Virus record (IMG/VR): IMGVR_UViG_3300043418_000072
Location: 231,362 to 295,361 of that record
DNA: 64,000 bases
Reading direction: 5' to 3' (one strand)
Source: a virus
This document shows, one piece after another, positions 1 to 64,000 of this stretch. A program made the translations under genes and the position numbers. Within the stretch, counting starts at the first letter, position 1. Every line of letters starts with the position of its first letter. Under the pieces are notes generated by a model. That model was not told where the DNA came from and made no database searches. It worked only from the letters and a program-made list of their open reading frames with translations.

Positions 1-170
1 TCTGGCCATTCGTCCGGCTTAGCTGGATCTAGATAGTAAGGAGAGAACGGACACGCTGACCAGAAGTCATTGACCTCAGCTAATGCTTTGTCTAGTGGTA
101 GGTGATCCAGCGATTTTCGAAATTCACGCCAGCGAGTTAATCTCTCGCTAGCTTGTAGTTTGAACATAAA

Positions 171-1742
171 TTAACCGAAGTAGTTGATGTTGTATTTAAG
201 GATGGCGTTAGTGCCTGAAGATGTTGTTGTGTAGGTAATAACGTTTGCGTTACTTACGCTTAGTAATACGCCTACTGAAGTTCCAGTTACTGTGTAATTA
301 TCAATGAAACTTGCGCCAGTGGTGCCGTCGTGTGCAAACATCAATGTACCAAATCGTTGAGCTGCACCGCGGGTAATAGTATACGACACGCTGCATCCGT
401 TGATCAAGTTTACGTTTGAACTAATGAACGTCGGGGAGTTGTCTAATAGAACAGCATATCCGCCAGTGCCAATTGTGTAGGTACCTACAGATACTCCTAC
501 GTTTGCTTGGATAGCAATATTCTTGGCATTGTTAAAGCTCAAACGAGGAACTGTTATATTATCAGCATCATTGCGATCAAAGATGTCATTTGCGCTAGTG
601 TTGCCGTTTGCAATAAACGAAATAACAGAAGCTACAGGTGATCCAGAACCAGCAAAGTTGTTACCGACATCAAGGAAGTGGTTGCCGCCACTTAGCACGC
701 CAGTGACGTTTGCATAGCAGTCGATTGCATTGTTTGCAACGCTGGCAAAAATGCTGTTTAGAATTTTGTAGTTGCTTGGGGTAGTTGCAACGCTTGCACT
801 ATTCTGGCCTAACTTTAGACCTTTGTACAAGCCAACAAATAAACATCCGTTCATTCTCACGTCGTTGCTAGCGTCGTCGCTCAATGCTGCATAACGTGTA
901 TTCTTAAATTTGCACGACCAGAAGTTGATATTCTTAGTAGTTGCCGCAAACGAATTGATTTTTACGCCTGCGTATGCTTGACTACCAGCAGTAGTTGGAC
1001 TGCTTAGGCTACCAAGGAATTCAACACCAAAGAACGTCACGTGCTCTGCGCTGTCGATTGCCACAATGTCGCGATCGCTTGTGGTGGCCAATGTCATGTT
1101 TTCGATTGTAATGTAACCAGGCAATGTTGCACTGTTCTGCCCCAGTGTTGCACCAGTCTGGTACATGCTATCTGTGAACTGGAACAGCGAAGATTGTGAG
1201 CCATCGGTTTGTTTAATAATTGTGCTTTCGATCCCGTCGCCAGTAAATCGAACGTATGGAGGAATTAAAATACTTGCACCAGTTACTTTGTACGTACCTG
1301 CAGGGAAGAAGATTGTTCTACGCACTTGCGGATAGTTTGACAAACGAGTAGTCAAGTAGATTTGCTGAATTGCACGGTTAATAGCCGCAGTGTCATCTGC
1401 AATGCCATCACCAACTGCGCCAAAGTCCTTGATGCTAACAATGTCATCAAGTTTATCTTGAATTGTGCGAACAATAGGACTTAGTGGACTTGTGGTAGTC
1501 TGTGCAGTGTATCCGCCAGCATTGCCTTTGAACGTGTAGTTCTTTAAGACTGCTGCAAAGTCAGTGTACTGAGTTAAAATCTCAGTTGCACCTTCGGTCG
1601 GAGCACCTTCTGCTAGGGTTCCGTTACCGATGTATAACTTACGTGTATCAACACTCCATGCAAACTCTGCGCTTGCTAGTGCTGGTAAATCTTGTTGTAG
1701 GCCTCTACGTGCCTGAATTCTCGAGATTTGGACTACTGCCAC
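171..1742 (-). CDS. Tailspike/depolymerase-like protein with pectate-lyase-type right-handed beta-helix
   Basis: 523 aa; the motif IKDFGAVGDGIADDTAAINRAI matches the N-terminal signature of the pectate-lyase/tailspike superfamily; the Gly/Asn/Thr-rich repetitive C-terminal part is typical of beta-helix proteins. Confidence 0.55.
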   Translation of the reverse strand: MAVVQISRIQARRGLQQDLPALASAEFAWSVDTRKLYIGNGTLAEGAPTEGATEILTQYTDFAAVLKNYTFKGNAGGYTAQTTTSPLSPIVRTIQDKLDDIVSIKDFGAVGDGIADDTAAINRAIQQIYLTTRLSNYPQVRRTIFFPAGTYKVTGASILIPPYVRFTGDGIESTIIKQTDGSQSSLFQFTDSMYQTGATLGQNSATLPGYITIENMTLATTSDRDIVAIDSAEHVTFFGVEFLGSLSSPTTAGSQAYAGVKINSFAATTKNINFWSCKFKNTRYAALSDDASNDVRMNGCLFVGLYKGLKLGQNSASVATTPSNYKILNSIFASVANNAIDCYANVTGVLSGGNHFLDVGNNFAGSGSPVASVISFIANGNTSANDIFDRNDADNITVPRLSFNNAKNIAIQANVGVSVGTYTIGTGGYAVLLDNSPTFISSNVNLINGCSVSYTITRGAAQRFGTLMFAHDGTTGASFIDNYTVTGTSVGVLLSVSNANVITYTTTSSGTNAILKYNINYFG

Positions 1743-1762
1743 GATATTTTCCTTTAATAATA

Positions 1763-2443
1763 CTATTTATTGCACCACACACGTTTACCATTAACTACTT
1801 TCCAGGACTTTCCGGTACAACCGTTATCAACAACAATTTTACCTCTTTTGTTTTCGTAAGAGGGTAAGACAGGCATATTAGCTCTGCGTATTCTCCAACC
1901 TTTTGTTTGTTTTTGGAATAGTCTACTAGACGGATTGTTTAGCGTAGTTGGCATAGATTTGTCTACGCCATTATCCTCGCACCATTTACTAATATTGTGT
2001 ACATATACCTCAGTTGGATCATCCACCTTGCTTACATACCACCCTTTTGCACGAGAATTAGCTTGTTTTACCAATATGTCTTTCTTTTGTACGTCGGTTA
2101 AATTTTTAAACCATTTGTTGCGACCAGCAAATTTATCACCCGGTCTTCGTAAGGAATAATCAATAAACTTGCTCAAGTCCCCGCCTTCTCCGCCTGATGC
2201 TAAGTTGTAGCTCAGTGGATCTGATGTAGCTTTAGTTTGACTGATCCAAAATTTTTCTCTCAGTGATAGCTCGTCTTTAGAGGTACACGTTTCTAAAATA
2301 ATCTTTTCAAAATTGTCTTTTCCGTACTTAGTAATGGCTTGTGTAATGAGTTTGCCTGACCCATAATAATTTGGGTTGTTGGCCATATCTTTACCTATGT
2401 ACCATTTTCCGTTGATCTTATTAATAGTCTTATAAATTATCAT
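1763..2443 (-). CDS. GIY-YIG homing endonuclease
   Basis: N-terminal IYKTINKINGKWYIGKD...YYGSG is the canonical GIY-YIG motif; the basic C-terminal region is likely the DNA-binding part; a free-standing gene between structural genes is typical of T4 seg-like homing endonuclease genes. Confidence 0.65.
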   Translation of the reverse strand: MIIYKTINKINGKWYIGKDMANNPNYYGSGKLITQAITKYGKDNFEKIILETCTSKDELSLREKFWISQTKATSDPLSYNLASGGEGGDLSKFIDYSLRRPGDKFAGRNKWFKNLTDVQKKDILVKQANSRAKGWYVSKVDDPTEVYVHNISKWCEDNGVDKSMPTTLNNPSSRLFQKQTKGWRIRRANMPVLPSYENKRGKIVVDNGCTGKSWKVVNGKRVWCNK

Positions 2444-2479
2444 ACAGATATTTATCTAATAATCTGTACTATAGGCATT

Positions 2480-3298
2480 TTAGCTAGAGAGGTAATACAT
2501 CTCTACACGTTTCATCCACTCTTTGTCCCAATGTGCAAACTCATCGCCTTCGATTACATATTCGGTATAAACCGGCTTGTCTAGTTCGCCATTGGGCAAT
2601 GTAGTTGGCTGTTGAGCCATTAAAATAACGCCAGTGTTGATTTCTGTGCCGTGAGTGTGATTGTGTGCTGCGGCGTATGCTGCTAGCTGAATAAAGTAAT
2701 CGTCGATCCACTCACGCTTCTTAGGCTTGTTAGTTTGCTTAAAGTCAAGGATAGCAGGCCTGCCCTTCCATACGCCAATGCAGTCGGTGGTACCTGCATA
2801 TAACCCACTATAATAAAGTGGAACTTCTGTGCCCCAAAACTCGTCTACGTTTTGCAGCCCTTGCAGAATGACTTCGGCGGCCATAAACCAGCTAGGCTGG
2901 GCAAAGGGGTTAGAGGGCAGTTCCTTCATGTCACCTGTTAAGATGTACTGCTCTAGGTAACTGTGCATACGTGTACCGCGGTTAGCAGCTTCTGTCACAA
3001 TCTTTTGTGCTTGCTGCTCGCCTACACGCTTTTTCCAGTTAGCAAGGACTGCTTTCTTTTCCTCGCTCTTGGTACGGTCTAGGATAGTAGTAACGCTAGG
3101 TACTTTGCTGCCGTCGGGTAAACAATAATGACGTTTGCCTTCTAGCGTTTCTCTGCTTAATGGTGAATATTCATATGGTGATGTTAACATGTTGCAATTA
3201 TAACAACCAGTAGTCAGATAGTCAATAAATATTTTGATGAAATTACTTATAAGTGGGTGCAGCTTTACCCAATGGCCCGAGACACCGGGCGGACTCAA
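2480..3298 (-). CDS. PD-(D/E)XK nuclease, RecB / lambda-exonuclease family
   Basis: 272 aa; motifs in order: D (TTDCIG), hhhDhK (AILDFKQ) and QhxxY (QLAAYAAAH). Confidence 0.45.
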   Translation of the reverse strand: MSPPGVSGHWVKLHPLISNFIKIFIDYLTTGCYNCNMLTSPYEYSPLSRETLEGKRHYCLPDGSKVPSVTTILDRTKSEEKKAVLANWKKRVGEQQAQKIVTEAANRGTRMHSYLEQYILTGDMKELPSNPFAQPSWFMAAEVILQGLQNVDEFWGTEVPLYYSGLYAGTTDCIGVWKGRPAILDFKQTNKPKKREWIDDYFIQLAAYAAAHNHTHGTEINTGVILMAQQPTTLPNGELDKPVYTEYVIEGDEFAHWDKEWMKRVEMYYLSS

Positions 3299-3986
3299 TA
3301 CGTGTTGGCCCCGTTACCTAAACGAAATCAATCCCGACCTAGACATTACCACTATTGCCGAAGCTGCGGCTGGCAATCAATATATCGCAGACAGCGTTAT
3401 ACACAAGGTCTTAGAGAATCCTGGTGCGTATGACCAAGTGTTGGTTATGTGGAGTGGTGTGAGCAGACTAGATTTCCTAACCGACGTTACTGATCCGGAC
3501 TGGAATGCCTTATACGACAGCTACGGTTTCTATCGCAGAATGGATAACCAAAAGCTGGGTTACATCTTTAGCGGTGGGCAGATGGGCACATGGTATAAGA
3601 ATCCTGTTGCACATAAGATGTTCTATGAGCAGTACAAGGTATCTAGTGAATTGAGCTTGGCAATGATCAACTTAATGGAGATAGTTAAGCTGCAAAGCTT
3701 CTTGGAGAGCAAGGGCATCAAGTACAAGTTTATGAGTTATGTAAACTACTGGACTGATGGTAAGAATATTAGCCCCAATGGCGACTTTGGTGTTACAGGA
3801 TTCCCCGAAGTTCAGCATCTGTTACGTGAAATCAAGTTTGATAACTGGATCTTTACAAACGATGCCAAAGACGGGGTCTACGAATTAGCTAAGAGTATGG
3901 GAAGTTTTATGGATGACAAGTTTCATCCAGGCCCTGCTGCACATGCTGCGTGGGCCGGAATTGTTAACCAACGATTGTTGAGTTAA
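3234..3986 (+). CDS. hypothetical protein (one of few plus-strand ORFs)
   Basis: 250-aa ORF with no motif I recognise; its start overlaps the end of the upstream minus-strand gene. Confidence 0.3.
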   Translation: MMKLLISGCSFTQWPETPGGLNTCWPRYLNEINPDLDITTIAEAAAGNQYIADSVIHKVLENPGAYDQVLVMWSGVSRLDFLTDVTDPDWNALYDSYGFYRRMDNQKLGYIFSGGQMGTWYKNPVAHKMFYEQYKVSSELSLAMINLMEIVKLQSFLESKGIKYKFMSYVNYWTDGKNISPNGDFGVTGFPEVQHLLREIKFDNWIFTNDAKDGVYELAKSMGSFMDDKFHPGPAAHAAWAGIVNQRLLS

Positions 3987-5088
3987 TTACTTGAGTGATA
4001 CGGGATGCTGGCCATTCAGTCCAGTCCCGTGTCATTAACAGTTGAAAGTTATGTTCAACAATAGGCTTGATCTTGGCATAGATAACATCTTGATCTTGCT
4101 CACAAAGCCACTTAACCTGCTCAAATGCGGCAGTATAACGCTCGTTATCGTCTTTAATCAAGTCATAAGACTCGTCAATTACTCCATCAAATGTTTTGAA
4201 GCCCAATGCACGTAGATTGTGCATAAACTTGTAACCTGTAAAGGCAATAAACAGTCGACGACCAATCATTGGCTTGGCTGTCTTCTCGGTGAAGCAGCTT
4301 AGTGTGTTATCAAAGTCAGTTTCTGCAATGATACTGTATGCTGTTTCGTTGAATGTCTTGATAGGAATGATCTGACTTAGGTGTACACGTTGCCCGCAAT
4401 AGTCTGCCCAGTCGGCAGTGCCAATGGTTTGGCCAATTGGCGTTGTTCCTTCTTCCCAGATAAAATAATCCTTGGCATAGAATTCGCCTTCTTTCCAGTC
4501 GCCACCGTAAGTCATTACAACTTTGTCATTTAACTGGTTATCGTTAACTGCCTTAAACACAAAGTCTCTATGTGGCTTGGGACTGCCTAGCAAGGCATCG
4601 AAGTACTTGGGCTTGGTAGCAGAGTAGTTGATGTGCATTACTTTGTCGGGCAATGCTTTGTAAATGTTCGCAGTTGTTTTAAACCAGTCGCCCCAGCATA
4701 GGATGTGACTGTTAATGTCATCTCTGTCGTTTACTGCACCGGGTAGCATCCAGTAGACATTGTCATGATGACATTGGTCCCAAATTTGCCAATGGAAGTT
4801 GTGCAATTCGCTTTCAAAGGTGAAAACTAAATCACTAATGTAACTTAAACGGTTTATCTTATCTTCGAATCCAACGTAGGCTGTGTCAAAGTCACAGTGT
4901 AGTCGGTGTGTAGTAAATGCTATCTTAGTGTCAACTTGTGCTGCTTCATATTCGTCAATGCTGTGACAAATTGTGTATGGGCGGTTGAACTGTATTTTTG
5001 GAAGCCACTCTAAGTCAATAATCTGACTATCACTGTAAACTAGAATCATTCTTTGCTCGATAATTTTCAATTGCTGCTTTGATTGCAT
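3964..5088 (-). CDS. hypothetical protein
   Basis: 374-aa ORF on the coding-dense minus strand; its true start may lie downstream of the IscU overlap. Confidence 0.4.
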   Translation of the reverse strand: MQSKQQLKIIEQRMILVYSDSQIIDLEWLPKIQFNRPYTICHSIDEYEAAQVDTKIAFTTHRLHCDFDTAYVGFEDKINRLSYISDLVFTFESELHNFHWQIWDQCHHDNVYWMLPGAVNDRDDINSHILCWGDWFKTTANIYKALPDKVMHINYSATKPKYFDALLGSPKPHRDFVFKAVNDNQLNDKVVMTYGGDWKEGEFYAKDYFIWEEGTTPIGQTIGTADWADYCGQRVHLSQIIPIKTFNETAYSIIAETDFDNTLSCFTEKTAKPMIGRRLFIAFTGYKFMHNLRALGFKTFDGVIDESYDLIKDDNERYTAAFEQVKWLCEQDQDVIYAKIKPIVEHNFQLLMTRDWTEWPASRITQVINSTIVG

Positions 5089-5422
5089 CCTCAGCTAAGA
5101 TGCTACAATGGATTTTAACTGGTGGTAGAGCTAGCTCGCCTGCGATCTCACTGTTTGTGATGCTTGCTGCTTCGGACAGACTTTTTCCTTTAACCCACTC
5201 AGTAACCAATGAGCTGCTTGCAATAGCACTCCCGCAACCATAAGTCTTAAAACGTGCATCGGTGATAATTCCATTCGAGTCTACCTTTATTTGTAATTTC
5301 ATTACGTCGCCACAAGCGGGTGCGCCAACCATACCAGTGCCAACATCGCTGTCCTCACTCGCAAAAGAACCCACATTACGTGGGTTCTCATAGTGATCAA
5401 TTACCTTGTCTGAATATGCCAT
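5030..5422 (-). CDS. iscU: IscU/NifU-like iron-sulfur cluster assembly scaffold
   Basis: 130 aa; three conserved Cys in the contexts APACGDVMKL, YGCGSAIASS and HCSILAEDA, plus the LPPVK motif, match IscU. Confidence 0.8.
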   Translation of the reverse strand: MAYSDKVIDHYENPRNVGSFASEDSDVGTGMVGAPACGDVMKLQIKVDSNGIITDARFKTYGCGSAIASSSLVTEWVKGKSLSEAASITNSEIAGELALPPVKIHCSILAEDAIKAAIENYRAKNDSSLQ

Positions 5423-5452
5423 ATAAGTCCTTTATGGACAACTATAACAGAT

Positions 5453-5875
5453 TTAGCCACGGTTTCCTAGTGCCCTGTTAGCCATACTGCTAACAGTTTT
5501 CTCAGGAGCAGTTTGTGCTCCGTCTTCTGCACCAGGAGTCGATTCATCACCGAAACCGTCATCACTAAATGTAGCCAAGTAAACGTACTTAACGCCGTTT
5601 TCGTCGTCTTTAATATCTGTGATTAAGTTTTTGATTGTGTCGTTGCTCTTACGTGCAGACTCTAGTGCATCTGCGTTAAACGATTCACCACCTGGTAAAC
5701 GCTTAACTAGATTAACTAAGCTGTCAACACGTACCTTAGGGACTGAATGCCCGTGAGCACGATTACGTAATTCTTCAAGAGCTGTGGCTAAGACGCTATC
5801 TCCACGAGTTTCTGCCTCGTCTTCGATCATTGCGCCTATGCCGCTGTCTTCAACAATAATTTCTGCGAATCGCAT
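5453..5875 (-). CDS. hypothetical acidic protein
   Basis: 140-aa ORF that abuts the next gene (ATG at 5875). Confidence 0.4.
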   Translation of the reverse strand: MRFAEIIVEDSGIGAMIEDEAETRGDSVLATALEELRNRAHGHSVPKVRVDSLVNLVKRLPGGESFNADALESARKSNDTIKNLITDIKDDENGVKYVYLATFSDDGFGDESTPGAEDGAQTAPEKTVSSMANRALGNRG

Positions 5876-6558
5876 TAGCGTACTTCTCTGCCTAAGTCGG
5901 CTGTACCGCCAGTTGCTGCATCGCTGGCACCGAAGTCTGCGCCTTGGTCCATGTCACTCATTTCACCGTCAAGACCGCCGTCCATGCTTGGACCTAAGTC
6001 TGCGCCGCCCATGCCCATATCTTGGCCCATGTCTTCGCCGGCTAAGCCACGTGCTGCTGAATCAGCAGTTTCGCGACCTTGTTGTAGTGTTTGTGCCAAA
6101 TTGCCTAGCAATGGGCTAACTGCGCTCTTAAAGCCGTCAGCTTTTTCAATGCCAATTTGGTCACGGATTGTGTCTAACAATGCAGGCAACTGCTCGTTCT
6201 GCATTTTGCTGATTTTTTCCAACATGTCTTGGATGCTATCAACCATGTCTTTTGCAGCTAAGATAGCTTCAGACTTGGCCATTTCGCTTTCGTTGATCAA
6301 CTGTTGTTTGTTGTCACGCATCCAGCTGTGTAGGCTCTCACGTACCATAAGCATTTCCATGTAAGATGGATTCTTTTCAGCGGTGTGAACGCCGTGTGTG
6401 CTCTTAATCTTGTTTAGGCTTTCGCTGATAGCAGTTGCCATCGTGTAAGCCTTCTTGAAGGTTAAGTTTGCATAGTCAACTTGGAAACCAAAGCGGCTTT
6501 CCATGACTTTGTTCATTTGTTTTGCGGTTGGCTTAGCGCCCATTTCGTTTAATCTCAT
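5875..6558 (-). CDS. hypothetical protein with Asp/Gly/Met-rich acidic tail (scaffold-like?)
   Basis: 227 aa; the C-terminal part is low-complexity D/G/M-rich. Confidence 0.4.
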   Translation of the reverse strand: MRLNEMGAKPTAKQMNKVMESRFGFQVDYANLTFKKAYTMATAISESLNKIKSTHGVHTAEKNPSYMEMLMVRESLHSWMRDNKQQLINESEMAKSEAILAAKDMVDSIQDMLEKISKMQNEQLPALLDTIRDQIGIEKADGFKSAVSPLLGNLAQTLQQGRETADSAARGLAGEDMGQDMGMGGADLGPSMDGGLDGEMSDMDQGADFGASDAATGGTADLGREVR

Positions 6559-6563
6559 AGTGG

Positions 6564-7091
6564 TTATTCCCAGATACCTTTTAGATATTTAGCCTGATTT
6601 AAAGTTTTTTCAAGATCTATTTTAGCTAGATCTAACATGATACTATTATCTGTTATTCTAGCATCTAATACGTCAACTGTAAACATGTCATCGCGCTTAA
6701 TTGCTCGATTTCTGTTGTGTACGTAATAGATTTTATCCTGTGTTAACTTACTTAGTGTCGTATCGTTTCGGTATAAATTCTGTGCTTGCTTCAAGCGGCC
6801 AGTTTGATATAGCAACGAGTACGTCACAGCGGATTGTTTGCAAGTAAACGTGGCCATCAACTCAGTGAAGTCGTTGAATAGTTGCCAGACACCTGCTGAC
6901 TGTTTTATAGAGTGCTTACCAACTTGCCATCCATCCTTAGTGGGGATGATCAAGGGTTCGCTTTTTATTAGTTTTTGAGTTTCATTTTTAGTCCAGGTTT
7001 TGACATATTGTGCAGCTAAATCTACTGCTACCATTGCCTCGACTATTTGCCCATTAGTTATGGGATTTTTTCTTGTACGTGATTTGGCCAT
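6564..7091 (-). CDS. hypothetical protein
   Basis: 175-aa ORF. Confidence 0.4.
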   Translation of the reverse strand: MAKSRTRKNPITNGQIVEAMVAVDLAAQYVKTWTKNETQKLIKSEPLIIPTKDGWQVGKHSIKQSAGVWQLFNDFTELMATFTCKQSAVTYSLLYQTGRLKQAQNLYRNDTTLSKLTQDKIYYVHNRNRAIKRDDMFTVDVLDARITDNSIMLDLAKIDLEKTLNQAKYLKGIWE

Positions 7092-7262
7092 CTTGATTCT
7101 TTCTCAACAATACATCTTTGTTGACTAATTGATTTGCAATGTGAATTTCGCGCTCGTTCAGGTCGGCCCGTTTAATTATTTCGTGTTCATTAAATTTGCC
7201 CAACACATCCGCTTCTTCGTTTGTGATGGACAATCTAATGTGATTTAATAGTTCAACAATTT

Positions 7263-7520
7263 TCATTTGTTGACGAAGTTAACTAGCACAACAACAAAAC
7301 CGGAGATCAACACGCCAATGATTGCTGTACCAATAGTGATAATTGTTTTGTTTGATGCGTCAGGAGCAGCGGCAAGCGATTCTTTAATACTCACGATTAA
7401 ATCCTCAACGCGACTCATTCTTTCATCAAGACTGTTTAGCTTAGTGTCCAAATTCTTATACCTTTCAGCACATAATTCTACGTGCGCTTCAAGATTCTCT
7501 TTTTCAATTTCCGTCGCCAT
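7263..7520 (-). CDS. small coiled-coil protein with C-terminal transmembrane helix
   Basis: 85 aa; the hydrophobic C-terminus is IITIGTAIIGVLISGFVVVLVNFV. Confidence 0.4.
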   Translation of the reverse strand: MATEIEKENLEAHVELCAERYKNLDTKLNSLDERMSRVEDLIVSIKESLAAAPDASNKTIITIGTAIIGVLISGFVVVLVNFVNK

Positions 7521-7610
7521 TGCGATATTCCTTATTTGTTAATCAGATAACAATGCTGTTGAGTGTGCCAAAGTGTGTGCCATAAAAGAGTGCCTGTGTG
7601 TGCCGTAGCA

Positions 7611-8078
7611 TTAAATATTATTTAAGTCTATTGCCAGGTTTTTAAAGTACACATTTTTTATCGCGCCATGCGGATAAAAGATAGGCAACATAAAACGAGC
7701 TGTTTCTGCCAATCCGGTTACAACAGGAATTTGTTCAAAGTCAGTTTCTAGGCCACCTTGTGGATTGTCTCCTACTAGGAAAACGTCTTGGTGCTCAATT
7801 GCAAAGGTCCAGGCCCATATTTTATGTCGCCCTTGGTAGTATTCCCCAAAGTTCCAACCATCTGCTAGATTACTTTCTGTGCAAATTGGACCATTGATCA
7901 TGAGAGGCTGAGTTCTAAGACCCATTGTCTGCAATACCGTTTCCCAGTTACGTTGCTGATTTCTTTCAAACTCTTGCTCAGGTCTATAGCGGGTCACACC
8001 AGTGGCAGTAATGTCCACTAGTGTGTATCCTGTATAAAACTGTAGTTCTCGGTTCATGTAGATATTTATGTCCAACAA
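7611..8078 (-). CDS. hypothetical protein
   Basis: 155-aa ORF. Confidence 0.4.
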   Translation of the reverse strand: MLDINIYMNRELQFYTGYTLVDITATGVTRYRPEQEFERNQQRNWETVLQTMGLRTQPLMINGPICTESNLADGWNFGEYYQGRHKIWAWTFAIEHQDVFLVGDNPQGGLETDFEQIPVVTGLAETARFMLPIFYPHGAIKNVYFKNLAIDLNNI

Positions 8079-8120
8079 AAAAGGCAGTATAAAACTGCCT
8101 TCGTTGCTGAGTGTTAACTC

Positions 8121-8564
8121 TTATGCTAGCTTTAAGCCGCCTGTACTAGCAACTGATACGCTAGACACAGTGCTGTTACCGTATACACCAAGTTGTGTAA
8201 TGTTTGCACGAATATATGCTTGCAATTCTGCATCTGTCCATGCACTGTGTTCTACTAATGCGCTTAGTTGATTGCTGCCGCTTTCAACTTGGTATGCCAC
8301 AACAGTGTTACGTTGTTGAATCACTCCGAGCATCTGCGATACTAAACCAACGTTACCTGTTGTACGGTTAATGCCGCTTTCAAGAGTTAAGTTGCTTGCA
8401 GCATACCCGCCAACACCTGTAATCTTATATGCAGTGATGCGGCCACTCATGCCAGGTGCAATAATGCCAGTGGCAGTACGTGCTGAGCCGTCTGTGTTAC
8501 TATCAATGTCTGTTGCAACTACTGCGGTTGCATCGCCGTTTACTTTTAATGCGCCTAAGGCCAT
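8121..8564 (-). CDS. small Ala/Gly/Thr-rich putative virion protein (paralog 1)
   Basis: 147 aa; N-terminus MALGALKVNGDATA is paralogous to the adjacent ORF 8645..9043, and an intrinsic terminator sits directly upstream. Confidence 0.45.
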   Translation of the reverse strand: MALGALKVNGDATAVVATDIDSNTDGSARTATGIIAPGMSGRITAYKITGVGGYAASNLTLESGINRTTGNVGLVSQMLGVIQQRNTVVAYQVESGSNQLSALVEHSAWTDAELQAYIRANITQLGVYGNSTVSSVSVASTGGLKLA

Positions 8565-8590
8565 GTTATATCTCCAATATACTATATTTA

Positions 8591-8625
8591 GTTAGCCATT
8601 AAAAAAGGCTCCTAAGAGCCTTTTT
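8591..8625 (-). terminator. Rho-independent terminator (hairpin GGCTC-TTAG-GAGCC followed by a T-run on the minus strand; symmetric A/T-runs)
   Basis: The sequence AAAAAAGGCTCCTAAGAGCCTTTTTGTTTT is read directly. Confidence 0.7.
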
Positions 8626-8644
8626 GTTTTCACTGCTTAAAATA

Positions 8645-9043
8645 TTAAGCGAATGTGAATGTACCAGCGCCGTTCAACACGCTAGATGAAGTAACTGTCA
8701 AGTTACCAGCACCCATGCCTGTTGCAGATGCAACTGCATCCTTCAAAGCACCGTAAGCACCAGATGTTGTTGCACCTGCGCCTGCGTTGAATGTAGCAGC
8801 ATCAACAATAACACACAAAGATGCGTTAGTTTGTGCGCCTGCCCATACGATAGAACCCAATGTTTCTACTGCACGGATACCTTGGTCGTAGCCACCTTCA
8901 ACCAATGGTGCAGATTGACTTGTACCACCTGTTGCTGCTGTGAAGCCAGACTGGCTGTCAGCAATTTTAAGAACCAATGGTTGGTAACCTTGGAACGCAC
9001 CTGCGGCTGCTTTGCCGTTTACTTTTACTTGTCCTAATGCCAT
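8645..9043 (-). CDS. small Ala/Gly/Thr-rich putative abundant virion protein (paralog 2)
   Basis: 132 aa, N-terminus MALGQVKVNGKAAAG; it is followed by a strong terminator, as expected for a highly expressed structural gene. Confidence 0.45.
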   Translation of the reverse strand: MALGQVKVNGKAAAGAFQGYQPLVLKIADSQSGFTAATGGTSQSAPLVEGGYDQGIRAVETLGSIVWAGAQTNASLCVIVDAATFNAGAGATTSGAYGALKDAVASATGMGAGNLTVTSSSVLNGAGTFTFA

Positions 9044-9116
9044 TTTAAATTTCCTTTAATGAATGGGCTATACGCCTCATGTAAATATTTATCTCTTTGA
9101 GAAAAAGACTGGCTAT

Positions 9117-10235
9117 TTACTTGTTAAAATGCGCTGCGCCGAACTGCCCACGATTTACAATTTTAACCAGGCCATTTGGGCTCGGAAATACAAATCCTTC
9201 GCCACCGGGTTGGCCACCACTAAACTGTTCTAGTCCCTTAACTTGAGATTCAAGCTGTTGACTTAGGTTAACTTTAAACGCATAGATTGCGTTCCATATT
9301 GCTTTAAGGCCTATGTAACCTGGACTTTCGTCTAGGCCGCCTTCTGCATTTTGTGCATACAACGCACCAGGAGTTTCCTGATCGCCTACTAGGATTTGAA
9401 ACTGCTTTCCGCTAGCTTTTGCTTTCAAGAACTCAACAAGATCCCTGCCTTCGGGCTGGTTAGTAATGCGCTTGTTAAAGAATTGCTGTAGCAGAGCTTT
9501 TGCTGTTCCAGACTGTGTAGCAAGGAACTGGTCCACAATCGGGCCCCACTTTTTGATTGCTGCATCTGCTGCTTTAGAAAGCTGCACAGGTTCTTTGAGG
9601 CTAAACTTAATGCCTAAAGTAGGGTTAATAATAGCCACACCGCCTGGAATATTACGCAAACCGTTGCCGTTCCATGGCGTTTTTGTACCACCAGGGGAAT
9701 CAGACTGTACGTGTACAACAATGCCTGCAATAGTTCTGTTAATTAAATGTCCTAGTTCACTTTCAATGGGAACACGGTACTCAACAGTTGGGCCCTTAAA
9801 CACAAAGCGTCCATGGATAGGAGTTAGTGGCTCGCTGTACATTAGGTCACCGAAGAACCATCCTGGCCCAACAACTGCTTTATCTAATGCAGGCCACATT
9901 TGTGCTAGCTTTGCATATAAGTCATCACGAGTTGTTCCCGACTTCTTTTGTAAATCGTATTCACGCCATTGCTCGGGGCTAGTTGCTAGAACACCTTTGT
10001 CTGGCATGTACTTGTCAGTTACTACTAACTGTCCTTGTTCATTGCGACCGAACCACAATGCAATACCACCATCCCATTTAATACTCATATTACCAGCTTG
10101 GGCAATAGCACCCCTAAGTCCTGCAAGAGCTCGTGCAGCATCTGCACTGCCATTGGGTCCAAAGATAGCATCCTCTGGATGGGGAATACGTGGATCTGCT
10201 GCTTCAGTCAGCATGTTAATAAAGCTGAATTTCAT
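9117..10235 (-). CDS. hypothetical virion-module protein
   Basis: 372 aa; its start overlaps the stop of the upstream gene (translationally coupled). Confidence 0.45.
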   Translation of the reverse strand: MKFSFINMLTEAADPRIPHPEDAIFGPNGSADAARALAGLRGAIAQAGNMSIKWDGGIALWFGRNEQGQLVVTDKYMPDKGVLATSPEQWREYDLQKKSGTTRDDLYAKLAQMWPALDKAVVGPGWFFGDLMYSEPLTPIHGRFVFKGPTVEYRVPIESELGHLINRTIAGIVVHVQSDSPGGTKTPWNGNGLRNIPGGVAIINPTLGIKFSLKEPVQLSKAADAAIKKWGPIVDQFLATQSGTAKALLQQFFNKRITNQPEGRDLVEFLKAKASGKQFQILVGDQETPGALYAQNAEGGLDESPGYIGLKAIWNAIYAFKVNLSQQLESQVKGLEQFSGGQPGGEGFVFPSPNGLVKIVNRGQFGAAHFNK

Positions 10236-11251
10236 TATGCGAATAGTCCTCTAACCATGTCAAGACCCTGCTGGATCTTTTGTCTGTCTTGTTCTGCTCT
10301 AGCAATAGCATCAGGTGTTTGTGCCTTGTCGCGTTTCTTGCCTGCGATATCAATCATGGCTTTTTCTTCGTAACGTTGCCAAAACTGCTGTATAAAATCC
10401 TGTGCGCTTGAGAAGTTAGCAAAATCGCCTTGTCCCATCATGCCACTGGCTTCTGCGCTGCGGGCAAATCCCTTAACGCCGTTAACTAGTTTAGCAATTT
10501 TAACATCATTTAAGTCGTTGCCTGGAAATTGCTTTAGCAATGAATCGATACGTGGTTGCACGCCTTGTTGTTGGGCTTCGTAGTTAAACAAATCTAGGAT
10601 ATAGGTGCTAGGGTTAGTTGTGATAGTAACAACTTGTGTGCCCTTTTGTTTACTAAACGGAACGTGTTGATTGTCAATAACCTTTAGCTGCACACCCGCA
10701 TGTTGAATACTAATATCCAACAGCTCGCCTAGCACACTAAACATGTTGCCAGTTAGCAAGCCCTTGACCCCACGCTCAGGAGTAACACGGGCTGCGCCCC
10801 ATTGCTCTAAACGCTCGGGATGCCACATAAAGTCAATCTGTACGTAATCGTTTGCGCCAATTTGGAAAATAGGGTGACCGGGTTTGCTTTCGCTTGTGTC
10901 CACATAAGGAGCATGACCTTCTTTAACAAACTGATCTGCTAGCTTGTTCCAGTTTCCTGTAAACTGTGCAAATGTTGCACCTTCAAACTCAGGTCCGATC
11001 ATTTGTAAGTCAATGTCTCCGTAGACCTTGTCTGGTTGTTCTGCTGTGTCTGCTTCGTGATGTGCGCTGCTACCTGTAGGGCGGCCTCTGCGTACAGGGC
11101 CCAATCCCTTAGGCTCTAGCCATTTGTTAAAGTCCATAACAAACTTGTCAACTACTGCTAGCGCAGGAGCAACAATTTTAGGATGTAGGACTGTGTTTTG
11201 TGTTAAGGTAGTGTCCCACCCACCTTCTCTTAGAATTTCAAAAATTTTCAT
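10235..11251 (-). CDS. hypothetical virion-module protein
   Basis: 338 aa; overlapping stop/start with its neighbours. Confidence 0.45.
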   Translation of the reverse strand: MKIFEILREGGWDTTLTQNTVLHPKIVAPALAVVDKFVMDFNKWLEPKGLGPVRRGRPTGSSAHHEADTAEQPDKVYGDIDLQMIGPEFEGATFAQFTGNWNKLADQFVKEGHAPYVDTSESKPGHPIFQIGANDYVQIDFMWHPERLEQWGAARVTPERGVKGLLTGNMFSVLGELLDISIQHAGVQLKVIDNQHVPFSKQKGTQVVTITTNPSTYILDLFNYEAQQQGVQPRIDSLLKQFPGNDLNDVKIAKLVNGVKGFARSAEASGMMGQGDFANFSSAQDFIQQFWQRYEEKAMIDIAGKKRDKAQTPDAIARAEQDRQKIQQGLDMVRGLFA

Positions 11252-12006
11252 AGTAAACTGCTATACTTTCTAAACCACGTTGCTGTACCAGGTGCAACGT
11301 CTTCGGGTAATGTTAGTAATCCCTTGGATTGGTCCTGTCTGGCTTGTGCTAGTTTACCTTCGCGATCTGGGTCGTTTGTTAGTGCGGCCATAATAGTGCC
11401 TACACTGTTTAAATCTGCTGCCTTTGCTTTGGGATTAAGCAAAACTTTTGCGGCAGCATCTCTATTGTTTGCTACCACTTCGTTATTGTCTCTGCGCAAT
11501 ACGTTGCCAGCAAAGGCATCTACTTTAAGCCCAAGATGCTTACCAATGCTGTTTAACAAAATAAAGATTTGCGCTGCTTTAAACTTGGGATCTTCGTAAC
11601 TGCCGCGTGGGCCATGCTGGTGCCAATCTGCTACACGGGTAGCATCTGGTATAACCATTAAGTCAACTTGAGCTGCACGATTGCCTGCTTCAGTTTTGTA
11701 AGGAACTTCAATATGCACGTTGCGACCTGAGATTTTGGCCTTGTAGCCTTTAGCCATCATAAACTCTGCTAGAGCTACTTTAGCTGCCTTCTCATCTGCT
11801 GCACCAAACTTCTTCATTACAGTCTCTGCATCTAAAAACAAGTCCATGTCACCTGCTGATACTTTGAAGCCTGCTGAGCCAATGTCAGCAATGGCCTTTA
11901 GCCCAGCAGGTAGGTCTGCTTGTACATGGGCAATGATGCCCTGTACTGCCTCTTTGGGAATGTCGCCATCCCCGAAAATGTTTCCACCTTCGTACAAATG
12001 CATCAT
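11248..12006 (-). CDS. hypothetical virion-module protein
   Basis: 252 aa; overlapping stop/start with its neighbours. Confidence 0.45.
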   Translation of the reverse strand: MMHLYEGGNIFGDGDIPKEAVQGIIAHVQADLPAGLKAIADIGSAGFKVSAGDMDLFLDAETVMKKFGAADEKAAKVALAEFMMAKGYKAKISGRNVHIEVPYKTEAGNRAAQVDLMVIPDATRVADWHQHGPRGSYEDPKFKAAQIFILLNSIGKHLGLKVDAFAGNVLRRDNNEVVANNRDAAAKVLLNPKAKAADLNSVGTIMAALTNDPDREGKLAQARQDQSKGLLTLPEDVAPGTATWFRKYSSLL

Positions 12007-14429
12007 TTGATTCTCTTCATTTTACGCCATAGTGTTTCGGCTATGTCAATTTTGCTTTCAGCCATTGCTGGTTGTGCTGCTGCTGCGGCTTGTACTTTCT
12101 TGTTGTAAGCGTCCACTTCGGCAGGGGTTGCACCACCCGAAACAACCTTAGGTTGCTTTGGTTGCGCTGGTGTTGCTGGCTTAGCTGCTGTAGGAGTTGT
12201 GTTTACAGTAGTTGTAGTCTTACCGTAGCCGCCCATTTGCTGACCAAAGTTTGGTGCTGCTTTAGGAGCTGCTGGTTTAATTCCGGCCATCTTAGCTGCT
12301 GACGCATAATCAAATCCAGTTGATCCAGTTACCGGGGTTGGCTTTGCTGCTGGAGCAGTTGTGGTAGGAGCGGGTGTAGCTTGCGCTGTTGCTGCCGGAG
12401 CAGGTGTAGCTTGCGCTGTTGCTGCCGGAGCAGGTGTGGCTGCTGGCTGTTGTGCTGCTGCATATTGCGAACGTAAATTGTTCATCGCTGCGCCTGCTGT
12501 TTTAGATGCATCTGCAGGTGGTGCTTTTGCTCCGCCGGTGCTTGCTGCATTGTACGAGTCAACTGCTTGACCTGCTTGCTGTGCGCCAGCGCCTTTTAGC
12601 AAACTAGATAAGAATCCGCCCTTTGTGGCGTTTGCGGCCTGTGACGATTTGTCAAGCGGGATATTCATGTCGGCGAATACGCTGTTAATTAAGTTATCCT
12701 TGACACCTTGGTCTTTAAGAAACTTAACTAGGTCTTCGCTGTTTACAGTCGGGGCTGCTGCTAACTTTGCGCCACGACGCCAATTCATGTCTAGCTTATC
12801 GTAAGTGATATTGTTAGTTGCTGCGTCTGCGCCAGCTGCGGCAATACGTTTTAGCGGTGCTGTTGCTTTACCAATTGCTGCGCCAGCTTGTTGGTTAAAC
12901 GACTTTAGCTTATCTAATGCACCTTCGTTTAAACTTGCTTTAGCGATTGCACGGAAAATAGCTTTACGACCAGATTCTGTAATCTGTACGCCACCACGTG
13001 CTTTGCCCATACCTTCGCGTAAGACCCACATACGGATAGTCATGTCACGATCAATGTAGCTTTCACGTAAACGGATACCGTTTGCTGCGGCTCTGTTTAA
13101 ACGATCAATGTAGGCATTACTAGTTGGTACATAGTTTCCTTGGGCACCTTGTTGAGTTGCGTAATCTGCGTCTACTTTATCCTGCACCGTTTTGTTTAAT
13201 TCAACTTGGTTGCGGGCTTGCTGTGCAAAATCTGTAGACGGTTCTGCAACTGGTGTTGCGGCTTGCTGTGCTGCGCTTATGTTTGATGTTCGACCACTTA
13301 ATTCGTCGGCTTGTGCTTGCGGCATTGTGCTAGACGCAGTTGGTCCACCTGCGCCAACCCCATTGGCATAAACATTACTGCCAGTCTCTGCAGGGATATT
13401 GATATTTTGTCCTACTGCAATCTTGTGTACATCAGTGATCTCTGGGTTAGCAGCTTGTAATTCTTCTACTGATACACCATTGGCTTTGGCAATCTGACTC
13501 AGTGACTCACCTTTTGTTACAGTGTGTTGAATTACTTCGCCTGCATCAACTCCGCCCATGTCTACACTACCAGCGCCAGTTGGCTGTAAGCTATTGCTAA
13601 CCGAAATATCTTGTAACTGCGCTGCTGGCATTCCAGTAGCTTGCTCAATTGCTGTTTTACCCGCTTCATCTGCATCAAGCCACTGCTGTGCTGCATCTAC
13701 ATCTGCTTGTGCGTTCATTGCTGCATCGGCGTCAGGTAATTGTAAATCTTGGCTTGCTTCTGGCTCAGCTGCTGCATCCGGCTCTGTAGTTGCTGCATCT
13801 GGTGCATCGGCTAATAAGTCTTTTGCCACGTGCATAGCTGCTACAGTTCCGCCTGTTGCTAATGCGCTACCAACTGCGCTAGAGAATTTGTTACCTTGCA
13901 ACATTTTGTTAGCAAATGTTAATCCTGCTGCGATACCAACTGGGCCAAGGCCCGAACCTGCTAAACCCGCAAGACCAACTACGATTGCTTTAATAGCAAG
14001 AGCCATGCCCGGTACTTTACTTAATTCACGGTACCAATCAAGCGCCTGTTGCACCTTGCCTGCGTCGCCGCCTGCTGCTGACATAATTTCTTTTTGCGCT
14101 TGGTCGATCATTGCATCTAAGCCAGCAACTGGTCCAGAATTACCAATCCAGTTACCAACGTCTTTAAATGCAGAAGATACTTTACCAGCAACGTCAACGC
14201 CTTTACCTAATAGGGTACGGTTGCTTGCTTGATCGTCTGTAGAGAATTCTGTGTTTGCACCTGCTGCTGCGCCGTCGGCTACACGCTGAAATGCTTGTTT
14301 GACTTGATCTTGTGTTAGGTCTGCTTCTTTAAGCAAGCGACCGAGATTGTACAATTTCTTGTAATTTGGATCTTCAATTAATCGTTGCTTTGCTCTTACA
14401 TTTTCCGATAGGATGCTGTTAATTCTCAT
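12003..14429 (-). CDS. Large LysM-domain virion protein with Ala/Pro/Thr-rich tandem repeats (tape-measure / internal virion protein-like)
   Basis: 808 aa; the LysM signature is VTKGESLSQIAKANGVSVEELQAANPEITDVHKIAVGQNINIP; long Ala/Gly-rich segments; an in-frame tandem QATPAPAATA repeat lies at about 12360-12440. Confidence 0.55.
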   Translation of the reverse strand: MRINSILSENVRAKQRLIEDPNYKKLYNLGRLLKEADLTQDQVKQAFQRVADGAAAGANTEFSTDDQASNRTLLGKGVDVAGKVSSAFKDVGNWIGNSGPVAGLDAMIDQAQKEIMSAAGGDAGKVQQALDWYRELSKVPGMALAIKAIVVGLAGLAGSGLGPVGIAAGLTFANKMLQGNKFSSAVGSALATGGTVAAMHVAKDLLADAPDAATTEPDAAAEPEASQDLQLPDADAAMNAQADVDAAQQWLDADEAGKTAIEQATGMPAAQLQDISVSNSLQPTGAGSVDMGGVDAGEVIQHTVTKGESLSQIAKANGVSVEELQAANPEITDVHKIAVGQNINIPAETGSNVYANGVGAGGPTASSTMPQAQADELSGRTSNISAAQQAATPVAEPSTDFAQQARNQVELNKTVQDKVDADYATQQGAQGNYVPTSNAYIDRLNRAAANGIRLRESYIDRDMTIRMWVLREGMGKARGGVQITESGRKAIFRAIAKASLNEGALDKLKSFNQQAGAAIGKATAPLKRIAAAGADAATNNITYDKLDMNWRRGAKLAAAPTVNSEDLVKFLKDQGVKDNLINSVFADMNIPLDKSSQAANATKGGFLSSLLKGAGAQQAGQAVDSYNAASTGGAKAPPADASKTAGAAMNNLRSQYAAAQQPAATPAPAATAQATPAPAATAQATPAPTTTAPAAKPTPVTGSTGFDYASAAKMAGIKPAAPKAAPNFGQQMGGYGKTTTTVNTTPTAAKPATPAQPKQPKVVSGGATPAEVDAYNKKVQAAAAAQPAMAESKIDIAETLWRKMKRIK

Positions 14430-14682
14430 TGTTTCTTAGTCTCCGTACACCACGTGTGAATTTTTGTGGATCCTGCGAACGGATACTGTTTAGAAGCCTA
14501 CGCTCAAGTTCAGCAGATGTCTCAGCATCATAATTTTCCTTGATATAGTTTACTAAATTGATAGCACTAGCGATCACATTATTAGCACGGCTTTCAATAA
14601 GGCTTTCTTTGTCCTTTTGTGCACCGATACTAGCAAGTTCGTCTAGGATACTACGAGTACGTTTTTGCAAGATTTGCTCCAA
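14419..14682 (-). CDS. hypothetical protein
   Basis: 87-aa ORF. Confidence 0.35.
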   Translation of the reverse strand: MEQILQKRTRSILDELASIGAQKDKESLIESRANNVIASAINLVNYIKENYDAETSAELERRLLNSIRSQDPQKFTRGVRRLRNNEN

Positions 14683-14724
14683 TTTAGTATATTTAGTTGG
14701 CGAATCGCCAACTAACGAAGTTGA

Positions 14725-16170
14725 TTATTCTTTGTTGCTTTTAAGCCCAGCTAACATCTGCTTTAGCTTGTTGCTTTGTACTTCGCCTGTTACCTTGGGG
14801 CCTTGTTCCCACGCTGGAGTTCCTGTTGCACGTTTAAACTCAGTGGGGCCTTCGTCATCATCGGACGCTGCTGGTTTGTTCTTAATCTGATTCATAATGC
14901 CAGCAAGTCTAGGTGGGCCGCCATTGCCACTGCTTTCGTCAATGCCTGGGTCAGTGATACGCATAGTTTCAATGTTGTACTCAAGATCGATCTTTTGCCC
15001 GACACCTGTAGAACTACGTGACTTCATACACTGTATTTGATACTTGCCACGTTCTTTCATAGCACGACTAGTAAAGATACCAAACACGTTGTCAGCCGTG
15101 TTAATCTTAGAGATACCGCCAGCAATGTGACTGTGATCAAATTCAACTTCTTCAACCGCACTACGGTTCAACTGCGATGCTGTAACTAACAAGATACCCA
15201 GTTCCTTTGCCAAGTTACGCAACTCTTCTGCTACATACTTGTCTTTAATAAACTGGTCGTTAGGGTTAACTTTAACTGATACCGGCATAACCAAGTCAAG
15301 GTAGTCAACCATTACAAAGTCAACTTTGATGCCTGTTTGTAATTGCACTTCCTTTAGGTAAGCACGAATGTCGTTAACGTTACTCTGCGCTGGTAATGCC
15401 TTAATGCGATACTGCCCAGACTTTTTGCTAACCAGCTTAACTTTAAGTGTTGTGGTATCAATGTCCTTGCGAATGTCTTTTGTGCCCATGCCAGTTAACA
15501 TAGCATCAGTACGCAATGATGTAAGTTCTTCGCTCAATTCTAGCGTAACATATACACCACTTAGTCCTGCTTGCAACCAGCTTAGGGCAATGTTCATCAT
15601 AACAAGAGATTTGCCCGAGCCAGATCCGCCTGCAAAGATGTTTAGTTCGCCTCGGCTAAATCCGCCGTACAATAGTCGATCCAGTTGCGGCCATCCAGTA
15701 CTTACTTGTCCGCCACTGTTGTAATATTTGTTAATACGACCTGCTGGGTCAGCAAAGTAATCTGTACCCATGTCTTTTTGCAAACTGATCTGCACTGCAT
15801 CCTTGATCAGTTTCTCTACAGGATCAAAGTCTCCTGCCTCAAGCATGTCCGCTGCTTTAAGGATAGCACGTTCTAGTTCTTGGCGCTTAGTAAATTGTTC
15901 AAACTCAGTCAGGAACCATTCAGTATGCCCTTCGCCTACGTCAGGAATCGCCTTGAGTTCTACTCCAGTAACTGCTTTAATCTGGTCATAGCCTGGTAAT
16001 GTTTTAAAGTCATTACTGTGTGTCTTGATAAATTCTGCTGCTGCTCTAATGCTACGATCAAAGTTGTCAGGATTGTAAATATTTGCTACCCGCACATACG
16101 ATTGTGCATCCTGTAACATCATTTCTAAAAATAGTTTTTGTAAATCGGTACTGTATTCTTTTGTTGCCAT
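14725..16170 (-). CDS. DnaB-like replicative DNA helicase (T7 gp4 helicase-domain type)
   Basis: 481 aa; Walker A GGSGSGKS within GELNIFAGGSGSGKSLVMMNIALSW, and a RecA-fold layout typical of the DnaB family. Confidence 0.8.
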   Translation of the reverse strand: MATKEYSTDLQKLFLEMMLQDAQSYVRVANIYNPDNFDRSIRAAAEFIKTHSNDFKTLPGYDQIKAVTGVELKAIPDVGEGHTEWFLTEFEQFTKRQELERAILKAADMLEAGDFDPVEKLIKDAVQISLQKDMGTDYFADPAGRINKYYNSGGQVSTGWPQLDRLLYGGFSRGELNIFAGGSGSGKSLVMMNIALSWLQAGLSGVYVTLELSEELTSLRTDAMLTGMGTKDIRKDIDTTTLKVKLVSKKSGQYRIKALPAQSNVNDIRAYLKEVQLQTGIKVDFVMVDYLDLVMPVSVKVNPNDQFIKDKYVAEELRNLAKELGILLVTASQLNRSAVEEVEFDHSHIAGGISKINTADNVFGIFTSRAMKERGKYQIQCMKSRSSTGVGQKIDLEYNIETMRITDPGIDESSGNGGPPRLAGIMNQIKNKPAASDDDEGPTEFKRATGTPAWEQGPKVTGEVQSNKLKQMLAGLKSNKE

Positions 16171-16182
16171 GTAATTTTCCTG

Positions 16183-17241
16183 TTAGCTATTATATATGCG
16201 GCGCTTCATAAGCTCAATCTTTAATCTGCTCGTTTGCTTGCCCTCTAAGATACTCTTCATAGTAAATAGCTTGCCGTATGATTCAACTGCATTTGCAGTG
16301 TCTTTAACCAGTTCTCGCCAGACTGGGAAACTAACAGACCAGCCATATTCAATTGCTTGGTCTACTAACTTTTCTCCAGCCCACACCATCTTGCCCTTAA
16401 CCTCTTTAATGTCAAAGTCTGGAACTACAATAGCTTCGCGACCAAGAGATTCGATAATGTCTGCTTGAGTCTCATTACATTCGGAGCCCAGAATAGCAAC
16501 ACCGTCAACAGACATCGCATCAAACGGACCTTCCATAACAAGAACAAACTTGCTAGTATCCAGCTGCTCATCCATATTAAAGACAAAATTAGGCTCATGG
16601 TGGTTGTGGTACTTGGGCTTAACGTTGTTGTCCCATGTTCTTGCTGTGTATCCAATTATCTGTCCTTTCCACTTAAATGGAACAATTACACGTTTGTGCA
16701 AATTGTATGCTTCGTTCTCTGTAGTGTAGAAATCGTACCTGCTGTAATCAATTTTACGATTGTAAATGTAGTTAAATGCACTAGCAAATTGTGGATGCAC
16801 AGGCTCATCGTCGTCTTGCAAACGCAGGAATGTCTCCCACTCCTTGAAACTCACTGCATCCTCTGGTAGTGCCCGTACCTTAAAAGAAACTTCTTCTCGC
16901 TCTTCTTTAATAGTCTCGGGTGCAACCAGATCTTTAACTCGTAGTGCGTCAATAACCAAACGCTTTACTTCGTTCTCGCTTGCACCGAGCCAACCCAATA
17001 GCTTACGAAATTTATAGTTTAAGTGGCGACCCGGTGTGTAGTTGGCTTTGAACCCACAGTTAAAACAGTGATAGCTAGTACCGCCATCTGCGTTCATTAC
17101 AAGGCCGCCTCTGCCCCGTGTGTCTGCGCTTTCGCCATTGTGAGTGCAACACACGCCGTTGAAACTGATCCAGCCATTGGAACTGGTTTTCTTTTTAGCA
17201 GGAAGTATTTGACGCACTGCGTCTTGGATGGTATTAAACAT
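16183..17241 (-). CDS. DNA primase (zinc-ribbon + TOPRIM, T7 gp4 primase-like)
   Basis: 352 aa; zinc-binding CCTHNG...HCFNCG; TOPRIM acidic motif VLVMEGPFDAMSVDG; it sits immediately upstream of the helicase. Confidence 0.7.
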   Translation of the reverse strand: MFNTIQDAVRQILPAKKKTSSNGWISFNGVCCTHNGESADTRGRGGLVMNADGGTSYHCFNCGFKANYTPGRHLNYKFRKLLGWLGASENEVKRLVIDALRVKDLVAPETIKEEREEVSFKVRALPEDAVSFKEWETFLRLQDDDEPVHPQFASAFNYIYNRKIDYSRYDFYTTENEAYNLHKRVIVPFKWKGQIIGYTARTWDNNVKPKYHNHHEPNFVFNMDEQLDTSKFVLVMEGPFDAMSVDGVAILGSECNETQADIIESLGREAIVVPDFDIKEVKGKMVWAGEKLVDQAIEYGWSVSFPVWRELVKDTANAVESYGKLFTMKSILEGKQTSRLKIELMKRRIYNS

Positions 17242-18227
17242 TATCGTTGATCTTCTAAGTTAGCTGCTTCAATTTGCGCCAACTGTTCTCGCTCTACATC
17301 ACTAACAGTAATATTGCTGCCATCTTTTGTGGGCAAGACATTGCCTTGCACTGACCAGCATTTGGGTCGATCTAGGTTACAAAACAACCACACAAGGCGT
17401 TCAGCCGTTTCCCCAATCACTGCTCTTACTGCATCTCTATCGGATGTACTTGAGTATGTAAAGATACTAGTGCCATATACACTGTGGAACAATCCTGCTA
17501 GGCATACATCAATGTTTTGCTTTTTGTTTTGCAGAATCTGATACGTGCCCATTAAATGACTTTTTAGTGTGCCTTTGGCGTGCTGTGTTTTATCTGCGCC
17601 AATTTGATTAAGCAAGGCTGTGTATTTTGCTTCAATGATATCTGGTGCAGAATCTAAACGTATCTTGTATACTAACACTTCTCTCAGCTCATTGCAAGTC
17701 TTACTAACAGGTCTGGCTGCATGTAATTGGTTGCAGGGGAATTTCACAATGCGCCTAAATCTTGGTATTACTGACTGCTGGATATCTTTACCCTCTATAT
17801 CAAGGATAACGGTTTCTCCTGCCCAGTTCATTTGCCATTCTCTATTGAGATAGAGCATGACTGTGTATTCCCCATCTCGGTTGCTGTCTGTGTGCATTGC
17901 ACCTTCGGTGCCAAACGTATATGCGTTTACGTAACATCGTAACAGTTTACATGGCTCTACAATAATGTCACGTTTGATAACGTCCCAAACTTGTGATTCT
18001 AATTCGTAGCCGGGCTTATTGTAAAACTTATGTGAAACGTCATCTACTCCGTTTAGTCCGCCATCAGCAATACCATGATGCCAATGGTTCAAGGAAGACT
18101 TGACGTTACCTGCCCAGTAGTAACTAAAACGAAATCGACGATACTTGTTCCATAATTCAATGGCTGTTGTATCGTCGATTGCTGAATCAAAAACTTTAAT
18201 CATATAGTAGTTTATACTAAATGACAA
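17241..18227 (-). CDS. 2OG-Fe(II) oxygenase, prolyl-4-hydroxylase-like
   Basis: 328 aa; HxD in AMHTDSN, the P4H-type YTVMLYLN motif and a distal His (QLHAARPV). Confidence 0.5.
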   Translation of the reverse strand: MSFSINYYMIKVFDSAIDDTTAIELWNKYRRFRFSYYWAGNVKSSLNHWHHGIADGGLNGVDDVSHKFYNKPGYELESQVWDVIKRDIIVEPCKLLRCYVNAYTFGTEGAMHTDSNRDGEYTVMLYLNREWQMNWAGETVILDIEGKDIQQSVIPRFRRIVKFPCNQLHAARPVSKTCNELREVLVYKIRLDSAPDIIEAKYTALLNQIGADKTQHAKGTLKSHLMGTYQILQNKKQNIDVCLAGLFHSVYGTSIFTYSSTSDRDAVRAVIGETAERLVWLFCNLDRPKCWSVQGNVLPTKDGSNITVSDVEREQLAQIEAANLEDQR

Positions 18228-18237
18228 CTTAAATCAA

Positions 18238-18265
18238 CAAAAAAGGACCAAAGTCCTTTTTGTTT
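18238..18265 (-). terminator. Rho-independent terminator downstream of tail fibre gene
   Basis: On the minus strand AAAAAAGGACCAAAGTCCTTTTTGTTTT forms a GGAC...GTCC hairpin plus a T-run. Confidence 0.65.
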
Positions 18266-18274
18266 TATGCCATA

Positions 18275-21200
18275 TTATCCAACTGTCCAAGTTCCAATTG
18301 CTGTGTTACCACCAGTTGCACTGATTGGGTTGATACGCATTAGTGAACCTGCTGGTACTGTTACAGTTCCCGGAGTCACGCCCCAGCCAATTTGTGGAAT
18401 TAATGTGCCGCCTGTGGTTACATCAATTGTACCAAACACTTCGATAATGTTCGGTGTTCCATTTGCACCACTTGCCGTAACGGCCGATCCTGTTGCAAAA
18501 CCACTGGTGATGTTGGTATTATTCATTACCGGAGTTGTTACTGAGTTAACGCTCACTGCAAAAAAGTTAACACGAGCCAAAGCTGCTGTTCCGGCAAAAC
18601 CTAAACGCATAGTGCTTGACCCACCTGCACTGCGGCTTACGGCTGTTTTAATAGCAAAGTGATAACGTGTTGCAGTGGTTACCCCAACACTTTGCCCGAA
18701 CAAACTGGTTTGATTACCATTGCCTGGCACGTATGTTCTATCTGCGTTAAGAACAAACAACTGTTCGGATATCACTAAACTGCGTTGGGCATCGCTTGGA
18801 GTAAAATACAATGCGTTGCCATCGTAGTTCATTGCACCCGGTACTGTTGTAGTCAACAAAGAACCAGCGGTAAACTTCAACGGACTAGTAGTGGCTGTGC
18901 CTGCTGCCAATGTCATTGTGCCAGCAGCGGCTAAACTGATGTTGCCTGCACTCACGTTGCCTGCAACTGTTAACCCAGTTAACGTGCCAACCGAGGTTAC
19001 GTTTGTCTGTGCTGGGGTCAATAATGTACCAGCTACGTTTGTAAATGTTCCATTAGTGCCGCTTACATTGCCTGTTAAGACGTTACCGGTTACAGCCAAT
19101 GCACTCAATGTACCAACACTTGTGATGTTAGTTTGTGCTGCTGTAGTTAGCGTTCCGCCCAAGTTGCCAGCATAGGTTGGCAAATACGCAGATACGTTTG
19201 AGTTGGTGTAAACTTGCGATTGCAATGTTGTAATGTTTACGTTAGCTGCTGTGATGTTGGCACGTAGTCCACTGATTGCTGTGTCTTGTGCTGCTGCGTT
19301 GGCCGTCCATGCACTAGTCATTGCAGAGTCTAACGAATTAACATAGCTGACCACTGCACTGTTTGCGGTTACAATAGCTGCATTGGCTGCTGTGATGTTG
19401 GCACGTAGTCCGGTGATTTCACTTTCTTGAGATGCGGCATTGGCTGTCCACGCACCGTTTACTGATGTGATTTGATCATTGACATAGCCAACAACTGCAC
19501 TGTTTGCTGTTACAATAGCTGCATTAGCTGCTGTTAGGCCAGACTGTATAGCGGTTATGTTTGTTGCGTTAACGTTGCCTGCTGTAACGTTGCCTGCTAC
19601 TGCCAAACTAGTCAGTGTACCAAGACTTGTTACATTTGGTTGTGCTGCGGTCAACAACACTGCTGTGGTGTTTGGAGTAACCAAGTTGCCCATGATAGTG
19701 ATGTTGCCTGCTGTAATGGTACCAGCAACCTTCATGTTGTCACCAACCTGTAGTCGAGTTACTCCGTCGTCTGCAGGCGTGCCAATCAACCAACGCTTCT
19801 GGTGAATACGACCAGCTTCGCGATCTGCTGTAGTGCCATCAGTGAAGAATACCACATCAGTTTGAGTTGATTGTGTACCGATGGTCAAGTTACCGCCGTT
19901 GACATACATATAGCCATCGTTGGCTTTCTGGATGCTGTACAATGGATCAGTGTTTTGACTTGAGTTAATGCCCACGTCAATGTAGTTGTTGGTGTCACTG
20001 CCAATGTCGTTTGCTGCGACCCAATCAGTACTTGCAGTTGTTCCGGCGTGCAAATTTTGATTAACAAGTTGGCTCCAACTGTTAAGGTTAGCAGTAAACT
20101 GGGCCACGGTATTGTAGTTTGTTAGTGCACCAGATCCAACATTCAGTTTATGATATGCGTTAATATTTCCCGTAAACACATTCATCCAATTACGAGATTC
20201 GCTTCCAAGATTGGTCGTATCATCTTCTGATGGGACTACGCTAATATTACTACGCCATGCGTGTTGGCCGTCATCGTACGTCCAATCTGCTGTAGCTTGC
20301 CCGCCAATGTTTCCAATCAAGAAGGCTGCACCATCCATTGCGACGGTGCTGACTGCATTGGCCGCAATAGTAAAAGTCTTGGTATCAACTGTGGTCACTA
20401 CTGCTTGAGTTGTTACTGTTGTACCGACTACGTTTAAATTGCCATACACAGTTAAACTGCCAGCAATACTACTATTGGCGCCAATGCTAGTTGTATTAAG
20501 AGTTGTAGCTGTTACATTGCCGACGGCAATATTACCTGATGCACCACGACTTACAATAGTACCAGGAGTGTTAGTTGGAGTTGCATCACTAGACAAGTTA
20601 AGGATTTTTGAAGTCCCAACTACACTAAATGCACCAGTAATGTGATCAAGGTTATTAGTGGTGCTTGCTGCGGCGCTTGATTGAACGGTACTATCGTTAA
20701 ATGCAATAGTACCAGTTCCAGTAACATTAATTTGATTATTAATAATCATAGCGCCATCAACGTTAATGTTACCAGTAAAGGTAGATAATCCAAAATTTGA
20801 AACCGCCCCTGTAGTATCAACATTGCCAGTGATATGTACATCCCCGGTTAATGTTGTGTTCCCTACAGTTGTTGTGTCGCCGATCATCTGAGTAGTACCA
20901 CTAACAATTAAATTGCCCTGAACCGTAGCTCCTTCGGTTATGTCTAATCCACCGTTAAATTGGGTAAACCCACTGTGAGTCACATTACCAATAAAGACAC
21001 TGTTGCCAGTAATCAGCTGTGACCCAGTACTGATTTTTGTACCGTTGAAAGTAGTATCACCGTTAAAGATAGTGTCACCATCAATAGTTCTTGTGCCAAG
21101 AATAATACTGTTACCGGTTTGAGTAAAGTTGTGTACCGTTAGATTAGCTGTAGTTAGTTCACCAACTCCGCTAATAATTGCAGGGCTTGCTGTGAAGTTA

Positions 21201-21853
21201 ATCGAACCATCGTAGTTAGCAAGATATTCTGCCACATTGGAATCAGTGTAGTTAGTTGCGTTTGGCACAACCGCTTGCCCGTCAACGTACAATGTGCCGC
21301 CGGTCGTGCTTAATGCCACTCCACCGATATTAACGGTATTTCCACTAACATACAGTGAACGCCACTGGTTTGACGGGCTACCCAAATCATAAGTTGCATC
21401 AGTTGACGGAATTAGATTTCCGTCAACTGATCCCAGTACATCAAGTAAATCTCCAACAGTGATGTACCCGGCTTCTTGTAATACTGCAATAGAATTGCTT
21501 TGTGTAGCTGCATTAGAGGTTAGATAAGTAATAGCCGTTGCCTGGGATGATGCGTTTGCATATAGGGCATTTATGTTGGAGATGAATCCTGCATCCAATC
21601 CAGTAATAGTTGATACTACATTGGACAATGTTGATACGTTTGCTGCTAAATTAATCAATGATGTGGAGCTAGGCATTACCCAGCCACCTGCGGTTACCCC
21701 GTCATGAACGCGAATTGCGCGAAGGGTAGTGTCTACAGTAACTTCCCCTACTGGCCCAGTATATGTGGAACTGGCTGCGGTGTTGCCACGCTTTAATAAT
21801 ACTTGTCTAATGTTTACGTTTGCTACTGTCATTTTAAATTTCTCCGCCGTCAA
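18275..21853 (-). CDS. Tail fibre protein with internal sequence repeats
   Basis: 1192 aa, Thr/Asn/Gly/Val-rich beta-rich composition; the repeated blocks ANAAIVTANSAVVGYVN... and GLRANITAANA are typical of long tail fibres. Confidence 0.7.
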   Translation of the reverse strand: MTAEKFKMTVANVNIRQVLLKRGNTAASSTYTGPVGEVTVDTTLRAIRVHDGVTAGGWVMPSSTSLINLAANVSTLSNVVSTITGLDAGFISNINALYANASSQATAITYLTSNAATQSNSIAVLQEAGYITVGDLLDVLGSVDGNLIPSTDATYDLGSPSNQWRSLYVSGNTVNIGGVALSTTGGTLYVDGQAVVPNATNYTDSNVAEYLANYDGSINFTASPAIISGVGELTTANLTVHNFTQTGNSIILGTRTIDGDTIFNGDTTFNGTKISTGSQLITGNSVFIGNVTHSGFTQFNGGLDITEGATVQGNLIVSGTTQMIGDTTTVGNTTLTGDVHITGNVDTTGAVSNFGLSTFTGNINVDGAMIINNQINVTGTGTIAFNDSTVQSSAAASTTNNLDHITGAFSVVGTSKILNLSSDATPTNTPGTIVSRGASGNIAVGNVTATTLNTTSIGANSSIAGSLTVYGNLNVVGTTVTTQAVVTTVDTKTFTIAANAVSTVAMDGAAFLIGNIGGQATADWTYDDGQHAWRSNISVVPSEDDTTNLGSESRNWMNVFTGNINAYHKLNVGSGALTNYNTVAQFTANLNSWSQLVNQNLHAGTTASTDWVAANDIGSDTNNYIDVGINSSQNTDPLYSIQKANDGYMYVNGGNLTIGTQSTQTDVVFFTDGTTADREAGRIHQKRWLIGTPADDGVTRLQVGDNMKVAGTITAGNITIMGNLVTPNTTAVLLTAAQPNVTSLGTLTSLAVAGNVTAGNVNATNITAIQSGLTAANAAIVTANSAVVGYVNDQITSVNGAWTANAASQESEITGLRANITAANAAIVTANSAVVSYVNSLDSAMTSAWTANAAAQDTAISGLRANITAANVNITTLQSQVYTNSNVSAYLPTYAGNLGGTLTTAAQTNITSVGTLSALAVTGNVLTGNVSGTNGTFTNVAGTLLTPAQTNVTSVGTLTGLTVAGNVSAGNISLAAAGTMTLAAGTATTSPLKFTAGSLLTTTVPGAMNYDGNALYFTPSDAQRSLVISEQLFVLNADRTYVPGNGNQTSLFGQSVGVTTATRYHFAIKTAVSRSAGGSSTMRLGFAGTAALARVNFFAVSVNSVTTPVMNNTNITSGFATGSAVTASGANGTPNIIEVFGTIDVTTGGTLIPQIGWGVTPGTVTVPAGSLMRINPISATGGNTAIGTWTVG

Positions 21854-22328
21854 TTACGCTGTTGTCTACATCCGGGCTTGGCTCTGTGATAGAATAGTAT
21901 GCTGGCAATACATGTAGATCCAATGGGGCGCCATAGTTGTCATCTACATACGCAGGTTTTTCTGCATTGGTGTTTAAGTTTATTGTTTTGAATGTTAGCT
22001 TGTAAAAACGTTGTTCTAAGCTGCTAACAGTATTCTTGTCTATTGTAAAGGTACCTTGTCCCAGCGACACATTAGAGAATGTAACCGCATAACTGTTGAC
22101 TGTTACTTGATTTGTTGGGTCCTGTATATCAGCCTGGACTGCATAGCCTGCAATGTTCGCAGCTTTCTGGTCCTGGTTCTTTACTAAAACTTGGATTGGG
22201 TTGTCTATACCCTGATAGACTTTAATAGGGCGACTGTACACAGGTCTGTTCCTTGTTGTGAAGATGGCTGGGTCCATTATTTGAACCGTCACCGTGTTAT
22301 CATATAAATATATTTTGGTAGTCTGCAT
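21834..22328 (-). CDS. hypothetical protein upstream of tail fibre (possible fibre-associated)
   Basis: 164-aa ORF that overlaps the tail-fibre start. Confidence 0.4.
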   Translation of the reverse strand: MQTTKIYLYDNTVTVQIMDPAIFTTRNRPVYSRPIKVYQGIDNPIQVLVKNQDQKAANIAGYAVQADIQDPTNQVTVNSYAVTFSNVSLGQGTFTIDKNTVSSLEQRFYKLTFKTINLNTNAEKPAYVDDNYGAPLDLHVLPAYYSITEPSPDVDNSVIDGGEI

Positions 22329-22362
22329 TTCAGATTATCTTTAACATATTTAGCGAAACACG

Positions 22363-22734
22363 GTGGAACAAATACAACAGCTATTAGAACAATATCCCTT
22401 TATAACGTATCTAGTATACGGTGGGAACGATTATATCGGGATCGTGCAGAACGCAGATGAGCAAATCACTACGATCTACGACTTCGGTAGCTTAAAAACG
22501 CCAGAACAAAAGGCCAAGTTCCTGGAACTAGGTGAGCAATGGTGGTGGGAGAGTAATAGATTAATCCCAATCAACGTGTTTCTTAAAGCCGACTGGGTGG
22601 TATTCAAGCCTTGCGTTAAGACTATGAATAGCAAAGATGTGGAAATCAAAGTAGGTCCACAGACTAGCCTTAAAGAGATGGCTAGCAAGCGCTCAAAGCG
22701 CCGTAGTATTACATTAGTTAGACGCTTGAGCTAA
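22363..22734 (+). CDS. hypothetical protein
   Basis: 123-aa plus-strand ORF with a basic C-terminus. Confidence 0.35.
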   Translation: MEQIQQLLEQYPFITYLVYGGNDYIGIVQNADEQITTIYDFGSLKTPEQKAKFLELGEQWWWESNRLIPINVFLKADWVVFKPCVKTMNSKDVEIKVGPQTSLKEMASKRSKRRSITLVRRLS

Positions 22735-22991
22735 TAACAATAACTCATCAACAGTAAGGGTACTATTAGCTCCTTTACTGCAATTCTTCTTAGCCTCAAT
22801 GATTTGTAAATTAGCAGGATGGTTTACAATCTCTTCCGACAATCCTGCCTTCCATGCATCAAGTATGCTTAATTTATGATCCACATGATAGGTCTGCTGG
22901 CCTAATACATATCCTTGATCCTTGGCCCATCGTTGAGCTCGCTGTCTAATAAAACGAGCATAACGTCGGAACTCGGCTGCCTTATCTGGAT

Positions 22992-23375
22992 CTAAGGTAC
23001 CAAATTTTTTCGCTTGGTGTTGGACATCTTTTGTAAAACTTCAGGCACACCGCAACAATGTTCTAAGAATCGTAGCTTGGTTTCTTGTTTCCGTTGGTCT
23101 GCTCCGACCCATTGCTCGGCTATACGGGCTGAATGTTGTTTAATATATTCCGGACAGTGCTGTGTTTTTGTTAAGCAAGTATATTTTCCGCGAGTATTTA
23201 ATACCGTAGCTGGTTGTCCGCACCCTTGCCAACACAGAGTTCCGTCTGGGATAGAATTGTGGGTCTTTTTGTGATAGTGATACATTGACGGATTGTTTGA
23301 CGTATAATCGCAATGCTCACATTTTCGGGGATAGTTTTGTTTGCCTTTAAGATTAGGCTTACCTTTACGGGACAT
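22992..23375 (-). CDS. zinc-finger protein
   Basis: 127 aa; CEHCDYTSNNPSMYHYHKKTH is a C2H2-like arrangement, with additional Cys pairs. Confidence 0.4.
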   Translation of the reverse strand: MSRKGKPNLKGKQNYPRKCEHCDYTSNNPSMYHYHKKTHNSIPDGTLCWQGCGQPATVLNTRGKYTCLTKTQHCPEYIKQHSARIAEQWVGADQRKQETKLRFLEHCCGVPEVLQKMSNTKRKNLVP

Positions 23376-23411
23376 ATAATTCCTTTAAAGTATTTATACT
23401 TTATTAAAAAA

Positions 23412-23990
23412 TCACACTCTGTTCACCAAAAGGTTCATATGCACAACTACAAGATGACTATAAGCAATCGAATGACTTTTTTTAAATGCGTATGCCCCAT
23501 TGGCGTCAGGTTCCCATACTGTTTCAGCAACTTCCTTCCAAGTTTTTCCGATCAAATGCCGTTTAGCAGGGCGAATCAATGCTAGAAACATGGCCATACG
23601 CGGAATAGTATTCACTGCTTCTGGCATCTTAATTAGCGTATCGTAATGTGCGCCAATATGTATTAGCTTTGCACAAAACTCCGGATCATATAACGCTGCC
23701 CAGTCTGGCTCAATTGCTAATAGTTCTTGCAAATGTTGTTCACTCTTTATCTGCGTATATAAAGACACATTCAAAAAGTCTAGCTTGGCATAGCCGCGAT
23801 CTTCTGCTGCTTTGTGATCAATGCCTGCAACGCACATAAATGGATCCTCGGGTACGTCGGTTACGTAGATACCTGTATTATGCTTGATTAACTTGCCGTC
23901 ACGGATAATGGCTGCTGGTGTGTGCTTTAGCAATGCCAACGCTCTGTTGCGATCGCCAAAGTCGATGTCTACGTCACTTTTGAAAATCAT
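23412..23990 (-). CDS. hypothetical protein
   Basis: 192-aa ORF coupled to the upstream gene by an ATGA overlap. Confidence 0.4.
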   Translation of the reverse strand: MIFKSDVDIDFGDRNRALALLKHTPAAIIRDGKLIKHNTGIYVTDVPEDPFMCVAGIDHKAAEDRGYAKLDFLNVSLYTQIKSEQHLQELLAIEPDWAALYDPEFCAKLIHIGAHYDTLIKMPEAVNTIPRMAMFLALIRPAKRHLIGKTWKEVAETVWEPDANGAYAFKKSHSIAYSHLVVVHMNLLVNRV

Positions 23991-24760
23991 AGTCCCGCTG
24001 CTTCCATAATCGATTTAACCCACGTTACGTCTTCTGGGTAATCTCTAAACTTCTTCTGCCAGTAATCGGGGTCAATGGCAGGCAAAATTATTTCCACTTG
24101 TTCATTAGATAACGTATCAAGAAAGGCAACCCCGCTCTCACAATTAAAGACAACCCAAGGACTAATACGACCGGTGCTAATATGATGACAGATCCTATTA
24201 CCATTAGCGTATCTGAAATAGTCTCTATAGCCGTTTTTAAGTTCTGGATGATCCTCTGCATAACTTGTTATTTCCTTTAATGCCCGCTCTAGTGCGTCTT
24301 GCGGGTTCTCTTTTTTCATGTACTCTGCCAACCACTCTGCATAAAACGCATCCTTGGTCCAGTAGTCTAACTTCTTATTGTTTTTAAGCAACCAGTCAAT
24401 GAATACCAGTGGGTTAACTGCACGTATACCCACTAGGTGTCTACCAAACTTAACAAATGCTGTGTAGTATGGGCTACCAGCAAAGTCTTCGTATGTTTTG
24501 ATCTTGCCTGCACCTTGTGTTGTTTGATAAAATCGCAGGTATGCTTTAAAGCCTAACTGTACGCCAGTTTCGTTTTGTTGCTGTGCTCTGCGCTTTTGTT
24601 CGCAGGCGTGACTTGCTAGAGTAGATTCCTTAGCAAATGATTTGCCACAATACTGACATTTATAGGTCTGCTTTGATTCGCTTGTCATCCCATCCGTGCT
24701 CTTTAGCCAGTCGTTTAAGATCGTCTTTACTGTTAAGTCGTCCGAGTAGCTCAATTTCAT
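23987..24760 (-). CDS. hypothetical protein with C2H2 zinc finger
   Basis: 257 aa; contains YKCQYCGKSFAKESTLASHACE. Confidence 0.4.
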   Translation of the reverse strand: MKLSYSDDLTVKTILNDWLKSTDGMTSESKQTYKCQYCGKSFAKESTLASHACEQKRRAQQQNETGVQLGFKAYLRFYQTTQGAGKIKTYEDFAGSPYYTAFVKFGRHLVGIRAVNPLVFIDWLLKNNKKLDYWTKDAFYAEWLAEYMKKENPQDALERALKEITSYAEDHPELKNGYRDYFRYANGNRICHHISTGRISPWVVFNCESGVAFLDTLSNEQVEIILPAIDPDYWQKKFRDYPEDVTWVKSIMEAAGL

Positions 24761-25127
24761 CTTCTTTCAAGTGCGGGTAAATTCCTCTAAGAAATTTAAC
24801 TGCTTTGTTGTTGCTTTCTTTCTTCTTGCCTGCTAGCCACTTGTGATACTGCTTGCCCAATCCCGGACTAACTGTAGTGGCCAGTAGCCACTGTAGCTTT
24901 TTGTGCTCACTTGTGCTTACATCGAAGAACTGTTTATTTAACTTCTCATTCAAGCTCATCAAGTAATAGGCCTGCATGTCTGCACTGCCTTCTACTGTGG
25001 CGCCCCAGCGAATCATTAGGAATGGGCTAAACTTTTTCTTTTCATCTTCGCTTAGGCTATCATAGAAGTCACGGTTCTTGTTATCAAACTGTGCCATCTC
25101 ATTTGAAATGTTTAGTTTATCACTCAT
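24660..25127 (-). CDS. hypothetical protein
   Basis: 155-aa ORF; its true start is probably internal because it overlaps the previous gene. Confidence 0.35.
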   Translation of the reverse strand: MSDKLNISNEMAQFDNKNRDFYDSLSEDEKKKFSPFLMIRWGATVEGSADMQAYYLMSLNEKLNKQFFDVSTSEHKKLQWLLATTVSPGLGKQYHKWLAGKKKESNNKAVKFLRGIYPHLKEDEIELLGRLNSKDDLKRLAKEHGWDDKRIKADL

Positions 25128-25313
25128 CTATATAGGGTCTCCGGAGTACTATGTTTAAAAACGATCCAACCACATTAGAGGAATCCGGTGTTATAGTAAC
25201 CACGTCCCATCCCTCTGCGCCAAGCTCGTTTAACTCAGCAGTGGTGTTTACCCACGACCCAATGGAATCAGTTTCTCTAATAAGGCTGGATACATAATGG
25301 TATTGATATTTTA

Positions 25314-25601
25314 TCATACTGGATGCCACATAACTTCGTTGCTGTCTTCAAGTAGTCGATAGAACATTATAACACGATCTAGCTCTTCTTGCAAACCGGG
25401 ATGGGTCTTTGCCTTGCGGCGAATGTTGCCCCACAGTTTATCCTCTTGGATTTCGTCCCATTTGCTCCTGGCTGTGTAACTTTGCCCAATCATCACACGC
25501 TCGTTAGTGCCTACTTCTCTAGCATAGGTTGTTTGACCACCATCGGGGCTTTCGTAAACGTAAGTGGCTCCAGGTTTAAGCTGTCCCATACTTGTATCCA
25601 T
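25314..25601 (-). CDS. hypothetical protein
   Basis: 95-aa ORF. Confidence 0.3.
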   Translation of the reverse strand: MDTSMGQLKPGATYVYESPDGGQTTYAREVGTNERVMIGQSYTARSKWDEIQEDKLWGNIRRKAKTHPGLQEELDRVIMFYRLLEDSNEVMWHPV

Positions 25602-25724
25602 ATTGTAAGTGTGCCCAGCGCAAGAAACGTTCCAGTCCTTCCTTGTCGTCTGGGTAGCTTTCCAAATAGATTCTCGCGAGTCTATTCATTGTTTCAAAAA
25701 TTTGTGGTTCTGTGTAATTTCCCA

Positions 25725-26228
25725 TCACCAGGCCTTACTGTAATCAACTACCTCACTTTGGCGACTGATGTCTTTTACAAAGTAAGCGCATAAGGGTTTC
25801 TCTGTTCCCGAGTCTAGAGGTACTGCTAGCATCTGCCCGGGTTTAAGTTTAGGAAAGTACCATTTAACATCTTGATAGATATCCACAATCTCAACAGACT
25901 TAAATTCAGGCTTAAAGCTGCTTAGTGGATTAAAGCAAAATACCTTAAATCCCCTATCGTTAATGCTAGTAAGTGGCACAACCTCTAGGTCGCCTAGGTC
26001 TGGTTCGCCAATCAGCAGTTGCCAATCTACCGGCATCTTAATAACGCTGTCTCCAATTTTTAGTACAAGGGCGGGACTATTAAATGATTCCAAAAAGATT
26101 AAGGGAATGTAGAAGTAATCTGGGTTCTTGTTATCGCTGTTGTCAAGTACTGCGAATCGCAAGTCCTCAACTTCATCGGGGATTTCGTTAAGGTCGTATG
26201 CTGTATTATCCAGCGTTAATATTCTCAT
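25725..26228 (-). CDS. hypothetical protein
   Basis: 167 aa; start overlaps the upstream stop. Confidence 0.4.
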   Translation of the reverse strand: MRILTLDNTAYDLNEIPDEVEDLRFAVLDNSDNKNPDYFYIPLIFLESFNSPALVLKIGDSVIKMPVDWQLLIGEPDLGDLEVVPLTSINDRGFKVFCFNPLSSFKPEFKSVEIVDIYQDVKWYFPKLKPGQMLAVPLDSGTEKPLCAYFVKDISRQSEVVDYSKAW

Positions 26229-27001
26229 GTGGTAAGCTCTCTGTTAAAATAATTATAGTACACTTCTTTAGTACTTTGCAACCATATCGAGTGCAAAGTC
26301 TTAATCTGGTGCAGCGTGACTTCTAAATGTAAATTTGTCACTATGTCATTGATAGTATTGTATCCGTTTGCAGCGTATAGCGTGTCTGCTGTGTAAATGT
26401 TTACATTACTGCCATTGGTGATTAGCGGGTCTACTAGACTACTAAGACGATTAGACATGGCAGTTATGGCACCTAAGGCTGCTATTTGTTTCTCCTGCAG
26501 GCCACCGTTCAGTTGGTTTAGTGAGGGATTTTTGCTGTTATATATTTCAGCTATCAGTTTAGTGTTGTTAGGCAAGAGAAACACATGGTTGCAGTCTTGC
26601 AGACACCACGGGCTTAGTTGTTCTGTACGCTCGCCTGTGGCAATGCGATGTCTGTCATAACATCGCAGGTGTTGGTTAGAAAGGATCGTGTCAATTTCAT
26701 GCTCCTGTCCATGACAGTCGTATGCAACTAGTGCGTCAGGATTCCAGAACTCAATTTGATTGTTAGTATAATAGCAGGTGTGCAACTTTTGTCTAATACT
26801 CCACTCTCGCTGTAGCCACAGGCCAGGCGCCATTGGTCGTTGATAATATTCCAATAACCAGTTGTACCTGTCAGCGGATGTGGGGTAAGAATCTCTAAAC
26901 TCCTTGTCGTCAAAGAAGTCAAAGCGCGGGTCAATGGTAATTATGTTACGAACAAGATTACCAGCAGCGCCCCACGGAAAGTAAAGGATCACTCCCTTCA
27001 T
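26225..27001 (-). CDS. hypothetical protein
   Basis: 258 aa; start overlaps the upstream stop. Confidence 0.4.
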   Translation of the reverse strand: MKGVILYFPWGAAGNLVRNIITIDPRFDFFDDKEFRDSYPTSADRYNWLLEYYQRPMAPGLWLQREWSIRQKLHTCYYTNNQIEFWNPDALVAYDCHGQEHEIDTILSNQHLRCYDRHRIATGERTEQLSPWCLQDCNHVFLLPNNTKLIAEIYNSKNPSLNQLNGGLQEKQIAALGAITAMSNRLSSLVDPLITNGSNVNIYTADTLYAANGYNTINDIVTNLHLEVTLHQIKTLHSIWLQSTKEVYYNYFNRELTT

Positions 27002-28566
27002 TGCCAGTCAATCTTCTCTACTGTAAATGGGTAGTTGGCATCTTTATAGAATTTCTTACGTGCTGTTAAGTGACGTTTAGAAAACTTGCAGGTACTAGTC
27101 ACATCCCAAATCTCTACGTGGTCTTTGTCTTCCGCTTTTCTAATGCCTCGCCCAATACTTTGTATAACCCGCACAAAGCTCTTTCCGGGCTCCATAAGAA
27201 CCAGATTAAAAATCCTAGGAATATTAATACCCACTGCGGCCACGCCATAAGTCGCCACAATAATCTTGTTAGTTGCTGTTGCAACATCGTCATATTCATC
27301 TTTCCGATCCTTTGCTTTAGTAGATCCATTGACAAACATCACGTCCGGCTTGTCGCTTAGTAAACTAAACAATCCGCTCAGTTCCGCTTGCAGCATCTTG
27401 CCAGTTTCAATGCGGTCAACTAGAACAAGGGTATTACCGCCCTCTTTAATCTTGTCTACTAGCTTGGCAATATATGCAATACGTGCCGCTGTAGTAGTCA
27501 AGTACTTTAGTTCGCTTTGGTAGTCTGTATATTCTACGTGATCAATTAGCTGCACAACGTTAACGTGACACATAGCCAAATGTCCAGCTTCTTGCAATTC
27601 ACTTGCACTTAGCTTGCCAACTACTGGACCAAGGCTACAGAAGATTGACACTGCTGCATACTCTTCTTTAGGTACTGTGCCAGTTAGGCCCCAACGAATA
27701 GGCACATGGGCAAACACACTTGTCAACAAAGTCTTTAACGCATCTGCTTTAGCCATGTGTACTTCGTCTACCATAACCAATGCCACTCCGTCAACGAGAT
27801 CGTCAATGATATAGTCTGTTGGATCCTTTAGTAAGCGATGGCTAGCCGGTTCATCTTCGCCGCTGCGGCCTTCGCTGTTCTTCATTAGAATGTTTAAGCT
27901 CTGCCATGTGCAGATAGTATGAGTGCGACCAACTTCCTTACGATCACCAAAGTAAACGCCAACGTCTAGGCCCAAGTTAATGTAGTCTAGCTCTGTTTGG
28001 CGCACCAAGTCCTTGTTAGGAACAATAACCACGCTCTTACCATACTTCTCAGCACTCAACGATAACGCCGCGGTCATAATAGTCTTACCTGCGCCTGTGG
28101 CAATCTCTTGCAATGCCTGGGGATTCTGCAAAAAGTTGTTGATAATACCAACTTGATAGTCACGGAACATAACAGGCTGACCAGCTGCTGGGTGCCCAAC
28201 AGGCCATGTCTTGTGTGCAAACGTGTCTTCTTTAAACTCGTCAAAAACAATAGTATTGGAGTATGTGCGACGATCGTCAATTTCAATGTCGTAACCTGCT
28301 GCATCAAGCACAGGCAAGATTTCGGGCAACAGGTTAATGTAGCTGCTGCCACCTAATTGGAAGTAACTGACTTTGCCGTCCCATCTGCCCAAGCGAACGC
28401 TCGGCTGATACCGCGCACCAGGGATTTCGTATTTGAACTTGTCTACAAGTTTCTTCCTAACCCCTACGTCAACGCCTTCAATCTTTACGTTAACTTCGTC
28501 TTTGATAATTAATTTAGCCTGCAATTTTAATAACTTTCTTTCCGGTATTGCCTTTAGTATACACAT
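26998..28566 (-). CDS. Superfamily-2 DEAH/DEAD-box helicase (UvsW-like)
   Basis: 522 aa; motif I ATGAGKT, motif II MVDEVH, motif III GLTGT, motif VI QSIGRGIRK. Confidence 0.8.
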   Translation of the reverse strand: MCILKAIPERKLLKLQAKLIIKDEVNVKIEGVDVGVRKKLVDKFKYEIPGARYQPSVRLGRWDGKVSYFQLGGSSYINLLPEILPVLDAAGYDIEIDDRRTYSNTIVFDEFKEDTFAHKTWPVGHPAAGQPVMFRDYQVGIINNFLQNPQALQEIATGAGKTIMTAALSLSAEKYGKSVVIVPNKDLVRQTELDYINLGLDVGVYFGDRKEVGRTHTICTWQSLNILMKNSEGRSGEDEPASHRLLKDPTDYIIDDLVDGVALVMVDEVHMAKADALKTLLTSVFAHVPIRWGLTGTVPKEEYAAVSIFCSLGPVVGKLSASELQEAGHLAMCHVNVVQLIDHVEYTDYQSELKYLTTTAARIAYIAKLVDKIKEGGNTLVLVDRIETGKMLQAELSGLFSLLSDKPDVMFVNGSTKAKDRKDEYDDVATATNKIIVATYGVAAVGINIPRIFNLVLMEPGKSFVRVIQSIGRGIRKAEDKDHVEIWDVTSTCKFSKRHLTARKKFYKDANYPFTVEKIDWQ

Positions 28567-29743
28567 CTGCTGCGGTATATACTACCTTACTGGATCTTTG
28601 TAACATGGTTTGTTTGTCGCCACCGAAGATCATCCCCGATGTGCTAATGAGCATGGGAATGTGTTCAAGGTCTTTAATGGGCTTAACTGTATATATGAAC
28701 TTTGTCTCGGGTGTTATACGTTCTTGTACGCTTTTGCTATTACCAACGTCAATGATTTGTTCTTCTGGGTACAATTCCTTTAATCGTTGGAGCAGACGAA
28801 CACTCAAGTCTGGCTCATAAATTACCACTGGCAAGCGCCCGACCTTTACTGCATAATCTAAGACACTAGCTAAATGATCTTCGTCGATGCCTACATCACT
28901 GTTAATCTTAACTTCGCGGTGACTTGCAATGCGCAGGAATCGTGTACCCCACTCTTGGATCACAGCTTGGCTCAAGTCTTCATCAATGGAGTACCCTAAA
29001 TCGCTAGAGGCATCTACTAGACGTAGCAGATTATCAAATGCAAATCCACCTAGTTTAGTTTCAATATATTCGCGCAGGCTGTCTGGGCAGTTTCTAATGT
29101 CTAGAGATGTACCGTTGCAAAACAACTCAATCGCATATGGCTGTTGTTCAACCTGCTCAATCTTGCCAGTCAACTCTACCACTTCATCGCCTATTGTGAA
29201 TCCATTGGATGCAGCCCACGCATGACAATAGTTTAGATTGTATTCTGTTAGGGCAATATGCCATTGCTTCTTTTCTTTGTCAAATACGCATCGGCCCTGA
29301 CTATCTTTCCTAAAAGCACGTAACCGTTCAATCAAGTCAGTTGAGTATGGAAATTGTAGAACAATAGTGTCATCCTTAATAGTAAGGGACTTGGTGTAAT
29401 CCATCTTACGTAATTTATTTCTCCACACTGGCCGCTCGACAGGACTTACATCAACGCCCTTTGCTGCAAGTTGCCGTTGGTATTTAAGAAGGATCTTACA
29501 AGCCAGTTCGCCCTGTCGTTCAGTTAGTGGCTTAGCTGTATGTGTGGCTTCGCACATGCTGGTCAGCACACTGACATCGTATCTTGCTAGATTGATAATC
29601 GGATCAAAGCTAAACATCCACGAACTTTTGGGCTTGCCAGTGACAACGTCACGGTAGCCAGAAATAACTTCAATGTAATCTTCAACTGTATCGTATTTTT
29701 TCATAGTGCATTGTAGCAGGAACAAATAATTTTTACGAGGCAC
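28514..29743 (-). CDS. hypothetical protein
   Basis: 409-aa ORF. Confidence 0.4.
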   Translation of the reverse strand: MPRKNYLFLLQCTMKKYDTVEDYIEVISGYRDVVTGKPKSSWMFSFDPIINLARYDVSVLTSMCEATHTAKPLTERQGELACKILLKYQRQLAAKGVDVSPVERPVWRNKLRKMDYTKSLTIKDDTIVLQFPYSTDLIERLRAFRKDSQGRCVFDKEKKQWHIALTEYNLNYCHAWAASNGFTIGDEVVELTGKIEQVEQQPYAIELFCNGTSLDIRNCPDSLREYIETKLGGFAFDNLLRLVDASSDLGYSIDEDLSQAVIQEWGTRFLRIASHREVKINSDVGIDEDHLASVLDYAVKVGRLPVVIYEPDLSVRLLQRLKELYPEEQIIDVGNSKSVQERITPETKFIYTVKPIKDLEHIPMLISTSGMIFGGDKQTMLQRSSKVVYTAADVYTKGNTGKKVIKIAG

Positions 29744-29745
29744 AT

Positions 29746-29768
29746 TTAACCATTAAAAAGCCCCTTGC
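29746..29768 (-). terminator. Rho-independent terminator
   Basis: On the minus strand AAGAGCCCCGCAAGGGGCTTTTTAATGG forms a GCCCC-GCAA-GGGGC hairpin followed by TTTTT. Confidence 0.7.
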
Positions 29769-29781
29769 GGGGCTCTTACTC

Positions 29782-30072
29782 TTACTCTGTATCACTGTTA
29801 TGCGCACCAGAGTCTAGGTCTTGCATCAGTCTGCGTTCTTGTGCAGTCCTGCGTTCTTTCTTATTCCACTCATTGCGTCGTGGATTCCCACACATCAAGC
29901 ATCCAGGCGTACCACAGTCCATGGCACGATGTTTAGCAAGTCGATGAGGCTGCTTATCCAACTTGGGATTATAGCTAGAACTCTGCTTGGCAATACGTAA
30001 CTGCCTAGCAATAGTAACATCCGTCTTGTGGCGGCGTCGCGAGTTTAAGAACTTTGCTGTTTCGTTACTCAT
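29782..30072 (-). CDS. small basic Cys-containing protein
   Basis: 96 aa, Arg/Lys-rich, with the Cys pair CGTPGCLMCG. Confidence 0.4.
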   Translation of the reverse strand: MSNETAKFLNSRRRHKTDVTIARQLRIAKQSSSYNPKLDKQPHRLAKHRAMDCGTPGCLMCGNPRRNEWNKKERRTAQERRLMQDLDSGAHNSDTE

Positions 30073-30597
30073 ATTAGCGGCGACTCCAGAACATGTAGTT
30101 TACTACTACAAAGAACGCATCTAGTGCTGCGTTGCCGTAATTGTGCAATGAGAGATTGGCAATACACGACATCAAACATACGCCAATAATGAACCATGTG
30201 ATTTCGCTACTGTACTGTGTGTACCAAAGTTGAAACTTATTCATTTACACACCTTTGCAATATCGTCTGTTGGCATGTGTGCAGCAATGCCTGCTAGCTT
30301 ACACTGACTTTTTTGATAATCAGAATATGCAAGACCCGCAAATGGAACACCCATAACAAAAACCATAGCGATCATAAACCACTTCATATCATCGTCCATA
30401 TCATTCCTCCCAGAATAATTTCATGTTAAAATACCGAGCAACAGGTTTAACTGTTAGTGGCAGTATCAAAGATACGATCCACAGCATTTGAATTAGTTCT
30501 GTTGGGCAGAACTTGTAGTAGATGTTCAACAGGCCCACCCAAAGGTAAACAAAGCCTGTCCAAAAAATATAGTAACCGCCCGAGCGTCCAAATAACT

Positions 30598-30906
30598 TCA
30601 TTTAGTATCTCCGTGTGCTGGCTTGTTCTTTTCATCTCGCCACTCTTGCTCGAGCTGTTCTTTTTCGCGAACAAACCTAACAGTTTCTAGTTCTATCCAG
30701 AACAAGGAGCTGATGGCCGCGATAACCACTACCGTAGCGGTGACCCACGGAAACTGAAATGCAAGTGTACCAACAACAAAACACACCAGTATAACCAACA
30801 TTATATATCCAACAATCTTGGAAATATCCTTAATGCTGTCCCACATGTAGCGCGAAATGTTTTTGACTGCAACTTTTGCATCTTGAAAAAATTCTTTGTA
30901 AATCAT
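30598..30906 (-). CDS. small membrane protein (2 predicted TM helices)
   Basis: 102 aa; hydrophobic stretches IVGYIMLVILVCFVVGTLAF and TATVVVIAAISSLFWI. Confidence 0.4.
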   Translation of the reverse strand: MIYKEFFQDAKVAVKNISRYMWDSIKDISKIVGYIMLVILVCFVVGTLAFQFPWVTATVVVIAAISSLFWIELETVRFVREKEQLEQEWRDEKNKPAHGDTK

Positions 30907-31169
30907 TCTTCAACTCCAAATTCACTTTTGATTGCTTCGTAGCAAAACGTAGCAGCCATTTCTGCTAGATCACGCTTATCATTATCTTCGATAGTAAATA
31001 AGTCTTCTTTAACCTCTGCACAAAGTTTCATACAGTCTAGAGCAATCAACTCGGCGAACTTTTCAATGTCCTTCAAGTTTGCTACAACAGCATGACCATC
31101 GTACCCGTCATATTCCCAAAGAATACTGATGCCAGCCTGCTTGGCAAGTTCTTGAATTCGCTCGTTCAT
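30903..31169 (-). CDS. hypothetical protein
   Basis: 88 aa; stop/start overlap with its neighbours. Confidence 0.4.
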   Translation of the reverse strand: MNERIQELAKQAGISILWEYDGYDGHAVVANLKDIEKFAELIALDCMKLCAEVKEDLFTIEDNDKRDLAEMAATFCYEAIKSEFGVEE

Positions 31170-31534
31170 TTGATCCCCAATGCTGCACGTTCAGTCGGTG
31201 TTAACTTTTCAAGCGCTCGTTCTTTTGCTTCTGCTCCGGCCTTTTCTGCCTGCAACTTTTCGATCTCTTGTGTGATTACTGTGCTGCGACGAAACACTGT
31301 GGTCTTACCCGACTGCTCGGTATAGTTGCGAGTGAATGTAGTGGTATTACCACACTTGGCAATGTAGAAACTCTTGCTTTGGTAACCACGGTCCACATAC
31401 TTAACTTCGCAGCCTTCGTAAATGCCAACTAAGTTGATTGCAGGATTTGCAAGCATTTCTTTTGCTTGATCATCTGTGCGCTCGCTGCAACCCACTAACA
31501 ATACTGCCGCTAAAATACAAATTACTTTTTTCAT
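31166..31534 (-). CDS. Lipoprotein
   Basis: 122 aa; signal peptide plus lipobox MKKVICILAAVLLVGC. Confidence 0.55.
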   Translation of the reverse strand: MKKVICILAAVLLVGCSERTDDQAKEMLANPAINLVGIYEGCEVKYVDRGYQSKSFYIAKCGNTTTFTRNYTEQSGKTTVFRRSTVITQEIEKLQAEKAGAEAKERALEKLTPTERAALGIK

Positions 31535-31565
31535 GTTAACTCCAAAAAGGGCTGAAGCCCTTTCA

Positions 31566-32417
31566 TTATTTGCCCAAGTTAAGCATCATGTCCTTGCCAC
31601 CGTTTACCACAGTGTCGGGCATTTTGCCATTCCACTTTTCAATCCATTGCAACTTAACATAGTTGTCACCGCCTTGGTGTTGAATAGCACTTGCTTGAAT
31701 CTGAATAGCTTCAGCTTCACCTTTAGCCTGTGCAATCCGTGACTTGGCTTCAACTTGAATACGTTCGTAGTCTTGATCTGCTCGCAGTTTGGCCTGTTCT
31801 GCAATCACTTTGGCTTCAATAGAATCTTGGAACGCTTTACTGAACCCAAAGTTAACCAAGCTCACGTTGTTGACCACAATGTTAAATGGTGCTAGCTTTT
31901 CGCTCAGTCGAGCCACAATGTCTGCATTAACTGCATCACGTTTGGTAATCAGTTCTTCACTGGTATAATGCCCAACTGCGGACTTAAACGATTCGTTGAT
32001 TGCTGGACCGAGCACCTTGGTGTCTACATCAAGACCAAACTCTTTGTAAATGTGCGGCACCTTGTTTGGTGTCAAGCGATAGTTGACCACGATGTCTGTA
32101 TGCACTTGTTGAGTGTTTTTAGTGCCAGCACTTGCGTTATTCAAGTTAGCACGTTGAAGTCGAACATCAACATGCTTAACATCTGAAATTGGATTAACAA
32201 ACTGAGCACCCTCATTCAGCACGGTTTGATTAACTTCGCCGAGTGTGATCTGTACACCTACATGACCCGCTGGCACGATAGTGAATGCACTATATACCAC
32301 ACCAGCAGCAAAAATTGCGATGCCTGCTACATTAGCAAGAGTTTTGCGTTGCAAGAACACATGAATTGCGGCAGATGCAACTACTGCCAGCAAGAAGAAA
32401 AATACGATTGAAAACAT
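31566..32417 (-). CDS. SPFH/band-7 domain membrane protein (HflC/prohibitin-like)
   Basis: 283 aa; N-terminal TM helix, then an SPFH-like core and an Ala/Glu/Gln-rich coiled-coil tail (AEQAKLRADQDYERIQVEAKSRIAQAKGEAEAIQIQA). Confidence 0.55.
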   Translation of the reverse strand: MFSIVFFFLLAVVASAAIHVFLQRKTLANVAGIAIFAAGVVYSAFTIVPAGHVGVQITLGEVNQTVLNEGAQFVNPISDVKHVDVRLQRANLNNASAGTKNTQQVHTDIVVNYRLTPNKVPHIYKEFGLDVDTKVLGPAINESFKSAVGHYTSEELITKRDAVNADIVARLSEKLAPFNIVVNNVSLVNFGFSKAFQDSIEAKVIAEQAKLRADQDYERIQVEAKSRIAQAKGEAEAIQIQASAIQHQGGDNYVKLQWIEKWNGKMPDTVVNGGKDMMLNLGK

Positions 32418-32905
32418 TTGGATTATTCCTTTTTATCCGTTGTTGAACTTGCTTTACCTGCTTTGTAACCAGTGTAGATTAAACTACCCACAATCGCTAC
32501 TAAGCCACATGCCATTAAAAACTCTACGATTAAAATCATAAATCATCATCCTCGTCATCAAACCTAAATCCACACTGCTCGAGATCTAAGTCTGCCGGGA
32601 AAGTTAGCACCATGCTAGGTGTACCTTCGTTGCCATACATCATCTCATCCCAGTCCGGACTGTCTTCATCTAGTTTGGCATCAACGATTGCTTTGTTGCG
32701 ATACCAACGCATACCAGCACTACCATCACCATAGTCGCATGTTAGTCCGTAAATTGTTTGGGTCATTTCAAGTCCTCTACGTTAAACCGTTTACGAAGTT
32801 TTGTTGCAAAATAACCTTTAAGGATAACTTCATCAAACATGAAGAACAGTCCAATCAACATTACAAACGTCATTGTAATCATAAAAAGGTCGGCAAACCA
32901 CATAA

Positions 32906-34039
32906 TTAATCCCAGCTTGATGAACTGTCGCTGCTGCTAGAACTATCACTGCTGCTCCAGCTTGAGCTAGAGTCGCTGCTTGAACTAGACCAGCTTGAGC
33001 TACTCTTGCTTGAACTGTCGTCCCAGCTAGAGCTGCGTGATGGTGCAGGTGTGTCCCATGTGCTAGACTTTTCTTCACGGATAGTAGTGTCATCCCATGT
33101 GCTAGACTTGCTAGGAGCAGGAACTTCACGCACAGTTTCACGGATCACAGTGCGCTCAGTGTCATGGTGGTGACCACTGTTGCTCAACATGTTACCAATC
33201 AACACACCAGTCAGCATGTCGTTGCTACCCGAGCTAGTATGCACCACTGTCTGAGTTGGCTGCACTGCTTGAGCTGGGGTGTAGTATCCGCGACCCCTTG
33301 CTTCTGCGGCATCTGCACGAGCTCGGGCTTCTGCTGCTTCTGCACGGGCCTTAGCTACCATTTCTTCTGCAAGTTTTTCTTCTTTGAACTGCTTAACTGT
33401 TTTCAACTTGTCAGGGTTAGCAGGATCGAAACGTTCGTGTCCGTAGTTCTTGTGAGCCTTCAATGCTGCTTCTGCGGCCAGTTCAGCTTTGCGTTCTTCA
33501 TCTTGCTTGGCAAGCATTTCCATGTGTTCACGCTTGCGTATAGCTTCACGTTCTTGACGAAGAGCTTCACGCTTCTCAGCATCAATTTTGTCTTGTGCGT
33601 CTTGGTTTGCTTTACGTTGCATTTCTTTGTGTGCATACCAAATAGCGAAGCCCACTACCCCAATCAGCAAGAGCAACATAACGTTTCGCACAGTATGCGA
33701 TTCCTCAATCGACTCAATCTTCTTAGTTTGCGGAGTAATTGCTTCCTTCAAACTTGCAACACTAGATGCCGGCGCAAAGTCCAACGCAGGGTTCAGCCCT
33801 GTTGCAATGTTAAGCGCCTTTTGTGCTTTTTCTTGATTGCCAAGACCTGCTTGTGCTTGCGCCATTGCATAAAATGCTTTAGCTGACTTGGGATGATTTT
33901 GGATAATCACTTCCAGTCCTTGTGCTGCTGCGGCATATTGTTGCTGCTGGATCAGTCCTTGGATCTGATCAAATGTTGCCTCAGCTTGAGCGGCAATTGC
34001 CATCAAACCAAACGCGAATGCTGCTAGAAACTTTTTCAT
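32906..34039 (-). CDS. Secreted/membrane TPR-like protein with coiled-coil and extreme Ser-rich C-terminus
   Basis: 377 aa; signal peptide MKKFLAAFAFGLMAIAAQA, a TPR-like YAMAQAQAGLGNQEKA segment, an internal TM helix, a charged coiled coil, and a low-complexity SSSWDDSSSKSSSSWSSSSSDSSSSW tail. Confidence 0.5.
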   Translation of the reverse strand: MKKFLAAFAFGLMAIAAQAEATFDQIQGLIQQQQYAAAAQGLEVIIQNHPKSAKAFYAMAQAQAGLGNQEKAQKALNIATGLNPALDFAPASSVASLKEAITPQTKKIESIEESHTVRNVMLLLLIGVVGFAIWYAHKEMQRKANQDAQDKIDAEKREALRQEREAIRKREHMEMLAKQDEERKAELAAEAALKAHKNYGHERFDPANPDKLKTVKQFKEEKLAEEMVAKARAEAAEARARADAAEARGRGYYTPAQAVQPTQTVVHTSSGSNDMLTGVLIGNMLSNSGHHHDTERTVIRETVREVPAPSKSSTWDDTTIREEKSSTWDTPAPSRSSSWDDSSSKSSSSWSSSSSDSSSSWSSSDSSSSSDSSSSWD

Positions 34040-34068
34040 ATATGTCCTTTGTTGCTGTCTATGTGTAT

Positions 34069-34097
34069 ATTATAACACCGTTTTCATTGAATGTCAA
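34069..34097 (-). promoter_or_regulatory. Consensus sigma70 promoter TTGACA-17-TATAAT (minus strand)
   Basis: On the minus strand the sequence TTGACATTCAATGAAAACGGTGTTATAAT is read directly; it lies upstream of ORF 32906..34039. Confidence 0.7.
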
Positions 34098-34350
34098 TGC
34101 CCATGCGCACAATGTCAAGATCTGCGTTTTTGCAGCTGGACCCATCTGGGTACCAAACCAACGACCAACTTGGGGTGTGAAACATGGCTTCTTCGTCCCG
34201 CTTCTCGTTGGCAGGCTTGTATACTAAAGTAGTAATGACCCCATTACGCAACTGCACACGAGTTGGACCAGTAACTTCGCACATACGGCGCAGGCTCATA
34301 GTGAACTCGTTAAACTGACTGCGATTGCGGAACATTGCTTCGTTAATCAT
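34084..34350 (-). CDS. hypothetical small protein
   Basis: 88 aa; preceded by a consensus promoter and an AAAGG ribosome-binding site. Confidence 0.45.
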   Translation of the reverse strand: MINEAMFRNRSQFNEFTMSLRRMCEVTGPTRVQLRNGVITTLVYKPANEKRDEEAMFHTPSWSLVWYPDGSSCKNADLDIVRMGIDIQ

Positions 34351-34376
34351 CGGGTACCTTTTGCTGCTATGTAGTT

Positions 34377-34405
34377 ATTATAACACCAAAATCATTTCGG
34401 GTCAA
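34377..34405 (-). promoter_or_regulatory. Consensus sigma70 promoter TTGACC-17-TATAAT
   Basis: Minus strand: TTGACCCGAAATGATTTTGGTGTTATAAT followed by ...AAAGGTACCCGATG. Confidence 0.7.
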
Positions 34406-34761
34406 GCGTGGCCTTTCCCGAGTACTTCTTCGTTTTTAAGGCGGCGCATCATGTTTTCGTTGCGACGATCTTGTTCTTTGCGGGCACGTTTCTTTTCGTC
34501 GCTAACTTTGTTGAGCATGTCGTAGCCACGAGCCCATTCAATGCCAGTAATCCACACTTGTAACTGTTCAATGGTTCCGCTAAACAACATAGCGTCACGT
34601 GCGTACATGGGCAGTTCTTCATCACGCGGAAATACGCCAACTCGATCTCCGTACTCGCCGCCCCATTGTCCGCCGTGCTTGTCGTGTCCCCAACGCATAC
34701 CCATCTTGTGCAGGGTATCTTCGAGACGCTTAACTTTGAGAACTAAATCGTAACCCGCCAT
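34402..34761 (-). CDS. hypothetical protein
   Basis: 119-aa ORF. Confidence 0.4.
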   Translation of the reverse strand: MAGYDLVLKVKRLEDTLHKMGMRWGHDKHGGQWGGEYGDRVGVFPRDEELPMYARDAMLFSGTIEQLQVWITGIEWARGYDMLNKVSDEKKRARKEQDRRNENMMRRLKNEEVLGKGHA

Positions 34762-34927
34762 TTTTCAGTACCTTCCAAATTTTCTTTGCTTCTTCCTGCG
34801 TTACTTGTTTGCAGGCCTTACTACAGAACTGTGCCCAACCGCGTTTGCGGTCTGCTGTACGTGCTGTAAACAAATTATAACACGTTCGGCAATTATATTG
34901 TGCTGTTTGCCCGCGCATGGTTACCAA
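34730..34927 (-). CDS. small zinc-ribbon protein
   Basis: 65 aa; CRTCYNLF...FCSKACKQ. Confidence 0.35.
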   Translation of the reverse strand: MVTMRGQTAQYNCRTCYNLFTARTADRKRGWAQFCSKACKQVTQEEAKKIWKVLKNGGLRFSSQS

Positions 34928-35250
34928 CTAATCTGAATGCCGTAGTTTTGAATTGTGGGGCCGTTGCCGTTGTCGTCTGCTAGACCTCGTGGAACATATT
35001 TGTCCCCGTCTAACTTAATAACAGCACAATAACCCAATGTTTTGAGTTTGTCTACCACTGCTTGTTGTAAAGGTGTAGTTGTGTGATGTAGGTACTCAAA
35101 CTGCTCCACGCTACCCAGATGGATAAACACATTACGCTTGCCACCTTCGGCAGCTTTTTTCACTCTTTGCTCAACGCTGTGCTTCAAGTAGTCTTCAACT
35201 TCTTGACCACTTTGGTCATACAGTTCTTTGGCTTCTTTTGCAGTAATCAT
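34921..35250 (-). CDS. hypothetical protein
   Basis: 109-aa ORF. Confidence 0.4.
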   Translation of the reverse strand: MITAKEAKELYDQSGQEVEDYLKHSVEQRVKKAAEGGKRNVFIHLGSVEQFEYLHHTTTPLQQAVVDKLKTLGYCAVIKLDGDKYVPRGLADDNGNGPTIQNYGIQISW

Positions 35251-35516
35251 ACAATCTCCACTCGACCTTCGTCAATAAATTTGTCCCATGCTTGGCAGCG
35301 ATATCCGTTGTTGAAACTTTTATACACTGTGCCATCTTTTTTGATTTTCTCAAACTTATAGCTTTGGCGGCGCGGATCTTCTCGATCTTTGCCAACGCAG
35401 CCTAGAGCCCAGATGTTTGTTACACGATATAAACCGGTCTTCCAATCATCGCATTTATGAATGCCAGGAATGACTTCATTGAGTTTACAAACATCACCAA
35501 CTTTAAGTTTAAACAC
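35247..35516 (-). CDS. hypothetical protein
   Basis: 89 aa; coupled to the upstream gene by an overlapping stop/start. Confidence 0.4.
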   Translation of the reverse strand: MFKLKVGDVCKLNEVIPGIHKCDDWKTGLYRVTNIWALGCVGKDREDPRRQSYKFEKIKKDGTVYKSFNNGYRCQAWDKFIDEGRVEIV

Positions 35517-35848
35517 GCCAACTCCTCAGTTGCTGGGATAGAACATGCCAACAATCAGTGCAAGGGCTAGCCAAACACCCACAATCATTGCACACACTTT
35601 AAAAATTGTGATAATGAAAGTTGGAATAGCAAAGGCTGTCATTTCGATATACATTACAGTTTACCTTCCTTGGCCATACGAGCCCACTTGGCTTCAATTC
35701 GTGAACACTGTTCTTCAATTGCATCTTCGCGGCTTTGACCCGGAACAAAGATGTTATAAGCAATGATTGCCAGTCCCATCAACAGGATTGGGCTCAACAT
35801 AATCAGGGCGTTTACGCAGGCTTGCATAATGTTCCTTTACTTACTGTA

Positions 35849-36307
35849 TTAGTCAATTGAACCAGGCAACATTTGTGTCACTTTTTGGATGCCTGTTACG
35901 CACAAGTCAGCCACTTCGCGCACAATAACAAATGCCAGTGCAACCAACAGGAACGGTACACGGATGGCCCAAGCAGCAAACTTGCCAGCGTCTGTTAAAG
36001 CATGGAAGTATGCTTTGCGCTTGTCAGTGTCACCAATTGCTTCGCGCAAGCCATCAACTGTCTTGTAGTCATGCACATAGGTAGCCAACGTGCAGTTAGC
36101 CCCAATGATGGTGTCTTTGTTAACAAAGAACATGCGGAAGTGAGCATAAGCCTTTTGGAACAGGTTAAACTTCACACCGTAAAACTGTTCGCGCCAGCGA
36201 ATGTGCTGTGCTTGAACTTCCATGCGCTTGTCCCACTTTGGATCACGTTGTGTAGTAGTTGTCATTTTCTGCTCCTGTTGTTTGCTTGCTATGTAGTTAT
36301 TATACAA
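35849..36307 (-). CDS. hypothetical protein
   Basis: 152 aa; a consensus promoter lies immediately upstream. Confidence 0.45.
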   Translation of the reverse strand: MYNNYIASKQQEQKMTTTTQRDPKWDKRMEVQAQHIRWREQFYGVKFNLFQKAYAHFRMFFVNKDTIIGANCTLATYVHDYKTVDGLREAIGDTDKRKAYFHALTDAGKFAAWAIRVPFLLVALAFVIVREVADLCVTGIQKVTQMLPGSID

Positions 36308-36327
36308 CCAAAATCATTTCTGGACAA
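36299..36327 (-). promoter_or_regulatory. sigma70-type promoter TTGTCC-17-TATAAT with extended -10 (TGTATAAT)
   Basis: Minus strand: TTGTCCAGAAATGATTTTGGTTGTATAAT. Confidence 0.6.
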
Positions 36328-36601
36328 CCAAATGATCGCCTGTGCCGTCAAAAAACAGGCCTTTTATGTGGGTTTTTTGGCGCATTTCGTGCCCTGTTTT
36401 GTACTGGCTGCACCAGCTTTGGCCCTTGACACCGTGTGTAGTAACGGCGCAGTAGCTATAAGACGCCAAGTAGGGCTCGCCAACTGGGGTTTCTGTGCCA
36501 AATACTTCGTTAATCATTAGCAGCATTAAGAAGCCTACAACAAAAGTAGTAACTAATGTTACAGTCCAAATAATGATTTTAACTTTGGTTTCTACACGCA
36601 T
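36314..36601 (-). CDS. small membrane protein
   Basis: 95 aa; N-terminal TM helix IIIWTVTLVTTFVVGFLMLLMI. Confidence 0.4.
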   Translation of the reverse strand: MRVETKVKIIIWTVTLVTTFVVGFLMLLMINEVFGTETPVGEPYLASYSYCAVTTHGVKGQSWCSQYKTGHEMRQKTHIKGLFFDGTGDHLVVQK

Positions 36602-36626
36602 TGCTGGCCCTTCTTGCTATGTGTAT

Positions 36627-36655
36627 ATTATAGCAAAAGGACCATTTTCGAGCAA
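36627..36655 (-). promoter_or_regulatory. sigma70-type promoter TTGCTC-17-TATAAT
   Basis: Minus strand: TTGCTCGAAAATGGTCCTTTTGCTATAAT. Confidence 0.6.
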
Positions 36656-36685
36656 CCAAAATATCTAATACTCTAGTACTACTTT

Positions 36686-37210
36686 TTAAACTTCCAGTCC
36701 CAACATTTCCAAGCCCATGTTGTGCAGCTCACGGGTGCTTTCGATTGCATCCTCTGTGCTCATTGCTGCAAACGCTTTGGCGTGGAATTCTTCATCGGGC
36801 AGAATCTTTGCAAACACATCGCGAATGTCTTGTGCAATTTCTTCATCTGCTGCTAGTGCTCGGATACGAAGCAAGCGCATGGTTTCGGCGTGATGTCCTG
36901 CCCCTGCAATCTCTTCAAAAGAGTGCAAGTTATCCAGGATAGGTTCCCAATAACGTGTGTCCTTCATTGAAACTTCGGGCAAAGTCATGCCACGATCGGT
37001 TAGCAACTTACCAACCCACTTAGAGTGGGTAAGCTCATCGATTGCAATGTTTTCCAGCACTCGGCCGTATCGGGTAGCACGTTGTTCGTGTGCGAGATCA
37101 GCAATGCGCTCTGCTGCCAAGTATTCGCCAATGTACTGACGTTCAAGCCACTGCTTGAGTTTTGCTGGGTCTGCTTTGACTTGTGATAACCATTGTTTAG
37201 TTGTTTTCAT
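36686..37210 (-). CDS. putative ferritin-like four-helix-bundle protein (diiron-type?)
   Basis: 174 aa, all-helical composition with paired E/H residues (ELTHSKW, EEFHAKA); this is a weak call. Confidence 0.3.
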   Translation of the reverse strand: MKTTKQWLSQVKADPAKLKQWLERQYIGEYLAAERIADLAHEQRATRYGRVLENIAIDELTHSKWVGKLLTDRGMTLPEVSMKDTRYWEPILDNLHSFEEIAGAGHHAETMRLLRIRALAADEEIAQDIRDVFAKILPDEEFHAKAFAAMSTEDAIESTRELHNMGLEMLGLEV

Positions 37211-37219
37211 AGTGTTTCC

Positions 37220-37456
37220 TTATTTGCCCCACATCATTAAAAATCGCCAGATCACCAACTCATACATGGTCTGGCCCTTCATATTGCGTACTCGGCCAAT
37301 ATGAAAGTAACTGGTCTTTTCGTTTTCTCGATCAGTAATCCAAGTCCAACAATCTTCTGCCCACGTGACAGAGAACAAGTAGCCAAAAAGCGTGAAATAC
37401 TTTGGCTCATTCTTGCATGGATATGTGTTGAAATACTCTCTTGCTCGTTCACTCAT
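37220..37456 (-). CDS. hypothetical protein
   Basis: 78-aa ORF. Confidence 0.35.
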   Translation of the reverse strand: MSERAREYFNTYPCKNEPKYFTLFGYLFSVTWAEDCWTWITDRENEKTSYFHIGRVRNMKGQTMYELVIWRFLMMWGK

Positions 37457-37896
37457 GCTAATCCCTCACCATCTTCACCGTTCCACATACGATCCAGAAT
37501 CTCCGGAGTAACCATTGTTATTCCACCGTGCGTGTCCATTGTCACTGCCCACTGGTCGCTGCTAGACTTCCTGGTCCGAGTTCTGCGAGTACCAGTAGAG
37601 ATTCCCAACACCTTACGCTCTTCTGTGGACAGTTTAGCTAGTGCTTCTTCTCTTACACGGGCAACACGCTCTTTTTCCAATCGAGCTGCAAGTTTCCTGG
37701 CTTCGGCTTCTTTGTGCGCCTTCCACCACTCACGCAATTTGTCGTTCTTGAGCAACAAGAGGTCGGCCATACCATTTGCTTCAAGTTCTTCCATTGCCTC
37801 AACAGCAAACTTTTCAAACTTTGATTTGACTGGGCTCCGATCGAACCCGCCCCACTCAACGTCATCATCTTCATTCTCAATATCCCATGATTTCAT
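37453..37896 (-). CDS. hypothetical charged coiled-coil protein
   Basis: 147 aa; a run of minus-strand ORFs with stop/start overlaps, preferred over the Ser-rich antisense ORF 37301..38218. Confidence 0.4.
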   Translation of the reverse strand: MKSWDIENEDDDVEWGGFDRSPVKSKFEKFAVEAMEELEANGMADLLLLKNDKLREWWKAHKEAEARKLAARLEKERVARVREEALAKLSTEERKVLGISTGTRRTRTRKSSSDQWAVTMDTHGGITMVTPEILDRMWNGEDGEGLA

Positions 37897-37899
37897 CGT

Positions 37900-38124
37900 T
37901 TACTCCGCTAATGTGAACAAGAGGAACAAGTCCCGATGTTCGTGTTCAAATGGATTTCGCATGCCGACTGCTAGGTATCCAAATCGTGTATCCATATCGA
38001 TTGTGTCTTGTCCTTTGATCTTGGCTTTGCCGCTAATGGATTCTAGCTCAATGCCATCAGGTAGTTGCTCAAACTCTTTTTCTGTAAAGAGATACAACCT
38101 TGTTTCTGCGTCCCACAAAATCAT
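37900..38124 (-). CDS. hypothetical protein
   Basis: 74-aa ORF. Confidence 0.35.
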   Translation of the reverse strand: MILWDAETRLYLFTEKEFEQLPDGIELESISGKAKIKGQDTIDMDTRFGYLAVGMRNPFEHEHRDLFLLFTLAE

Positions 38125-38337
38125 TTTAATTCCTTATCGGAGGGGTCTTATTGACGTTGCCCCTACGCACACTGCGGGGTTACCCGTGAAGCCAAATCAA
38201 ATCTTCAAGTATGGTTAGCAGATATTCGTCAGACTTTGAATCAAACTCTGCAAACACATGATCTGCACCATGGCTATCTACAAATTCGTCTTCGCCGCCT
38301 ACCAACTCTCTCATTCGGTTAATTACTAGTTCACGCA

Positions 38338-38505
38338 TCATTGTTCTCCTAAATAGAACTGTGTTTCACAATCGGCACACTTGAATGGCTCTGCTGCATC
38401 GTAAAATTCTGTGCAGCCTTCCATTTCCTCAGCTACATAAAGCTCGCCGCCATTTGTAGTTGGGTTGGGCTGAATGTGTTGCTTACCGCAATTTGGACAA
38501 AACAT
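38338..38505 (-). CDS. small zinc-ribbon protein (CxxC...CxxC), not in supplied ORF track
   Basis: Hand-translated: MFCPNCGKQHIQPNPTTNGGELYVAEEMEGCTEFYDAAEPFKCADCETQFYLGEQ; its stop overlaps the ATG of the next small ORF. Confidence 0.35.
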   Translation of the reverse strand: MFCPNCGKQHIQPNPTTNGGELYVAEEMEGCTEFYDAAEPFKCADCETQFYLGEQ

Positions 38506-39048
38506 GATTAATCTTCTTCCAATTCAATATCGTCAGCAATGTTAGCAATATCATCAGCCATGGTTTGCAGTTCTGCACGGAAATCAGGGTGTGCATGACC
38601 AACTACTTCTTGAATCAATGCTGCCGCTTGAGCCAGCTTACCAATTTGTTCAAATTTATCCATTGTGTTATCCGTTGAATCCAATTATGTCTTCAAACAA
38701 TGCCAGCAAGTCTGCATTGGACATTTGCTCTAATTTTGCAACAGGAAACTCTTCGCCGTAGCTGTCACAAATGATGCCATTGTGGGCACACTCTTGTAAA
38801 CGTGCAATGACTAGATTACGCACCGTAGTATGCCTCTAGTTCAATTTGAAAACCAGCTTCGCTTTGCTCAAAAGCCTCGTCTGCTGTTTCCACGTTAAAC
38901 AAAAACAAATCACCATCCCAAATTTGATACATAAAAATCCTTAAGACAACAATAAAAGAAAAGCCAACAACACCGCAAAGCCCGGGTGTCCGCAAATAGC
39001 TAACACTATAACTGCAATCCACCCAAGATCTTTACTCATTATAACTCC

Positions 39049-40077
39049 TTAGTTAGGCTTCATGCAAGTGGTACGAGCCATTGCAGTCCAGTTATTAGGA
39101 AAGCTCTTGCGCAAGTCTGCAATCTTAAGAGCCATGCGCAAACTCATTTCACGCAACTTGTTCTTGTTAGCGTCCATGAAATCAATGATCTCATCTTGGG
39201 CAATCTGATCAAACTCGTAGTCTGCAAACAACTCGCCATCTGCTGCAATTTGACGGATGCGAAGCATCTTGTCACGCATGGTATCCAGTGTCAAGTCCAG
39301 ATAATGACAGCGTGATTGCAGTGCATCAAGGTGATCACGGAGCTTCTGGCTCTTCATAGTGTCAAACTTCAAGTTGGTGATAAAAATCACAGAACCGTTG
39401 AAGTTAAAGCTGTCTGGGATACCTTCGCGGCGCAGAGCACTTGACTCGCTCAACCAAGAAATCTTACGCTTCTTGCCCGAGTCCAATGCACCTTTCAGCA
39501 AGTTAAGCGACACGTCATCAAGCAAGATGCCGTCGCAGTCATCAAACACCAGCACACAATTTGCGTCACTGTACTTGTACAGAGTTTGGTACAAGCCGAT
39601 TGGGGTAGCAGAGCCCTTAACAACTTCTGCACGGAGACGATTGCCTGCAATTTGATCTAGCAGTGTTGCCTTTTCAATTTCTTGCTCAACACCGTAGCTC
39701 TTACCAACGCCAGGAGGGCCGCTAACAATCATAGCACGAATGTCGCCGTTGGTTGCAGCCTTAGTCATCTCGTGCAAGATTTCAAAGCGCTCGCGGATAC
39801 GTGTAATTGCTTCCTCATCAGATTCTACAACTACCTCTGCATGGGCTTGCACTGCGGCAACGCCTGCATCACCTTCAGTCACAAACTCGTAATCAAACGG
39901 ACCAGTGACCTTGATGCGAATGTCTTCCGGAAAGCCAGGAAAAGCACCACCATTTTTAACAGTAACGTAACCACCTTTGGCGCTGGTCTTAAACTGCTCT
40001 ACAAGCTCAAATGTTTGACCTGAGACATCAGTGGTACGATAGGCGCCGCTGCGGATACGAACAAAACTGTTTGACAT
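39049..40077 (-). CDS. AAA+ ATPase
   Basis: 342 aa; Walker A VSGPPGVGKS, Walker B VLVFDDCDG; a consensus promoter lies upstream. Confidence 0.65.
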   Translation of the reverse strand: MSNSFVRIRSGAYRTTDVSGQTFELVEQFKTSAKGGYVTVKNGGAFPGFPEDIRIKVTGPFDYEFVTEGDAGVAAVQAHAEVVVESDEEAITRIRERFEILHEMTKAATNGDIRAMIVSGPPGVGKSYGVEQEIEKATLLDQIAGNRLRAEVVKGSATPIGLYQTLYKYSDANCVLVFDDCDGILLDDVSLNLLKGALDSGKKRKISWLSESSALRREGIPDSFNFNGSVIFITNLKFDTMKSQKLRDHLDALQSRCHYLDLTLDTMRDKMLRIRQIAADGELFADYEFDQIAQDEIIDFMDANKNKLREMSLRMALKIADLRKSFPNNWTAMARTTCMKPN

Positions 40078-40106
40078 GCTTTTTCCTTTTTGCTGTTTAA
40101 GTGTGT

Positions 40107-40135
40107 ATTATACGATGGATTTCATTTCGGGTCAA
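40107..40135 (-). promoter_or_regulatory. Consensus sigma70 promoter TTGACC-17-TATAAT
   Basis: Minus strand: TTGACCCGAAATGAAATCCATCGTATAAT. Confidence 0.7.
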
Positions 40136-40141
40136 CCGAAA

Positions 40142-40423
40142 TTACATGCTCCAATAAGTTTCGCTAGCAGGGTTGCAGCACCAAGGAGTGTCATGTGCAA
40201 TTTCCACATCCTTGCCAGTCATCAAGTTCTTTACTACTTTAGTAGTAGAAACATACTCGATACGATACTGATCTACAGTATACATTCCCGAAAGCAAGAG
40301 CTCAGCAACTTCGCGCTTGATGCCTGCTTCGTCGCGGTGCCAAACAGTGGTACTAACCAAACGTTCGCCAGTTTTGCAACGACGATCCAGTTTGTAGATG
40401 TACATGGTGTAAGATTGCTTCAT
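40142..40423 (-). CDS. hypothetical protein
   Basis: 93 aa; a promoter and an AGGAG ribosome-binding site lie upstream. Confidence 0.45.
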   Translation of the reverse strand: MKQSYTMYIYKLDRRCKTGERLVSTTVWHRDEAGIKREVAELLLSGMYTVDQYRIEYVSTTKVVKNLMTGKDVEIAHDTPWCCNPASETYWSM

Positions 40424-40453
40424 ACCAACTCCTGTTTTGCTTGCTATGTATCT

Positions 40454-40482
40454 ATTATACTGCTTCTGCCATTTTCGGGCAA
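40454..40482 (-). promoter_or_regulatory. sigma70-type promoter TTGCCC-17-TATAAT
   Basis: Minus strand: TTGCCCGAAAATGGCAGAAGCAGTATAAT followed by AGGAGTTGGTATG. Confidence 0.6.
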
Positions 40483-40605
40483 ATTGAGTCTAATACTTGT
40501 TGTGTAAAAACAACACCACCATACGCTTGCTGGTACGTGTCTGCAACAGATTTCAAGAAGAAAGTGTAAACTTTGCCCTTGCTAGTGATTAGCGTGTACT
40601 TCATT
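40456..40605 (-). CDS. small ORF (49 aa) behind its own promoter, not in supplied track
   Basis: Hand-translated MKYTLITSKGKVYTFFLKSVADTYQQAYGG...; the next promoter is embedded in its 3' end. Confidence 0.3.
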
Positions 40606-40614
40606 GAAAAAGCC

Positions 40615-40643
40615 CTGTTTGCTGCAATACATGTATTATAGCA
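40615..40643 (-). promoter_or_regulatory. sigma70-type promoter TTGCCC-17-TATAAT
   Basis: Minus strand: TTGCCCAATAAAGGCCCTTTTGCTATAAT. Confidence 0.6.
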
Positions 40644-40669
40644 AAAGGGCCTTTATTGGGCAACCAAAA

Positions 40670-41668
40670 TTATGTTGCTGCGGCCCAGAATTTGCTATGT
40701 CTTGCAAGCCATTCCATTACCGGGAGCACCAGCTCAGGACTGTGTTGTGTAATCTGCTGCATCACAAACGGCATATGGTGGTGTGCTTCTGCACGTTCAC
40801 CTAGCTCGTACAAGAAATGATGCCATTTATGTATGTTCCACCCTTTGTAGTCCATCCTAGGAATAAAATAATCAACTACGTCCAAGTCAGCCAACTTAAC
40901 CACATTCCATTGTCCGTGAAATCCAAATCCCGGTTTGTATTCATATGAGCCTTCTTGTATCTCGTGACTAAACTGCTGTGCCAATTCGGTTGGAGCAAAT
41001 TTAATACCGTACTTGCTTTCTAAGAGCTGCTTATGGTCAACACACTGGACTGCGTCTTCTTCAATGAACTTACGTTGTTCGTGCAACTGAATTGCAGGAT
41101 CCTTGCAGGCCAATAAGAGTTTACGTGAGCGTAGAGAGAACCCACCGTTACCCATGTTTTGGCCTTCGGGAGCCCATGGCCAAACTGCACCAATGTAATC
41201 ATACTCAAGAAACTGATCGGACCACTTGGTACCGTCGTATGCCATTGCATCCCACTGTGCAAACAAGATATGGTCAGTGTCAATGAACGGCCACATGTTT
41301 TTAAGCATAATCTCGTTGTAGTCCCTAAAGCTCTTAATAGGCTTGGTAAGCACTGTTGTGCTGCCGGGTAGGATCTCCCTGTCACTGAATACTACAACTT
41401 CCTTAACGTCAATGTGTTTAAGAGTTTCCTCTAATGCACGACGAGCTAAGTCGTGGTACATGGTTTCCACCGTGACTAACGTGATGCTTTTACTCATAAC
41501 TCTTCTCTTCAGTAATGCTGCTACCGCAGATGGTGTTGATTGCTTTCTTAATAGCTGCACGTTTGTCGTTTTTAAGATACACCTGCCTAGCTGCATTAAC
41601 AAACTCGTCGTTAAACAACTGCTTCTTTTCACATGCACGTTTAAAGTCTTCGATGTCCCACAGCTCAT
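40670..41668 (-). CDS. putative glycosyltransferase-like protein (first gene of sugar cluster)
   Basis: 332-aa ORF heading the sugar-gene run; no diagnostic motif found, so the functional call is weak. Confidence 0.3.
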   Translation of the reverse strand: MSCGTSKTLNVHVKRSSCLTTSLLMQLGRCILKTTNVQLLRKQSTPSAVAALLKRRVMSKSITLVTVETMYHDLARRALEETLKHIDVKEVVVFSDREILPGSTTVLTKPIKSFRDYNEIMLKNMWPFIDTDHILFAQWDAMAYDGTKWSDQFLEYDYIGAVWPWAPEGQNMGNGGFSLRSRKLLLACKDPAIQLHEQRKFIEEDAVQCVDHKQLLESKYGIKFAPTELAQQFSHEIQEGSYEYKPGFGFHGQWNVVKLADLDVVDYFIPRMDYKGWNIHKWHHFLYELGERAEAHHHMPFVMQQITQHSPELVLPVMEWLARHSKFWAAAT

Positions 41669-41864
41669 TGTTAATGGCTTTTAGTTCAGCCACATGACTA
41701 TCTACGTCAGGTAGTGATAGTTCATTTAGCGATACATAGAGATGATACAGTTCAGTCTTAACATTTTCCAACTTAGTTGCATCCTTGATACGCTCACTTT
41801 TGATCTGGAGAATTGTAATCTTGTCAAGTAGTTCGCCGATACTGACCGGAATAGACACGATCAT
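41490..41864 (-). CDS. hypothetical coiled-coil protein
   Basis: 124 aa; the true start is probably internal because it overlaps the previous gene. Confidence 0.3.
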   Translation of the reverse strand: MIVSIPVSIGELLDKITILQIKSERIKDATKLENVKTELYHLYVSLNELSLPDVDSHVAELKAINNELWDIEDFKRACEKKQLFNDEFVNAARQVYLKNDKRAAIKKAINTICGSSITEEKSYE

Positions 41865-42748
41865 AATTGTTTAACTACTGCGTCCACGATTGCAGCAATA
41901 TCCCATAATTTATTACAAGCGTAGTCGCTGCGCTCGCATACAATTTGTCGAACTGGGCGTTGTTGTCTAGCATGACATCCAACACATGGCACACTGGCTT
42001 GAATGACTGTGCAGTTATCTCCCATTACTCCGTTTCGGAATGGCAGCACACGGTCTGGATACATGTGGCTTAGTAATGCCACAATGTGTGTTTCACTTGC
42101 TCCAGCAATGTGGAATGGTGCTGAGTCAATGCCTACAAAGCACTTGGCACTATCCATTAGGTAACACGTTGATCCTGCGTCAAGGCCTCTAGCATCAATG
42201 ACTCTAGGATTACCTTCGGGTGCATAATCAGTTGGGCCACCTGTACACACAATCTTAACAGAAGGATCTGCTGCAAGGATTTTGTTAATAACGTCTATCC
42301 ACACTTCCACTGCAATGTTTTTCAATTCCCAGTGCCAACGGCGCATATGAATTACAACAAATGGACTGTCAATTGATGCAACAAGTTTATCAACTTCTGC
42401 AACTTGCGCATCTCCGATGAATAATTCCATACTCTTGTCCATGTTTGTGTTACCAAACACACGATAGAAGTAATTGTCAACAAAATGACCATCCGGGTTA
42501 TACTCGTATGTGTCATCTAAGTTATAGAACACATCGTATACTGCTGCATCAACTTCGGTGTCTGTGTGGATCACATTACGCACATGAGGATTGTGTTTGA
42601 ACACTTGTGGATACTCAGTATGCACATCAATCACACAGTTGTCACCGTACATGTTTTTTAGTTCACGCACAACTCCTGTGGTAATAATCACATCACCGAG
42701 TGCTGCTCGGCGGCGCAGTAGGATCCCAATCGGCACTTCTAGTTTCAT
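41861..42748 (-). CDS. GT9-family glycosyltransferase (ADP-heptose:LPS heptosyltransferase-like)
   Basis: 295 aa; the N-terminus RAALGDVIITTGVVRELK resembles heptosyltransferase starts, and a C-terminal GIDSAPFHIAGA-type segment is present. Confidence 0.5.
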   Translation of the reverse strand: MKLEVPIGILLRRRAALGDVIITTGVVRELKNMYGDNCVIDVHTEYPQVFKHNPHVRNVIHTDTEVDAAVYDVFYNLDDTYEYNPDGHFVDNYFYRVFGNTNMDKSMELFIGDAQVAEVDKLVASIDSPFVVIHMRRWHWELKNIAVEVWIDVINKILAADPSVKIVCTGGPTDYAPEGNPRVIDARGLDAGSTCYLMDSAKCFVGIDSAPFHIAGASETHIVALLSHMYPDRVLPFRNGVMGDNCTVIQASVPCVGCHARQQRPVRQIVCERSDYACNKLWDIAAIVDAVVKQL

Positions 42749-43971
42749 TGTTCTATCTCCACTTTGGGGAAATATTTAACATATCGGTCTCCGCGATTGT
42801 TACGCTTCTGTTGAATACGGGTGCGAATCTCTTCGTAGAAATTCCATGCCAGCGGTATAAAGATAATTGTATCATCTTCGCCGAACTGATCCAAGTAGTC
42901 AATTGGCACAATAGGAATATTTGCACCGGGGCTGTACAGACCTTGCTTCAGAGGATTGTCATCAATGATGGCTTCCAGCTCGAGTCCACTAAACTGTAGC
43001 AGAGTATTGCCTTTGGCTGCTGCTCCATATCCAATAGCTCTATAGCCGTACTTTTCTACGTATACTTCAACACTCCCGACTAATTCTTCTACTAGCTCTT
43101 TAGCATTAAACGCCCAACGGTTGTAAGTGTCTGCTGTTAGCAGTCCTTTACTGGCTTCGCTTGCAATCAAGTTCTTGATGTGCCCGGGACGTTGTTTGTC
43201 TTTGCTAACAATAAAGATATAGCTTGTGCCATGGATAGGGCACTTGACCACATCCTCTAGATACAGTCCAGCACGTTTGCACAACTCATTCATGCTGTTG
43301 ATGTTATAGAAGTTTACATGCTCGTGATAGATAGTATCAAACTCGTTGTTTACAACCATATCAGCTTGGCTTGTCTGGATAAAGAACTTGCTGCCATTAC
43401 GCATCAATCTCTTGATGTTCTTCATGTAAGTTAGTGGATCCGGATTGTGAGCAAAGCTGTTCTGCGCTGTAATGATGTCAAAGAATATTTCGTCCTTAGA
43501 TAGTTGTTCAGTTAACGTTGAGCTAAAGAAGTCGCAGTAGATATTGTGATTCTTGCTGCTAACAGGATACAGGTTTTCAGCAGGGTCAACACCGGTAGTT
43601 CTCAATCCCAACTGTTTGAAGTAATCCAATTGTGTACCGTCATTGCAACCAATATCCAATACCGTCATTGGATAGTTACCCATGTACTCAACTGCAAACT
43701 TAGAGAACCACTCAAAGTGATCGCGCCCAGTTTTACTTGTTCCGCTTACGTAGAGATAGTGTGTGTAAATTAGTGCAGGGTCAACTGCGTGAGTCAATTG
43801 CAAATGATTGCAGTGCTCGCATCTGTTAACTGCCAACGGGAACTTTGGCTCATCAACTTGTAAATTATCAATACAGTTGTTTGCGAGAGCTTGGGTTCCT
43901 AGGTCTAGTTCAAGCGTTAGATGGCTACTGCCGCAAGCGAGACAGGCATCAATTGATTTGCAAGATGTCAT
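42745..43971 (-). CDS. SAM-dependent sugar C-methyltransferase (TylCIII/NDP-hexose C3-methyltransferase type) with N-terminal zinc ribbon
   Basis: 408 aa; N-terminal CLACGS...CEHCNHLQ zinc ribbon, class I SAM-methyltransferase motif VLDIGCNDGTQL, and a C-terminal C-methyltransferase-type domain. Confidence 0.6.
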   Translation of the reverse strand: MTSCKSIDACLACGSSHLTLELDLGTQALANNCIDNLQVDEPKFPLAVNRCEHCNHLQLTHAVDPALIYTHYLYVSGTSKTGRDHFEWFSKFAVEYMGNYPMTVLDIGCNDGTQLDYFKQLGLRTTGVDPAENLYPVSSKNHNIYCDFFSSTLTEQLSKDEIFFDIITAQNSFAHNPDPLTYMKNIKRLMRNGSKFFIQTSQADMVVNNEFDTIYHEHVNFYNINSMNELCKRAGLYLEDVVKCPIHGTSYIFIVSKDKQRPGHIKNLIASEASKGLLTADTYNRWAFNAKELVEELVGSVEVYVEKYGYRAIGYGAAAKGNTLLQFSGLELEAIIDDNPLKQGLYSPGANIPIVPIDYLDQFGEDDTIIFIPLAWNFYEEIRTRIQQKRNNRGDRYVKYFPKVEIEQ

Positions 43972-44693
43972 TATTCGGTTCTGTAGTTAGAAGAAGGATA
44001 TTCGTTGTTGTAGTGGAAGCTAGGGTCTCCCTTACCGTGACTTGAGTGTATGGTTACTTGCAGAGGTTTTCCACTGCCAATCCATGCCTCGTGCTCAAAT
44101 CTAAAGTTACCCGGATCTAGTTTAACTCCCGGCAAGTATAAACTTTCCTTGCCCCACTCAATTGTAGCAGGGTCTGACAATTTACGCAAGCGACGGATGT
44201 AGTTATTGGTTGTCCACCAAAAGTTGCCCGAGAAGTGGGGAAACGGATGGTCTAACCAGTTAACTCCAACTACGTCAACCCCTTTAGACAATTCGTCGAG
44301 AGATTTTTCCCATTGCTCGATTGCCCAGTATGTTAGATAGTTGCGCCAATCCGCAGCCTTTTGGTCTGCAACATTTTCTCTGCTGAGTCCTTTAAGGTGT
44401 GCGTAACCAATTGTGTACTCGTCTTCACTAGAATCAGCATCCTGCTTGATTTTATTGATAGTAGGCCATTCCCACTTAGTGGCATCACCATGGACTTGCA
44501 CTGCTGTAAATTTAGGATTAGAGTTAAGGATGGGCAACAAGAACATTTCCATATTACTCTTAACGCCGTTTAAGCAGAAGATGATTTCGTCTGCGCGATT
44601 GATTAAGCCGCTGTTGTCCATTTTCTCTAGCATCTCAACTAGAACTGATTGCCAACCAGTTAATTCCGGTACGTGTAAATAAAATTTAATCAT
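43971..44693 (-). CDS. hypothetical protein in sugar cluster
   Basis: 240-aa ORF. Confidence 0.4.
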   Translation of the reverse strand: MIKFYLHVPELTGWQSVLVEMLEKMDNSGLINRADEIIFCLNGVKSNMEMFLLPILNSNPKFTAVQVHGDATKWEWPTINKIKQDADSSEDEYTIGYAHLKGLSRENVADQKAADWRNYLTYWAIEQWEKSLDELSKGVDVVGVNWLDHPFPHFSGNFWWTTNNYIRRLRKLSDPATIEWGKESLYLPGVKLDPGNFRFEHEAWIGSGKPLQVTIHSSHGKGDPSFHYNNEYPSSNYRTE

Positions 44694-45469
44694 GATTTGT
44701 AAACTCCGGGTGCGTTTGTAACGTTGCTACGTTTTTTAATTAGTTCGATCACATCTGGATCGTTTACTTGGTCGCCGTACGGTGCAAATAATGCTTTACC
44801 GCGTGGGTCTGCGTTTGTCAATGGCTCAGTAACATAATATGCTGCTAGGCTACAACGAATACTGCCATCTGGGCAGTTGAGTTCTTTTGGTAAACCGTGC
44901 CATGAATTTTGTGTGGTATCAAAAATTACAGCCCTGTTAAAACGATTTTCAACAGTAGTTACACATTGTCTAGGGCCACCAGTTTCTTCGTTGTGATCCC
45001 AAATCTCTAGGCCGCCGCCCCATGCAGTATCCCATTCAGGACTGATGTAAATGATGATGTTGAGCTTGCGTTGTAATTCCAATTTGGGATGAATACTATA
45101 GTCCAAGTGGATGTTGTTCTTGCCACCCTTAGTGTGGGCGTGCCATCCGCCGCCGTGTAGGCCAGCATCTGCTGCAAGGTTAGGATCGCTTAATATCTGT
45201 TGTAGATAGAACGTAAATGCCTCACCAGTTAGGTAGGAAAATGCCTTGTATGTGGTTGCAGGAAAGTTGTCCCAACGATTACATGCTTTCTTATCTTCAA
45301 GTGCATTGTGATAGTGGGCGTTCCATACTGCACTGTCGTACGATGGAAATTCTGCAACCAATTGTTTAGCAACATCATCTGTAAAGAAGTCGTCAATTAC
45401 TGCATAGTTAAACGGCTTGGCATTTAGAAAATTTCTCTGGATTTGATTCCAGTTGTGATTGTTTATCAT
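44690..45469 (-). CDS. 2OG-Fe(II) oxygenase
   Basis: 259 aa; the HxD...H facial triad (NIHLDYSIH ... NSWHG) and WGGGLEIWD match the PF13640-type fold. Confidence 0.5.
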   Translation of the reverse strand: MINNHNWNQIQRNFLNAKPFNYAVIDDFFTDDVAKQLVAEFPSYDSAVWNAHYHNALEDKKACNRWDNFPATTYKAFSYLTGEAFTFYLQQILSDPNLAADAGLHGGGWHAHTKGGKNNIHLDYSIHPKLELQRKLNIIIYISPEWDTAWGGGLEIWDHNEETGGPRQCVTTVENRFNRAVIFDTTQNSWHGLPKELNCPDGSIRCSLAAYYVTEPLTNADPRGKALFAPYGDQVNDPDVIELIKKRSNVTNAPGVYKS

Positions 45470-46179
45470 TAGTTTTTAATATATGAACCGTTAGGTGCAA
45501 TGGCCCCTTCTACGCCAACTTGATCTACTTCCACTACATGAGCAGGGTTGAGGAATTTAGCAAGCACATGCTCAATGTCTGTGTAGCCACCATTTGTAAC
45601 TCGTTCGTTGAAGTGTGCAAAACTGTAGTCGTATACGCTAATGACTTCGTCTAGTAGTGCAATAGGCCACGACCATAGTCGTGCCATGTATTGCCAAGGC
45701 TGCTGCGTTACCTCAACAGGGAATTGACTCTTATGCTTACGCCCGATAATGATTTTGTCTGCTTCAGTTTTGTATAACTCAGGATCAAACAAGTCATTGA
45801 TTACGTAACGACCCGACATCTTGTGGATACGATCAATGCCCGCAAACTCGCCGTCTTCTTTAAGCAATTTCAGTGCTTGACCGAAGCACATGATCTCAGT
45901 ACCATTCTTTACCACATCCCAGTTGTCTGTACTGTGATAAAGTTTCTGAACCTCTGCTTCATCTGTGAAGTCCAAGAACACATCGCATACGCTAGACAAG
46001 ATTGCAGTCTGTTCTGCTGTAACAGGAACTCCTGTTACCTCCATAATAACAATCTTAGCATCCGGAACATGCTTGCGAATACTAGCAACGGTAGTCACTG
46101 TTTGCTCTAGCCGCTCAATTGGAGAGTATACCCCAAAGCGGCTGTTAACTGCGCTGGTTACAATAAAGCAGTGTTTCAT
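45469..46179 (-). CDS. hypothetical protein in sugar cluster
   Basis: 236-aa ORF with an abutting start/stop. Confidence 0.4.
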   Translation of the reverse strand: MKHCFIVTSAVNSRFGVYSPIERLEQTVTTVASIRKHVPDAKIVIMEVTGVPVTAEQTAILSSVCDVFLDFTDEAEVQKLYHSTDNWDVVKNGTEIMCFGQALKLLKEDGEFAGIDRIHKMSGRYVINDLFDPELYKTEADKIIIGRKHKSQFPVEVTQQPWQYMARLWSWPIALLDEVISVYDYSFAHFNERVTNGGYTDIEHVLAKFLNPAHVVEVDQVGVEGAIAPNGSYIKN

Positions 46180-47219
46180 TTACGCAACCAGCGGTTATTT
46201 GCTAAGGTCCACTCAACTACTTCCTTAACACGTTCGCTAAGTTTGATCTTAGGAGTCCATCCTAGCTCTGCTAGTAATCCGCCATCAAGTGCATAACGTA
46301 GATCGTGCCCAGGGCGGCTGCTGTGGAAGTCAGTCATTTCGTACACCAACTCGTTACCAACTGCTGCTGCAATCATTTTAGCAAGGGTAAGGTTATCAAT
46401 TTCTTCTGGTCCAACAAGATTAAACTTAGGACATTTAGCACCACCATAATCACCTGTGTGCGTATAGTCTTTGAGATTTTCAAGGATAAACATTAAGCCA
46501 TCTGCTACATCCTTGGCATGGATATAGTGACGTGACCCTGCAATGGTCTTGCTTGGGTCGCTATGAACTGTTACTACTTCACCGTCGCGGGCTTTTTGTA
46601 TTACCATTGGGATAAACTTCTCAGGATGCTGACGTTCGCCAAACACGTTCATAGTGTGTGTAACTACGATAGGAAGTTTGTAAGTGTTTTCAAATGCAAC
46701 ACAAATTTCCTCAGCTGCGGCCTTACTTGCAGAGTATGGGTTGGTGCTATTGTAGCGATCGTATTCTTTGTAGCTAACGCCGTTTGGTGCTGGACCAAAC
46801 ACTTCGTCTGTTGAGAAATATACAAAGCGATCAAGATTTGGCAGAGTGCGGGCATACTGCAAGAGATTGGTTGTGCCCACAACGTTATCCATTACAAACT
46901 CCATAGGGAATTCAATAGAACGATCCACGTGTGAACCAGCAGCCAAGTGCAACACAATGTTCACATCACCAATCATACTAGTAGTCAATGGATTAATCTC
47001 TGCTTTAAGATCATGCCACACAATGCGTAGGCGTTTACGCTGGTCCGGTGCAATCTCTTCCATCATGTCATGCAAACGGTTTAGATTGCCCGAATAGTCT
47101 AAACGATCTAAGCTAACAATATTCCAATCTGTAGTTTTTAGGATGCGCTCAATAACGTGATGAGCAATGAAACCGGCTCCGCCGGTGATAAGTACGGTCT
47201 TTGACAAGTAATTCTCCAA
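46176..47219 (-). CDS. rmlB: dTDP-glucose 4,6-dehydratase (extended SDR)
   Basis: 347 aa; Rossmann VLITGGAGFIAHHV, catalytic YSASKAAAE (YxxxK), and the RmlB-like FGERQHPEKFIPMVI. Confidence 0.8.
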   Translation of the reverse strand: MENYLSKTVLITGGAGFIAHHVIERILKTTDWNIVSLDRLDYSGNLNRLHDMMEEIAPDQRKRLRIVWHDLKAEINPLTTSMIGDVNIVLHLAAGSHVDRSIEFPMEFVMDNVVGTTNLLQYARTLPNLDRFVYFSTDEVFGPAPNGVSYKEYDRYNSTNPYSASKAAAEEICVAFENTYKLPIVVTHTMNVFGERQHPEKFIPMVIQKARDGEVVTVHSDPSKTIAGSRHYIHAKDVADGLMFILENLKDYTHTGDYGGAKCPKFNLVGPEEIDNLTLAKMIAAAVGNELVYEMTDFHSSRPGHDLRYALDGGLLAELGWTPKIKLSERVKEVVEWTLANNRWLRK

Positions 47220-47304
47220 TGATAGTTGATAATGTATTTATTTTAGCTATTTTACAAGAGTCAACTTTTAAAAGCAAGAGCAAGACCACCGAATAAATAT
47301 TTGT

Positions 47305-48060
47305 ATGAAAATTGTAATTGTAACCGGTGGGTTTGATCCTATCCATAGTGGGCATATTGCCTATCTTAAAGCAGCAAGTCAACTCGGCGATATCTTAGTC
47401 GTTGGACTAAACAGTGACGATTGGCTACAACGTAAAAAGGGTGCAGCATTTATGCCTTGGGACGAACGGTATGCTATTGTAAGCAAGATCAAGTATGTTA
47501 ATCAAACCACTTATTGGGATGACAGCGACGGTAGTGCCATTAAGTTGCTAGAAGAGTTTAAAGCACAATATCCTAACGATGAAATCATCTTTGCCAATGG
47601 TGGAGATAGAACACAAGACAACATTCCCGAAATGTCAGTTACCGGTGTAGAGTTTGTGTTTGGTGTTGGTGGTGAGAATAAGGCCAACAGTTCAAGCTGG
47701 ATTCTACAAGAATGGAAAGCACCTAAAACTGAACGCCCATGGGGTTACTACCGAGTCCTGCATGATGTACCGGGTACCAAGGTTAAAGAACTAACCATCA
47801 ATCCAGGGCAAAGTCTCAGTCTACAAAGGCATCAGCACCGTGCAGAATATTGGCACGTTAGCGAAGGACAATGTATTGCCGAGCAGCAAATGGAAAATGG
47901 ATACCATATGCCAGCTCAACAATTAAGCGAACACATGAGTATCCATATACCCAAAGACGGATGGCATCAATTGCACAATCCGTTTACTGCACCGTGTCGC
48001 ATTGTAGAGATACAATACGGCAAACACTGCACCGAAGAAGATATTGAGCGTAGAGATTAA
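47305..48060 (+). CDS. Bifunctional cytidylyltransferase-like nucleotidyltransferase fused to cupin domain (HldE/RfaE domain-II-like + sugar isomerase/epimerase-like)
   Basis: 251 aa; the N-terminal HIGH-type motif GGFDPIHSGHIAYL is typical of cytidylyltransferase-fold sugar-1-P nucleotidyltransferases; the C-terminal 110 aa has a cupin-like pattern. Confidence 0.55.
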   Translation: MKIVIVTGGFDPIHSGHIAYLKAASQLGDILVVGLNSDDWLQRKKGAAFMPWDERYAIVSKIKYVNQTTYWDDSDGSAIKLLEEFKAQYPNDEIIFANGGDRTQDNIPEMSVTGVEFVFGVGGENKANSSSWILQEWKAPKTERPWGYYRVLHDVPGTKVKELTINPGQSLSLQRHQHRAEYWHVSEGQCIAEQQMENGYHMPAQQLSEHMSIHIPKDGWHQLHNPFTAPCRIVEIQYGKHCTEEDIERRD

Positions 48061-48221
48061 TCTTGGTCGTCGGCTGTGATCTTTTGACCCAGCTGCGATT
48101 TAAGAGATCGCATCAGCTTGCGTTCAGTATCGTACACAAATTCTTTTGTTTCGTCTTCGGTATGCACGATAAGGATAAAGCCGTTTGCTGCTTTGCGGAT
48201 TTCAATTGATTCAAACATTAA
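48057..48221 (-). CDS. small hypothetical protein (start trimmed to Met after promoter)
   Basis: MFESIEIRKAANGF...; the supplied ORF 48057..48290 extends upstream through a promoter and terminator, so an internal Met start is more plausible. Confidence 0.3.
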   Translation of the reverse strand, partial: LMFESIEIRKAANGFILIVHTEDETKEFVYDTERKLMRSLKSQLGQKITADDQD

Positions 48222-48249
48222 AGTATTCCATTGGGTTAGTTGAACTACT

Positions 48250-48278
48250 ATTATAGCAGAGCATGAAAGTATAGTCAA
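48250..48278 (-). promoter_or_regulatory. Consensus sigma70 promoter TTGACT-17-TATAAT
   Basis: Minus strand: TTGACTATACTTTCATGCTCTGCTATAAT. Confidence 0.65.
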
Positions 48279-48300
48279 GAAAAAGCCCACCGAAGTGGGC
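48279..48300 (-). terminator. Rho-independent terminator downstream of dCMP deaminase/tRNA unit
   Basis: Minus strand: GCCCAC-TTCG-GTGGGC followed by TTTTTCTT. Confidence 0.65.
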
Positions 48301-48303
48301 TAG

Positions 48304-48777
48304 TTATTCTTCAATTTGTGTAACTGTTATGCCCGAACTCCTTAGGAATTGGACTCCTGCATCATCGCGATAGTTTGCACCATAAAATACACGACGAATG
48401 CCTGACTGAAAAATGAGCTTGGCACAGTGGATACAAGGACTGTGAGTAACAAATAAGTCAGCCCCGTTGCCAACGTTAGGAGACTTCGCCAGTTTTGCAA
48501 TAGCGTTTGATTCAGCATGTAATACCTCAGGTCGTGTTACTAATCTAGTTGTATCTTCTTCAATGGCATAGGTTTGTTTGTTAACAACCTTGGGATGTTC
48601 TTCACAGTTGTTATCCCATCCCGCCGGCATGCCATTGTATCCGTAAATAACCACATCGTCTTTGACAATAACTGCCCCTACCTTGAGCCTACGTGCATGA
48701 CTTAGTTCAGCTGCACGATGTGCCCAGTCCATATATAGTTGTTGATATTTTGTTTTCATAAATGGCAAACCCCGCAC
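48304..48777 (-). CDS. dCMP deaminase
   Basis: 157 aa; zinc-binding HAESNAI...PCIHCAKLI matches the CMP/dCMP deaminase H(A/C)E...PCxxC signature. Confidence 0.8.
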   Translation of the reverse strand: MRGLPFMKTKYQQLYMDWAHRAAELSHARRLKVGAVIVKDDVVIYGYNGMPAGWDNNCEEHPKVVNKQTYAIEEDTTRLVTRPEVLHAESNAIAKLAKSPNVGNGADLFVTHSPCIHCAKLIFQSGIRRVFYGANYRDDAGVQFLRSSGITVTQIEE

Positions 48778-48794
48778 AAGGCGGGGTAATGTTA

Positions 48795-48868
48795 TGGAGC
48801 GGGATAGCGGAATCGAACCGCTGACTTGAACTTGGAAGGATCTCGTTTTACCATTAAACTAATCCCGC
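48795..48868 (-). tRNA. tRNA-Gly (anticodon TCC, tentative)
   Basis: Hand-folded: acceptor GCGGGAT/ATCCCGC, T-arm AGCGG-TTCGATT-CCGCT, CCA encoded, anticodon loop CTTCCAA; the anticodon stem has 2 mismatches; overall similar to T4-type tRNA-Gly. Confidence 0.55.
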
Positions 48869-48876
48869 ATTTCCTT

Positions 48877-48951
48877 TGGTACCTTGTGACGGTTTCGAAC
48901 CGCCGACCCTCTCCGTGTAAAGGAGACGCTCTACCCCTGAGCTAACAAGGC
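48877..48951 (-). tRNA. tRNA-Val (TAC)
   Basis: Acceptor GCCTTGT/ACAAGGT, D-arm TAGCTCAGGGGTAGAGC, anticodon stem TCTCC/GGAGA with loop TTTACAC, T-loop TTCGAAA, CCA encoded. Confidence 0.7.
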
Positions 48952-48957
48952 ATGTAT

Positions 48958-49032
48958 TGGTTGCAAAGGCCGGAATCGAACCAACTGTCTCCAGGTTATG
49001 AGCCTGGTGAGATACCATTTCTCTACTCTGCT
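48958..49032 (-). tRNA. tRNA-Met or tRNA-Ile2 (anticodon CAT)
   Basis: Anticodon stem CCAGG/CCTGG with loop CTCATAA, D stem GAGA/TCTC, T-loop TTCGATT, CCA encoded; the 1:72 pair is mismatched, which is initiator-like. Confidence 0.6.
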
Positions 49033-49039
49033 TCAATAT

Positions 49040-49606
49040 TTATACCAGTTGCTCTGCTTGTAGCAAAGAAACTGTGTCTGCATCCAACTCAATTGATGTC
49101 TGAACATTGAGTTCCAACACCCGATCGTTGATGCTTTGTTTTTGTTTCTTCAGGTCACGCATTTCTGCTTTGTAACCTTCAATCTGGCCTGCTTCAAGCA
49201 CGCCAGTATCAACTGTGTCGTTGTAACCGTAAATGCGGCTATTTTTGTCCTGTGTACGAAGCTTCTCTAGCTTGCCTTCAATGACTTCTGTAGCTTCAAC
49301 TACCTTGCTTTCAGTTAGGCCTTTCAAGAAGCCCAGACGCTTGTCAATGAATGCTGCGTCTGTCAGCAAGTCTGCAACACCAGCTTCTGTGTTGGCGCGA
49401 CCAACCTTTGCACGGATGCCGTACAATGCTCGAGTCAACTGTGTGCGCTTGGCATCATTGCGGACCAGTGCGTCACGTGCTGTAGTCAGCACCGAAGTGG
49501 TGCTTTGGAACTCGTTAAGGGAAACTGTCAATGCGATGTCGATCGTCTTGATGTGTTCCTGGATTGTGTTTTGTAGGGCGTTTGCTTTGCGAAGTGTAAA
49601 TTTCAT
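49040..49606 (-). CDS. hypothetical coiled-coil protein
   Basis: 188-aa ORF. Confidence 0.4.
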   Translation of the reverse strand: MKFTLRKANALQNTIQEHIKTIDIALTVSLNEFQSTTSVLTTARDALVRNDAKRTQLTRALYGIRAKVGRANTEAGVADLLTDAAFIDKRLGFLKGLTESKVVEATEVIEGKLEKLRTQDKNSRIYGYNDTVDTGVLEAGQIEGYKAEMRDLKKQKQSINDRVLELNVQTSIELDADTVSLLQAEQLV

Positions 49607-50408
49607 AATCGAGTTCCTTTCTGTTTGAATTTAATAGGGGGGTAACGTATGGCAAGTCAATTGCGGGACAATGTGCAATGTACATTAGATAGAGTCGATT
49701 TTCAAGGCAACCTTTTTCTAAAGCAAAATACAACAAGCAGAGGATACCAATATTGCCGAGCATCAATAAACAAGCAACTTAATGCCATTTCATCTCGGAG
49801 CACTGGATCACGATTGTATATTCCAGTAAGCGTTTCAAGTGCTAACTAGATGTGCAATCTCTCATCTCCACACGCTACAGCTAGTTTTGAGAAACTAGCA
49901 AAAATGGAGGACGGTGTAGGAGTTTAACCTACCTTATACCGAGTTTGCAATCCGGCGCATAAACGCTCTGCCAACCGTCCATAAATCTTATATGTAAACA
50001 CACTAACACGGCTACCACACCTTACGATGCCCTGTGACCGCACTCCAGGTTAGATAATGTGTTTGCATATAAGTGGAGGACTGAGAATACATCTCTCCCA
50101 ACAACACCTCGGACATTATTACGATCCTTGCGAGACCGCTTTCTTCCGACTTCCACTAAACCCTACTTGCATAGTAGTCTAGTCTGCTGTCAGCATCGCC
50201 GTTTTTAAAGACAGGCAGTAGTCTTGTCGCCATATGCTATTCTACGCTTTCTATCCCGTTGACCTTTAGAGCCATTCACCACCGCTAAGTAGCTACGAAA
50301 CTTCCTGCATAAACAGATTTCACCTTGCGAGTTACGTCTGACTTAGTTAGCTTGCGCCCTAAGTATTAGATGCTTTTCACATATGACCGAGTCAGTCTTT
50401 GCGTTTTG

Positions 50409-50480
50409 TAATGATAGCGGGAATTGAACCCGCCGCATTCTGTTTAAGAGACAGACGTTCTACCAATGAACTATATCAAC
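50409..50480 (-). tRNA. tRNA-Lys (CTT)
   Basis: D stem GTTC/GAAC, anticodon stem TCTGT/ACAGA with loop CTCTTAA, T-arm GCGGG-TTCAATT-CCCGC; one T:T mismatch in the acceptor stem. Confidence 0.5.
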
Positions 50481-50989
50481 CTACTGCGATGTGCTGACTC
50501 AGTTGCTGCATACTCTTTTGGAATACACAATACAACACACCACGTACCTTTTGCCTTGCGAGCTACTCAGTCGTCTTTTGCGACCAATGTTCGTATTACT
50601 ACGTCCACCAACCACTAAAACTGCATACGAGCTCTTAGGTGCAACCCTTCGAACCAATACACTACCCTTTCTCATACCAATTAACAAAGTTGGTTTCGCA
50701 TAGAAGTCAGCACCACCTGTTACTTTCCATCTACTCAAGTTCCCCTTGATGCAATCTCAGGCTTGTAAGCAAACGTTCTTCCCTATGCACTTTGCGTCAC
50801 TGTTACAACCACCCGTCGCTGAGTGATCGCTCCCTCACAGGAGTGAGCAGGCTTGTCTAAACGAACTATTGCTAGCGGAGTTATGTAGGCATACCTCCTT
50901 TGGCTGTGTCACCACAGTTATTCTTCGCATCAAGCTGGGCGAACCATACTCTTTGCAGGACATTAAACTGCCCCAAATTCTTATACAAC

Positions 50990-51065
50990 TGCACACTCAC
51001 AGGATTCGAACCTGCGACCCGGGCAATAGCCCGAGCTATGATCCAACCATATCAGCGTGGCCTAC
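50990..51065 (-). tRNA. tRNA-like element with canonical T-arm (cloverleaf not resolved by hand)
   Basis: GCAGG-TTCGAAT-CCTGT T-arm on the minus strand, but no complementary acceptor stem was found. Confidence 0.25.
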
Positions 51066-51151
51066 GCCTTTATGTGCATGTGTATAAGAACTTCTTATAC
51101 GTATCTATTTTAAAGAACTTGCTTGTTAGCACTATCACTAACTAAGCTGCT

Positions 51152-51180
51152 ATTGTAGCAAACTTTTCATTTGCTGTCAA
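51152..51180 (-). promoter_or_regulatory. sigma70 promoter TTGACA-17-TACAAT inside non-coding stretch
   Basis: Minus strand: TTGACAGCAAATGAAAAGTTTGCTACAAT. Confidence 0.6.
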
Positions 51181-51516
51181 CAGTTATTTAGAAATTTATT
51201 TTGATGCCTCTTTCGCCTGCTTACAAGGCTACGGGTAAGACTTGCGTCTTTTGGTTGACCCTCATGCAACCAGCGGAGCGTTACTCTACTTTATTGCAAT
51301 CCTTCTTCCTGCGTATTGCTACGTGGAATAGATCGTTTCTAACTCATAGGTGTTAGACGCCACTGTAGTCTCTTACAAACTACACAAGAGTGCCCAGCTT
51401 TCTTTCTGGACCAAATTTTCAACAAGACTCACGCAACCTAATAGCGTGGTAGGCCTGTTTACTTTACATCAAAACAAATTTTTAAAGAACGTTTGTTAAT
51501 TGCTTAACATGTATCT

Positions 51517-51545
51517 ATTATAACAAGAGTTTCATTAAGTGTCAA
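51517..51545 (-). promoter_or_regulatory. Consensus sigma70 promoter TTGACA-17-TATAAT firing into ORF-free region
   Basis: Minus strand: TTGACACTTAATGAAACTCTTGTTATAAT followed by the conserved AGATACAT motif. Confidence 0.7.
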
Positions 51546-51574
51546 GTACTTTTAGAAAAACTTAAAATAATAAA

Positions 51575-51658
51575 TGGTGCGTAAGGAGAGACTCGAACTC
51601 TCAATCCTCGCGGCGCTGGCTTCTAAGACCAGAGTGTATACCATTCCACCACTTACGC
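51575..51658 (-). tRNA. tRNA-Leu (TAG), long variable arm
   Basis: Acceptor GCGTAAG/CTTACGC, anticodon stem CTGGT/GCCAG with loop CTTAGAA, 13-nt variable arm, T-arm GAGAG-TTCGAGT-CTCTC, CCA encoded. Confidence 0.65.
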
Positions 51659-51669
51659 ATTGTGATAAA

Positions 51670-52845
51670 TTACTTATCATCTAAGCTGTTATTATAAACA
51701 AATTTGACTTGCTTGTCAACTATGTGTTTATCCATAATAGCTTCAAAATCTTTTGGGTCTTGTGCTTTTGGGGCACAGTAACCGCATATACATCTTGTTC
51801 TAGCACATTGTATAACAGGCATGGCTTTGTTGTCAATGTTTTTCTGCACTTGTTCTAGTATAAGATTACCATTTGACAAATTACCAATTGGACCAACTGT
51901 GCCGTTAAAGCGCATACGGCAATCCTTGTTTGTGTACACATCGCCATTGATCTGTTTAATGTACAAGAAGTACCAATTAACACTACAACTCCATCCCATG
52001 AAATCTGCATGTGGCACAAAGGCTGTTGGGTGTTGTAAGTCTTGGTTAGTGCATAGCTTTCGACCACCACAACAACCACGACCTACCTTACCCATGCCAA
52101 CTGTGTCTGTTGACACTGCATCTAATGCCTTTGTTAGCGCATCTCTACTCTTAGCAGGGGTACGCGACTTGTAGTAATCTTGAAAGTAAATAAACTGTTC
52201 TTTGTTATATTGCCACTGTGGTGTAGGAGTGTCGTTTGCTTTAACTACATAGTCAACACTGTGTGTCTTGCAAAACTCGATAGCTTGTTGGCTAATATCC
52301 CACAAAACAGGATCGTTGTGCATCACAAACACCACCTTTTGGCGCCTGCCGATGGCCTTATTATAAAGTATGTTGTCTAGTACTTGCTGTCTCTGTTTAG
52401 GCAATGCACTGCTGTGAAAACTAACTGTAAACTCATCAATTAAGTTTGCAACCTTTTCCCAAAGATTCTTGCCAGCCACTGCATTACTTGTGCATGTAAC
52501 AGTTAATGGCCATTCGTATGTGTGTCTTGCACGAACCTGTTCAAGGATCTCAACAATGTCTGGATGAAAGATGCTTTCGCCGCCGTAGACATTAAGAACA
52601 ACCATGCGCTGCCATTTAGGCTTTAGCTGCATGTACTTGTCTGCATAAGCAAACATGAAGTCAATGGTCTTTAAGCATTCGTCTTTAGGAGGATGCGCTG
52701 TGCTATTGTCGTGGCCACCATACTCAATGCCAGTTGAGCAGTAGTCGCAATCCAAATTGCACTTCATTGTCAATTCCCAGTCCAACAAAAATGTGGGACG
52801 GTTAACTGGATCGATTGCAGGCTCAATTGAGATAATTTTATTCAT
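51670..52845 (-). CDS. Radical SAM enzyme with C-terminal Cys-rich (SPASM/twitch-like) region
   Basis: 391 aa; CNLDCDYC is the CxxxCxxC radical-SAM cluster motif, and there are about 10 further Cys in the C-terminal half (CCGGRKLC, CICGYC). Confidence 0.7.
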   Translation of the reverse strand: MNKIISIEPAIDPVNRPTFLLDWELTMKCNLDCDYCSTGIEYGGHDNSTAHPPKDECLKTIDFMFAYADKYMQLKPKWQRMVVLNVYGGESIFHPDIVEILEQVRARHTYEWPLTVTCTSNAVAGKNLWEKVANLIDEFTVSFHSSALPKQRQQVLDNILYNKAIGRRQKVVFVMHNDPVLWDISQQAIEFCKTHSVDYVVKANDTPTPQWQYNKEQFIYFQDYYKSRTPAKSRDALTKALDAVSTDTVGMGKVGRGCCGGRKLCTNQDLQHPTAFVPHADFMGWSCSVNWYFLYIKQINGDVYTNKDCRMRFNGTVGPIGNLSNGNLILEQVQKNIDNKAMPVIQCARTRCICGYCAPKAQDPKDFEAIMDKHIVDKQVKFVYNNSLDDK

Positions 52846-53473
52846 AAGTTAATACCAAATGATCTGCAAACCAATCTCTGCAATAGGCAAAGGGTTTACC
52901 AAATCTAAGGTTAAACCAAATTCGTTCGTTTGTATTTGAGATGCTGTGTAGTTGTTGGATATCAAGGATCCATCCTGTGTCTTTTACACTACGATAGGAT
53001 TCGCAGATGTCTGCGTTTCTTGCGTAGGTAGTGCTGTCACAATCAGCGAAGAAATAATTAAACCCAGTTTGCTGACTTTCGTGATCCTTATGCTCTGCAC
53101 CATCGCCTACCATGTAGTTAATGCTAGCAAAAGTAGGACCAAGCTCTGCAAGATCATCTAGCATCATTGGCAAAAAGCGCATGGTAGATTCAATTAGCTT
53201 GCCTGTTACTGAATACCATTCTGCACTACCATTAGTAATGTGACTAACTGTGCCCGATGATCCTAGCTCATAGTGATATCCGTAATCACTGTATTTGTAT
53301 TCCCTAGTAATACCAGTTGATTGACTCTTTACTAGATCAATGCAGTGCTTTGCCACTTGAGCTGTTTTATCCCAGTTATTAACTATACGCACTGGGGTTT
53401 GAAACGTTAATGTATTCATAAAAGGGTTAGCCATGTAATTCTGTTTTTCAACCGCGGACCACTTGGTCCCCAT
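52838..53473 (-). CDS. hypothetical protein co-transcribed with radical SAM gene
   Basis: 211 aa; its start overlaps the radical-SAM stop; an internal Met start (MANPF) is possible. Confidence 0.4.
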   Translation of the reverse strand: MGTKWSAVEKQNYMANPFMNTLTFQTPVRIVNNWDKTAQVAKHCIDLVKSQSTGITREYKYSDYGYHYELGSSGTVSHITNGSAEWYSVTGKLIESTMRFLPMMLDDLAELGPTFASINYMVGDGAEHKDHESQQTGFNYFFADCDSTTYARNADICESYRSVKDTGWILDIQQLHSISNTNERIWFNLRFGKPFAYCRDWFADHLVLTYE

Positions 53474-53700
53474 TGATCAGATGGGCAACCATGATCTAGA
53501 TCAAGCAGCATCTTGCGAATGCCTACCTAGACCACACGTTGTGGGCTCGAAACGGTTCTCAATTTTAAAATCGTTTTGTTGCCTCGGGGGTTCCCGATAC
53601 TTAAACACAGGCCACTAATTGCAAGATTATTGATACTACGCCTACCACTGGTAACAGAAAGCTGCCCTGCTCATGGCTAACTCTTTTATGAACAGTTTGT

Positions 53701-53729
53701 ATTATACAGACTGCTAGTAGATAAGTCAA
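53701..53729 (-). promoter_or_regulatory. Consensus sigma70 promoter TTGACT-17-TATAAT with about 220-nt leader before ORF 52838..53473
   Basis: Minus strand: TTGACTTATCTACTAGCAGTCTGTATAAT. Confidence 0.65.
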
Positions 53730-53743
53730 TAAATATTGAACAA

Positions 53744-54646
53744 ATGCTATACGGTTTTTCAAATAATAAATTTTACATTGACATCCCTGCTTGCACACGC
53801 ACGGTGGGCAACATGCGTGAAGAAAGCGATCGCCATGCTCGAGATTTAGCTAGCCAATCCAATAAACTGTTGCTAACCATTAGCTCAGGAATTGACAGCC
53901 AAAGTGTGTTACATAGTTTTGTTACACAAGGCATACCAATTGAAACTGCATTTATGTACCTTCCCGGATACAATGATCACGAATATCGCAATCTTCAGTT
54001 AGTCGACAAAAAGTACGGAATCAAAACTCGCATTGTAGATCTTGATCCGCTAGCACTTGCTGATGAACTAATTGCCGAAGATGAAGCTACCGGCATCCAT
54101 CGATTCTTTTTGCTTAGTAAACGGTTTATAAGTCTACTACCGGACTCTGCAGATGTAGTGCAAATTATCCACGACCCACAAGTGTTAGTTAACAACGGCG
54201 TTCCGTACTATCACATGGGGCTCCACTATTGCGAAATCGAAAAGCCACGTGCATTTGAATTAGCAAAGCGATCTGGGCGCAACATCTTCTTTGGCGACAC
54301 CACCGAATTCATGTATAGTTTTTTAAACGATCCGGTGTACAGAGCTGTTGCAACGGCTGGCCAATTATACAATGCTAACGGACTATCTAAGCGTATGTTT
54401 AATGTCTATCGCGGAGACAACTGGGACTTTTATGTAAAGCCATTTATCTATGGTCAATACTGGAAGGACGAACTCATGTACTTCCCGAAGTATAACGGAT
54501 CTGAACGTATGCCATTTATTCGTCGACCATTTGATACTGTATCTCATTCGCTAGCAATTCCATTTACAGAACTGCTAGACCATATGGGCAACATCGGGGG
54601 CGGAGTTAAACGTTACGCATCCGACCAACAAAATACGAATGCTTAA
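53744..54646 (+). CDS. PP-loop-like protein, divergent third paralog (plus strand)
   Basis: 300 aa; LLLTISSGIDSQSVLHSF resembles the SGGxDS PP-loop and the downstream IVDLD motif, but is degenerate (SSGIDS). Confidence 0.4.
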   Translation: MLYGFSNNKFYIDIPACTRTVGNMREESDRHARDLASQSNKLLLTISSGIDSQSVLHSFVTQGIPIETAFMYLPGYNDHEYRNLQLVDKKYGIKTRIVDLDPLALADELIAEDEATGIHRFFLLSKRFISLLPDSADVVQIIHDPQVLVNNGVPYYHMGLHYCEIEKPRAFELAKRSGRNIFFGDTTEFMYSFLNDPVYRAVATAGQLYNANGLSKRMFNVYRGDNWDFYVKPFIYGQYWKDELMYFPKYNGSERMPFIRRPFDTVSHSLAIPFTELLDHMGNIGGGVKRYASDQQNTNA

Positions 54647-55754
54647 ACCCTTTTAGTCCGTCTGCGACACCGTTTTTGTATTCGATGTAGTCCCCGGCAC
54701 TCTGTGCCACGTACTCAAGCCCACGTTTCCATTGTGTTAACTCTCTAGACAAGGTGGGGTCGTTGTGGAACCATGCGTCAAACTCACTGTTCCAGTAACT
54801 AGTACCTTTGTCAGCTTGGAACCATGTGTCATCCCATGTAGTGTATAAGATATTGCGTAAAAATCTTTCGTGGTACAAGCGAACCATTTCTTTAGTTACG
54901 TTGCGCCACATACGTTGTCTCACAGGATTGGCTTCTAGCCAATGTTTAACCACGTGTGCTTGCTTGCAAATTAGTGGTGCCGTGTCCTTGGACCAGTAGA
55001 ACAACTCTGTTTTAATATTCGAGTATTCTGTGTTAAAGTCATTGACACTTGCAATATTAGCAGTCGCATCTGTGAAGTATAACACAAACTCATCATTTGG
55101 CGAAATTACTGTTCGTGGCTTATCTACCCCGACGATGATTGCAACCTTCTTGTCTTTATCAAATTGCTTTTTCAATTCAGCAAAATGAAAATAATTGTAT
55201 CTAAACAGTTGCCCAATTGACAGATAATCATTGCGCTCGTGTACCCATTCAACATCGTCGAACTGGCTCATTGAATTCAAGACTACGTCACTTACATCCA
55301 GGACTGTAATCTTAGTTTTAGGCAACTTATCATAAATGTATTGCAAACGTGGAATCGCTTGCAGTTGATGTTCTGCTGCAAAGTTAGAAGCTAACTTGTT
55401 ACTAGGATCGATGATTGTGAATTTTTCAGTTGCTTTAGTAATGTGATTAGTAACAATCTCATCTATGTGCAGATCCTGCCTAATAAAACTTTCAAGAATA
55501 TTATTTGTATCCGAGCCGCCGCTGTAGCTGAGAATCAAGTAGTCGTACTGTTCGCGAAGTTGTCTAGCTCGGGCGTCGTAGAGTTCGTCTAGTGTCTGCT
55601 CTGGCTCAATTTGCCACGGATATGCTGAGTACACATCGTTGTGAAACATCCATTCAACTGGCTTGTTAACTGTCTGGGAATATATGCAAGCATTAACCTT
55701 TGAGGAAAACTCTATCCCATTGCAGGTGTAATAGCTTAGATCTTTATCTATCAT
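54606..55754 (-). CDS. PP-loop ATP pyrophosphatase family protein, paralog A
   Basis: 382 aa; SYSGGSDTNNILESF is the PP-loop SGGxDS motif; clearly paralogous to 56291..57499 (the shared block EPEQTLDELYDARARQLREQYDYLILSYSGGSD). Confidence 0.55.
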   Translation of the reverse strand: MIDKDLSYYTCNGIEFSSKVNACIYSQTVNKPVEWMFHNDVYSAYPWQIEPEQTLDELYDARARQLREQYDYLILSYSGGSDTNNILESFIRQDLHIDEIVTNHITKATEKFTIIDPSNKLASNFAAEHQLQAIPRLQYIYDKLPKTKITVLDVSDVVLNSMSQFDDVEWVHERNDYLSIGQLFRYNYFHFAELKKQFDKDKKVAIIVGVDKPRTVISPNDEFVLYFTDATANIASVNDFNTEYSNIKTELFYWSKDTAPLICKQAHVVKHWLEANPVRQRMWRNVTKEMVRLYHERFLRNILYTTWDDTWFQADKGTSYWNSEFDAWFHNDPTLSRELTQWKRGLEYVAQSAGDYIEYKNGVADGLKGFKHSYFVGRMRNV

Positions 55755-55767
55755 TTATGTACTTATG

Positions 55768-55842
55768 TGGCCGGTCTTGAGAGGATCGAACTCCCACCCT
55801 CTGTTTCGAAGACAGAGATGATATCCATTTCACCAAAGACCG
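55768..55842 (-). tRNA. tRNA-Arg (TCG)
   Basis: Acceptor CGGTCTT/AAGACCG, anticodon stem TCTGT/ACAGA with loop CTTCGAA, T-loop TTCGATC, CCA encoded. Confidence 0.6.
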
Positions 55843-55846
55843 AAAT

Positions 55847-55923
55847 TGGCGACCCCCGAGGGATTCGAACCCCCAACACTCGGATTTGGAATCCGATGTT
55901 CTGCCAATTGGAACTAGAGAGCC
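55847..55923 (-). tRNA. tRNA-Trp (CCA)
   Basis: D stem GTTC/GAAC, anticodon stem TCGGA/TCCGA with loop TTCCAAA, T-arm GGGGG-TTCGAAT-CCCTC; acceptor stem with three G-U pairs; CCA encoded. Confidence 0.6.
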
Positions 55924-55928
55924 ATTTA

Positions 55929-56004
55929 TGGAGCGGATGATCGGGTTCGAACCGACGACCTCGACGTTGGCAACGTTGTGCTCTACCAGCTGAGCTACAT
56001 CCGC
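55929..56004 (-). tRNA. tRNA-Gly (GCC)
   Basis: Acceptor GCGGATG/CATCCGC, D-arm GCTCAGCTGGTAGAGC, anticodon loop TTGCCAA, T-loop TTCGAAC, CCA encoded. Confidence 0.7.
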
Positions 56005-56022
56005 ATTATACTTACTTATCAC

Positions 56023-56110
56023 TGGCGGAGCGTGTAGGAATCGAACCTACTCACCTCTTTCGAAATGACGGCTTAGCAAGCCGCTGCCTTAACCGGTCGG
56101 CCAACGCTCC
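56023..56110 (-). tRNA. tRNA-Ser (GCT), long variable arm
   Basis: Acceptor GGAGCGT/ACGCTCC, 3-bp D stem, anticodon loop TTGCTAA, about 17-nt variable arm, T-arm GTAGG-TTCGATT-CCTAC, CCA encoded. Confidence 0.7.
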
Positions 56111-56249
56111 GTATTCTTATCTAGTGAAAAACCTTACTAGACGGATCCAGTAATATCTAACACCTCTAAACTCTGGAATCCAACTTAGGTCTATTGGATT
56201 CACAACTTCTTTTGGAACGTTGCTGTATGCTTTTTCGATAGTCTCTTTA
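56109..56249 (-). CDS. small ORF (46 aa) between promoter and tRNA cluster, not in supplied track
   Basis: Hand-translated MKPKETIEKAYSNVPKEVVNPIDLSWIPEFRGVRYYWIRL...; it lies directly behind the consensus promoter. Confidence 0.3.
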
Positions 56250-56276
56250 GGCTTCATTGCATCGTCCCTTCTGTGT

Positions 56277-56305
56277 ATTATACACTATAGTTATTTATTT
56301 CGCAA
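56277..56305 (-). promoter_or_regulatory. sigma70-type promoter TTGCGA-17-TATAAT driving small ORF plus 4-tRNA cluster
   Basis: Minus strand: TTGCGAAATAAATAACTATAGTGTATAAT. Confidence 0.6.
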
Positions 56306-57499
56306 GCGATTGTACAGTTTATTCTTCAACTCTGGGCAGAGATTTTTTACTGGGCCAATTGAGTACTCTTTGACAAATATCTCAAGTCCATCAGTTTGGC
56401 CGTCTACCAGATGAGTGGTGTTTATGTATGGATGTAAAATATTACGCACATAATCAATGCCTTCAGCCCATACACGATACGCACGGGTATCGCTGTAGCC
56501 ATCTTTAAACCACTGATCAAACTCGCTTGTCCAGTCGTTAACTGCTTTATTCGATTGCCACCAACTGTTGTTCCATGTAGAGTACAGTAGCGGACGGTAG
56601 ATCCGTTCGTGTACTAATCTAATCATCTCGGGTGTTAGTGTGTCGACGTCCCATAGATGCTGCTTATCCGGGTTAGCTTCAAGCCATCGCTTAATAGTAT
56701 GCGCTTGCTTGATAATAATAGGTACTGCGTCGGGACTCCAGTAGAAAAACTCCACTGTGCTGTTTGTGTATTCTTTAATGTGTTCTGCTACTGTGACGAT
56801 GTTTGCAGCTCTGTCAATGAACCGCAGTATCAATTGGCCATATCTAATAAACACTCGAGGCTTTTCGATCCCTAGTACTAATGCAATTTTCTTATCTTTA
56901 TCAAACTGCTTACGTAATTGATCAAAGTGGAGATAATTAAATCTCGTCACCCCTGCTGGGTTTAAACTTTCACGTTTTTCTAGCACCCAACTTGCATCAT
57001 CTGCCTTTGAAAAACTTTCAAACAAATGATCAGACAGATCCATTACACTAATCTTAGTCCTGGGAATCTGGTCTTGTATTTCTCTCAGTCTCGGCAGAGT
57101 TTGGAACACATGTTCCGCTGCTGCATTACGGGGATCTAGATTATTCTTATCTAACTCAGTGAACTTAGCACTGGCTTTTTCTGTAGTGTTCACTACAATC
57201 TCATCTATATGCAACCCTTGTCGGATAAAGCTCATTAAGATATTGTGGCTGTCTGATCCGCCGCTATAACTCAATATAACATAGTCGTACTGTTCTCTTA
57301 TTTGCTTAGATCTAAGATCGTACAGCTGATCGAGAGTCTGTTCAGGCTCTCGGGTCCAATCGTACTGGTTAAATTCTCGATCATTGAAGGTCCAGGTAAC
57401 TGGTGCATTGTTGTGCTGCACCGAGTGTACACACGCTGCGATCTTAGAATCAAATGAGATTCCGTTGCATAAGTAATATCCTAATTTTACATTGATCAT
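56291..57499 (-). CDS. PP-loop ATP pyrophosphatase family protein, paralog B
   Basis: 402 aa; PP-loop SYSGGSDSHNILMSF; N-terminal 100 aa about 45 percent identical to paralog A. Confidence 0.55.
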   Translation of the reverse strand: MINVKLGYYLCNGISFDSKIAACVHSVQHNNAPVTWTFNDREFNQYDWTREPEQTLDQLYDLRSKQIREQYDYVILSYSGGSDSHNILMSFIRQGLHIDEIVVNTTEKASAKFTELDKNNLDPRNAAAEHVFQTLPRLREIQDQIPRTKISVMDLSDHLFESFSKADDASWVLEKRESLNPAGVTRFNYLHFDQLRKQFDKDKKIALVLGIEKPRVFIRYGQLILRFIDRAANIVTVAEHIKEYTNSTVEFFYWSPDAVPIIIKQAHTIKRWLEANPDKQHLWDVDTLTPEMIRLVHERIYRPLLYSTWNNSWWQSNKAVNDWTSEFDQWFKDGYSDTRAYRVWAEGIDYVRNILHPYINTTHLVDGQTDGLEIFVKEYSIGPVKNLCPELKNKLYNRLRNK

Positions 57500-57521
57500 G
57501 TGTGGTTTATAAATATATTAA

Positions 57522-58226
57522 ATGGGTTACACAGCACACTTCACTTCTCCGGGACGCCTTGTTGGCAGCATGAAGGACGAATTAGATGTAGCCGTTGCTA
57601 ACATTGTAGCAAACAATTCGTCAATTGTCATTGATGATAACTCCACACTATCTAGCCAAATTCTAGTAGACAGTTTCCGTAGACAACAACTGCCATTTAT
57701 CCCAAAAAATACTACACTACCAATGGGTAGCACATATCTCCACGGGGTGTATGGTCCAACCGTTGCGTTACAAACTGTGAACAACAAACGTGCAATGTAC
57801 TACGTAGATAGTGCGTGGGACCAAGAATCGATCAATCAACGTGCATATGAATCTGCATATCCGAAAAACAAAATATTAAGCATAGGCAAAAAATCTTCTG
57901 CCTTTCTGTTAAGTATACTTATCGATCCAATATATGAGGGCTTCGTATATAGTTTCGAATACCTAAAGCACAATCAATTAATCACTGCTGATGAAAAGAC
58001 TCTAAACGATATAGAATTTTGGATGTACTATGCAGAACCGTTATTAGTTGCACACCACTGGCGTAGCGCAATCGATTACACAAATGTGTTGTTTAATCAC
58101 TCGTCTCCCGACTTCACTAAAGACACCGTCTATGTAAATCTCAAGGTGTTAACTAAGTTTTTGTCCAGACCAGCTGTATCCACTCTCGCAGTGCCAGACA
58201 ATTCTAATCTATTAGAGTTTACCTAA
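57522..58226 (+). CDS. hypothetical protein (plus strand)
   Basis: 234-aa ORF. Confidence 0.35.
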   Translation: MGYTAHFTSPGRLVGSMKDELDVAVANIVANNSSIVIDDNSTLSSQILVDSFRRQQLPFIPKNTTLPMGSTYLHGVYGPTVALQTVNNKRAMYYVDSAWDQESINQRAYESAYPKNKILSIGKKSSAFLLSILIDPIYEGFVYSFEYLKHNQLITADEKTLNDIEFWMYYAEPLLVAHHWRSAIDYTNVLFNHSSPDFTKDTVYVNLKVLTKFLSRPAVSTLAVPDNSNLLEFT

Positions 58227-59051
58227 TAGGAATTTCCGCTGCTCAACAGTATGCAATGACAGATACTGAATTATAAACTTTTGCACTTCAATATTAGTAG
58301 TTATACCCAGCTGATCAAACAACACACGGCCTTGAGTTTTTATTAAGTCTTGTAGTTTAACCACTATGTCCATTTCGGGAATAACGTCTACCACTTTCTT
58401 ATACACAAGATCTCCGTTATAGATTACACCAGGAGGGCGGTAATCCTCATTATCAAATTTTCCAATATCCAACACTTCCCACATACTGTGCTCAGTTATA
58501 CACTTGTCTTGTATTGCTTGCGGGAGTGAATAAAAATCATCGGCCTTTGTGATCAAGGGCCAATTGGCTTGTTTAATGTTGTTGTACCATATAAGCACTT
58601 GTTCTTCACGATACTCGGGTGTTTGCCAATTTGGGCCGTGGCCGTTTAGCTGCTGACCTGGTTGGAACCAATATGCACGTTTGGTTTTTGTTAAATGCCA
58701 CTGTGTTGCTAGGTCTGTGTATAACAAGATTTTCTTTCCCGGATACTTGGCAAGTATGTTATCCTGCGGTCCAGGTTTTTGCGTTATCGGTATTGGGTTG
58801 CAGAGAAAAAATACTTTACTAACATCAAAACTAGTTGCCCGTGTGCCACTATTATTAGGCCATATTTCGTTGTCTTTCCACGCCGAAACATTTTGTATAT
58901 TCCATTGCGTGGACTTTGTTTTGTGTACGTTGATTGTTCCGTTTTCGAAGCAACACTTATATTGGCCGCTGAGTAGCAACAGGTACAAACAAAAGAATCC
59001 GCCACTACCTCCAAAATAACAAATAGTTACATCAGCTGGCTTCTGCGTCAT
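58212..59051 (-). CDS. hypothetical protein
   Basis: 279 aa; stop/start overlap with the downstream oxidoreductase gene. Confidence 0.4.
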   Translation of the reverse strand: MTQKPADVTICYFGGSGGFFCLYLLLLSGQYKCCFENGTINVHKTKSTQWNIQNVSAWKDNEIWPNNSGTRATSFDVSKVFFLCNPIPITQKPGPQDNILAKYPGKKILLYTDLATQWHLTKTKRAYWFQPGQQLNGHGPNWQTPEYREEQVLIWYNNIKQANWPLITKADDFYSLPQAIQDKCITEHSMWEVLDIGKFDNEDYRPPGVIYNGDLVYKKVVDVIPEMDIVVKLQDLIKTQGRVLFDQLGITTNIEVQKFIIQYLSLHTVEQRKFLLGKL

Positions 59052-59944
59052 CGGGCAACCCCAGTTAACTCTGATACAATAGTTTGTACTGTCTTAATTG
59101 AACTAATGTAATCAATTGCTTTGCCCGCAAATACATGCCCAGCAGTCGGACTCTTGATTCCCAGTTCTAGTCCCATTGTGTGATTACCATCTACGTCAGG
59201 CTCTGAAGAAAATACCAAAGCATTTTGATGAGCTTCGCCAATATTCTTTACTTGATCAAATGACGATTCGATCATTTTCAGTTTGGTTTCAGTTGAAATA
59301 GATGATTCTTCTGATACTGCAAATATTGTTCCCAACCCAACTGCACATGCTCCTGCATCCAAGCAGTCTTGTATATCTTGTGCCGACGTTACGCCGCCCG
59401 ATGCGATAATATTTAGATTGCTGTGGGTCGATTTTAGTTGCTTGATTCTATCCACTAGACTAATTGACACGTCTGCAACACGGGACGCAGCATCTGGTCC
59501 CTTTATATCAATTGCATCAATGTAATTAACTAAGTCCCCAATAGGGCGTGTGCTCAATACTTTGTAGATTATCTTAATTTTATATTTTCTAAAAAGTTTA
59601 ATGATATTTGTTAAACGAATGTTTGTTAAGTCTACATCATCAAACAATTCCAAGTAATTTGGATGGTATTTTAGAATAGCTTCAACCAGCGTTGTATCTT
59701 TTAATAAAAAATCCGATCGCAGTGCAAGAATAAAATCACGAGACCCAGATTGCTCAGTGAATTCTTTCATCTCCGACACAATCTTTGTTACGTCAAGAGT
59801 CAATCGAGACTCAATATAATTGTGTACTACCAGGCTTGGCAGACAGCCTGCGTTGTGAACCGCGAGAGCCAACTTAACGTCGGACACTCTATTCATTGGC
59901 GCACAAATAATAGGATGTGTACAAGATAAAAAATTGTTTTGCAT
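59048..59944 (-). CDS. FMN-dependent TIM-barrel oxidoreductase (nitronate monooxygenase/FabK-like; Dus-like not excluded)
   Basis: 298 aa; the N-terminus ICAPMNRVSDVKLALAVHNAGCLPSL matches the NMO PxxQxPM...AAVSNAGGLG pattern; the C-terminus IIASGGVTSAQDIQDCLDAGACAVGLGTIF matches the FMN phosphate-binding GG...G.A..G.GT.F. Confidence 0.55.
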   Translation of the reverse strand: MQNNFLSCTHPIICAPMNRVSDVKLALAVHNAGCLPSLVVHNYIESRLTLDVTKIVSEMKEFTEQSGSRDFILALRSDFLLKDTTLVEAILKYHPNYLELFDDVDLTNIRLTNIIKLFRKYKIKIIYKVLSTRPIGDLVNYIDAIDIKGPDAASRVADVSISLVDRIKQLKSTHSNLNIIASGGVTSAQDIQDCLDAGACAVGLGTIFAVSEESSISTETKLKMIESSFDQVKNIGEAHQNALVFSSEPDVDGNHTMGLELGIKSPTAGHVFAGKAIDYISSIKTVQTIVSELTGVAR

Positions 59945-59959
59945 CAGATACTTATCTTA

Positions 59960-60033
59960 TGGTGCTCCCACTAAGAATCGAACTTAGGACTGCGCTATAC
60001 CACAGCGCCGATATACCATTTACCTATGAGAGC
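59960..60033 (-). tRNA. tRNA-Thr (GGT)
   Basis: Acceptor GCTCTCA/TGGGAGC, anticodon stem GCGCT/AGCGC with loop GTGGTAT, T-arm CTAAG-TTCGATT-CTTAG, CCA encoded. Confidence 0.55.
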
Positions 60034-60039
60034 AGGTGT

Positions 60040-61248
60040 TTATTTTGTTTGTATAGAGAATACGTCTGTAAACGATTCGCCCCTAATAACATCATACTTC
60101 TTTGTATAGTCAAAGAATGCAGATGGCATATTTGGCGTTAATGTTGATAACGCTTGTTTCACATTTAGTAGCTCAGTAACCAATACTACATAATTTGGTG
60201 CAGTTAGTATTTCAACTGCTTTGTTAATTTGCTCAATTGCCCGGCCCCGCAGTTGATTAGGCAAGTTGTTAAAGTTCATGCCTGGCGGAGAAGTTACGTT
60301 ATAGCACTTCACGCCAATGGTGTTGTTTTCGTTATATAGCCGCATCAGGAACGTTGCTGTTTCTGCAAAATCCATTAAACTATATGCAGATATTGCTGTT
60401 GTAACTTCCATCTTAAACGGCGATTGAAGTTGGTTAAGTCTAAGTACGTTACTTTCAACTTTTGGCCAATCTGTTCCGCTGCGAATATATTCTGCCGATT
60501 TACCCACTGCGTCAATGCTCATTACCATCTGCACTGTTTTAAATTTACTAAGACGGTCAACAAACAATGGGTTATACACACTGCAATTGGTGTATAGCTC
60601 TAGGTTAATTTCTTTGTTGAATCCGTTATCTATTAGATAATCAAGGTAGTCGTAATATTCTTTTATTAAGAATGGTTCCCCACCCGTTAAGCATACTTTC
60701 CATACTGAGGCCAAGAAGGCAGGGTCCTTAAGACCCTCAATAGAATTGCTTTCAATTTTTGTAATAGGTATCACACTGTACTCAATGTGGCTACCTTCTT
60801 TATCTGGTTTAATGTTGTGCTGAATCTTTTCTGCTGCAAAGCTAGAGCTAGATGTTTCATCGCACATTCTGCATTTCATGTTACACAGATTACTAAATCT
60901 AAGTTCAATGCGGCCCGGTACTGTCGGTGTGTCGGCTGTAAATTTATTTGCAAACCATTGATCTTCGTACTCGGGTTCTGGGCCTACATTATAGTAATTC
61001 CAAATTGCGCCGCGTGTGCTTTTTAGCCCCATGTCTTCTTTTGTCTTGCAGCCGCCACATGCAGTTGGGGCAGTGCCACTCAGCATATCTGTCTTCATCT
61101 GCTTGAGCCAATCACTGTTGATATACTCAGCGGGTGTCATGCCAGACTCTAAGTTCTTGATGTAATGACACGGACTAGGAGAGTTGGCGTGATAGTACAT
61201 CATTGTCCACGGTGCTGGGCAAAAGAACTTCTCAGAAAACTTTGCCAT
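60040..61248 (-). CDS. Radical SAM enzyme (second, distinct from 51670..52845)
   Basis: 402 aa; CNMKCRMC is the CxxxCxxC motif, with additional N-terminal Cys (CGGCKTKED). Confidence 0.7.
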   Translation of the reverse strand: MAKFSEKFFCPAPWTMMYYHANSPSPCHYIKNLESGMTPAEYINSDWLKQMKTDMLSGTAPTACGGCKTKEDMGLKSTRGAIWNYYNVGPEPEYEDQWFANKFTADTPTVPGRIELRFSNLCNMKCRMCDETSSSSFAAEKIQHNIKPDKEGSHIEYSVIPITKIESNSIEGLKDPAFLASVWKVCLTGGEPFLIKEYYDYLDYLIDNGFNKEINLELYTNCSVYNPLFVDRLSKFKTVQMVMSIDAVGKSAEYIRSGTDWPKVESNVLRLNQLQSPFKMEVTTAISAYSLMDFAETATFLMRLYNENNTIGVKCYNVTSPPGMNFNNLPNQLRGRAIEQINKAVEILTAPNYVVLVTELLNVKQALSTLTPNMPSAFFDYTKKYDVIRGESFTDVFSIQTK

Positions 61249-61264
61249 TATGGCTCCTGTATTA

Positions 61265-61340
61265 TGGTGCCTCTAACCGGATTCGAACCAGTGACACAAG
61301 GATTTTCAATCCTCTGCTCTACCAACTGAGCTATAAAGGC
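61265..61340 (-). tRNA. tRNA-Phe (GAA)
   Basis: Acceptor GCCTTTA/TAGAGGC, D-arm GCTCAGTTGGTAGAGC, anticodon stem GAGGA/TCCTT with loop TTGAAAA, T-loop TTCGAAT, CCA encoded. Confidence 0.7.
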
Positions 61341-61879
61341 AAATTTAAATGGCATTGTGGGTTCCTACCACACCTGAACCTTGTTCCACCGCTCGTTCAA
61401 AGACTTATGTGGCGATCCCGTGCATTCGCATTACACCATACCATATAGAAGCACTCTCAAATGCAGGCATAGGAGGAGTCAAGCTCTGAAACTTTCGCAT
61501 CTGCAGATACTAGGCTTCTTCTCCCGCTTTGACTTATGCCAAGAATACTTCTATATAGGCTCCACCGTTAACGACAGCATTCGTCCTGGCTTTATTTTAT
61601 GTCGGTTAATGCACGGTGGACACACATGCCGACGGGGTTACAGTTTCAATGATGGGATTCGAACCCACTAACTACCCGTGCGCTGCGGGTTGTGCTACGC
61701 TCAATATAAAACTGGTTTACTCTGTTTCGAACCAGACCAACAGTATATCTTTGCACTATCTTTCCATGTCGTCTTCATTGTTACCATATAGAAACACACT
61801 ATGTGGAATCGAACCACTGACCCTTTCACTCCGTAGAGACCGTGCAATACGCTTAGTCGCCGACTAGTATGTTTTTATA

Positions 61880-61957
61880 TGGTAGAAGCACTGGGGCTCG
61901 AACCCAGGACCCTCGGATTAAAAGTCCGATGCTCTAAACCAACTGAGCTATACTTCC
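61880..61957 (-). tRNA. tRNA-Lys (TTT)
   Basis: Acceptor GGAAGTA/TGCTTCT, anticodon stem TCGGA/TCCGA with loop CTTTTAA, T-arm CTGGG-TTCGAGC-CCCAG, CCA encoded. Confidence 0.6.
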
Positions 61958-61976
61958 ATGACCTTACCATATCAAA

Positions 61977-62083
61977 GTACGCTACGGAATCGAACCGCAG
62001 TCGTCAACCTTTCCCTCCAGGGCAATTGATACAATTATAGCTTCCACAGGAGCGACCTGATTCACTATAATGCACTAGCGTAC
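61977..62083 (-). tRNA. tRNA-like gene with about 30-nt extra insertion (possible intron-containing or aberrant tRNA)
   Basis: Perfect 7-bp acceptor AGTACGC/GCGTACT and T-arm TGCGG-TTCGATT-CCGTA, but the arms are 107 nt apart and no standard D/anticodon arms could be folded by hand. Confidence 0.3.
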
Positions 62084-62090
62084 TTTGATA

Positions 62091-62165
62091 TGGTAGGGGC
62101 ACAGAGAATCGAACTCTGGTTCTCTGGTTAAAAGCCAGATACTTTAGCCGCTAAGTTATACCCCC
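62091..62165 (-). tRNA. tRNA-Lys (TTT), second copy with different body
   Basis: Acceptor GGGGGTA/TGCCCCT, D stem ACTT/AAGT, anticodon stem TCTGG/CCAGA with loop CTTTTAA, T-arm CAGAG-TTCGATT-CTCTG, CCA encoded. Confidence 0.55.
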
Positions 62166-62168
62166 ATA

Positions 62169-62243
62169 TGGTCCACAGCCAGAGAATCGAACTCTGTTAG
62201 CCCGGGTAAGAGCCGGGTACTTCGCCAGCAAAGTTTGCTGTGG
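62169..62243 (-). tRNA. tRNA (anticodon CTT, Lys) with A8-A9
   Basis: Acceptor CCACAGC/GCTGTGG, anticodon stem CCCGG/CCGGG with loop CTCTTAC, T-arm CAGAG-TTCGATT-CTCTG, CCA encoded. Confidence 0.5.
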
Positions 62244-62345
62244 ATGGATTCGTAAATTACTTTTCTTTTACGTGCCATCCAGGACCATACGGGGGTCTAG
62301 GATGACACTATCGTTTACCTGAACGTTTCATGACATTTTTCCTTT

Positions 62346-62735
62346 TTAATTCCAAAGTAAGTCAAAGTTGCCAGCTAACACTTTCTTAACGCTTGCAGTC
62401 TTGTCACTTACGTGATCTTTAACTGTATCGTCTTGAAAGCGGTATGTGCGAATTTTGTCTCCTCGCATCCCTGAACCAACTTGTTGCTTTCTGTTGCTTG
62501 CTAAGTTGTTATTATAACAGTCTTTTGTTATCTTGTCAACTCTTTCTCTAATAGTTTGCATGGCTTCTGCCAAACTATTTTCCCTACTGCGGCACTGTGC
62601 TGTTACTACTGTGCCGCTAGGTACGTGCGTAACACGGGCACTGTTTTGGTGCTTGTTACGGTGTTGTCCTCCTGCGCCTGTTCCGCTGTACCATTCAATC
62701 TTCAGATCTGAGTCAAGAATAGCAGTGGTCGGCAC
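62346..62735 (-). CDS. GGQ-motif peptide-chain-release-factor-like protein (ArfB/PrfH-like peptidyl-tRNA hydrolase domain)
   Basis: 129 aa; YSGTGAGGQHRNKHQNSARVTHVPSGTVV contains the universal GGQ motif in RF domain-3 context; the C-terminus GSGMRGDKIRTYRFQDDTVKDH parallels the RF1/RF2 RSEKIRTYNFPQxRVTDHR segment. Confidence 0.75.
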   Translation of the reverse strand: MPTTAILDSDLKIEWYSGTGAGGQHRNKHQNSARVTHVPSGTVVTAQCRSRENSLAEAMQTIRERVDKITKDCYNNNLASNRKQQVGSGMRGDKIRTYRFQDDTVKDHVSDKTASVKKVLAGNFDLLWN

Positions 62736-63000
62736 ACTTGGATCAACGACAGCGACAGTAACGGTACTAGTATGTACTCGTCCTTTTCGCTCAGTTGGTG
62801 GTACACGCTGTATTCGGTGTCCACCTGGCTCGTTGTATAAGCCAGATAAATCAGCACCCTCGACTAAGATATGAACTTCGCCAAGATACTCATTTATCAG
62901 GCGGCTAGTTCAGCCCTTGCTGTGTGCAAATTTAATGTAGGCTTGCGCCAAGTCTTTTACAAATAGTTTACTGTCTTCGCCACCTTCTGCGGCACGGACT

Positions 63001-63342
63001 TCAATTACACGTTTCATATTCATTTTTCTCTTTTAATCGCATAGCTTCTAATCTTGCTTTCAAGAATAGTTCAACTACATCTTTATTTAACTTAGTAAAT
63101 CCTGTCTTGATTAGAAAGAACAATTCGTCTTTTTCTGACTCAAGCCATACCACGTGAGCATCACCTGTATTGCCCACTGCCCCAAGTCCTTCGGGGTTGC
63201 TGAATCTCTGTGCCGCGTTACAAATGAACGCAAACTTTACCCCAAAGTCCCTTGATAGTACTTCTGGACCAGTGGCCTCACCTTGGGCAATCCGGTACAC
63301 ATAGTTGTACTCGTACGGAACGTCAACGTAGACTTTGTGCAT
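63001..63342 (-). CDS. hypothetical protein
   Basis: 113 aa; stop/start overlap with the upstream phosphatase gene. Confidence 0.4.
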   Translation of the reverse strand: MHKVYVDVPYEYNYVYRIAQGEATGPEVLSRDFGVKFAFICNAAQRFSNPEGLGAVGNTGDAHVVWLESEKDELFFLIKTGFTKLNKDVVELFLKARLEAMRLKEKNEYETCN

Positions 63343-63917
63343 TAGATATCACCTTCGTGGCTTGGGGGTAAAATGATACCACCTGCGCTGTATTGGTATG
63401 GTTGACCATTGATTGTTGGCTCTTCGTTCTCATCGTATGTCCATCCCAGATGCTTCATCATGCGATGCTTGACTAGCAAGTTAGGAGCACGAAATGCTTC
63501 AGTGTCATCAAACCCAAGCATGACCCCAACTTCACAAACTGCACCACTGCGGCAAACACCGGCATGGCAGTGAACAATCACGTTCATGCGATTCTCTAGT
63601 GCATGTTGCAACAAACGAACTAGCTCCGCAGCTTGCTCGTGACTGCAACGCATTTCTTCTTCAAGAACGTAGTCCTTTTCCTCTACATCGAGGAACTCAA
63701 ATTGATGAACTTCTCTAAACTTGTAAAGGGGGGTAGGACACTCGCTCCCGCAGTCAACAATTTGAATCAACATAGCGTTATCACCGGGGTTTATGTGAAA
63801 CCCTTTAGTGACATCGCTACGTGCTACGTTTTGGATCCAGGGCATTTTGTTTCCTTGTGTTAAATACAGTATGAGCAAACCCAATCCTGGATTCGATGAA
63901 TTACTTAAACTCGGCAA
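63342..63917 (-). CDS. Cys-based protein tyrosine / dual-specificity phosphatase fold (CX5R)
   Basis: 191 aa; VIVHCHAGVCRSGAV is the HCxxGxxRS P-loop signature of PTP/DSP-fold phosphatases (this includes RNA 5-prime phosphatases). Confidence 0.65.
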   Translation of the reverse strand: MPSLSNSSNPGLGLLILYLTQGNKMPWIQNVARSDVTKGFHINPGDNAMLIQIVDCGSECPTPLYKFREVHQFEFLDVEEKDYVLEEEMRCSHEQAAELVRLLQHALENRMNVIVHCHAGVCRSGAVCEVGVMLGFDDTEAFRAPNLLVKHRMMKHLGWTYDENEEPTINGQPYQYSAGGIILPPSHEGDI

Positions 63918-64000
63918 CGGAACTTATTCCAATGCTAAGAGCTTCTCTTGTGTTAAACATTTTACACGAGATTATCCTGAAAAGCAAGATTTGCCTTTTG

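Follow-up and report, generated by a model that had tools for sequence, protein, structure and literature searches.

The 64,000-nt stretch of phage DNA analyzed here, which we call the window, carries a block of small genes at 34-40.7 kb that is punctuated by sigma70-like sites. Which polymerase would read these sites, and does the sequence conserved around their hexamers serve transcription, translation, recombination or a phage factor? We conclude that the units are very probably real promoters for a host RNA polymerase carrying a housekeeping sigma factor (sigma70/sigmaA-type), and that they represent a class common to a large clade of uncultivated freshwater jumbo phages.

A promoter family in the small-gene block and the tRNA region

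A repeat finder, in which the copy at 36655 served as the reference (D2), and a PWM recovered 11 family members with a common stretch of about 45-60 nt (Table 1; promoters are named by the first base of the -35 hexamer). All of them lie on the minus strand, which is the gene strand, and every spacer is 17 nt long; seven are found in the small-gene block and four in the tRNA region. The initial annotation had proposed such a family with this strand and spacer, and these searches bear out that the family exists, but it had counted 12 instances and placed nine of them in the block. Exact TTGACA-N17-TATAAT occurs four times in the window against 0.01 expected. Allowing at most one mismatch to the hexamer consensus gives 10 sites, on the minus strand only, against about 0.5 (0.52) expected, and the extended pattern TATAATA-N4-CWTAG is seen seven times against 0.03.

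Within the block, promoter units stand at almost every gene junction. In all seven, an ATG follows the -10 hexamer after 25-33 nt, in agreement with the 25-35 nt first described, and is preceded by a purine-rich, Shine-Dalgarno-like stretch. The units often run into the preceding gene and overlap its stop codon, as had also been observed: the TAA of ORF 40455-40604 falls inside the -10 TATAAT of the promoter at 40482, the TGA of ORF 34402-34761 inside the -35 TTGACC at 34405, and the TGA of ORF 36314-36601 within the spacer at 36327. The proteins encoded downstream mostly have no family match. The description of the sites as near-perfect does not hold for most block members, whose -35 hexamers read TTGCCC, TTGTCC, TTGCTC or TTGACC, and three perfect copies had been overlooked (51545, 51719 and 62539, the last lying outside the range that was originally considered).

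Table 1. Family promoters and other sigma70-like sites in the window
Promoter	Span	Strand	Feature	Hexamers and spacer	Predicted +1	Downstream
34097	34040..34099	-	promoter + leader	TTGACA 34097-34092, TATAAT 34074-34069	34062 (CAT)	leader ATAGACAGCAACAAAGGA up to ATG 34039; 377-aa protein, weak, sub-threshold TPR matches
34405	34351..34407	-	promoter + leader	TTGACC-17-TATAAT 34405-34377	34370	leader ATAGCAGCAAAAGG up to ATG 34350; 88-aa product, no family match
36327	36266..36329	-	promoter + leader	TTGTCC-17-TATAAT 36327-36299	36292	leader ATAGCAAGCAAACAACAGGAG up to ATG 36265; 138-aa product
36655	36602..36657	-	promoter + leader	TTGCTC-17-TATAAT 36655-36627	36620	leader ATAGCAAGAAGGG up to ATG 36601; 95-aa product
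40135	40078..40137	-	promoter + leader	GG-TTGACC-17-TATAAT 40135-40107		leader to ATG 40077; 342-aa AAA-type ATPase, phrog_1250
40482	40424..40484	-	promoter + leader	TTGCCC-17-TATAAT 40482-40454	40447	leader ATAGCAAGCAAAACAGGAG up to ATG 40423; 93-aa product
40663	40605..40665	-	promoter + leader	GG-TTGCCC-17-TATAAT 40663-40635	40628	leader ATTGCAGCAAACAGGG up to ATG 40604; 49-aa product
51180	51152..51180	-	family promoter core	TTGACA-17-TACAAT		tRNA-Pro (51078-50991), then GOLLD RNA region
51545	51517..51545	-	family promoter core	perfect consensus	51510	ORF-less stretch 51510-51185
51719	51691..51719	-	family promoter core	perfect consensus		tRNA-Leu (51658-51575), beginning 32 nt past the -10 hexamer
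62539	62511..62539	-	family promoter core	perfect consensus		tRNA-Lys genes, from 62243; core inside release-factor-like reading frame 63023-62346
48278	48250..48301	-	terminator hairpin + promoter, outside family	hairpin 48301-48284, then TTGACT-17-TATAAT 48278-48250		
53729	53701..53729	-	single sigma70-type site, outside family	TTGACT-17-TATAAT; AT-rich upstream		divergent downstream
3225	3190..3225	-	sigma70-type site, candidate leaderless	TTGACT-17-TATAAT 3225-3197	3190	ATG 3190, in frame with 236-aa ORF ending at 2480
56305	56277..56305	-	weak sigma70-like site, family membership doubtful	TTGCGA-17-TATAAT; PWM score 13		46-aa ORF

The four members outside the block show that the proposed restriction to small takeover genes is too narrow, although the placement before small genes stands. 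A tRNA begins 32 to about 270 nt downstream of three of them. No further family promoter lies between the promoter at 51180 and the GOLLD RNA (Rfam match 50543-50078), in which a tRNA-Lys is embedded. The fourth, at 51545, precedes about 326 nt that contain neither ORF nor tRNA and fold much better than shuffled sequences; we regard this stretch as a candidate noncoding RNA. The arrangement at 62539, with a promoter inside a release-factor-like frame, recurs in three related loci (L119, L127 and L193).

Three further sites are sigma70-like but lack the other family features. The one at 48278 has neither the spacer nor the leader motifs of the family, and is identical in a close relative, L001. 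The others are those at 53729 and 56305, the latter being the end coordinate of the range first annotated. The site at 3225 precedes a candidate leaderless gene, as its ATG coincides with the predicted start.

The same class in related phages

For comparison, we used 80 related IMG/VR loci, which yielded 177 promoters after dereplication. Searching these loci with the hexamers alone (at most one mismatch, spacer 17) returned 187 gene-strand sites, against 4 on the other strand. Spacers of 18 and 16 nt gave 49 and 15 sites, and those of 15 and 19 nt were at background. A PWM scan likewise found 279 sites on the gene strand against 7 on the opposite one. The orthologue of the ATPase-gene promoter at 40135 is kept in nearly all of the 80 loci for which upstream sequence is available. 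L001, which is about 91% identical to the window at the nucleotide level, keeps all seven block promoters, with the one at 34097 unchanged, and identity over -45 to +19 reaches 96.9%, compared to 91.4% overall. Its 320-kb contig has further copies with the same leader in two other regions.

The class consensus is GG-TTGACc with A-26/T-24 in the spacer, TGc-TATAAT-A, a C-1 A+1 T+2 start and an A-rich beginning of the transcript. Beyond the hexamers, the units have preferred spacer bases (A-26, T-24, T-17), an extended -10 element (TGc-TATAAT) and an A at -6. At sites picked on the hexamers alone, the frequencies are 0.55 for G-37, 0.50 for G-36, 0.65 for A-26 and 0.58 for T-24, and, 3' of the -10 hexamer, 0.71 for A-6, 0.67 for A+1 and 0.68 for T+2. 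UP-like A enrichment is weak (0.43-0.50 at -42, -44, -51 and -52, where the background is 0.285).

The predicted start, C-1/A+1/T+2, falls 7 nt past the -10 hexamer. An ATG that opens 40 codons or more coincides exactly with +1 in 28 of the 177 promoters, whereas each other offset between -6 and +13 has 0-2 such ATGs. We read these as predicted leaderless genes, and because their ATGs coincide with the predicted +1, they fix the start-site position computationally. Three or four window members read CTTAG or CTTAA here, which places a T at +1, and their exact start may differ from the predicted one. Where a Shine-Dalgarno sequence leads the gene in the relatives, the distance to the start codon peaks at +25 to +29.

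The strand bias, the fixed distance to the start codon, the orthologous positions in about 80 contigs and a conservation in L001 that exceeds that of the flanks all argue for the earlier proposal that a host housekeeping polymerase reads this class before small genes. We infer from the sequence that host RNA polymerase recognizes these sites, that the promoters are strong and that they act early. The label "immediate-early" is a reasonable inference, and "very strong" is an assumption, most -35 hexamers in the block being imperfect. Beyond the 64 kb covered here, the genome may encode a sigma factor of like specificity that reads these promoters instead. With units at nearly all block junctions and before tRNA and noncoding RNA genes, unmodified host polymerase could make many short transcripts upon entry of the DNA into the cell. 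In this lineage, such a transcript would open with AUAGCAA(G)CAAA... and carry an unstructured leader, rich in A and C and about 25 nt long, that ends in AGGAG and the start codon. Near-consensus host promoters before small genes, tRNAs and the GOLLD RNA would then represent ordinary capture of the host polymerase by large lytic phages.

Repeated units as possible recombination substrates

The repeats might instead serve chiefly as recombination substrates. As mobile regulatory cassettes similar to the PeSLs (promoter-early stem-loops) of T4-like phages, they would still be active promoters, but recombination or gene conversion would maintain their strong similarity, and their mutual homology would let related phages gain, lose or exchange small ORFs. 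PeSLs have been described in this way (PMC4122927, PMC2839356), and they combine a sigma70-like promoter with a 17-nt spacer (TTGACA-N17-TATAAT in RB49 and phi1) with a Shine-Dalgarno sequence and a start codon (PMC4122927). Similarly, the seven block copies are repeated promoter/Shine-Dalgarno/start-codon units between small ORFans in variable regions, and the 45-60 nt copies flank small ORFs without a family match. Sub-families resemble recent copies, with 34405 similar to 36327 and 36655 similar to 40663.

We consider this explanation possible, though on the unlikely side. In 10 of the 11 window members, the upstream stem-loop that defines PeSLs is missing, as the promoters extend into the coding ends before them; no significant stem-loop is seen there (z above -2 against shuffles), although in the relatives the region from -80 to -36 is more structured than shuffled sequences (t -8.5), with 41% folding at -8 kcal/mol or better. 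A terminator (z -3.7) was found only upstream of the non-family site at 48278, the sole PeSL-like terminator-plus-promoter arrangement in the window. The window and L001, the one pair compared, differ by three indels or replacements (38184-38507, 34846-34921 and 30922-32398), and none of these is bounded by family promoters. Additionally, the extra conserved positions hold in distant relatives, which is beyond what recent copying explains.

The conserved segment downstream of the -10 hexamer

The initial annotation had also described a box downstream of the -10 hexamer as shared by nine promoters. This was over-described, as TACATAGCA is exact in only three sites and has at most one mismatch in a fourth; two more one-mismatch matches in the block fall within coding regions. 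The common part is looser, consisting of TATAATA-N4-CWTAG followed by (A)GCAA(A/C) at a variable offset. In promoter compilations, CAT is the classical E. coli consensus at the start site. The box is best read as the discriminator, this CAT start site and the opening bases of the unstructured, A/C-rich leader, so that it is part of a duplicated promoter-leader cassette rather than a separate element.

Could the segment be a translational element, in which an unstructured, A/C-rich leader boosts ribosome loading on early mRNAs and conservation near the promoter is secondary? The leaders are A-rich and G-poor, and in this phage lineage they are repeated over their full length, AGGAG included. 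In the relatives, they are less structured than shuffled sequences (t +3.5), and in the window their folding energies are 0 to -3.9 kcal/mol. A-richness at +10 to +13 is higher in Shine-Dalgarno-led units (0.61-0.73) than in others (0.44-0.66). However, the core (A-6, C-1 A+1 T+2 and A+6/+7) is equally frequent at promoters with and without a Shine-Dalgarno sequence or start codon. It is found at leaderless genes, which have no leader at all, and at the tRNA and noncoding RNA promoters of the window. Because mRNA, tRNA and noncoding RNA promoters have this core in common, we conclude that it acts at transcription and not at translation. A translational role for the segment is therefore doubtful, and the enhancer suggested earlier is conceivable for the distal, A/C-rich part alone.

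Recognition by a phage factor is quite improbable. Here the extra positions (GG at -37/-36, A-26/T-24 and ATAGCA at +1 to +6), which are conserved outside the canonical hexamers, would be recognized by a phage-encoded or injected regulator or an RNase that boosts, shuts off or processes early transcripts specifically. Single copies do contain inverted repeats, namely ATTTCGG-TTGAC-CCGAAAT at 40135, TGCTAT...ATAGCA at 36655 and AATACATGTATT at 40663, but the palindrome at 40663 is broken in L001. Among the 177 promoters, no dyad center stands out, and no pair of columns shows complementarity above the chance level of about 3000 tests (maximum z 3.9). The leaders are predicted to be single-stranded and would offer no RNase III-type substrate. 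Neither the searches for dyads and covariation nor the folding of the leaders gave evidence of an operator or an RNase site. The CAT start matches the E. coli consensus. In T4 early promoters, the extra consensus likewise lacks an explanation (PMC2988021), but sensing of the spacer sequence by sigma70 itself is documented (PMC3130263).

Comparison with known phage promoters

In T4 early promoters, further consensus regions accompany the UP, -35, TGn and -10 elements (PMC2988021). They offer near-consensus -35, TGn and -10 elements to unmodified host sigma70 polymerase, as the class described here would, and like it they have extra positions outside the hexamers and occur in many copies before small, non-essential genes without known function (PMC2988021). 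What sets the present class apart from T4 is a -35 region of the form GG-TTGACc, a weak UP-like A/T signal and a share of units predicted to be leaderless. The phage itself is only distantly related to T4, and its UvsW-like helicase shares about 50% identity with the enzymes of jumbo phages.

One of these is PA5oct, a Pseudomonas jumbo phage of the Rak2-like group. It has 32 TTGAC/TATAATA promoters around mapped transcript starts, and a rifampicin growth assay suggested that its main transcribing enzyme is host RNA polymerase (PMC7318152). PA5oct and the present class share the A after TATAAT, a likeness at the level of the published motif. The helicase of the window has relatives in PA5oct that are about 48% identical. 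At the DNA level, comparison with cultured jumbo phages gave only short, chance-level matches.

Strong coliphage promoters such as T5 N25, T7 A1 and lambda PL/PR also place C-1 A+1 T+2 about 7 nt past the -10 hexamer, and in these promoters the transcribed region influences performance. T5 N25 (TATAATAGATTCATAAAT) resembles the promoter at 40482 (TATAATAGATACATAGCA) in architecture only, and we claim no homology. Finally, the cI mRNA made from lambda PRM is leaderless, its start codon coinciding with the transcription start, as predicted for 28 of the 177 promoters in the relatives and for the ATG at 3190. Whereas the lambda case is isolated, the leaderless form predicted from sequence here recurs often within a single promoter class.

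A promoter family on the gene strand

The window holds a family of 11 sigma70-like promoters with a 17-nt spacer, all on the minus strand. Exact TTGACA-N17-TATAAT occurs four times in the window against 0.01 expected, and allowing up to one mismatch yields 10 sites against 0.52 expected, every one on the minus strand, as the initial annotation had proposed. At up to two mismatches the count rises to 25 against 9.7 expected, so about half of the sites at that level are noise. Because a 70-column position weight matrix (PWM) built from 11 seeds was over-fitted, we relied instead on a shorter, iterated PWM and on selection by the hexamers alone. In the window, a PWM sets the 11 members cleanly apart from all other sequence (see the table), and a repeat finder grouped copies of 46-50 nt as families D1, D2 and D8.

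Membership differs from the 12 sites listed initially. The small-gene block at 34-40.7 kb contains seven copies rather than nine, and the three perfect copies at 51545, 51719 and 62539 had been left out. Sites 48278 and 53729 are good sigma70-type promoters but lack the family's other features, and 56305 is weak. The distance to the ATG (25-33 nt for block members) and the overlap of promoters with the ends of upstream genes had been described correctly.

Promoters and other features of the window; single positions are the first base of the -35 hexamer
Feature	Position	Strand	Predicted target or remark
Family promoter	34097	minus	
Family promoter	34405	minus	
Family promoter	36327	minus	
Family promoter	36655	minus	
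Family promoter	40135	minus	AAA-type ATPase gene directly downstream
Family promoter	40482	minus	
Family promoter	40663	minus	
Family promoter	51180	minus	tRNA-Pro, then GOLLD RNA
Family promoter	51545	minus	perfect; followed by ~326-nt stretch
Family promoter	51719	minus	perfect; tRNA-Leu
Family promoter	62539	minus	perfect; inside release-factor-like frame, upstream of three tRNA-Lys genes
Target of the 34097 promoter, just upstream of block boundary			377-aa protein with weak, sub-threshold TPR matches
Site of candidate leaderless gene	3225-3197	minus	ATG 3190 at predicted +1, in frame; ORF 2480-3190, 236 aa
AAA-type ATPase gene	39049-40077		phrog_1250
Rubrerythrin-like protein	36686-37210		in block
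GOLLD RNA	50078-50543	minus	probably extends up to about 50990
tRNA-Lys(ctt)	50408-50480		embedded in GOLLD RNA
Minus-strand stretch between two family promoters	51185-51510		candidate structured non-coding RNA
Release-factor-like frame	62346-63023	minus	PCRF fragment 62910-63023 (E 5e-7); RF-1/GGQ domain 62346-62735 (E 3e-20)
In-frame TGA	62912-62910		in release-factor-like frame
Radical-SAM proteins	60040-61248, 51670-52845	minus	interspersed with tRNA genes
Dual-specificity/tyrosine phosphatase-like protein	63342-63917	minus	interspersed with tRNA genes
382-aa ORF	54606-55754	minus	no family match
402-aa ORF	56291-57499	minus	no family match
1192-aa ORF	18275-21853		
Direct repeats in 1192-aa ORF	18937-19729	minus	D3, D5, D6, D14; 57-90 nt

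Conservation in related phages

Nearly all window genes have minus-strand orientation, and between 48.8 and 62.2 kb there are 16 tRNA genes. Megablast found no match to window 34-41 kb among cultured phages, the UvsW-like helicase is 48-51% identical at the protein level to those of the jumbo phages Sinorhizobium phage Phosso, Atu_ph07 and the PA5oct group, and an IMG/VR contig ~91% identical to the window (L001) is 320,767 bp long; we therefore assign the window to an uncultivated jumbo phage. BLAST of the consensus cassette against cultured phages returned only chance-level short matches.

At least 80 IMG/VR contigs carry a relative of the ATPase gene downstream of the 40135 promoter, and 80 such loci served for comparison. 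Nearly all of those with upstream sequence available have a promoter of the same design in the same place. All seven block promoters are present at the syntenic positions of L001, with 96.9% identity over -45 to +19 compared with 91.4% overall. Further copies of the cassette, sharing the leader ACATAGCAA(A)GCAAAACAGGAG, occur in two other regions of the L001 contig that have no nucleotide similarity to the window. Copying of promoter-leader cassettes best accounts for whole leaders being nearly identical in this lineage.

Iterating the PWM over the related loci gave 279 gene-strand hits compared with 7 in the opposite orientation. To avoid circularity, a second selection used only the two hexamers, with at most one mismatch in 12, and at spacer 17 it returned 187 gene-strand and 4 opposite-strand sites; spacers of 18 and 16 gave 49 and 15, and 15 and 19 were at background. 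Outside the hexamers, conservation in this second set covers G-37 (0.55) and G-36 (0.50) next to the -35 element, A-26 (0.65), T-24 (0.58), T-17 and T-15/G-14/C-13 in the spacer and extended -10, and A-6 (0.71), A+1 (0.67) and T+2 (0.68) in the discriminator and start region. In the relatives, positions +6 to +13 are rich in A and poor in G.

Predicted start site and leaderless genes

A conserved C-A-T places its A seven nt after the -10 hexamer. Among 177 dereplicated promoters of the relatives, 28 (~15%) have, exactly on that A, an ATG that opens a frame of 40 codons or more, compared with 0-2 cases at each other offset from -6 to +13. Most of the 28 lack a Shine-Dalgarno sequence and fall into gene families that recur, including ones of ~166 aa and ~390 aa, and by these features we read them as leaderless genes. 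Leaderless translation needs a transcript whose 5' end lies at or adjoining the AUG, so these genes support the predicted +1, and the pattern is its strongest available computational support. The window has a single such case, the 236-aa frame starting at 3190, for which mechanical ORF calling began at an upstream TTG.

The conserved downstream segment

The segment after the -10 element was initially described as a downstream box in too much detail: only three sites match TACATAGCA exactly, and with one mismatch this 9-mer is at chance level in the window (25 against 23.6 expected). A looser pattern is shared, namely TATAATA-N4-CWTAG (7 against 0.03 expected in the window). After it come (A)GCAA(A/C) and a run of purines that resembles a Shine-Dalgarno sequence.

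Two observations argue that the proximal part of this segment acts at transcription. Window promoters of tRNAs and non-coding RNAs have the CWTAG core and lack the GCAAGCAAA part. Moreover, when the relatives' promoters were divided into 115 followed within 45 nt by a Shine-Dalgarno sequence plus start codon and 62 without, the frequencies of A-6, C-1, A+1, T+2 and A+6/+7 were equal in both groups. We therefore read the proximal box as discriminator, start site and initial transcribed sequence. The initial suggestion of a translation enhancer does not fit this proximal core, which is the same without a Shine-Dalgarno sequence; it survives for the distal box, which is an unstructured leader and may aid translation. 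The Shine-Dalgarno-led group exceeds the other only in its share of A at +10 to +13. Leaders of the relatives have less structure than shuffled sequence (t +3.5), those of the window have folding energies of 0 to -3.9 kcal/mol, and Rfam reported nothing in the leaders, tRNAs and GOLLD being the only families.

Conserved outside the canonical elements, GG at -37/-36, A-26/T-24 and ATAGCAA might form a recognition code for a phage-encoded or virion-injected factor or for a 5'-end-dependent RNA mechanism, which we consider improbable. If it were true, phage early promoters and transcripts could be told from those of the host, for boosting or scheduled shut-off, and the many leaderless genes would belong to a strategy of expressing genes independently of the host. 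The conserved positions themselves favor such a code, and parts of the pattern turn up in many unrelated-looking contigs among the viral matches listed; sigma70 itself senses the spacer (PMC3130263).

A binding site for a phage factor, as initially suggested, finds little in its favor. Single copies do contain inverted repeats (ATTTCGG-TTGAC-CCGAAAT at 40135, TGCTAT/ATAGCA at 36655 and AATACATGTATT at 40663), but the 40663 palindrome is broken in L001. A column-pair test over the 177 promoters rejects a dyad-symmetric operator or hairpin, whether centered near -35 or reaching from -10 to +6: no pair showed more complementarity than chance gives in ~3000 tests (maximum z 3.9), and no dyad center stands out. 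The proposed RNase site fails for the RNase III type, since the leaders contain no double-stranded RNA. A late motif resembling that of T4, TATAAATA, shows no enrichment, with 4 occurrences where 2.8 would be expected.

Predicted transcripts

Block genes downstream of the promoters encode small proteins, mostly without a family match, and the AAA-type ATPase. The block also encodes a rubrerythrin-like protein.

Other members precede RNA genes. The GOLLD RNA scores 196 bits over the full Rfam model RF02032, whose gathering score is 150 (E 4e-54). Because it lies downstream of the 51180 promoter and tRNA-Pro with no intervening family promoter, an early-type promoter probably transcribes it together with tRNAs. 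The stretch after 51545 has no ORF, tRNA or Rfam match, and its minimum free energy of -94.6 kcal/mol (z -3.57 against shuffles) makes it a candidate structured non-coding RNA transcribed from that promoter.

Among the matches listed, three further viral contigs carry the 62539 promoter together with the sequence that follows it. The surrounding frame, class-I release-factor-like, is broken by a single TGA at the position of a Trp in RF1/RF2. General TGA recoding is out, with 30 of 84 long window frames ending in TGA; the codon could reflect read-through or autoregulation, or the gene could be a pseudogene.

Elsewhere, the 382-aa and 402-aa ORFs share a 90-nt stretch (D7, 72% identical) and are probably paralogues, with a tRNA cluster between them. 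The internal direct repeats of the 1192-aa ORF indicate a repetitive, probably fiber-like protein.

Relation to known phage promoters

It is textbook knowledge for T4, T5 and related phages that strong housekeeping-type promoters with an extended consensus precede small early genes, and this class adds no new biological principle. T4 early promoters combine UP, -35, TGn and -10 elements with further unexplained consensus regions and serve small non-essential genes (PMC2988021). Promoter-early stem-loop (PeSL) cassettes of T4-like phages place a repeated stem-loop, a sigma70 promoter (N17), a Shine-Dalgarno sequence and a start codon between ORFans (PMC4122927, PMC2839356). In PA5oct, 32 promoters are of the TTGAC/TATAATA type, and growth assayed with rifampicin points to the host polymerase as the main transcribing enzyme (PMC7318152).

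Judged by its sequence, the window family would work like all three. It differs from PeSL cassettes in that window copies lack an upstream stem-loop, whereas upstream structure is enriched in the relatives, and in the one pair compared, indels relative to L001 are not bounded by cassettes, contrary to PeSL-type shuffling. Given this resemblance and these two differences, we file the family under phage early-type sigma70 promoters with an extended consensus. From the 64 kb of genome seen, we infer early timing and use of the unmodified host polymerase. GG-TTGACc, A-26/T-24 and frequent leaderless use are clade-specific traits; the clade-wide extra positions are unexplained, as in T4, and together with the high share of leaderless genes are mildly useful points.

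For annotating a large clade of freshwater jumbo phages, so far uncultivated, the class supplies a promoter model that places transcription starts with single-base precision. It also corrects start codons, as for the 3190 gene, and flags non-coding units such as the GOLLD RNA and the 326-nt structured stretch.

Similar patterns in other viral contigs

Among the viral-contig matches listed for TATAATA-N4-CATAGCA, 54 of 123 show a TTG in the -35 position at the 17-nt spacing. For a second pattern, TTGNCCNRAAATG-N10-TATAAT, we likewise considered only the matches listed. Among these matches, the apparent occurrence of both TATAATA-N4-CATAGCA and the TTGnCC-nRAAATG spacer in many unrelated-looking contigs is only suggestive, and we do not claim specificity of CATAGCA beyond this clade.

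Also among the matches listed, two groups of unrelated-looking contigs (L082, L085, L137, L159 and L166; L086, L088, L134, L161 and L163) have sigma70-type promoters whose predicted transcripts begin AUAGCAA. These starts run on into conserved sequence with possible 5'-terminal hairpins and compensating changes, for example AGCAAGCA-GAAA-TGCTTG, and may represent families of small phage RNAs.

Follow-up and report, generated by a model that had tools for sequence, protein, structure and literature searches.

A predicted branched-sugar glycan-assembly island at a fixed genomic slot in a jumbo phage

Viruses of the Mimiviridae make rare 6-deoxy and amino sugars of their own, starting from an RmlB-like 4,6-dehydratase. 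Their fibril clusters contain the R141 4,6-dehydratase and the L136 aminotransferase, with glycosyltransferases encoded alongside; glycosylation takes place in the cytoplasm and does not rely on the host's machinery, several soluble transferases take part, and cluster content varies between clades. We know of no C-methyltransferase or GT9 enzyme in giant-virus clusters. In actinomycete deoxysugar pathways (TylC3/MtmC/TcaB9/KijD1), a 4,6-dehydratase is followed by a SAM-dependent enzyme that methylates C-3 of the 4-keto sugar nucleotide, and transfer is carried out by natural-product GT1 enzymes. Models for DNA glycosylation are the glucosyl-hmC of T-even phages and the glycan-hmC pathways described by Pyle et al. 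DNA-glycan clusters combine GT-A/GT-B and sugar-activating genes, in some cases for heptose, Kdo, or cytidylyl transfer, and dCMP deaminase annotations are tied to one of their two classes, ThyS- or 5mYOX-containing (Pyle et al., 10.1101/2023.12.21.572611). The cyanomyoviruses P-SSM2, S-SCSM1, S-SCSM2R, and S-SRM01 carry many glycosyltransferases, NDP-sugar epimerases/dehydratases, and TagD-like cytidylyltransferases; like the island described here, these clusters belong to large lytic phages, and the target of either is a proposal (PMC12801897). In mycobacteriophages, according to Freeman et al. 2023 as cited in PMC12619734, phage-encoded soluble glycosyltransferases, two to four of them beside capsid and tail genes, glycosylate phage proteins in the cytoplasm using host sugar nucleotides.

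The window analysed here, 64 kb of a jumbo phage genome of at least 354 kb, contains at positions 40670 to 48060 nine compact genes (g1 to g9), closely spaced and with start and stop codons that overlap. The original prediction, a phage nucleotide-sugar pathway with several transferases and a branched C-methyl deoxysugar, agrees with the family matches and motifs, and the genes it named are all in place, their individual assignments standing with strong statistics. It counted seven or eight genes, having overlooked a small DUF6165 gene (g2; 41490..41864, minus strand; 124 aa; PF19662, 2.7e-13), and it started the DUF5672 gene (g1) at 41668; the real start is an ATG at 41497, preceded by a purine-rich ribosome-binding site, which gives a protein of 275 aa (40670..41497, minus strand; PF18922, 1.7e-18). 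Replication and nucleotide-metabolism genes surround the island, and the nearest tail-fibre gene is ∼19 kb away. Its conserved flanks are a dCMP deaminase gene (48304..48777, minus strand; PF00383, 2.3e-23; PHROG 174, 2e-49), correctly named at the outset and lying outside the pathway, and, on the opposite side, an AAA ATPase gene (39049..40077, minus strand). No hydrophobic segment was found in any island enzyme, and Wzx, Wzy, priming-transferase, and ligase domains were absent from the scanned genes of the island and its relatives.

Two enzymes account for the predicted sugar. g8 (46176..47219, minus strand) is an RmlB-like extended SDR, as had been proposed; it matches RmlB structures over its full length (1g1a, 1.8e-47), its PDB matches include 6vlo, a putative dTDP-glucose 4,6-dehydratase that we take to be Mimivirus R141, and it contains the GxxGxxG, S-T-D-E (TDE), and Y-S-A-S-K (YxxxK) motifs. 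Its TIGR01181 score of 241 bits is below the NCBIfam equivalog cut-off of 365, so nucleotide and hexose specificity are not fixed; orthologs in relatives are 75 to 84% identical. Homology and motifs identify g8 as a putative 4,6-dehydratase that would convert NDP-hexose to NDP-4-keto-6-deoxyhexose. The TylCIII-like C-methyltransferase g4 (42745..43971, minus strand) has the three-domain architecture Methyltransf_13, Methyltransf_23, and Methyltransf_14 and matches MtmC (4rv9, 3.8e-61), TcaB9 (1.3e-47), and KijD1-type (1e-45) structures over its full length. The zinc cysteines C10/C13 and C51/C54 and the Y215-x-E217-H218 motif align with these structures; g4 retains the entire architecture and the active-site residues of the actinomycete C-3 methyltransferases. 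On homology and motifs alike, it is predicted to transfer the SAM methyl group to C-3 of the g8 product, yielding a branched 3-C-methyl-6-deoxysugar nucleotide. Unlike the actinomycete pathways, the window encodes no 2,3-dehydratase, 3-ketoreductase, aminotransferase, or 4-ketoreductase, which points to a simple 4-keto-6-deoxyhexose as the probable substrate and not to a 2,6-dideoxy or 3-amino sugar. Since the 64-kb window lacks a 4-ketoreductase, the final sugar is left undefined; the 4-keto group would be reduced by a host enzyme or by g4 itself, whose closest solved relative, MtmC, is presumably a bifunctional methyltransferase/ketoreductase. A C-methyl sugar had been thought unusual for a phage, and g4 homologs indeed occur in only 6 of 50,697 phage records (24 to 31% identity), DSL-LC02 (27%) being the sole cultured phage among them.

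The predicted cytidylyltransferase-cupin fusion, g9 (47305..48060), is borne out in its domains, CTP_transf_like (1.5e-13) and a type-II PMI-like MannoseP_isomer cupin (5.2e-23), but lies divergently on the plus strand, opposite to the other genes. It had been cast as the sugar-activating step; however, it is not an RmlA-type hexose-1-phosphate enzyme but an HxGH nucleotidyltransferase of the TagD/ECT/RfaE-II type (rfaE_dom_II, 64 bits; GMP_PMI, 73 bits; PHROG 7878, 1e-24; in the PDB, ECT at 1.1e-12 and TagD at 6e-10). A fusion of this type is also found within the island of a distant relative, a 211-kb contig, whereas g9 is absent from L002, L018, L020, L021, L022, and L024. Because of its type, and because most relatives that keep the dehydratase and C-methyltransferase lack it, g9 is judged from sequence unlikely to feed g8. 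It may instead provide a second activated donor for another transferase, with ADP-heptose, CDP-glycerol, and an NDP-mannose-type sugar as candidates. The starting NDP-hexose would be supplied by the host, since most relatives' islands contain no nucleotidyltransferase at all.

Four genes are candidates for sugar transfer. g3 (41861..42748, minus strand) is a divergent GT-B glycosyltransferase resembling GT9; its C-terminus carries a Cys4 metal finger, whose residues C255, C258, C271, and C278 are invariant among homologs. The earlier GT9-like call is upheld by PF01075 (22.1 bits, 0.1 bit over the Pfam cut-off of 22) and by a family profile built from 34 homologs, which matches the GT9 structures 3tov (5e-4, spanning the N- and C-terminal motifs) and WaaF (1psw, 0.024); the LPS heptosyltransferase equivalog, with a cut-off of 170 bits, is not reached (37.7 bits). 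g5 (43971..44693, minus strand; DUF8361, PF27674; with no Asp that is invariant) and g7 (45469..46179, minus strand), both initially without a family match, come out as GT-A folds, as suspected. g7 represents a new GT-A-fold family without a Pfam model; giant-virus glycosyltransferases are among its structural neighbours, and its two best-conserved peptide patterns found no match in representative bacterial genomes. Its domain is fused to a GT9-like (g3) domain in P0501 and, in P0402, to a TPR and GT41 module of the OGT type (protein O-glycosyltransferase). g1 is presumed to be glycosyltransferase-like; one ortholog lies at the island end in L022 (50% identity), and the 211-kb contig carries a second. 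Between the two GT-A genes is the anticipated 2OG-Fe(II) oxygenase, g6 (44690..45469, minus strand; 2OG-FeII_Oxy_3, 1.4e-14), of the prolyl-hydroxylase/OGFOD1 type (best PDB match OGFOD1, 8.9e-5); in L016, L022, and the 211-kb contig it likewise separates g7 from DUF8361, and it is an accessory member, absent from L002, L018, L020, L021, and L024. The DUF6165 family recurs within sugar clusters: g2 is 45% identical to the S-SRM01 CDS directly upstream of the RmlB-like gene of that phage, and in the 211-kb contig the DUF6165 gene adjoins DegT and nucleotidyltransferase-cupin genes.

Relatives with ∼75% identical flanking genes carry a glycan island at the same slot, from the dCMP deaminase/p77 side to the AAA/DEAD-helicase side, in L002, L018-L022, and L024; the deaminase adjoins it at the same position in L018/L019, and the AAA ATPase (73 to 80% identical in all seven) is always downstream. 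Island variants retain g7, usually with the GT9-like, RmlB, and C-methyltransferase genes (g3 is present in five of six variants examined, including the 211-kb contig, and missing from L024), and exchange the remainder, which includes GT17-like, GT34-like, extra SDR, split transketolase, DegT, NeuB, GLF, FkbM, and Methyltransf_24 genes. All nine gene families occur together in the 211-kb contig (g5 37% identical) and seven recur in L022; orthologs in these two share 37 to 55% identity, and in a second contig the entire cluster is conserved at 89 to 99%. Since RmlB, C-methyltransferase, GT9, and cupin families are typical of bacterial surface-polysaccharide loci, the island might be a recent host-derived O-antigen or capsule fragment, a passenger "moron" without a phage-specific role. 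We regard this as very improbable: GC content (0.433 in the cluster, 0.435 in the window) and codon usage (r of 0.89 against a baseline of 0.85) are not distinguishable from those of other phage genes, the module is conserved and recurs in related phages as described, the g7 patterns are without a match in representative bacterial genomes, and the genes follow one another tightly, their start and stop codons overlapping. Nor do the proteins resolve to unrelated functions. Because related phages carry islands at the same slot with a constant core and a swapped periphery, the island is, on comparative sequence grounds, a resident, diversifying module and not a recent host fragment.

What the glycan is built on is a separate question, and our best guess ranks protein, probably of the virion, first, the host LPS core second, and DNA last. 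The original prediction linked the dCMP deaminase to DNA modification. In such a scheme, the transferases would glycosylate hydroxymethyl-pyrimidines, the hydroxymethyl base coming from the 2OG oxygenase or from some enzyme not yet seen, and phage DNA would be shielded from restriction and CRISPR. The setting among nucleotide-metabolism and replication genes, always abutting a dCMP deaminase, fits this, as do the oxygenase between two GT-A genes and the precedent of dCMP deaminase, heptose, Kdo, and cytidylyltransferase genes in such pathways (10.1101/2023.12.21.572611). Yet no thymidylate-synthase-like, DNA C5-methyltransferase, TET/JBP, or TGT/DpdA domain was found among the scanned window ORFs (most of those of at least 150 aa and a few shorter, the scan excluding most small ORFs and six of 119 to 147 aa) or, for six relatives, within ∼20 kb surrounding the island. 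DNA is ranked last because the window scan gave no such partner gene, unlike DNA-glycan clusters with their ThyS-like hydroxymethylase or C5-methyltransferase and TET/JBP pair. g6 has no Tet_JBP match even at E≤10, only prolyl-hydroxylase-type families, and most island variants lack it; the R...DDD...EDY/F motif of DNA-acting JGT-like GT-A enzymes is missing from the invariant residues of g5 and g7, and the transferases are not T4 beta-GT-like. The gene set, four transferases in this island joined in relatives by O-methyltransferases, aminotransferases, and NeuB, looks more like oligosaccharide assembly than base decoration; to our knowledge, no DNA-glycosylation pathway uses nearly as many enzymes as these, with their four to six transferases. 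We consider a DNA acceptor improbable.

The LPS inner core is the classical substrate of GT9 enzymes. During infection, the island could act on the cytoplasmic side of the inner membrane to alter this core or a different envelope glycolipid, blocking superinfection or preventing progeny loss on cell debris, a role suggested long ago for comparable clusters in large cyanomyoviruses. The GT9-like g3 belongs to the LPS heptosyltransferase family, RfaE domain II, which forms ADP-heptose, is the best-scoring match to the g9 N-terminal domain, strain-level variability is also expected from serotype conversion, and the clusters of S-SCSM2R, S-SCSM1, and P-SSM2 have been read as LPS- or cell wall-modifying (PMC12801897), although that reading is itself a proposal. 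However, g3 is a very distant GT9 with a Cys4 finger and a score far below the equivalog cut-off, lipid-carrier machinery is missing, and the g7 domain occurs in a fusion with an OGT-like protein glycosyltransferase. Serotype conversion is a characteristic trait of temperate phages; here no integrase was seen, and by DnaB helicase the closest cultured phages are PA5oct-like and Atu_ph07 jumbo phages (45%). Envelope remodelling is thus the less likely option, though clearly ahead of DNA.

A protein acceptor is favoured by the P0402 fusion, indirectly because P0402 comes from an unassigned 4.7-kb contig; by the prolyl-hydroxylase/OGFOD1 type of g6 and its two GT-A neighbours; by the giant-virus neighbours of g7; and by cultured S-SRM01, whose related cluster adjoins tail-fibre and TPR genes. 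That freshwater phage has homologs of RmlB (66%), DUF6165 (45%), g7 (26%, fold TM 0.91), and DUF8361 (26%), but the phage studied here differs from the cyanomyoviruses in lineage, in its fixed slot with a near-constant pair of g7 and GT9-like genes and a swappable periphery, and in its sugar 3-C-methyltransferase. Against a protein acceptor, the island is not beside capsid or tail genes, unlike those of mycobacteriophages. The proposed mode is the one described for mycobacteriophages, with the difference that here nine genes, including sugar-modifying enzymes, lie far from structural genes and the glycan is a predicted one.

We therefore put at about 0.5 the probability of the whole explanation, that a resident, diversifying island assembles a branched-sugar glycan on protein, most likely of the virion. 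g8 and then g4 would make the sugar nucleotide, and the soluble transferases g3, g7, g5, and g1 would add sugars successively, directly on a cytoplasmic acceptor, since there are no membrane segments and no flippase, polymerase, or priming transferase; g6 may hydroxylate the acceptor to create the attachment site, or oxidise a sugar. The likeness to Mimiviridae extends to the RmlB-like start, soluble transferases, and variable cluster content, here in a bacteriophage rather than a eukaryotic virus and with a proposed acceptor; sugar transfer, by GT9-like and GT-A enzymes, departs from the actinomycete GT1 scheme. The outcome would be a strain-variable glycan coat, comparable to the glycosylated fibrils of giant viruses and to the glycans on mycobacteriophage capsids and tails.

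Nine tightly packed genes fill positions 40670-48060 of the window: eight on the minus strand (g1 to g8), with stops and starts that overlap or abut, and one divergent gene on the plus strand (g9). The nucleotide-sugar cluster of the original prediction is thus confirmed; the DUF6165 gene is an addition to it, and the start of g1 has been revised. In minus-strand transcription order, the genes are predicted to encode an RmlB-type 4,6-dehydratase (g8; 46176-47219, 347 aa); a protein without a Pfam, NCBIfam, or PHROG match (g7; 45469-46179, 236 aa); a 2OG-FeII_Oxy_3 oxygenase (g6; 44690-45469, 259 aa; 1.4e-14); a protein with no direct family match, placed in DUF8361 (PF27674) via relatives to which that family was assigned by precomputed match (g5; 43971-44693, 240 aa); a Methyltransf_13, Methyltransf_23, and Methyltransf_14 protein (g4; 42745-43971, 408 aa); a Glyco_transf_9 (PF01075) protein scoring 22.1 bits against a cut-off of 22 (g3; 41861-42748, 295 aa); a DUF6165 protein (g2; 41490-41864, 124 aa; 2.7e-13); and a DUF5672 protein (g1; 40670-41497, 275 aa; 1.7e-18). 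The plus-strand gene g9 (47305-48060, 251 aa) joins CTP_transf_like (1.5e-13) and MannoseP_isomer (5.2e-23) domains. If g1 is extended to 41668, the longer open reading frame shares 179 nt with g2 and reads as low-complexity sequence; the plausible start is the ATG at 41497, preceded by GAAGAGAAGAG. A literature search on DUF5672 and DUF6165 found nothing relevant.

The source of the window is an uncultured jumbo phage. Its phage genes include a pectate-lyase-type tailspike and a 1192-aa tail-fiber protein, both with an Mtd_N domain, together with a LysM protein, a DnaB-like helicase, an SF2 helicase, a primase, and a GIY-YIG endonuclease; among cultured phages, the DnaB helicase is closest to those of PA5oct-like and Atu_ph07 jumbo phages (∼45%). 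The whole cluster is found in identical gene order, at 89-99% amino-acid identity, in L001, a 320,767-bp IMG/VR contig, and proteins identical to g7 and g3 are known from a 354,098-bp JGI contig. Megablast found no nucleotide-level match to the cluster in 50,697 phage records. Membership of the Moraphages, which are reported to have four core glycosyltransferase groups, was considered, and the source (PMC12619734) offers no basis for identity with the lineage of the window.

The island is bounded on one side by a gene for a small membrane protein, p77 (48057-48290, minus strand), and the dCMP deaminase, which the original prediction had also placed there and which is real (48304-48777; PHROG 174 at 2e-49). 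p77 and g9 are convergent, with a 4-nt overlap. Immediately upstream of p77 are a terminator hairpin (48284-48301) and a strong promoter (48278-48250), from which minus-strand transcription would cross g9 antisense before reaching g8. On the other side, the 590-bp gap (40107-40663) between the island and an AAA ATPase gene contains three near-consensus sigma-70-like minus-strand promoters (TTGCCC/TTGACC-N17-TATAAT); two, inside the gap, each precede a small open reading frame, of 49 aa and of 93 aa (40142-40423), and the third (40135-40107) lies ahead of the AAA gene. In relatives, the position of this gap holds GGACT and several small genes. Two plus-strand open reading frames were judged spurious: one at 40076-40507, which is 60% conserved in L001 versus >90% for its neighbors, and a Ser-rich one at 37301-38218, antisense to three minus-strand frames.

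Directly downstream of the dCMP deaminase, 16 tRNA genes, all on the minus strand, are distributed in small groups among protein genes (48795-62243). Among them are genes for two radical-SAM proteins, one with a weak QueE-like PHROG match (7.6e-6), and an FMN-type TIM-barrel oxidoreductase (NMO/IMPDH-like), at 51670-52845, 59048-59944, and 60040-61248; several 230- to 400-aa proteins without a family match are encoded nearby (53744-59051). Together these genes could specify a separate modification pathway, although no TGT/DpdA domain was detected. An RF-1-domain protein (ArfB-like peptidyl-tRNA hydrolase or release-factor fragment) and a dual-specificity phosphatase are encoded at 62346-62735 and 63342-63917, and PCRF/RF-1 genes are also found near the island slot in relatives (e.g., contig L018, 1243-1914).

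In related contigs, this slot, with the dCMP deaminase and p77 on one side and GGACT, AAA, and DEAD-helicase genes on the other, is likewise occupied by a glycan island. Its flanks are 73-80% (AAA ATPase) and 59-68% (p77) identical to those of the window, and its contents differ sharply. The islands of L002 and L018 have a GT17-like gene, RmlB, g7, the C-methyltransferase, GT9, an FkbM methyltransferase, and extra SDR genes, to which L002 adds a GT34-like gene, a split transketolase-like enzyme, and Methyltransf_24; that of L020 resembles L002, plus DegT and more SDRs. L021 lacks RmlB and the C-methyltransferase and keeps g7-like, GT9, and FkbM genes, with gains of NeuB, DegT, a HAD phosphatase, a TPP enzyme, and a DHQ-synthase-like gene. 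L024 has UDP-galactopyranose mutase, RmlB, g7, two DUF8361 genes, the C-methyltransferase, and a GT4-type transferase and lacks GT9. Chaperonin genes lie directly downstream of the island in L002 (GroEL, 13928-15544) and L018 (GroES/GroEL, 14513-16441), and none is there in the window. In L022, whose g5 is 43% identical, the order is RmlB-g7-2OG-DUF8361-GT9-C-methyltransferase-DUF5672; a 211-kb contig (g5 37% identical) adds to these seven a DUF6165 gene, the nucleotidyltransferase-cupin fusion seen in g9, DegT, and an SDR. The nine families of the window thus all recur together at large evolutionary distance, which argues for a functional module. The constant element is g7, with GT9-like, RmlB, and C-methyltransferase genes as usual partners, and the tailoring genes are swapped. 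The GC content of the cluster (0.433 versus 0.435) and its codon usage (r of 0.89 versus a within-genome baseline of 0.85) are the phage's own. Together with the conserved slot, they reject the possibility that the cluster is a recent host O-antigen fragment absent from relatives.

The first two steps of the proposed pathway are assigned to g8 and g4. Solved dTDP-glucose 4,6-dehydratases match the g8 protein along its entire length (1g1a, 1.8e-47), and the g8 translation contains the GxxGxxG NAD site (TGGAGFIAHH), the Thr-Asp-Glu triad (FSTDEVFG), and the catalytic YxxxK (YSASKA). It scores 241 bits against TIGR01181 (equivalog cut-off, 365), with far lower scores for CDP-glucose dehydratase (87), GDP-mannose dehydratase (50), and heptose epimerase (54). 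We assign g8 as an NDP-hexose 4,6-dehydratase. The g4 protein has a zinc domain (Methyltransf_13, PF08421, 2.6e-13), in which C10/C13 and C51/C54 correspond, in the alignment, to the paired CxxC cysteines of MtmC and TcaB9, followed by a class I SAM-binding domain (PF13489, 5.4e-21) and a C-terminal Methyltransf_14 domain (PF08484, 1.3e-27). Structures matched end to end are MtmC (3.8e-61), TcaB9 (1.3e-47), and a KijD1-type enzyme; residues 4-385 are colinear with MtmC and 8-406 with TcaB9. The Tyr-x-Glu-His active-site motif of g4, EFDTIYHEHVNFY, aligns with EFDTIYHEHLSYI in MtmC and SFDQIYDEHFFLF in TcaB9, where its residues are Y222/E224/H225. By these features g4 would be a bona fide member of the sugar C-3 methyltransferase family, predicted to use SAM to C-methylate an NDP-4-keto sugar, presumably at C-3, with C-5 as the alternative. 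Homologs of this enzyme were found in only 6 of 50,697 phage records, at 24-31% identity.

Sequential action of a 4,6-dehydratase and a C-methyltransferase is the standard way to make a 3-C-methyl-6-deoxyhexose nucleotide. From homology and motifs, g8 would convert an NDP-hexose to the NDP-4-keto-6-deoxyhexose, and g4 would convert this to NDP-3-C-methyl-4-keto-6-deoxyhexose. The starting NDP-hexose would come from the host, because the island lacks a nucleotidyltransferase gene in most relatives that carry g8 and g4. No 4-ketoreductase gene is encoded in the 64-kb window; the 4-keto group may be reduced by g4 itself or by a host reductase, or the sugar may be passed on in its keto form. MtmC combines methyltransferase and 4-ketoreductase activities, and g4 might therefore carry out both reactions. 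g9 would be accessory, and is probably the source of a second donor. Its N-terminal domain, with a GGFDPIHSGH motif, is similar to ECT and TagD structures and to RfaE domain II; its C-terminal domain shares the RPWGYY and HxH cupin motifs with type-II phosphomannose isomerases. The most economical guess for its product is ADP-heptose for the GT9-like enzyme, with CDP-glycerol or an NDP-mannose-type sugar as alternatives; the cupin could isomerize F6P to M6P or, speculatively, S7P to heptose-7-P.

The original prediction had flagged the products of 43971-44693 (g5) and 45469-46179 (g7) for a check of glycosyltransferase folds, and both proved to be GT-A: each is modeled as a single Rossmann-like α/β/α nucleotide-binding fold resembling GT-A enzymes, with nucleotidyltransferases of the same fold scoring slightly below the GT-A matches. 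Single-sequence PDB searches with g7, g5, g1, and g3 gave nothing meaningful. D88, D116, and D201-x-E203-H204 are invariant in g7, which has no clear DxD; g5 has no invariant Asp. A common origin of the three GT-A-like genes (g7, g5, and g1) was considered and rejected, since hhalign gave a probability of <1% for g7 against both g5 and g1, indicating separate families. A profile search with g7 across 1.84 billion representatives gave 1513 matches, among them natural fusions in three metagenomic proteins: TPR and GT41 (OGT-like) domains with g7 (P0402), DUF273/GT-A with g7 (P0459), and g7 with a GT9-like domain (P0501). These fusions support a role for g7 as a transferase rather than a nucleotidyltransferase. 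The P0402 gene lies on a 4.7-kb contig, adjoining a GT4-type gene. A scan of 185,579 representative bacterial genomes with the two most conserved g7 peptides, which needs exact patterns and could miss distant homologs, gave 39 pattern matches and no relatives.

A profile of 34 g3 homologs reaches the GT9 structures 3tov (5e-4) and WaaF, and both the N-terminal LGDVI and the C-terminal DSGPFHIAGA (GIDSGPFHIAGA) motifs are aligned with 3tov. g3 is therefore a probable distant GT9, a GT-B enzyme with N-terminal G-D and C-terminal D-S-G-P-x-H donor-binding motifs. Four invariant cysteines (C255, C258, C271, and C278) suggest a metal finger. The finger raised the idea of a TibC-type protein heptosyltransferase, which is not supported, as there was no BAHT structure among the PDB matches of the profile. 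The GT9 resemblance of g3 and the RfaE-II resemblance of g9 favor the host LPS core or envelope as the target of the glycan, as does the traditional reading of cyanophage clusters, itself a proposal (PMC12801897). The island shares with cyanomyovirus "LPS/cell-wall" clusters a grouping of several glycosyltransferases and NDP-sugar-modifying enzymes, in a large lytic phage genome, that is conserved in relatives. g3 falls short of any LPS heptosyltransferase equivalog (37.7 bits; cut-off, 170). We consider this target unlikely.

Unlike Wzx/Wzy- or ABC-dependent O-antigen and capsule loci, the island is without their membrane machinery: no domains of a priming phosphoglycosyltransferase, flippase/ABC transporter, polymerase, or ligase were found in it, and the 19-residue Kyte-Doolittle hydropathy maximum is below 1.6 in all nine proteins, with no membrane-spanning segment. 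The four soluble predicted transferases (g1, g3, g5, and g7) would assemble an oligosaccharide in the cytoplasm, straight onto the acceptor. The best matches of g6 are OGFOD1 (8.9e-5), a ribosomal prolyl hydroxylase, and prolyl 4-hydroxylases; wherever this type of oxygenase is present, it is flanked by two GT-A genes. g6 might hydroxylate the acceptor to provide the attachment site or oxidize the sugar (e.g., C-methyl to C-hydroxymethyl). Hydroxylation followed by glycosylation has parallels in Skp1 hydroxyproline and collagen hydroxylysine and also in the chlorovirus P4H.

A second 2OG-Fe(II) oxygenase, fused to DUF6817, is encoded at 17241-18227, between the primase and the 1192-aa tail-fiber gene. 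The LysM protein (12003-14429) is Ala-rich, 808 aa long, with three Pro/Thr/Ala repeats of the ATPAPAATAQ type around residue 665. Viral prolyl hydroxylases act on similar proline-rich repeats, which makes the protein a possible substrate of g6. A local GC and AT-skew anomaly of the window coincides with this gene. In a 377-aa protein (32906-34039), a signal peptide is combined with a TPR region, a single transmembrane segment, and a coiled coil, and Ser-rich SSSSW(D) repeats form a C-terminal tail that is conceivably an O-glycosylation substrate.

The replication-gene neighborhood and the constant dCMP deaminase neighbor would fit a third target, hypermodified DNA (compare Pyle et al., 10.1101/2023.12.21.572611). 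Every defining partner gene of such a pathway is, however, absent from the 64 kb and from six relatives. A source of hydroxymethyl-pyrimidine, sought near the transferases in the window and relatives, was not found: no Pfam domain for a ThyS-like hydroxymethylase, or for a C5-methyltransferase with TET/JBP, was present in the scanned open reading frames of the window or in the islands of relatives, and g6 at E≤10 matches 2OG-FeII_Oxy_3/4 only, with no TET/JBP signal. Nor are the island transferases of DNA-acting types (JGT-like GT-A, R...DDD...EDY/F, or T4 beta-GT-like GT-B), and the transferases and tailoring enzymes far outnumber those of known DNA pathways. On the 64 of at least 354 kb covered, DNA hypermodification is very improbable, as is the even rarer case of phage DNA decorated with the branched sugar.

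Four lines of evidence argue instead for a protein acceptor, most likely a virion protein, to which we give a probability of about 0.45: the fusion of the g7 domain to an OGT-type TPR-GT41 protein glycosyltransferase in P0402, the prolyl-hydroxylase type of g6, module swapping like that in giant-virus fibril glycosylation clusters, and the tail-fiber context of the cluster in the freshwater cyanophage S-SRM01. Genes resembling g7 and DUF8361 (26% each) are found in no cultured phage but S-SRM01, which further encodes DUF6165 (45%) and RmlB-like (66%) proteins; the homologs cluster with a sulfotransferase and a glycosyltransferase, beside tail-fiber and TPR genes. A fuller picture, which we offer tentatively and consider, as a whole, less likely than not, is of a strain-specific glycan coat on virion proteins, containing a virus-made branched 3-C-methyl sugar and built in the cytoplasm, in a widespread uncultured jumbo-phage clade. 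Its builders would be unrecognized transferase families (the Pfam-less g7 family, DUF8361, DUF5672, and the Cys4-finger GT9), and the 2OG oxygenase might convert the 3-C-methyl to a 3-C-hydroxymethyl sugar. Such a coat would be a bacteriophage counterpart of giant-virus fibril glycosylation, here with serotype-like module swapping at a fixed locus.

Multigene glycan clusters of large phages have been noted for twenty years, and to our knowledge the target has been demonstrated in none; the island is thus not new in kind. What is new is the fixed slot, with a near-constant core and a swappable periphery, in an abundant uncultured jumbo-phage clade, and the recurrence of a sugar C-3 methyltransferase, which by homology implies a virus-made branched sugar. 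Also new are the assignment of DUF8361 and the large Pfam-less g7 family (∼1500 cluster representatives) to the GT-A fold and a likely role, the fusions that appear to tie the latter to GT9 and OGT-like enzymes, and the link of DUF5672 and DUF6165 to sugar metabolism by association with the island. Genes for a branched-sugar C-methyltransferase, known elsewhere from the pathways of antibiotics and O-antigens, recur among phages. The pattern of core and periphery points to diversifying selection on an exposed glycan. The question of the target is made tractable by the fixed slot, the small core (g7 and GT9-like, usually with RmlB and the C-methyltransferase), and the freely exchanged tailoring genes, and is directly testable because cultured S-SRM01 carries homologs. 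If the virions are glycosylated, this would bear on phage recognition, grazing, particle stickiness, and defense evasion in natural waters.

Follow-up and report, generated by a model that had tools for sequence, protein, structure and literature searches.

A tRNA island of a jumbo phage combines a GOLLD RNA, a shortened release factor gene with a conserved in-frame UGA and a set of PP-loop and radical-SAM genes

We analysed a window of 64,000 nucleotides, the whole stretch of DNA under study, from a giant (jumbo) phage genome of ~320 kb whose lineage is known solely from metagenomes. Within it, a 15.6-kb island carries the following features, given with window positions together with one gene from outside the island.

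48304–48777, minus strand: dCMP/cytidine deaminase, left edge of the island (PF00383, E 2.3e-23)
48795–49032, minus strand: tRNA-Gly(tcc), tRNA-Val(tac) and tRNA-Met(cat) (ARAGORN; Rfam tRNA 55–63 bits)
49905–49980, minus strand: tRNA-Cys(gca) (ARAGORN and Rfam)
50078–50543, minus strand: conserved 3′ domain of a GOLLD RNA (Rfam RF02032, 196.1 bits, gathering score 150)
50991–51078, minus strand: doubtful 88-nt tRNA-like element, tRNA-Pro(tgg)
51190–51510, minus strand: candidate structured RNA in noncoding sequence flanked by two consensus promoters
51575–51658, minus strand: tRNA-Leu(tag) (ARAGORN and Rfam), with a perfect sigma-70 promoter upstream (51691–51719)
51670–52845, minus strand: radical-SAM protein of the SPASM/twitch structural group, 391 aa (CNLDCDYC and a C-terminal Cys-rich auxiliary-cluster region)
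52838–53473, minus strand: 211-aa protein with no assigned function, overlapping the radical-SAM gene start by 8 nt
53744–54646, plus strand: short PP-loop paralog, 300 aa, SSGIDS (BLASTP to the 382-aa long PP-loop protein, E 5e-5)
54606–55754, minus strand: long PP-loop copy 1, 382 aa, SYSGGSDT
55768–56110, minus strand: tRNA-Arg(tcg), tRNA-Trp(cca), tRNA-Gly(gcc) and tRNA-Ser(gct) (ARAGORN and Rfam)
56291–57499, minus strand: long PP-loop copy 2, 402 aa, SYSGGSDS (49% identity to copy 1)
57522–58226, plus strand: truncated or degenerate short PP-loop paralog, 234 aa (BLASTP to the 312-aa short form of relative L007, E 3e-19)
58212–59051, minus strand: 279-aa protein with no assigned function
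59048–59944, minus strand: NMO/FabK-type FMN TIM-barrel oxidoreductase, 298 aa (PF03060, 53.8 bits)
59960–60033, minus strand: tRNA-Thr(ggt) (ARAGORN and Rfam)
60040–61248, minus strand: radical-SAM protein with an N-terminal twitch domain, 402 aa (NF033640, 275 bits, cut-off 170)
61265–62243, minus strand: tRNA-Phe(gaa) and, beyond a 540-nt noncoding gap, three tRNA-Lys (ttt, ttt, ctt) (ARAGORN and, except for the ctt gene, Rfam)
62346–63017, minus strand: RF1-type class-I release factor without domain 1, 223 codons
62841–62902, minus strand: hairpin, candidate readthrough stimulator
62910–62912, minus strand: in-frame TGA of the release factor gene, codon 36
63001–63342, minus strand: 113-aa protein with no assigned function, between release factor and phosphatase
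63342–63848, minus strand: CX5R dual-specificity/PTP-fold phosphatase (Pfam DSPc 3.3e-7; Tc-R-P 28.6 bits, cut-off 27)
5030–5422, outside the island: IscU scaffold (PF01592, 3e-53)

ARAGORN called 16 tRNA genes, every one of them minus-strand and confined to 48795–62243, with no call in the remaining ~50 kb of the window, bearing out the dense tRNA island described in a first-pass annotation. Of these, 14 reach the Rfam gathering score and one more matches at E 2e-9. Two calls were made by ARAGORN alone, with no Rfam match at E ≤ 0.1: the tRNA-Pro element, which has no counterpart among the calls for the 90% relative L005, and tRNA-Lys(ctt) at 62169–62243, which does have one.

The GOLLD RNA, absent from the first-pass annotation, matches the model over its full length (positions 1–416 of 416) and encloses a tRNA-Lys(ctt) gene at 50408–50480. 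Its variable 5′ domain probably reaches upstream towards ~51140, and an 11/12-match promoter lies near this end (51152–51180). GOLLD was likewise found in relatives L005 and L011. The combination of a tRNA array with GOLLD is a known phage arrangement, as GOLLD has been described close to tRNA islands and with tRNAs in its linker (PMC12286853). The noncoding stretch at 51190–51510, beside a perfect TTGACA-17-TATAAT promoter (51517–51545), matched no family in an Rfam search and folds with a minimum free energy of −93.3 kcal/mol (z −3.5, equalled by 0 of 100 shuffles). A further perfect promoter lies upstream of the tRNA-Lys cluster (62511–62539), and tRNA and ncRNA units sit directly downstream of consensus promoters. 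Differences from L005 consist of whole-gene insertions and deletions between tRNAs: 53729–55768 and 57499–58219, including the degenerate short PP-loop gene, are missing from L005, while a 332-aa gene of L005 is missing from the window.

Most protein families named in the first pass were recovered, among them the dCMP deaminase at the left edge, IscU, the PTP-fold phosphatase (active-site motif HCHAGVCRSG) and two different CxxxCxxC radical-SAM enzymes. One of these, at 51670–52845, scores slightly below the PF04055 cut-off (25.6 bits) and has a predicted fold that is clearly radical SAM; the other, at 60040–61248, also matches PF04055 (33.4 bits). All three proposed PP-loop paralogs, including the distant plus-strand member at 53744–54646, were found again, and the degenerate fourth one had been missed. 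For the FMN barrel, described as NMO/Dus-like, the NMO assignment holds (FabK 2.7e-13 over residues 4–228), whereas Dus stays under its cut-off (17.1 against 20.4 bits). Searches of Pfam and NCBIfam with the radical-SAM, PP-loop and FMN proteins gave no above-threshold match to QueC, TilS, MnmA, TtcA, ThiI, QueE, MiaB, TYW1 or Dus, and none to any family for the 211-aa protein. In fold searches, the PP-loop and radical-SAM proteins came nearest to AsnB/β-lactam synthetase and BlsE/SkfB/anSME/MoaA; tRNA enzymes ranked well below, and neither QueC, TilS and MnmA nor QueE, MiaB and TYW1 were among the closest.

Long PP-loop copy 2 belongs to a large unannotated family on viral and metagenome contigs. 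The conserved partners of the long PP-loop protein are the short PP-loop paralog, present in 51 of 82 long-PP-loop loci at a median of 47 nt, and TctC/Bug binding proteins with signal peptides; an NMO-type oxidoreductase accompanies it in 31 of the 82. The short paralog at 53744–54646 is 32–40% identical to the 305–312-aa neighbours in L001, L002 and L007. One relative (L296) carries the gene run porin–TctA–binding protein–PP-loop, and PP-loop genes elsewhere are flanked by genes for TctC, fatty-acid desaturase and fatty-acid hydroxylase. The window's own cassette contains no TctC homolog; its 279-aa protein occupies the corresponding slot with no detectable similarity to the binding proteins. 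The pair of 211-aa and radical-SAM genes is kept in L005/L006 and was seen again in L030.

The most unusual part of the island is the shortened release factor gene with its strictly conserved UGA. The free-standing GGQ domain reported earlier at 62346–62735 is in fact the 3′ part of a 223-codon reading frame that matches NCBIfam prfA (1.9e-56, model positions 115–342) and RF1 structures in the PDB (1e-40). It carries PPT (PxT) and GGQ motifs, and retention of the stop-codon recognition domain contradicts in detail the earlier reading as a peptidyl-tRNA hydrolase, which would be ArfB-like. Codon 36 is TGA in 80 of 80 and 72 of 72, together 152 of 152, viral relatives at 61–97% identity, in two sets that overlap in source contigs. 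Exactly one in-frame stop was present in each gene of the first set and in all 13 listed of the second. The same TGA occurs in cellular relatives from Gemmobacter (Gemmobacter caeni), Sphingomonas and Sphingobium at 48–52% identity. It aligns with the Trp codon position of Thermotoga maritima and Escherichia coli RF1; at this position two full-length RF1 genes read TGG. Constraint acts at the protein level both before and after the TGA, as the first two codon positions are conserved and the third varies freely. TGA also serves as an ordinary stop, ending 17 of the window's 64 ORFs of ≥100 aa, and under translation table 4 most confident TGA-ending genes lengthen by <10 codons. U never follows the TGA directly among the 93 contexts listed.

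The hairpin starts 7 nt 3′ of the TGA and folds at −27 kcal/mol (z −3.9, equalled by 0 of 200 shuffles). Its outer stem is 94.3% paired over 44 sequences with 12 double-sided changes, a level matched by 0 of 500 shuffles; these controls leave in place any effect of relatedness among the sequences. Third-position entropy is lowered at codons 37–46 and 54–59, and two diverged release factor clades each retain a stem at this site despite sequence differences.

The phosphatase, 64–71% identical across lineages, is present in 73 of 80 release factor loci, always on the same strand and at a median gap of 665 nt. Its likely start codon, the ATG at 63848, yields the N-terminus MPWIQNV shared with relatives, and the longer ORF (63342–63917) beginning with TTG at 63917 is probably over-extended. 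The intervening 113-aa protein is not conserved with this pair (10 of 80 loci). A tRNA lies within 3 kb of 69% and within 5 kb of 83% of release factor loci, and the Gemmobacter copy sits amid 8 tRNAs. The joint recurrence in relatives of tRNA array, GOLLD and release factor, with the linked phosphatase, supports a translation-related unit. The functional translation unit proposed in the first pass therefore survives for these members, while tRNA modification by the radical-SAM, PP-loop and FMN genes is not supported.

The region is a patchwork of unrelated cassettes, and a single tRNA-modifying machine is not favoured. On balance, we consider it probable that the island is a plastic, accessory mosaic of at least three independent cassettes placed between separately promoted tRNA clusters: tRNAs with GOLLD, a release factor gene putatively expressed by readthrough and linked genetically to that of the CX5R phosphatase, and a metabolic set. 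The last brings together PP-loop ATP pyrophosphatases of both lengths, the NMO-type flavoenzyme and the two radical-SAM enzymes of the SPASM/twitch type. Since TctC/TctA/porin uptake genes accompany this set in relatives, it may activate and transform a small carboxylate or sugar-type metabolite; tRNA is not a likely substrate. We infer that the full-length release factor is obtained solely by in-frame readthrough of its own UGA. The likeliest reader would be near-cognate tRNA-Trp(CCA), restoring the Trp of RF1, with the hairpin assisting. How much factor is made would then depend on how RF2 activity and tRNA-Trp are balanced during infection, making the UGA a readthrough analogue of the frameshift in prfB. 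The parallel to prfB autoregulation would be incomplete, since the PxT-type motif predicts UAA/UAG specificity, so that the UGA would respond to RF2 of the host and not to the phage factor itself.

PP-loop and radical-SAM chemistry serves tRNA modification, and the first-pass annotation had combined these enzymes, the FMN protein and the tRNA genes into one unit modifying the phage's own tRNAs (in a queuosine-, lysidine-, thio- or dihydrouridine-like manner). Besides this chemistry and the IscU gene in the same genome, interleaving with tRNAs speaks for such a unit, as it is seen in the window, in L005/L006, L002 and L007, and in 18 of 79 viral loci. We nevertheless regard it as highly unlikely, given the missing family matches, the fold ranking, the secreted TctC/Bug proteins as tightest neighbours (with TctA and porin at some loci) and the gain and loss of cassettes between near-identical phages. 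Moreover, a tRNA is lacking within 10 kb at 46 of the 79 viral loci, and only 16% of long-PP-loop loci have one within 3 kb. The genes are scattered independently in relatives, a pattern that the first-pass annotation had itself named as speaking against its proposal. Alternatively, the PP-loop, radical-SAM and NMO genes could act with the nucleotide-sugar genes to their left (42.7–48 kb) to make or modify a compound of the sugar or nucleoside type. This could be a uronic or N-acetyl sugar, amidated or decarboxylated, for a glycan on the virion or cell surface, or else a modified nucleotide of the DNA. The adjoining genes for an NDP-hexose C-methyltransferase, 2OG oxygenase, epimerase/dehydratase, cytidylyltransferase-cupin and dCMP deaminase fit this idea. 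It appears unlikely nonetheless, as the WbuX match (16 bits) is far under the cut-off of 203, PP-loop flanks in relatives are of the TctC and fatty-acid type, and a Pfam scan of representatives of neighbour clusters 2, 5, 6, 8–11 and 16–18 brought up no sugar genes.

The release factor gene, which the JGI annotation splits into ORFs of 35 and 129 aa, could instead be a decaying pseudogene, or its UGA could be decoded by a suppressor tRNA encoded elsewhere in the genome, as selenocysteine directed by the downstream hairpin, or by termination and re-initiation yielding two polypeptides. Taken together, we judge these options quite improbable. Decay is in practice excluded by the persistence of the TGA at all viral loci examined and in alphaproteobacterial genomes, and by purifying selection on both halves in one frame with no further stops. 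For a suppressor, the tRNA scan covered ±10 kb around loci in related genomes, a fraction of a ~320-kb genome, and anticodon UCA was found in 0 of 1071 tRNAs. Bacterial SECIS elements are hairpins just 3′ of the UGA, a layout that the phage hairpin resembles, but its stem interior of ~40 nt would set it apart from the canonical form. The island tRNA-Trp(cca) has a Watson–Crick U11:A24 pair in its D-stem, and 21 of 22 distinct phage tRNA-Trp sequences are Watson–Crick paired at 11:24; U11:A24 is also natural in some bacteria, e.g. Bacillus subtilis, and is therefore weak evidence for readthrough. The position of the stop at the RF1 Trp codon favours Trp over selenocysteine and argues against a β-sheet domain split between two polypeptides.

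Extending the frame upstream of 62735 changed the reading of what the first-pass annotation had described as a free-standing GGQ domain. The translation (MKRVIEVRAAEGGEDSKLFVKDLAQAYIKFAHSKG*TSRL...GGHRIQRVPPTERKGRVHTS...GAGGQ...) places this domain within a longer ORF of the RF1 type that is interrupted by a single in-frame stop:

62346-63017, minus strand: release-factor ORF of 223 codons, lone TGA at codon 36 (62910-62912)

With the stop masked, the protein matched RF1 models over positions 115-342 (prfA 1.9e-56, prfB 1e-33, PrfH 1e-10) and RF1 structures at 1e-40, the aligned span corresponding to RF1 residues ~112-340. QRVPPTERKGRVHTS and GAGGQH mark a decoding domain with a PxT motif and a GGQ domain as found in RF1 (prfA), and the PxT segment is RF1-like. 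Since the RF1-model match covers only positions 115-342, we conclude that both of these domains are present and that domain 1 is absent. The ORF begins where residue ~110 would lie in RF1, short of the four-domain RF1 architecture, and its TIGR00019 score of 191.6 bits stays below the equivalog score of 423. The masked codon 36 aligns with a Trp of both Thermotoga maritima RF1 (...rkgW) and Escherichia coli RF1 (...arrW).

Short RF homologs with a GGQ domain are known in PrfH, which likewise lacks domain 1, and in ArfB. ArfB, however, has no decoding domain, and a free GGQ rescue factor of this type is ruled out by the decoding domain encoded upstream in the same frame. Identity with PrfH is ruled out by a TIGR03072 score of 41.5 bits against a cut-off of 166.65 and by the conserved neighbour, which is a CX5R phosphatase; no RtcB partner was noticed among the called genes of the loci read. 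Compared with PrfH, the protein is far closer to RF1 (192 bits) and retains the QRVPxTE...GRxHTS decoding segment. The neighbouring orf113 was considered as the missing domain 1 and discarded, as it has no PCRF match and occurs in just 10 of 80 loci. A tblastn search of GenBank phages with the release factor returned only ordinary RF1 genes of <40% identity. Current gene callers split or discard the gene, which leaves it invisible in annotations.

The interrupting TGA is strictly conserved. A relative of the release factor is encoded on 443 IMG/VR contigs, and in the best 80 of these (70-97% amino acid identity) the TGA at codon 36 is always present and always the sole in-frame stop. It was also found in 72/72 sequences of a second relative set that includes clades at 61-67% identity, which gives 152/152 viral loci from two sets with overlapping source contigs. 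Beyond phages, reference genomes show the same codon as TGA in Gemmobacter caeni DSM 21823 (52% identity), where 8 tRNAs form an array around the gene, in MAGs of Sphingomonas, Sphingobium and another alphaproteobacterium (48% identity), and in one Pseudobdellovibrionaceae contig. The Gemmobacter locus (NZ_QBKP01000002.1, 380972-387646) thus holds a domain-1-less, TGA-containing RF1-like gene in a cultured alphaproteobacterium and could provide an experimental system. Two full-length RF1 genes from Phycisphaeraceae MAGs carry TGG instead of the TGA. Further short RF-like genes (GGHRWQRVPPTEKRGRVHTS) occur in myxobacterial genomes (loci L248-L269); these align only from residue ~38 onward and have stops a few codons upstream.

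On either side of the stop, codon-position entropy revealed conserved first and second positions and a variable third position; therefore, both parts are translated in this frame. A conserved in-frame stop combined with two-sided coding constraint across diverged homologs is the pattern expected of programmed readthrough. We reject genome-wide reassignment of TGA (code 4): 17 of the 64 ORFs of ≥100 aa in the window end in TGA, several of them overlapping the next gene by a 4-nt start/stop, and under table 4 most confident TGA-ending genes of the window gain <10 codons. No other gene of the window has homology that continues across an internal TGA, and none of the 1071 tRNAs in all fetched loci is a suppressor with anticodon UCA.

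The context of the stop carries further candidate signals. In the 93 contexts printed, the TGA is followed by A, G or, occasionally, C but in no case by U; a U in this position is reported to lower readthrough (PMC5289835). At codons 37-46 and 54-59 the third-position entropy drops sharply, with ATA, for instance, used in 68 and TTA in 62 of 71 sequences. In the window sequence, a 62-nt hairpin begins 7 nt 3' of the UGA (−27 kcal/mol, z −3.9, equalled by 0/200 shuffles). Its outer stem, GCCuGAUAAAU / AUUUAUCuGGC, is 94.3% paired among 44 distinct sequences, with pairs 37:82 and 38:81 varying among A-U, G-U and G-C. The resulting 12 double-sided changes were reached by 0/500 shuffles, a test that takes no account of relatedness among the sequences. 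By-eye comparison placed a stem of different sequence at the same site in two diverged clades (GUAG...CUAC and CGGGGC...GCCCUG). A conserved 3' RNA structure at a short spacer is likewise characteristic of programmed readthrough. The phage tRNA-Trp(cca) (55847-55923, minus strand) has a D-stem GUUC/GAAC with a U11:A24 pair, and a Watson-Crick 11:24 pair is present in 21 of 22 distinct phage tRNA-Trp genes from related loci. The Hirsh UGA-suppressor mutation in E. coli tRNA-Trp creates the same 11:24 arrangement; because A24 is natural in some bacteria, the pair is only suggestive of readthrough.

The conserved partner of the gene is the CX5R phosphatase (63342-63917), which is co-oriented with it in 73/80 loci at a median gap of 665 nt, in either gene order. 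A tRNA lies within 3 kb of the release-factor gene in 69% and within 5 kb in 83% of loci, and a long PP-loop gene lies nearby in only 2/80. A candidate dual-specificity/PTP-fold phosphatase, it has an HCHAGVCRSG catalytic loop and scores 28.6 against a cut-off of 27 for PF22785 but falls just short for PF00782 (30.6 against 33.5); its best PDB sequence match has an E of 0.04, and tblastn against GenBank phages gave one 34% match.

On this basis it is possible, if still short of probable, that phage and alphaproteobacterial tRNA islands share a domain-1-less RF1 family that is made only by UGA-to-Trp readthrough, a readthrough-type control of a release factor. The 3' hairpin and a near-cognate tRNA-Trp would drive decoding of the in-frame UGA as Trp in the release-factor mRNA, the release-factor level would then report the cell's RF2/tRNA-Trp balance, and the co-inherited CX5R phosphatase would be a second component of a phage system that retunes termination.

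A close known case is the +1 frameshift of prfB (RF2), also a class-I RF gene with an early in-frame UGA, at codon 26 in E. coli (PMC5009743) and codon 36 here. In both, synthesis of the full protein competes with termination at this UGA, as established for prfB and proposed here. However, the downstream ORF here continues in the same frame, which would make the event readthrough rather than frameshifting; the protein is of the RF1 type (PxT) without domain 1; and the candidate stimulator is a 3' hairpin, whereas prfB uses an upstream SD-like element and a CUU slip site. According to a 2016 review, readthrough-type control of a bacterial RF gene had been proposed before prfB was sequenced and was never found, and bacteria were not known to have any RF gene interrupted early by a stop in its own frame (PMC5009743). 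The only related case given in that review is giant-virus eRF1 (PMC5009743; PMC3521657): the Megavirus/Mimivirus gene is expressed via stop-codon readthrough and frameshifting (PMC3521657, cited in PMC5009743). It shares with our proposal a viral termination factor whose own mRNA needs stop readthrough, but is a eukaryotic/archaeal-type factor of an amoeba virus that also requires a frameshift, whereas the gene described here is a bacterial RF1 homolog of phages and alphaproteobacterial islands with a single UGA. Class-I release factors are also borne by the recoded Lak, crAss-like and Jade phages, which carry RF1/RF2, in Jade positioned as a 'code-change module' alongside tRNA genes (Borges et al., bioRxiv 10.1101/2021.08.26.457843). 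Their RF genes, including RF1 of the TGA-recoded Jade phages, are in standard code, and the stop is reassigned genome-wide via a suppressor tRNA; in the window, by contrast, TGA is a normal stop, and no suppressor tRNA was seen in the fetched loci.

Judged from sequence, this release-factor gene, whose same-frame UGA is conserved throughout and is followed by a hairpin, is a candidate novel form of known recoding among termination-factor genes. We found no literature account of an RF gene, from phage or bacterium, that is interrupted by a stop in its own frame; coverage was incomplete, and a prior description may exist. If the readthrough is real, it would be a natural, strictly conserved 0-frame UGA recoding event in a large family of bacterial-type release-factor genes and a complement to the prfB frameshift. 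Its compact signal (UGA, 7-nt spacer, hairpin) would be transferable into reporters, and large phages would be seen to tune termination besides tRNA supply.

The island around this gene had been proposed to form a phage tRNA/translation-modification system. Its tRNA content was borne out: at least 15 tRNA genes had been claimed, and an ARAGORN search of the 64-kb window found 16. They all lie on the minus strand within 48795-62243, and the remainder of the window has none. Rfam listed 14 at gathering score and tRNA-Thr at E 2e-9, and does not list an 88-nt 'tRNA-Pro' (50991-51078) or tRNA-Lys(ctt) (62169-62243). The dCMP deaminase reported at the left edge is present as well (48304-48777, PF00383 2e-23). 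The same region contains a GOLLD RNA that the first-pass annotation had missed, together with other noncoding and promoter-like elements:

Noncoding and promoter-like elements of the tRNA island
50078-50543, probably to ~51140, minus strand: GOLLD RNA, full model (Rfam RF02032, 196.1 bits against a gathering score of 150)
51190-51510, minus strand: noncoding stretch of ~320 nt, 3' of a perfect TTGACA-17-TATAAT promoter; fold z −3.5
62511-62539, minus strand: perfect TTGACA-17-TATAAT ahead of the tRNA-Lys cluster, located in the 3' portion of the release-factor ORF
51691-51719, minus strand: perfect TTGACA-17-TATAAT ahead of tRNA-Leu
51517-51545, minus strand: perfect TTGACA-17-TATAAT
51152-51180, 53701-53729 and 48250-48278, minus strand: 11/12 promoter matches

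A tRNA-Lys(ctt) is embedded in GOLLD, which is preceded by an 11/12 sigma-70 promoter and the 88-nt tRNA-like element, and GOLLD recurs in the related loci L005 (15374-15840) and L011 (4946-5408). Phage tRNA islands are the published context of this RNA, sometimes with a tRNA in the linker, and cryo-EM has resolved it as a 14-mer nanocage (PMC12286853). Being full-length, with a tRNA in the linker and inside a phage tRNA array, the copy here has no substantive difference from the published RNA (RF02032, PMC12286853) and is an ordinary new member. The stretch at 51190-51510 matches no Rfam family; it may represent a structured RNA not yet described, or else belong to a long precursor of GOLLD. 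The placement of the promoter-like sites fits separately transcribed tRNA and ncRNA units; it is only suggestive, because their total is not above shuffle expectation. A further 540-nt gap (61340-61880, minus strand) between tRNA-Phe and the tRNA-Lys cluster has no convincing ORF, and L005 has small insertions there. Among related tRNA islands, L011 contains a group I intron (2748-2940; RF00028, 52.7 bits), and eIF-1A/IF1-like and RNA polymerase Rpb6/omega-like proteins are encoded near tRNAs in L001 (353-574), L005 (1507-1716) and L007 (7770-7979).

The enzymes interleaved with the tRNAs fared differently. Three PP-loop paralogs had been noted, and we confirmed two long proteins (382 and 402 aa, 49% identical) and a distant short paralog (53744-54646, plus strand), along with a fourth, degenerate copy of the short form (57522-58226, plus strand). 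The long family comprises 1633 clusters at 50% identity (E ≤ 1e-3), with SYSGGSDS invariant among 56 sequences. Ten distant members gave no Pfam family above threshold and no domain fusions as clues to function. Neither a scan of 185,579 reference genomes, limited by pattern, nor tblastn in GenBank phages gave any relatives, and neither the protein nor its profile had a significant PDB sequence match. Every significant fold match is a PP-loop enzyme, which, together with the SGGxDS/T motif on a Rossmann-like α/β fold, assigns the protein to the PP-loop ATP pyrophosphatase superfamily:

Fold comparison of the long PP-loop protein
Asparagine synthetase B: 10.4 (263 residues aligned)
β-Lactam synthetase: 10.0
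Human ASNS: 9.3
Carbapenam synthetase: 8.8
TilS and TtuA: 7.9
NcsA: 7.1
ThiI: 6.9
WbuX-like (8wex): 6.3
QueC: 6.1

For the tRNA- or preQ0-pathway PP-loop families QueC, TilS, MnmA, TtcA-TtuA-NcsA and ThiI, neither 54606-55754 nor 56291-57499 has a Pfam/NCBIfam match (PF06508, PF01171, PF03054 and others) at E ≤ 0.01, the lone match at this threshold being WbuX at 16 bits. None of these families is the closest overall fold when substrate-binding domains are included, and the short paralog reached only 17.5 bits for QueC in PADLOC. The AsnB, β-lactam and carbapenam synthetase domains at the head of the comparison are PP-loop carboxylate-adenylating amidoligases. Resemblance to AsnB is limited to the synthetase fold, however, and membership of its family was rejected: PF00733 (Asn_synthase) and GATase are not matched, and the 402-aa protein has ~60 unrelated N-terminal residues. 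The long PP-loop proteins differ from all these synthetases in lacking the N-terminal glutaminase domain, in sequence (7-12% identity), in their novel ~60-residue N-terminal and helical C-terminal domains, and in occurring as a long and short paralog pair.

Both radical-SAM assignments held, with the CxxxCxxC cluster motif on a partial TIM barrel: 60040-61248 matches the 'N-terminal twitch' model NF033640 (275 bits against 170; residues 7-398 on model positions 2-392), and 51670-52845 matches PF04055 weakly. The nucleic-acid enzymes QueE, MiaB, TYW1, RlmN and Elp3 are neither a family HMM match nor the closest fold. The closest known group is that of the SPASM/twitch enzymes BlsE, SkfB, anSME and MoaA, to which identity is <17%, and no equivalog model was matched. 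A defence reading was dropped, as PADLOC gave only generic viperin-like radical-SAM core matches besides the QueC match. The barrel that had been called NMO/Dus-like was retained as NMO and not as Dus:

59048-59944: NMO-type FMN barrel (PF03060, 53.8 bits against 28)

Dus (PF01207) scored 17.1 bits, short of its gathering score of 20.4, in a match confined to residues 165-202, and the PDB sequence matches are NMO, IMPDH and FabK, with Dus absent.

ORFs neighbouring the long PP-loop gene were clustered de novo across 82 loci:

Neighbours of the long PP-loop gene in 82 loci
Short PP-loop paralog: 51 loci, median 47 nt away
TctC/Bug solute-binding proteins: 43 loci, median 2 nt; N-terminal signal peptides; PF03401 7e-13
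NMO: 31 loci
CX5R phosphatase: 23 loci
Fatty-acid desaturase: 22 loci
504-aa radical SAM: 20 loci
N-twitch radical SAM: 17 loci
2OG oxygenase: 16 loci

In these relatives, a TctC/Bug representative scores 49.1 bits against 27 for PF03401, and nearly all 54 members have hydrophobic N-termini. On a 343-kb jumbo-phage contig (L296, 9383-14090), genes for a porin (PF13609), TctA (PF01970), a signal-peptide binding protein and a long PP-loop protein follow one another with overlapping stops and starts, and TctA occurs in 6/79 long-PP-loop loci. No TctC/Bug homolog was detected in the window; a 279-aa protein was considered as a diverged TctC and rejected, having no similarity by BLAST or Pfam. Proximity to tRNAs is not a general feature: 46 of 79 long-PP-loop loci have no tRNA within 10 kb, and only 16% have one within 3 kb. 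Comparison with L005, a relative with 90% identity, revealed that 53729-55768 (the 382-aa long protein and the 300-aa short paralog) and 57499-58219 (the degenerate short copy) are present or absent as blocks beside tRNAs, in flanking DNA that is otherwise 82-95% identical. L005 alone has a 332-aa gene between the radical-SAM gene and tRNA-Thr.

Taken together, the proposal that the PP-loop, radical-SAM and FMN proteins modify tRNA passes none of the available tests (family HMMs, folds, neighbours and tRNA proximity). The first-pass annotation was largely correct in what it observed, the GGQ call and the overlooked GOLLD RNA aside, and half right in its interpretation: of the proposed translation unit, the tRNAs, GOLLD and the release factor with its linked phosphatase stand, and these enzymes drop out as tRNA modifiers. 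Proximity to tRNA genes in jumbo-phage islands is not evidence for a tRNA-modifying function. We infer instead that the PP-loop genes encode ATP-dependent carbonyl/carboxylate activation and that their products work alongside redox and radical enzymes on a small molecule that is imported, the genes having landed in a recombination-prone tRNA island. The main alternative for the substrate of the PP-loop, radical-SAM and NMO enzymes is a sugar or nucleoside, because of the BlsE-like fold, the weak WbuX match and the adjoining NDP-sugar genes. The long PP-loop proteins make up a large enzyme family that lacks annotation altogether and is linked to uptake genes of the TctC/TctA/porin kind on phage genomes. 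This suggests an auxiliary-metabolism theme in which an infecting jumbo phage takes up a specific carboxylate and transforms it. The nucleotide-sugar gene set lies left of the island (42745-48060) and encodes an NDP-hexose C-methyltransferase-like protein (PF08484, PF08421), a 2OG-Fe(II) oxygenase, an NAD-dependent epimerase/dehydratase and a cytidylyltransferase fused to a mannose-6-P-isomerase-type cupin.

Megablast of the whole region against GenBank phages gave only tRNA-sized matches, and there is no characterised relative among them. Hundreds of unannotated long PP-loop homologs lie on metagenome contigs of 140-350 kb, including L005, a 320-kb JGI contig with a 90% identical homolog and the gene order of the window; the window therefore belongs to an uncultured jumbo phage. 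The IscU scaffold noted at 5030-5422 is genuine (IscU/NifU_N, PF01592, 2.6e-53), and a 374-aa ORF without a Pfam match (3964-5088) overlaps it upstream. Elsewhere, the window encodes UvsW- and DnaB-like helicases as well as proteins with Mtd-type tropism-determinant, pectate-lyase-like and LysM domains, suggestive of virion proteins that bind receptors or the cell wall.
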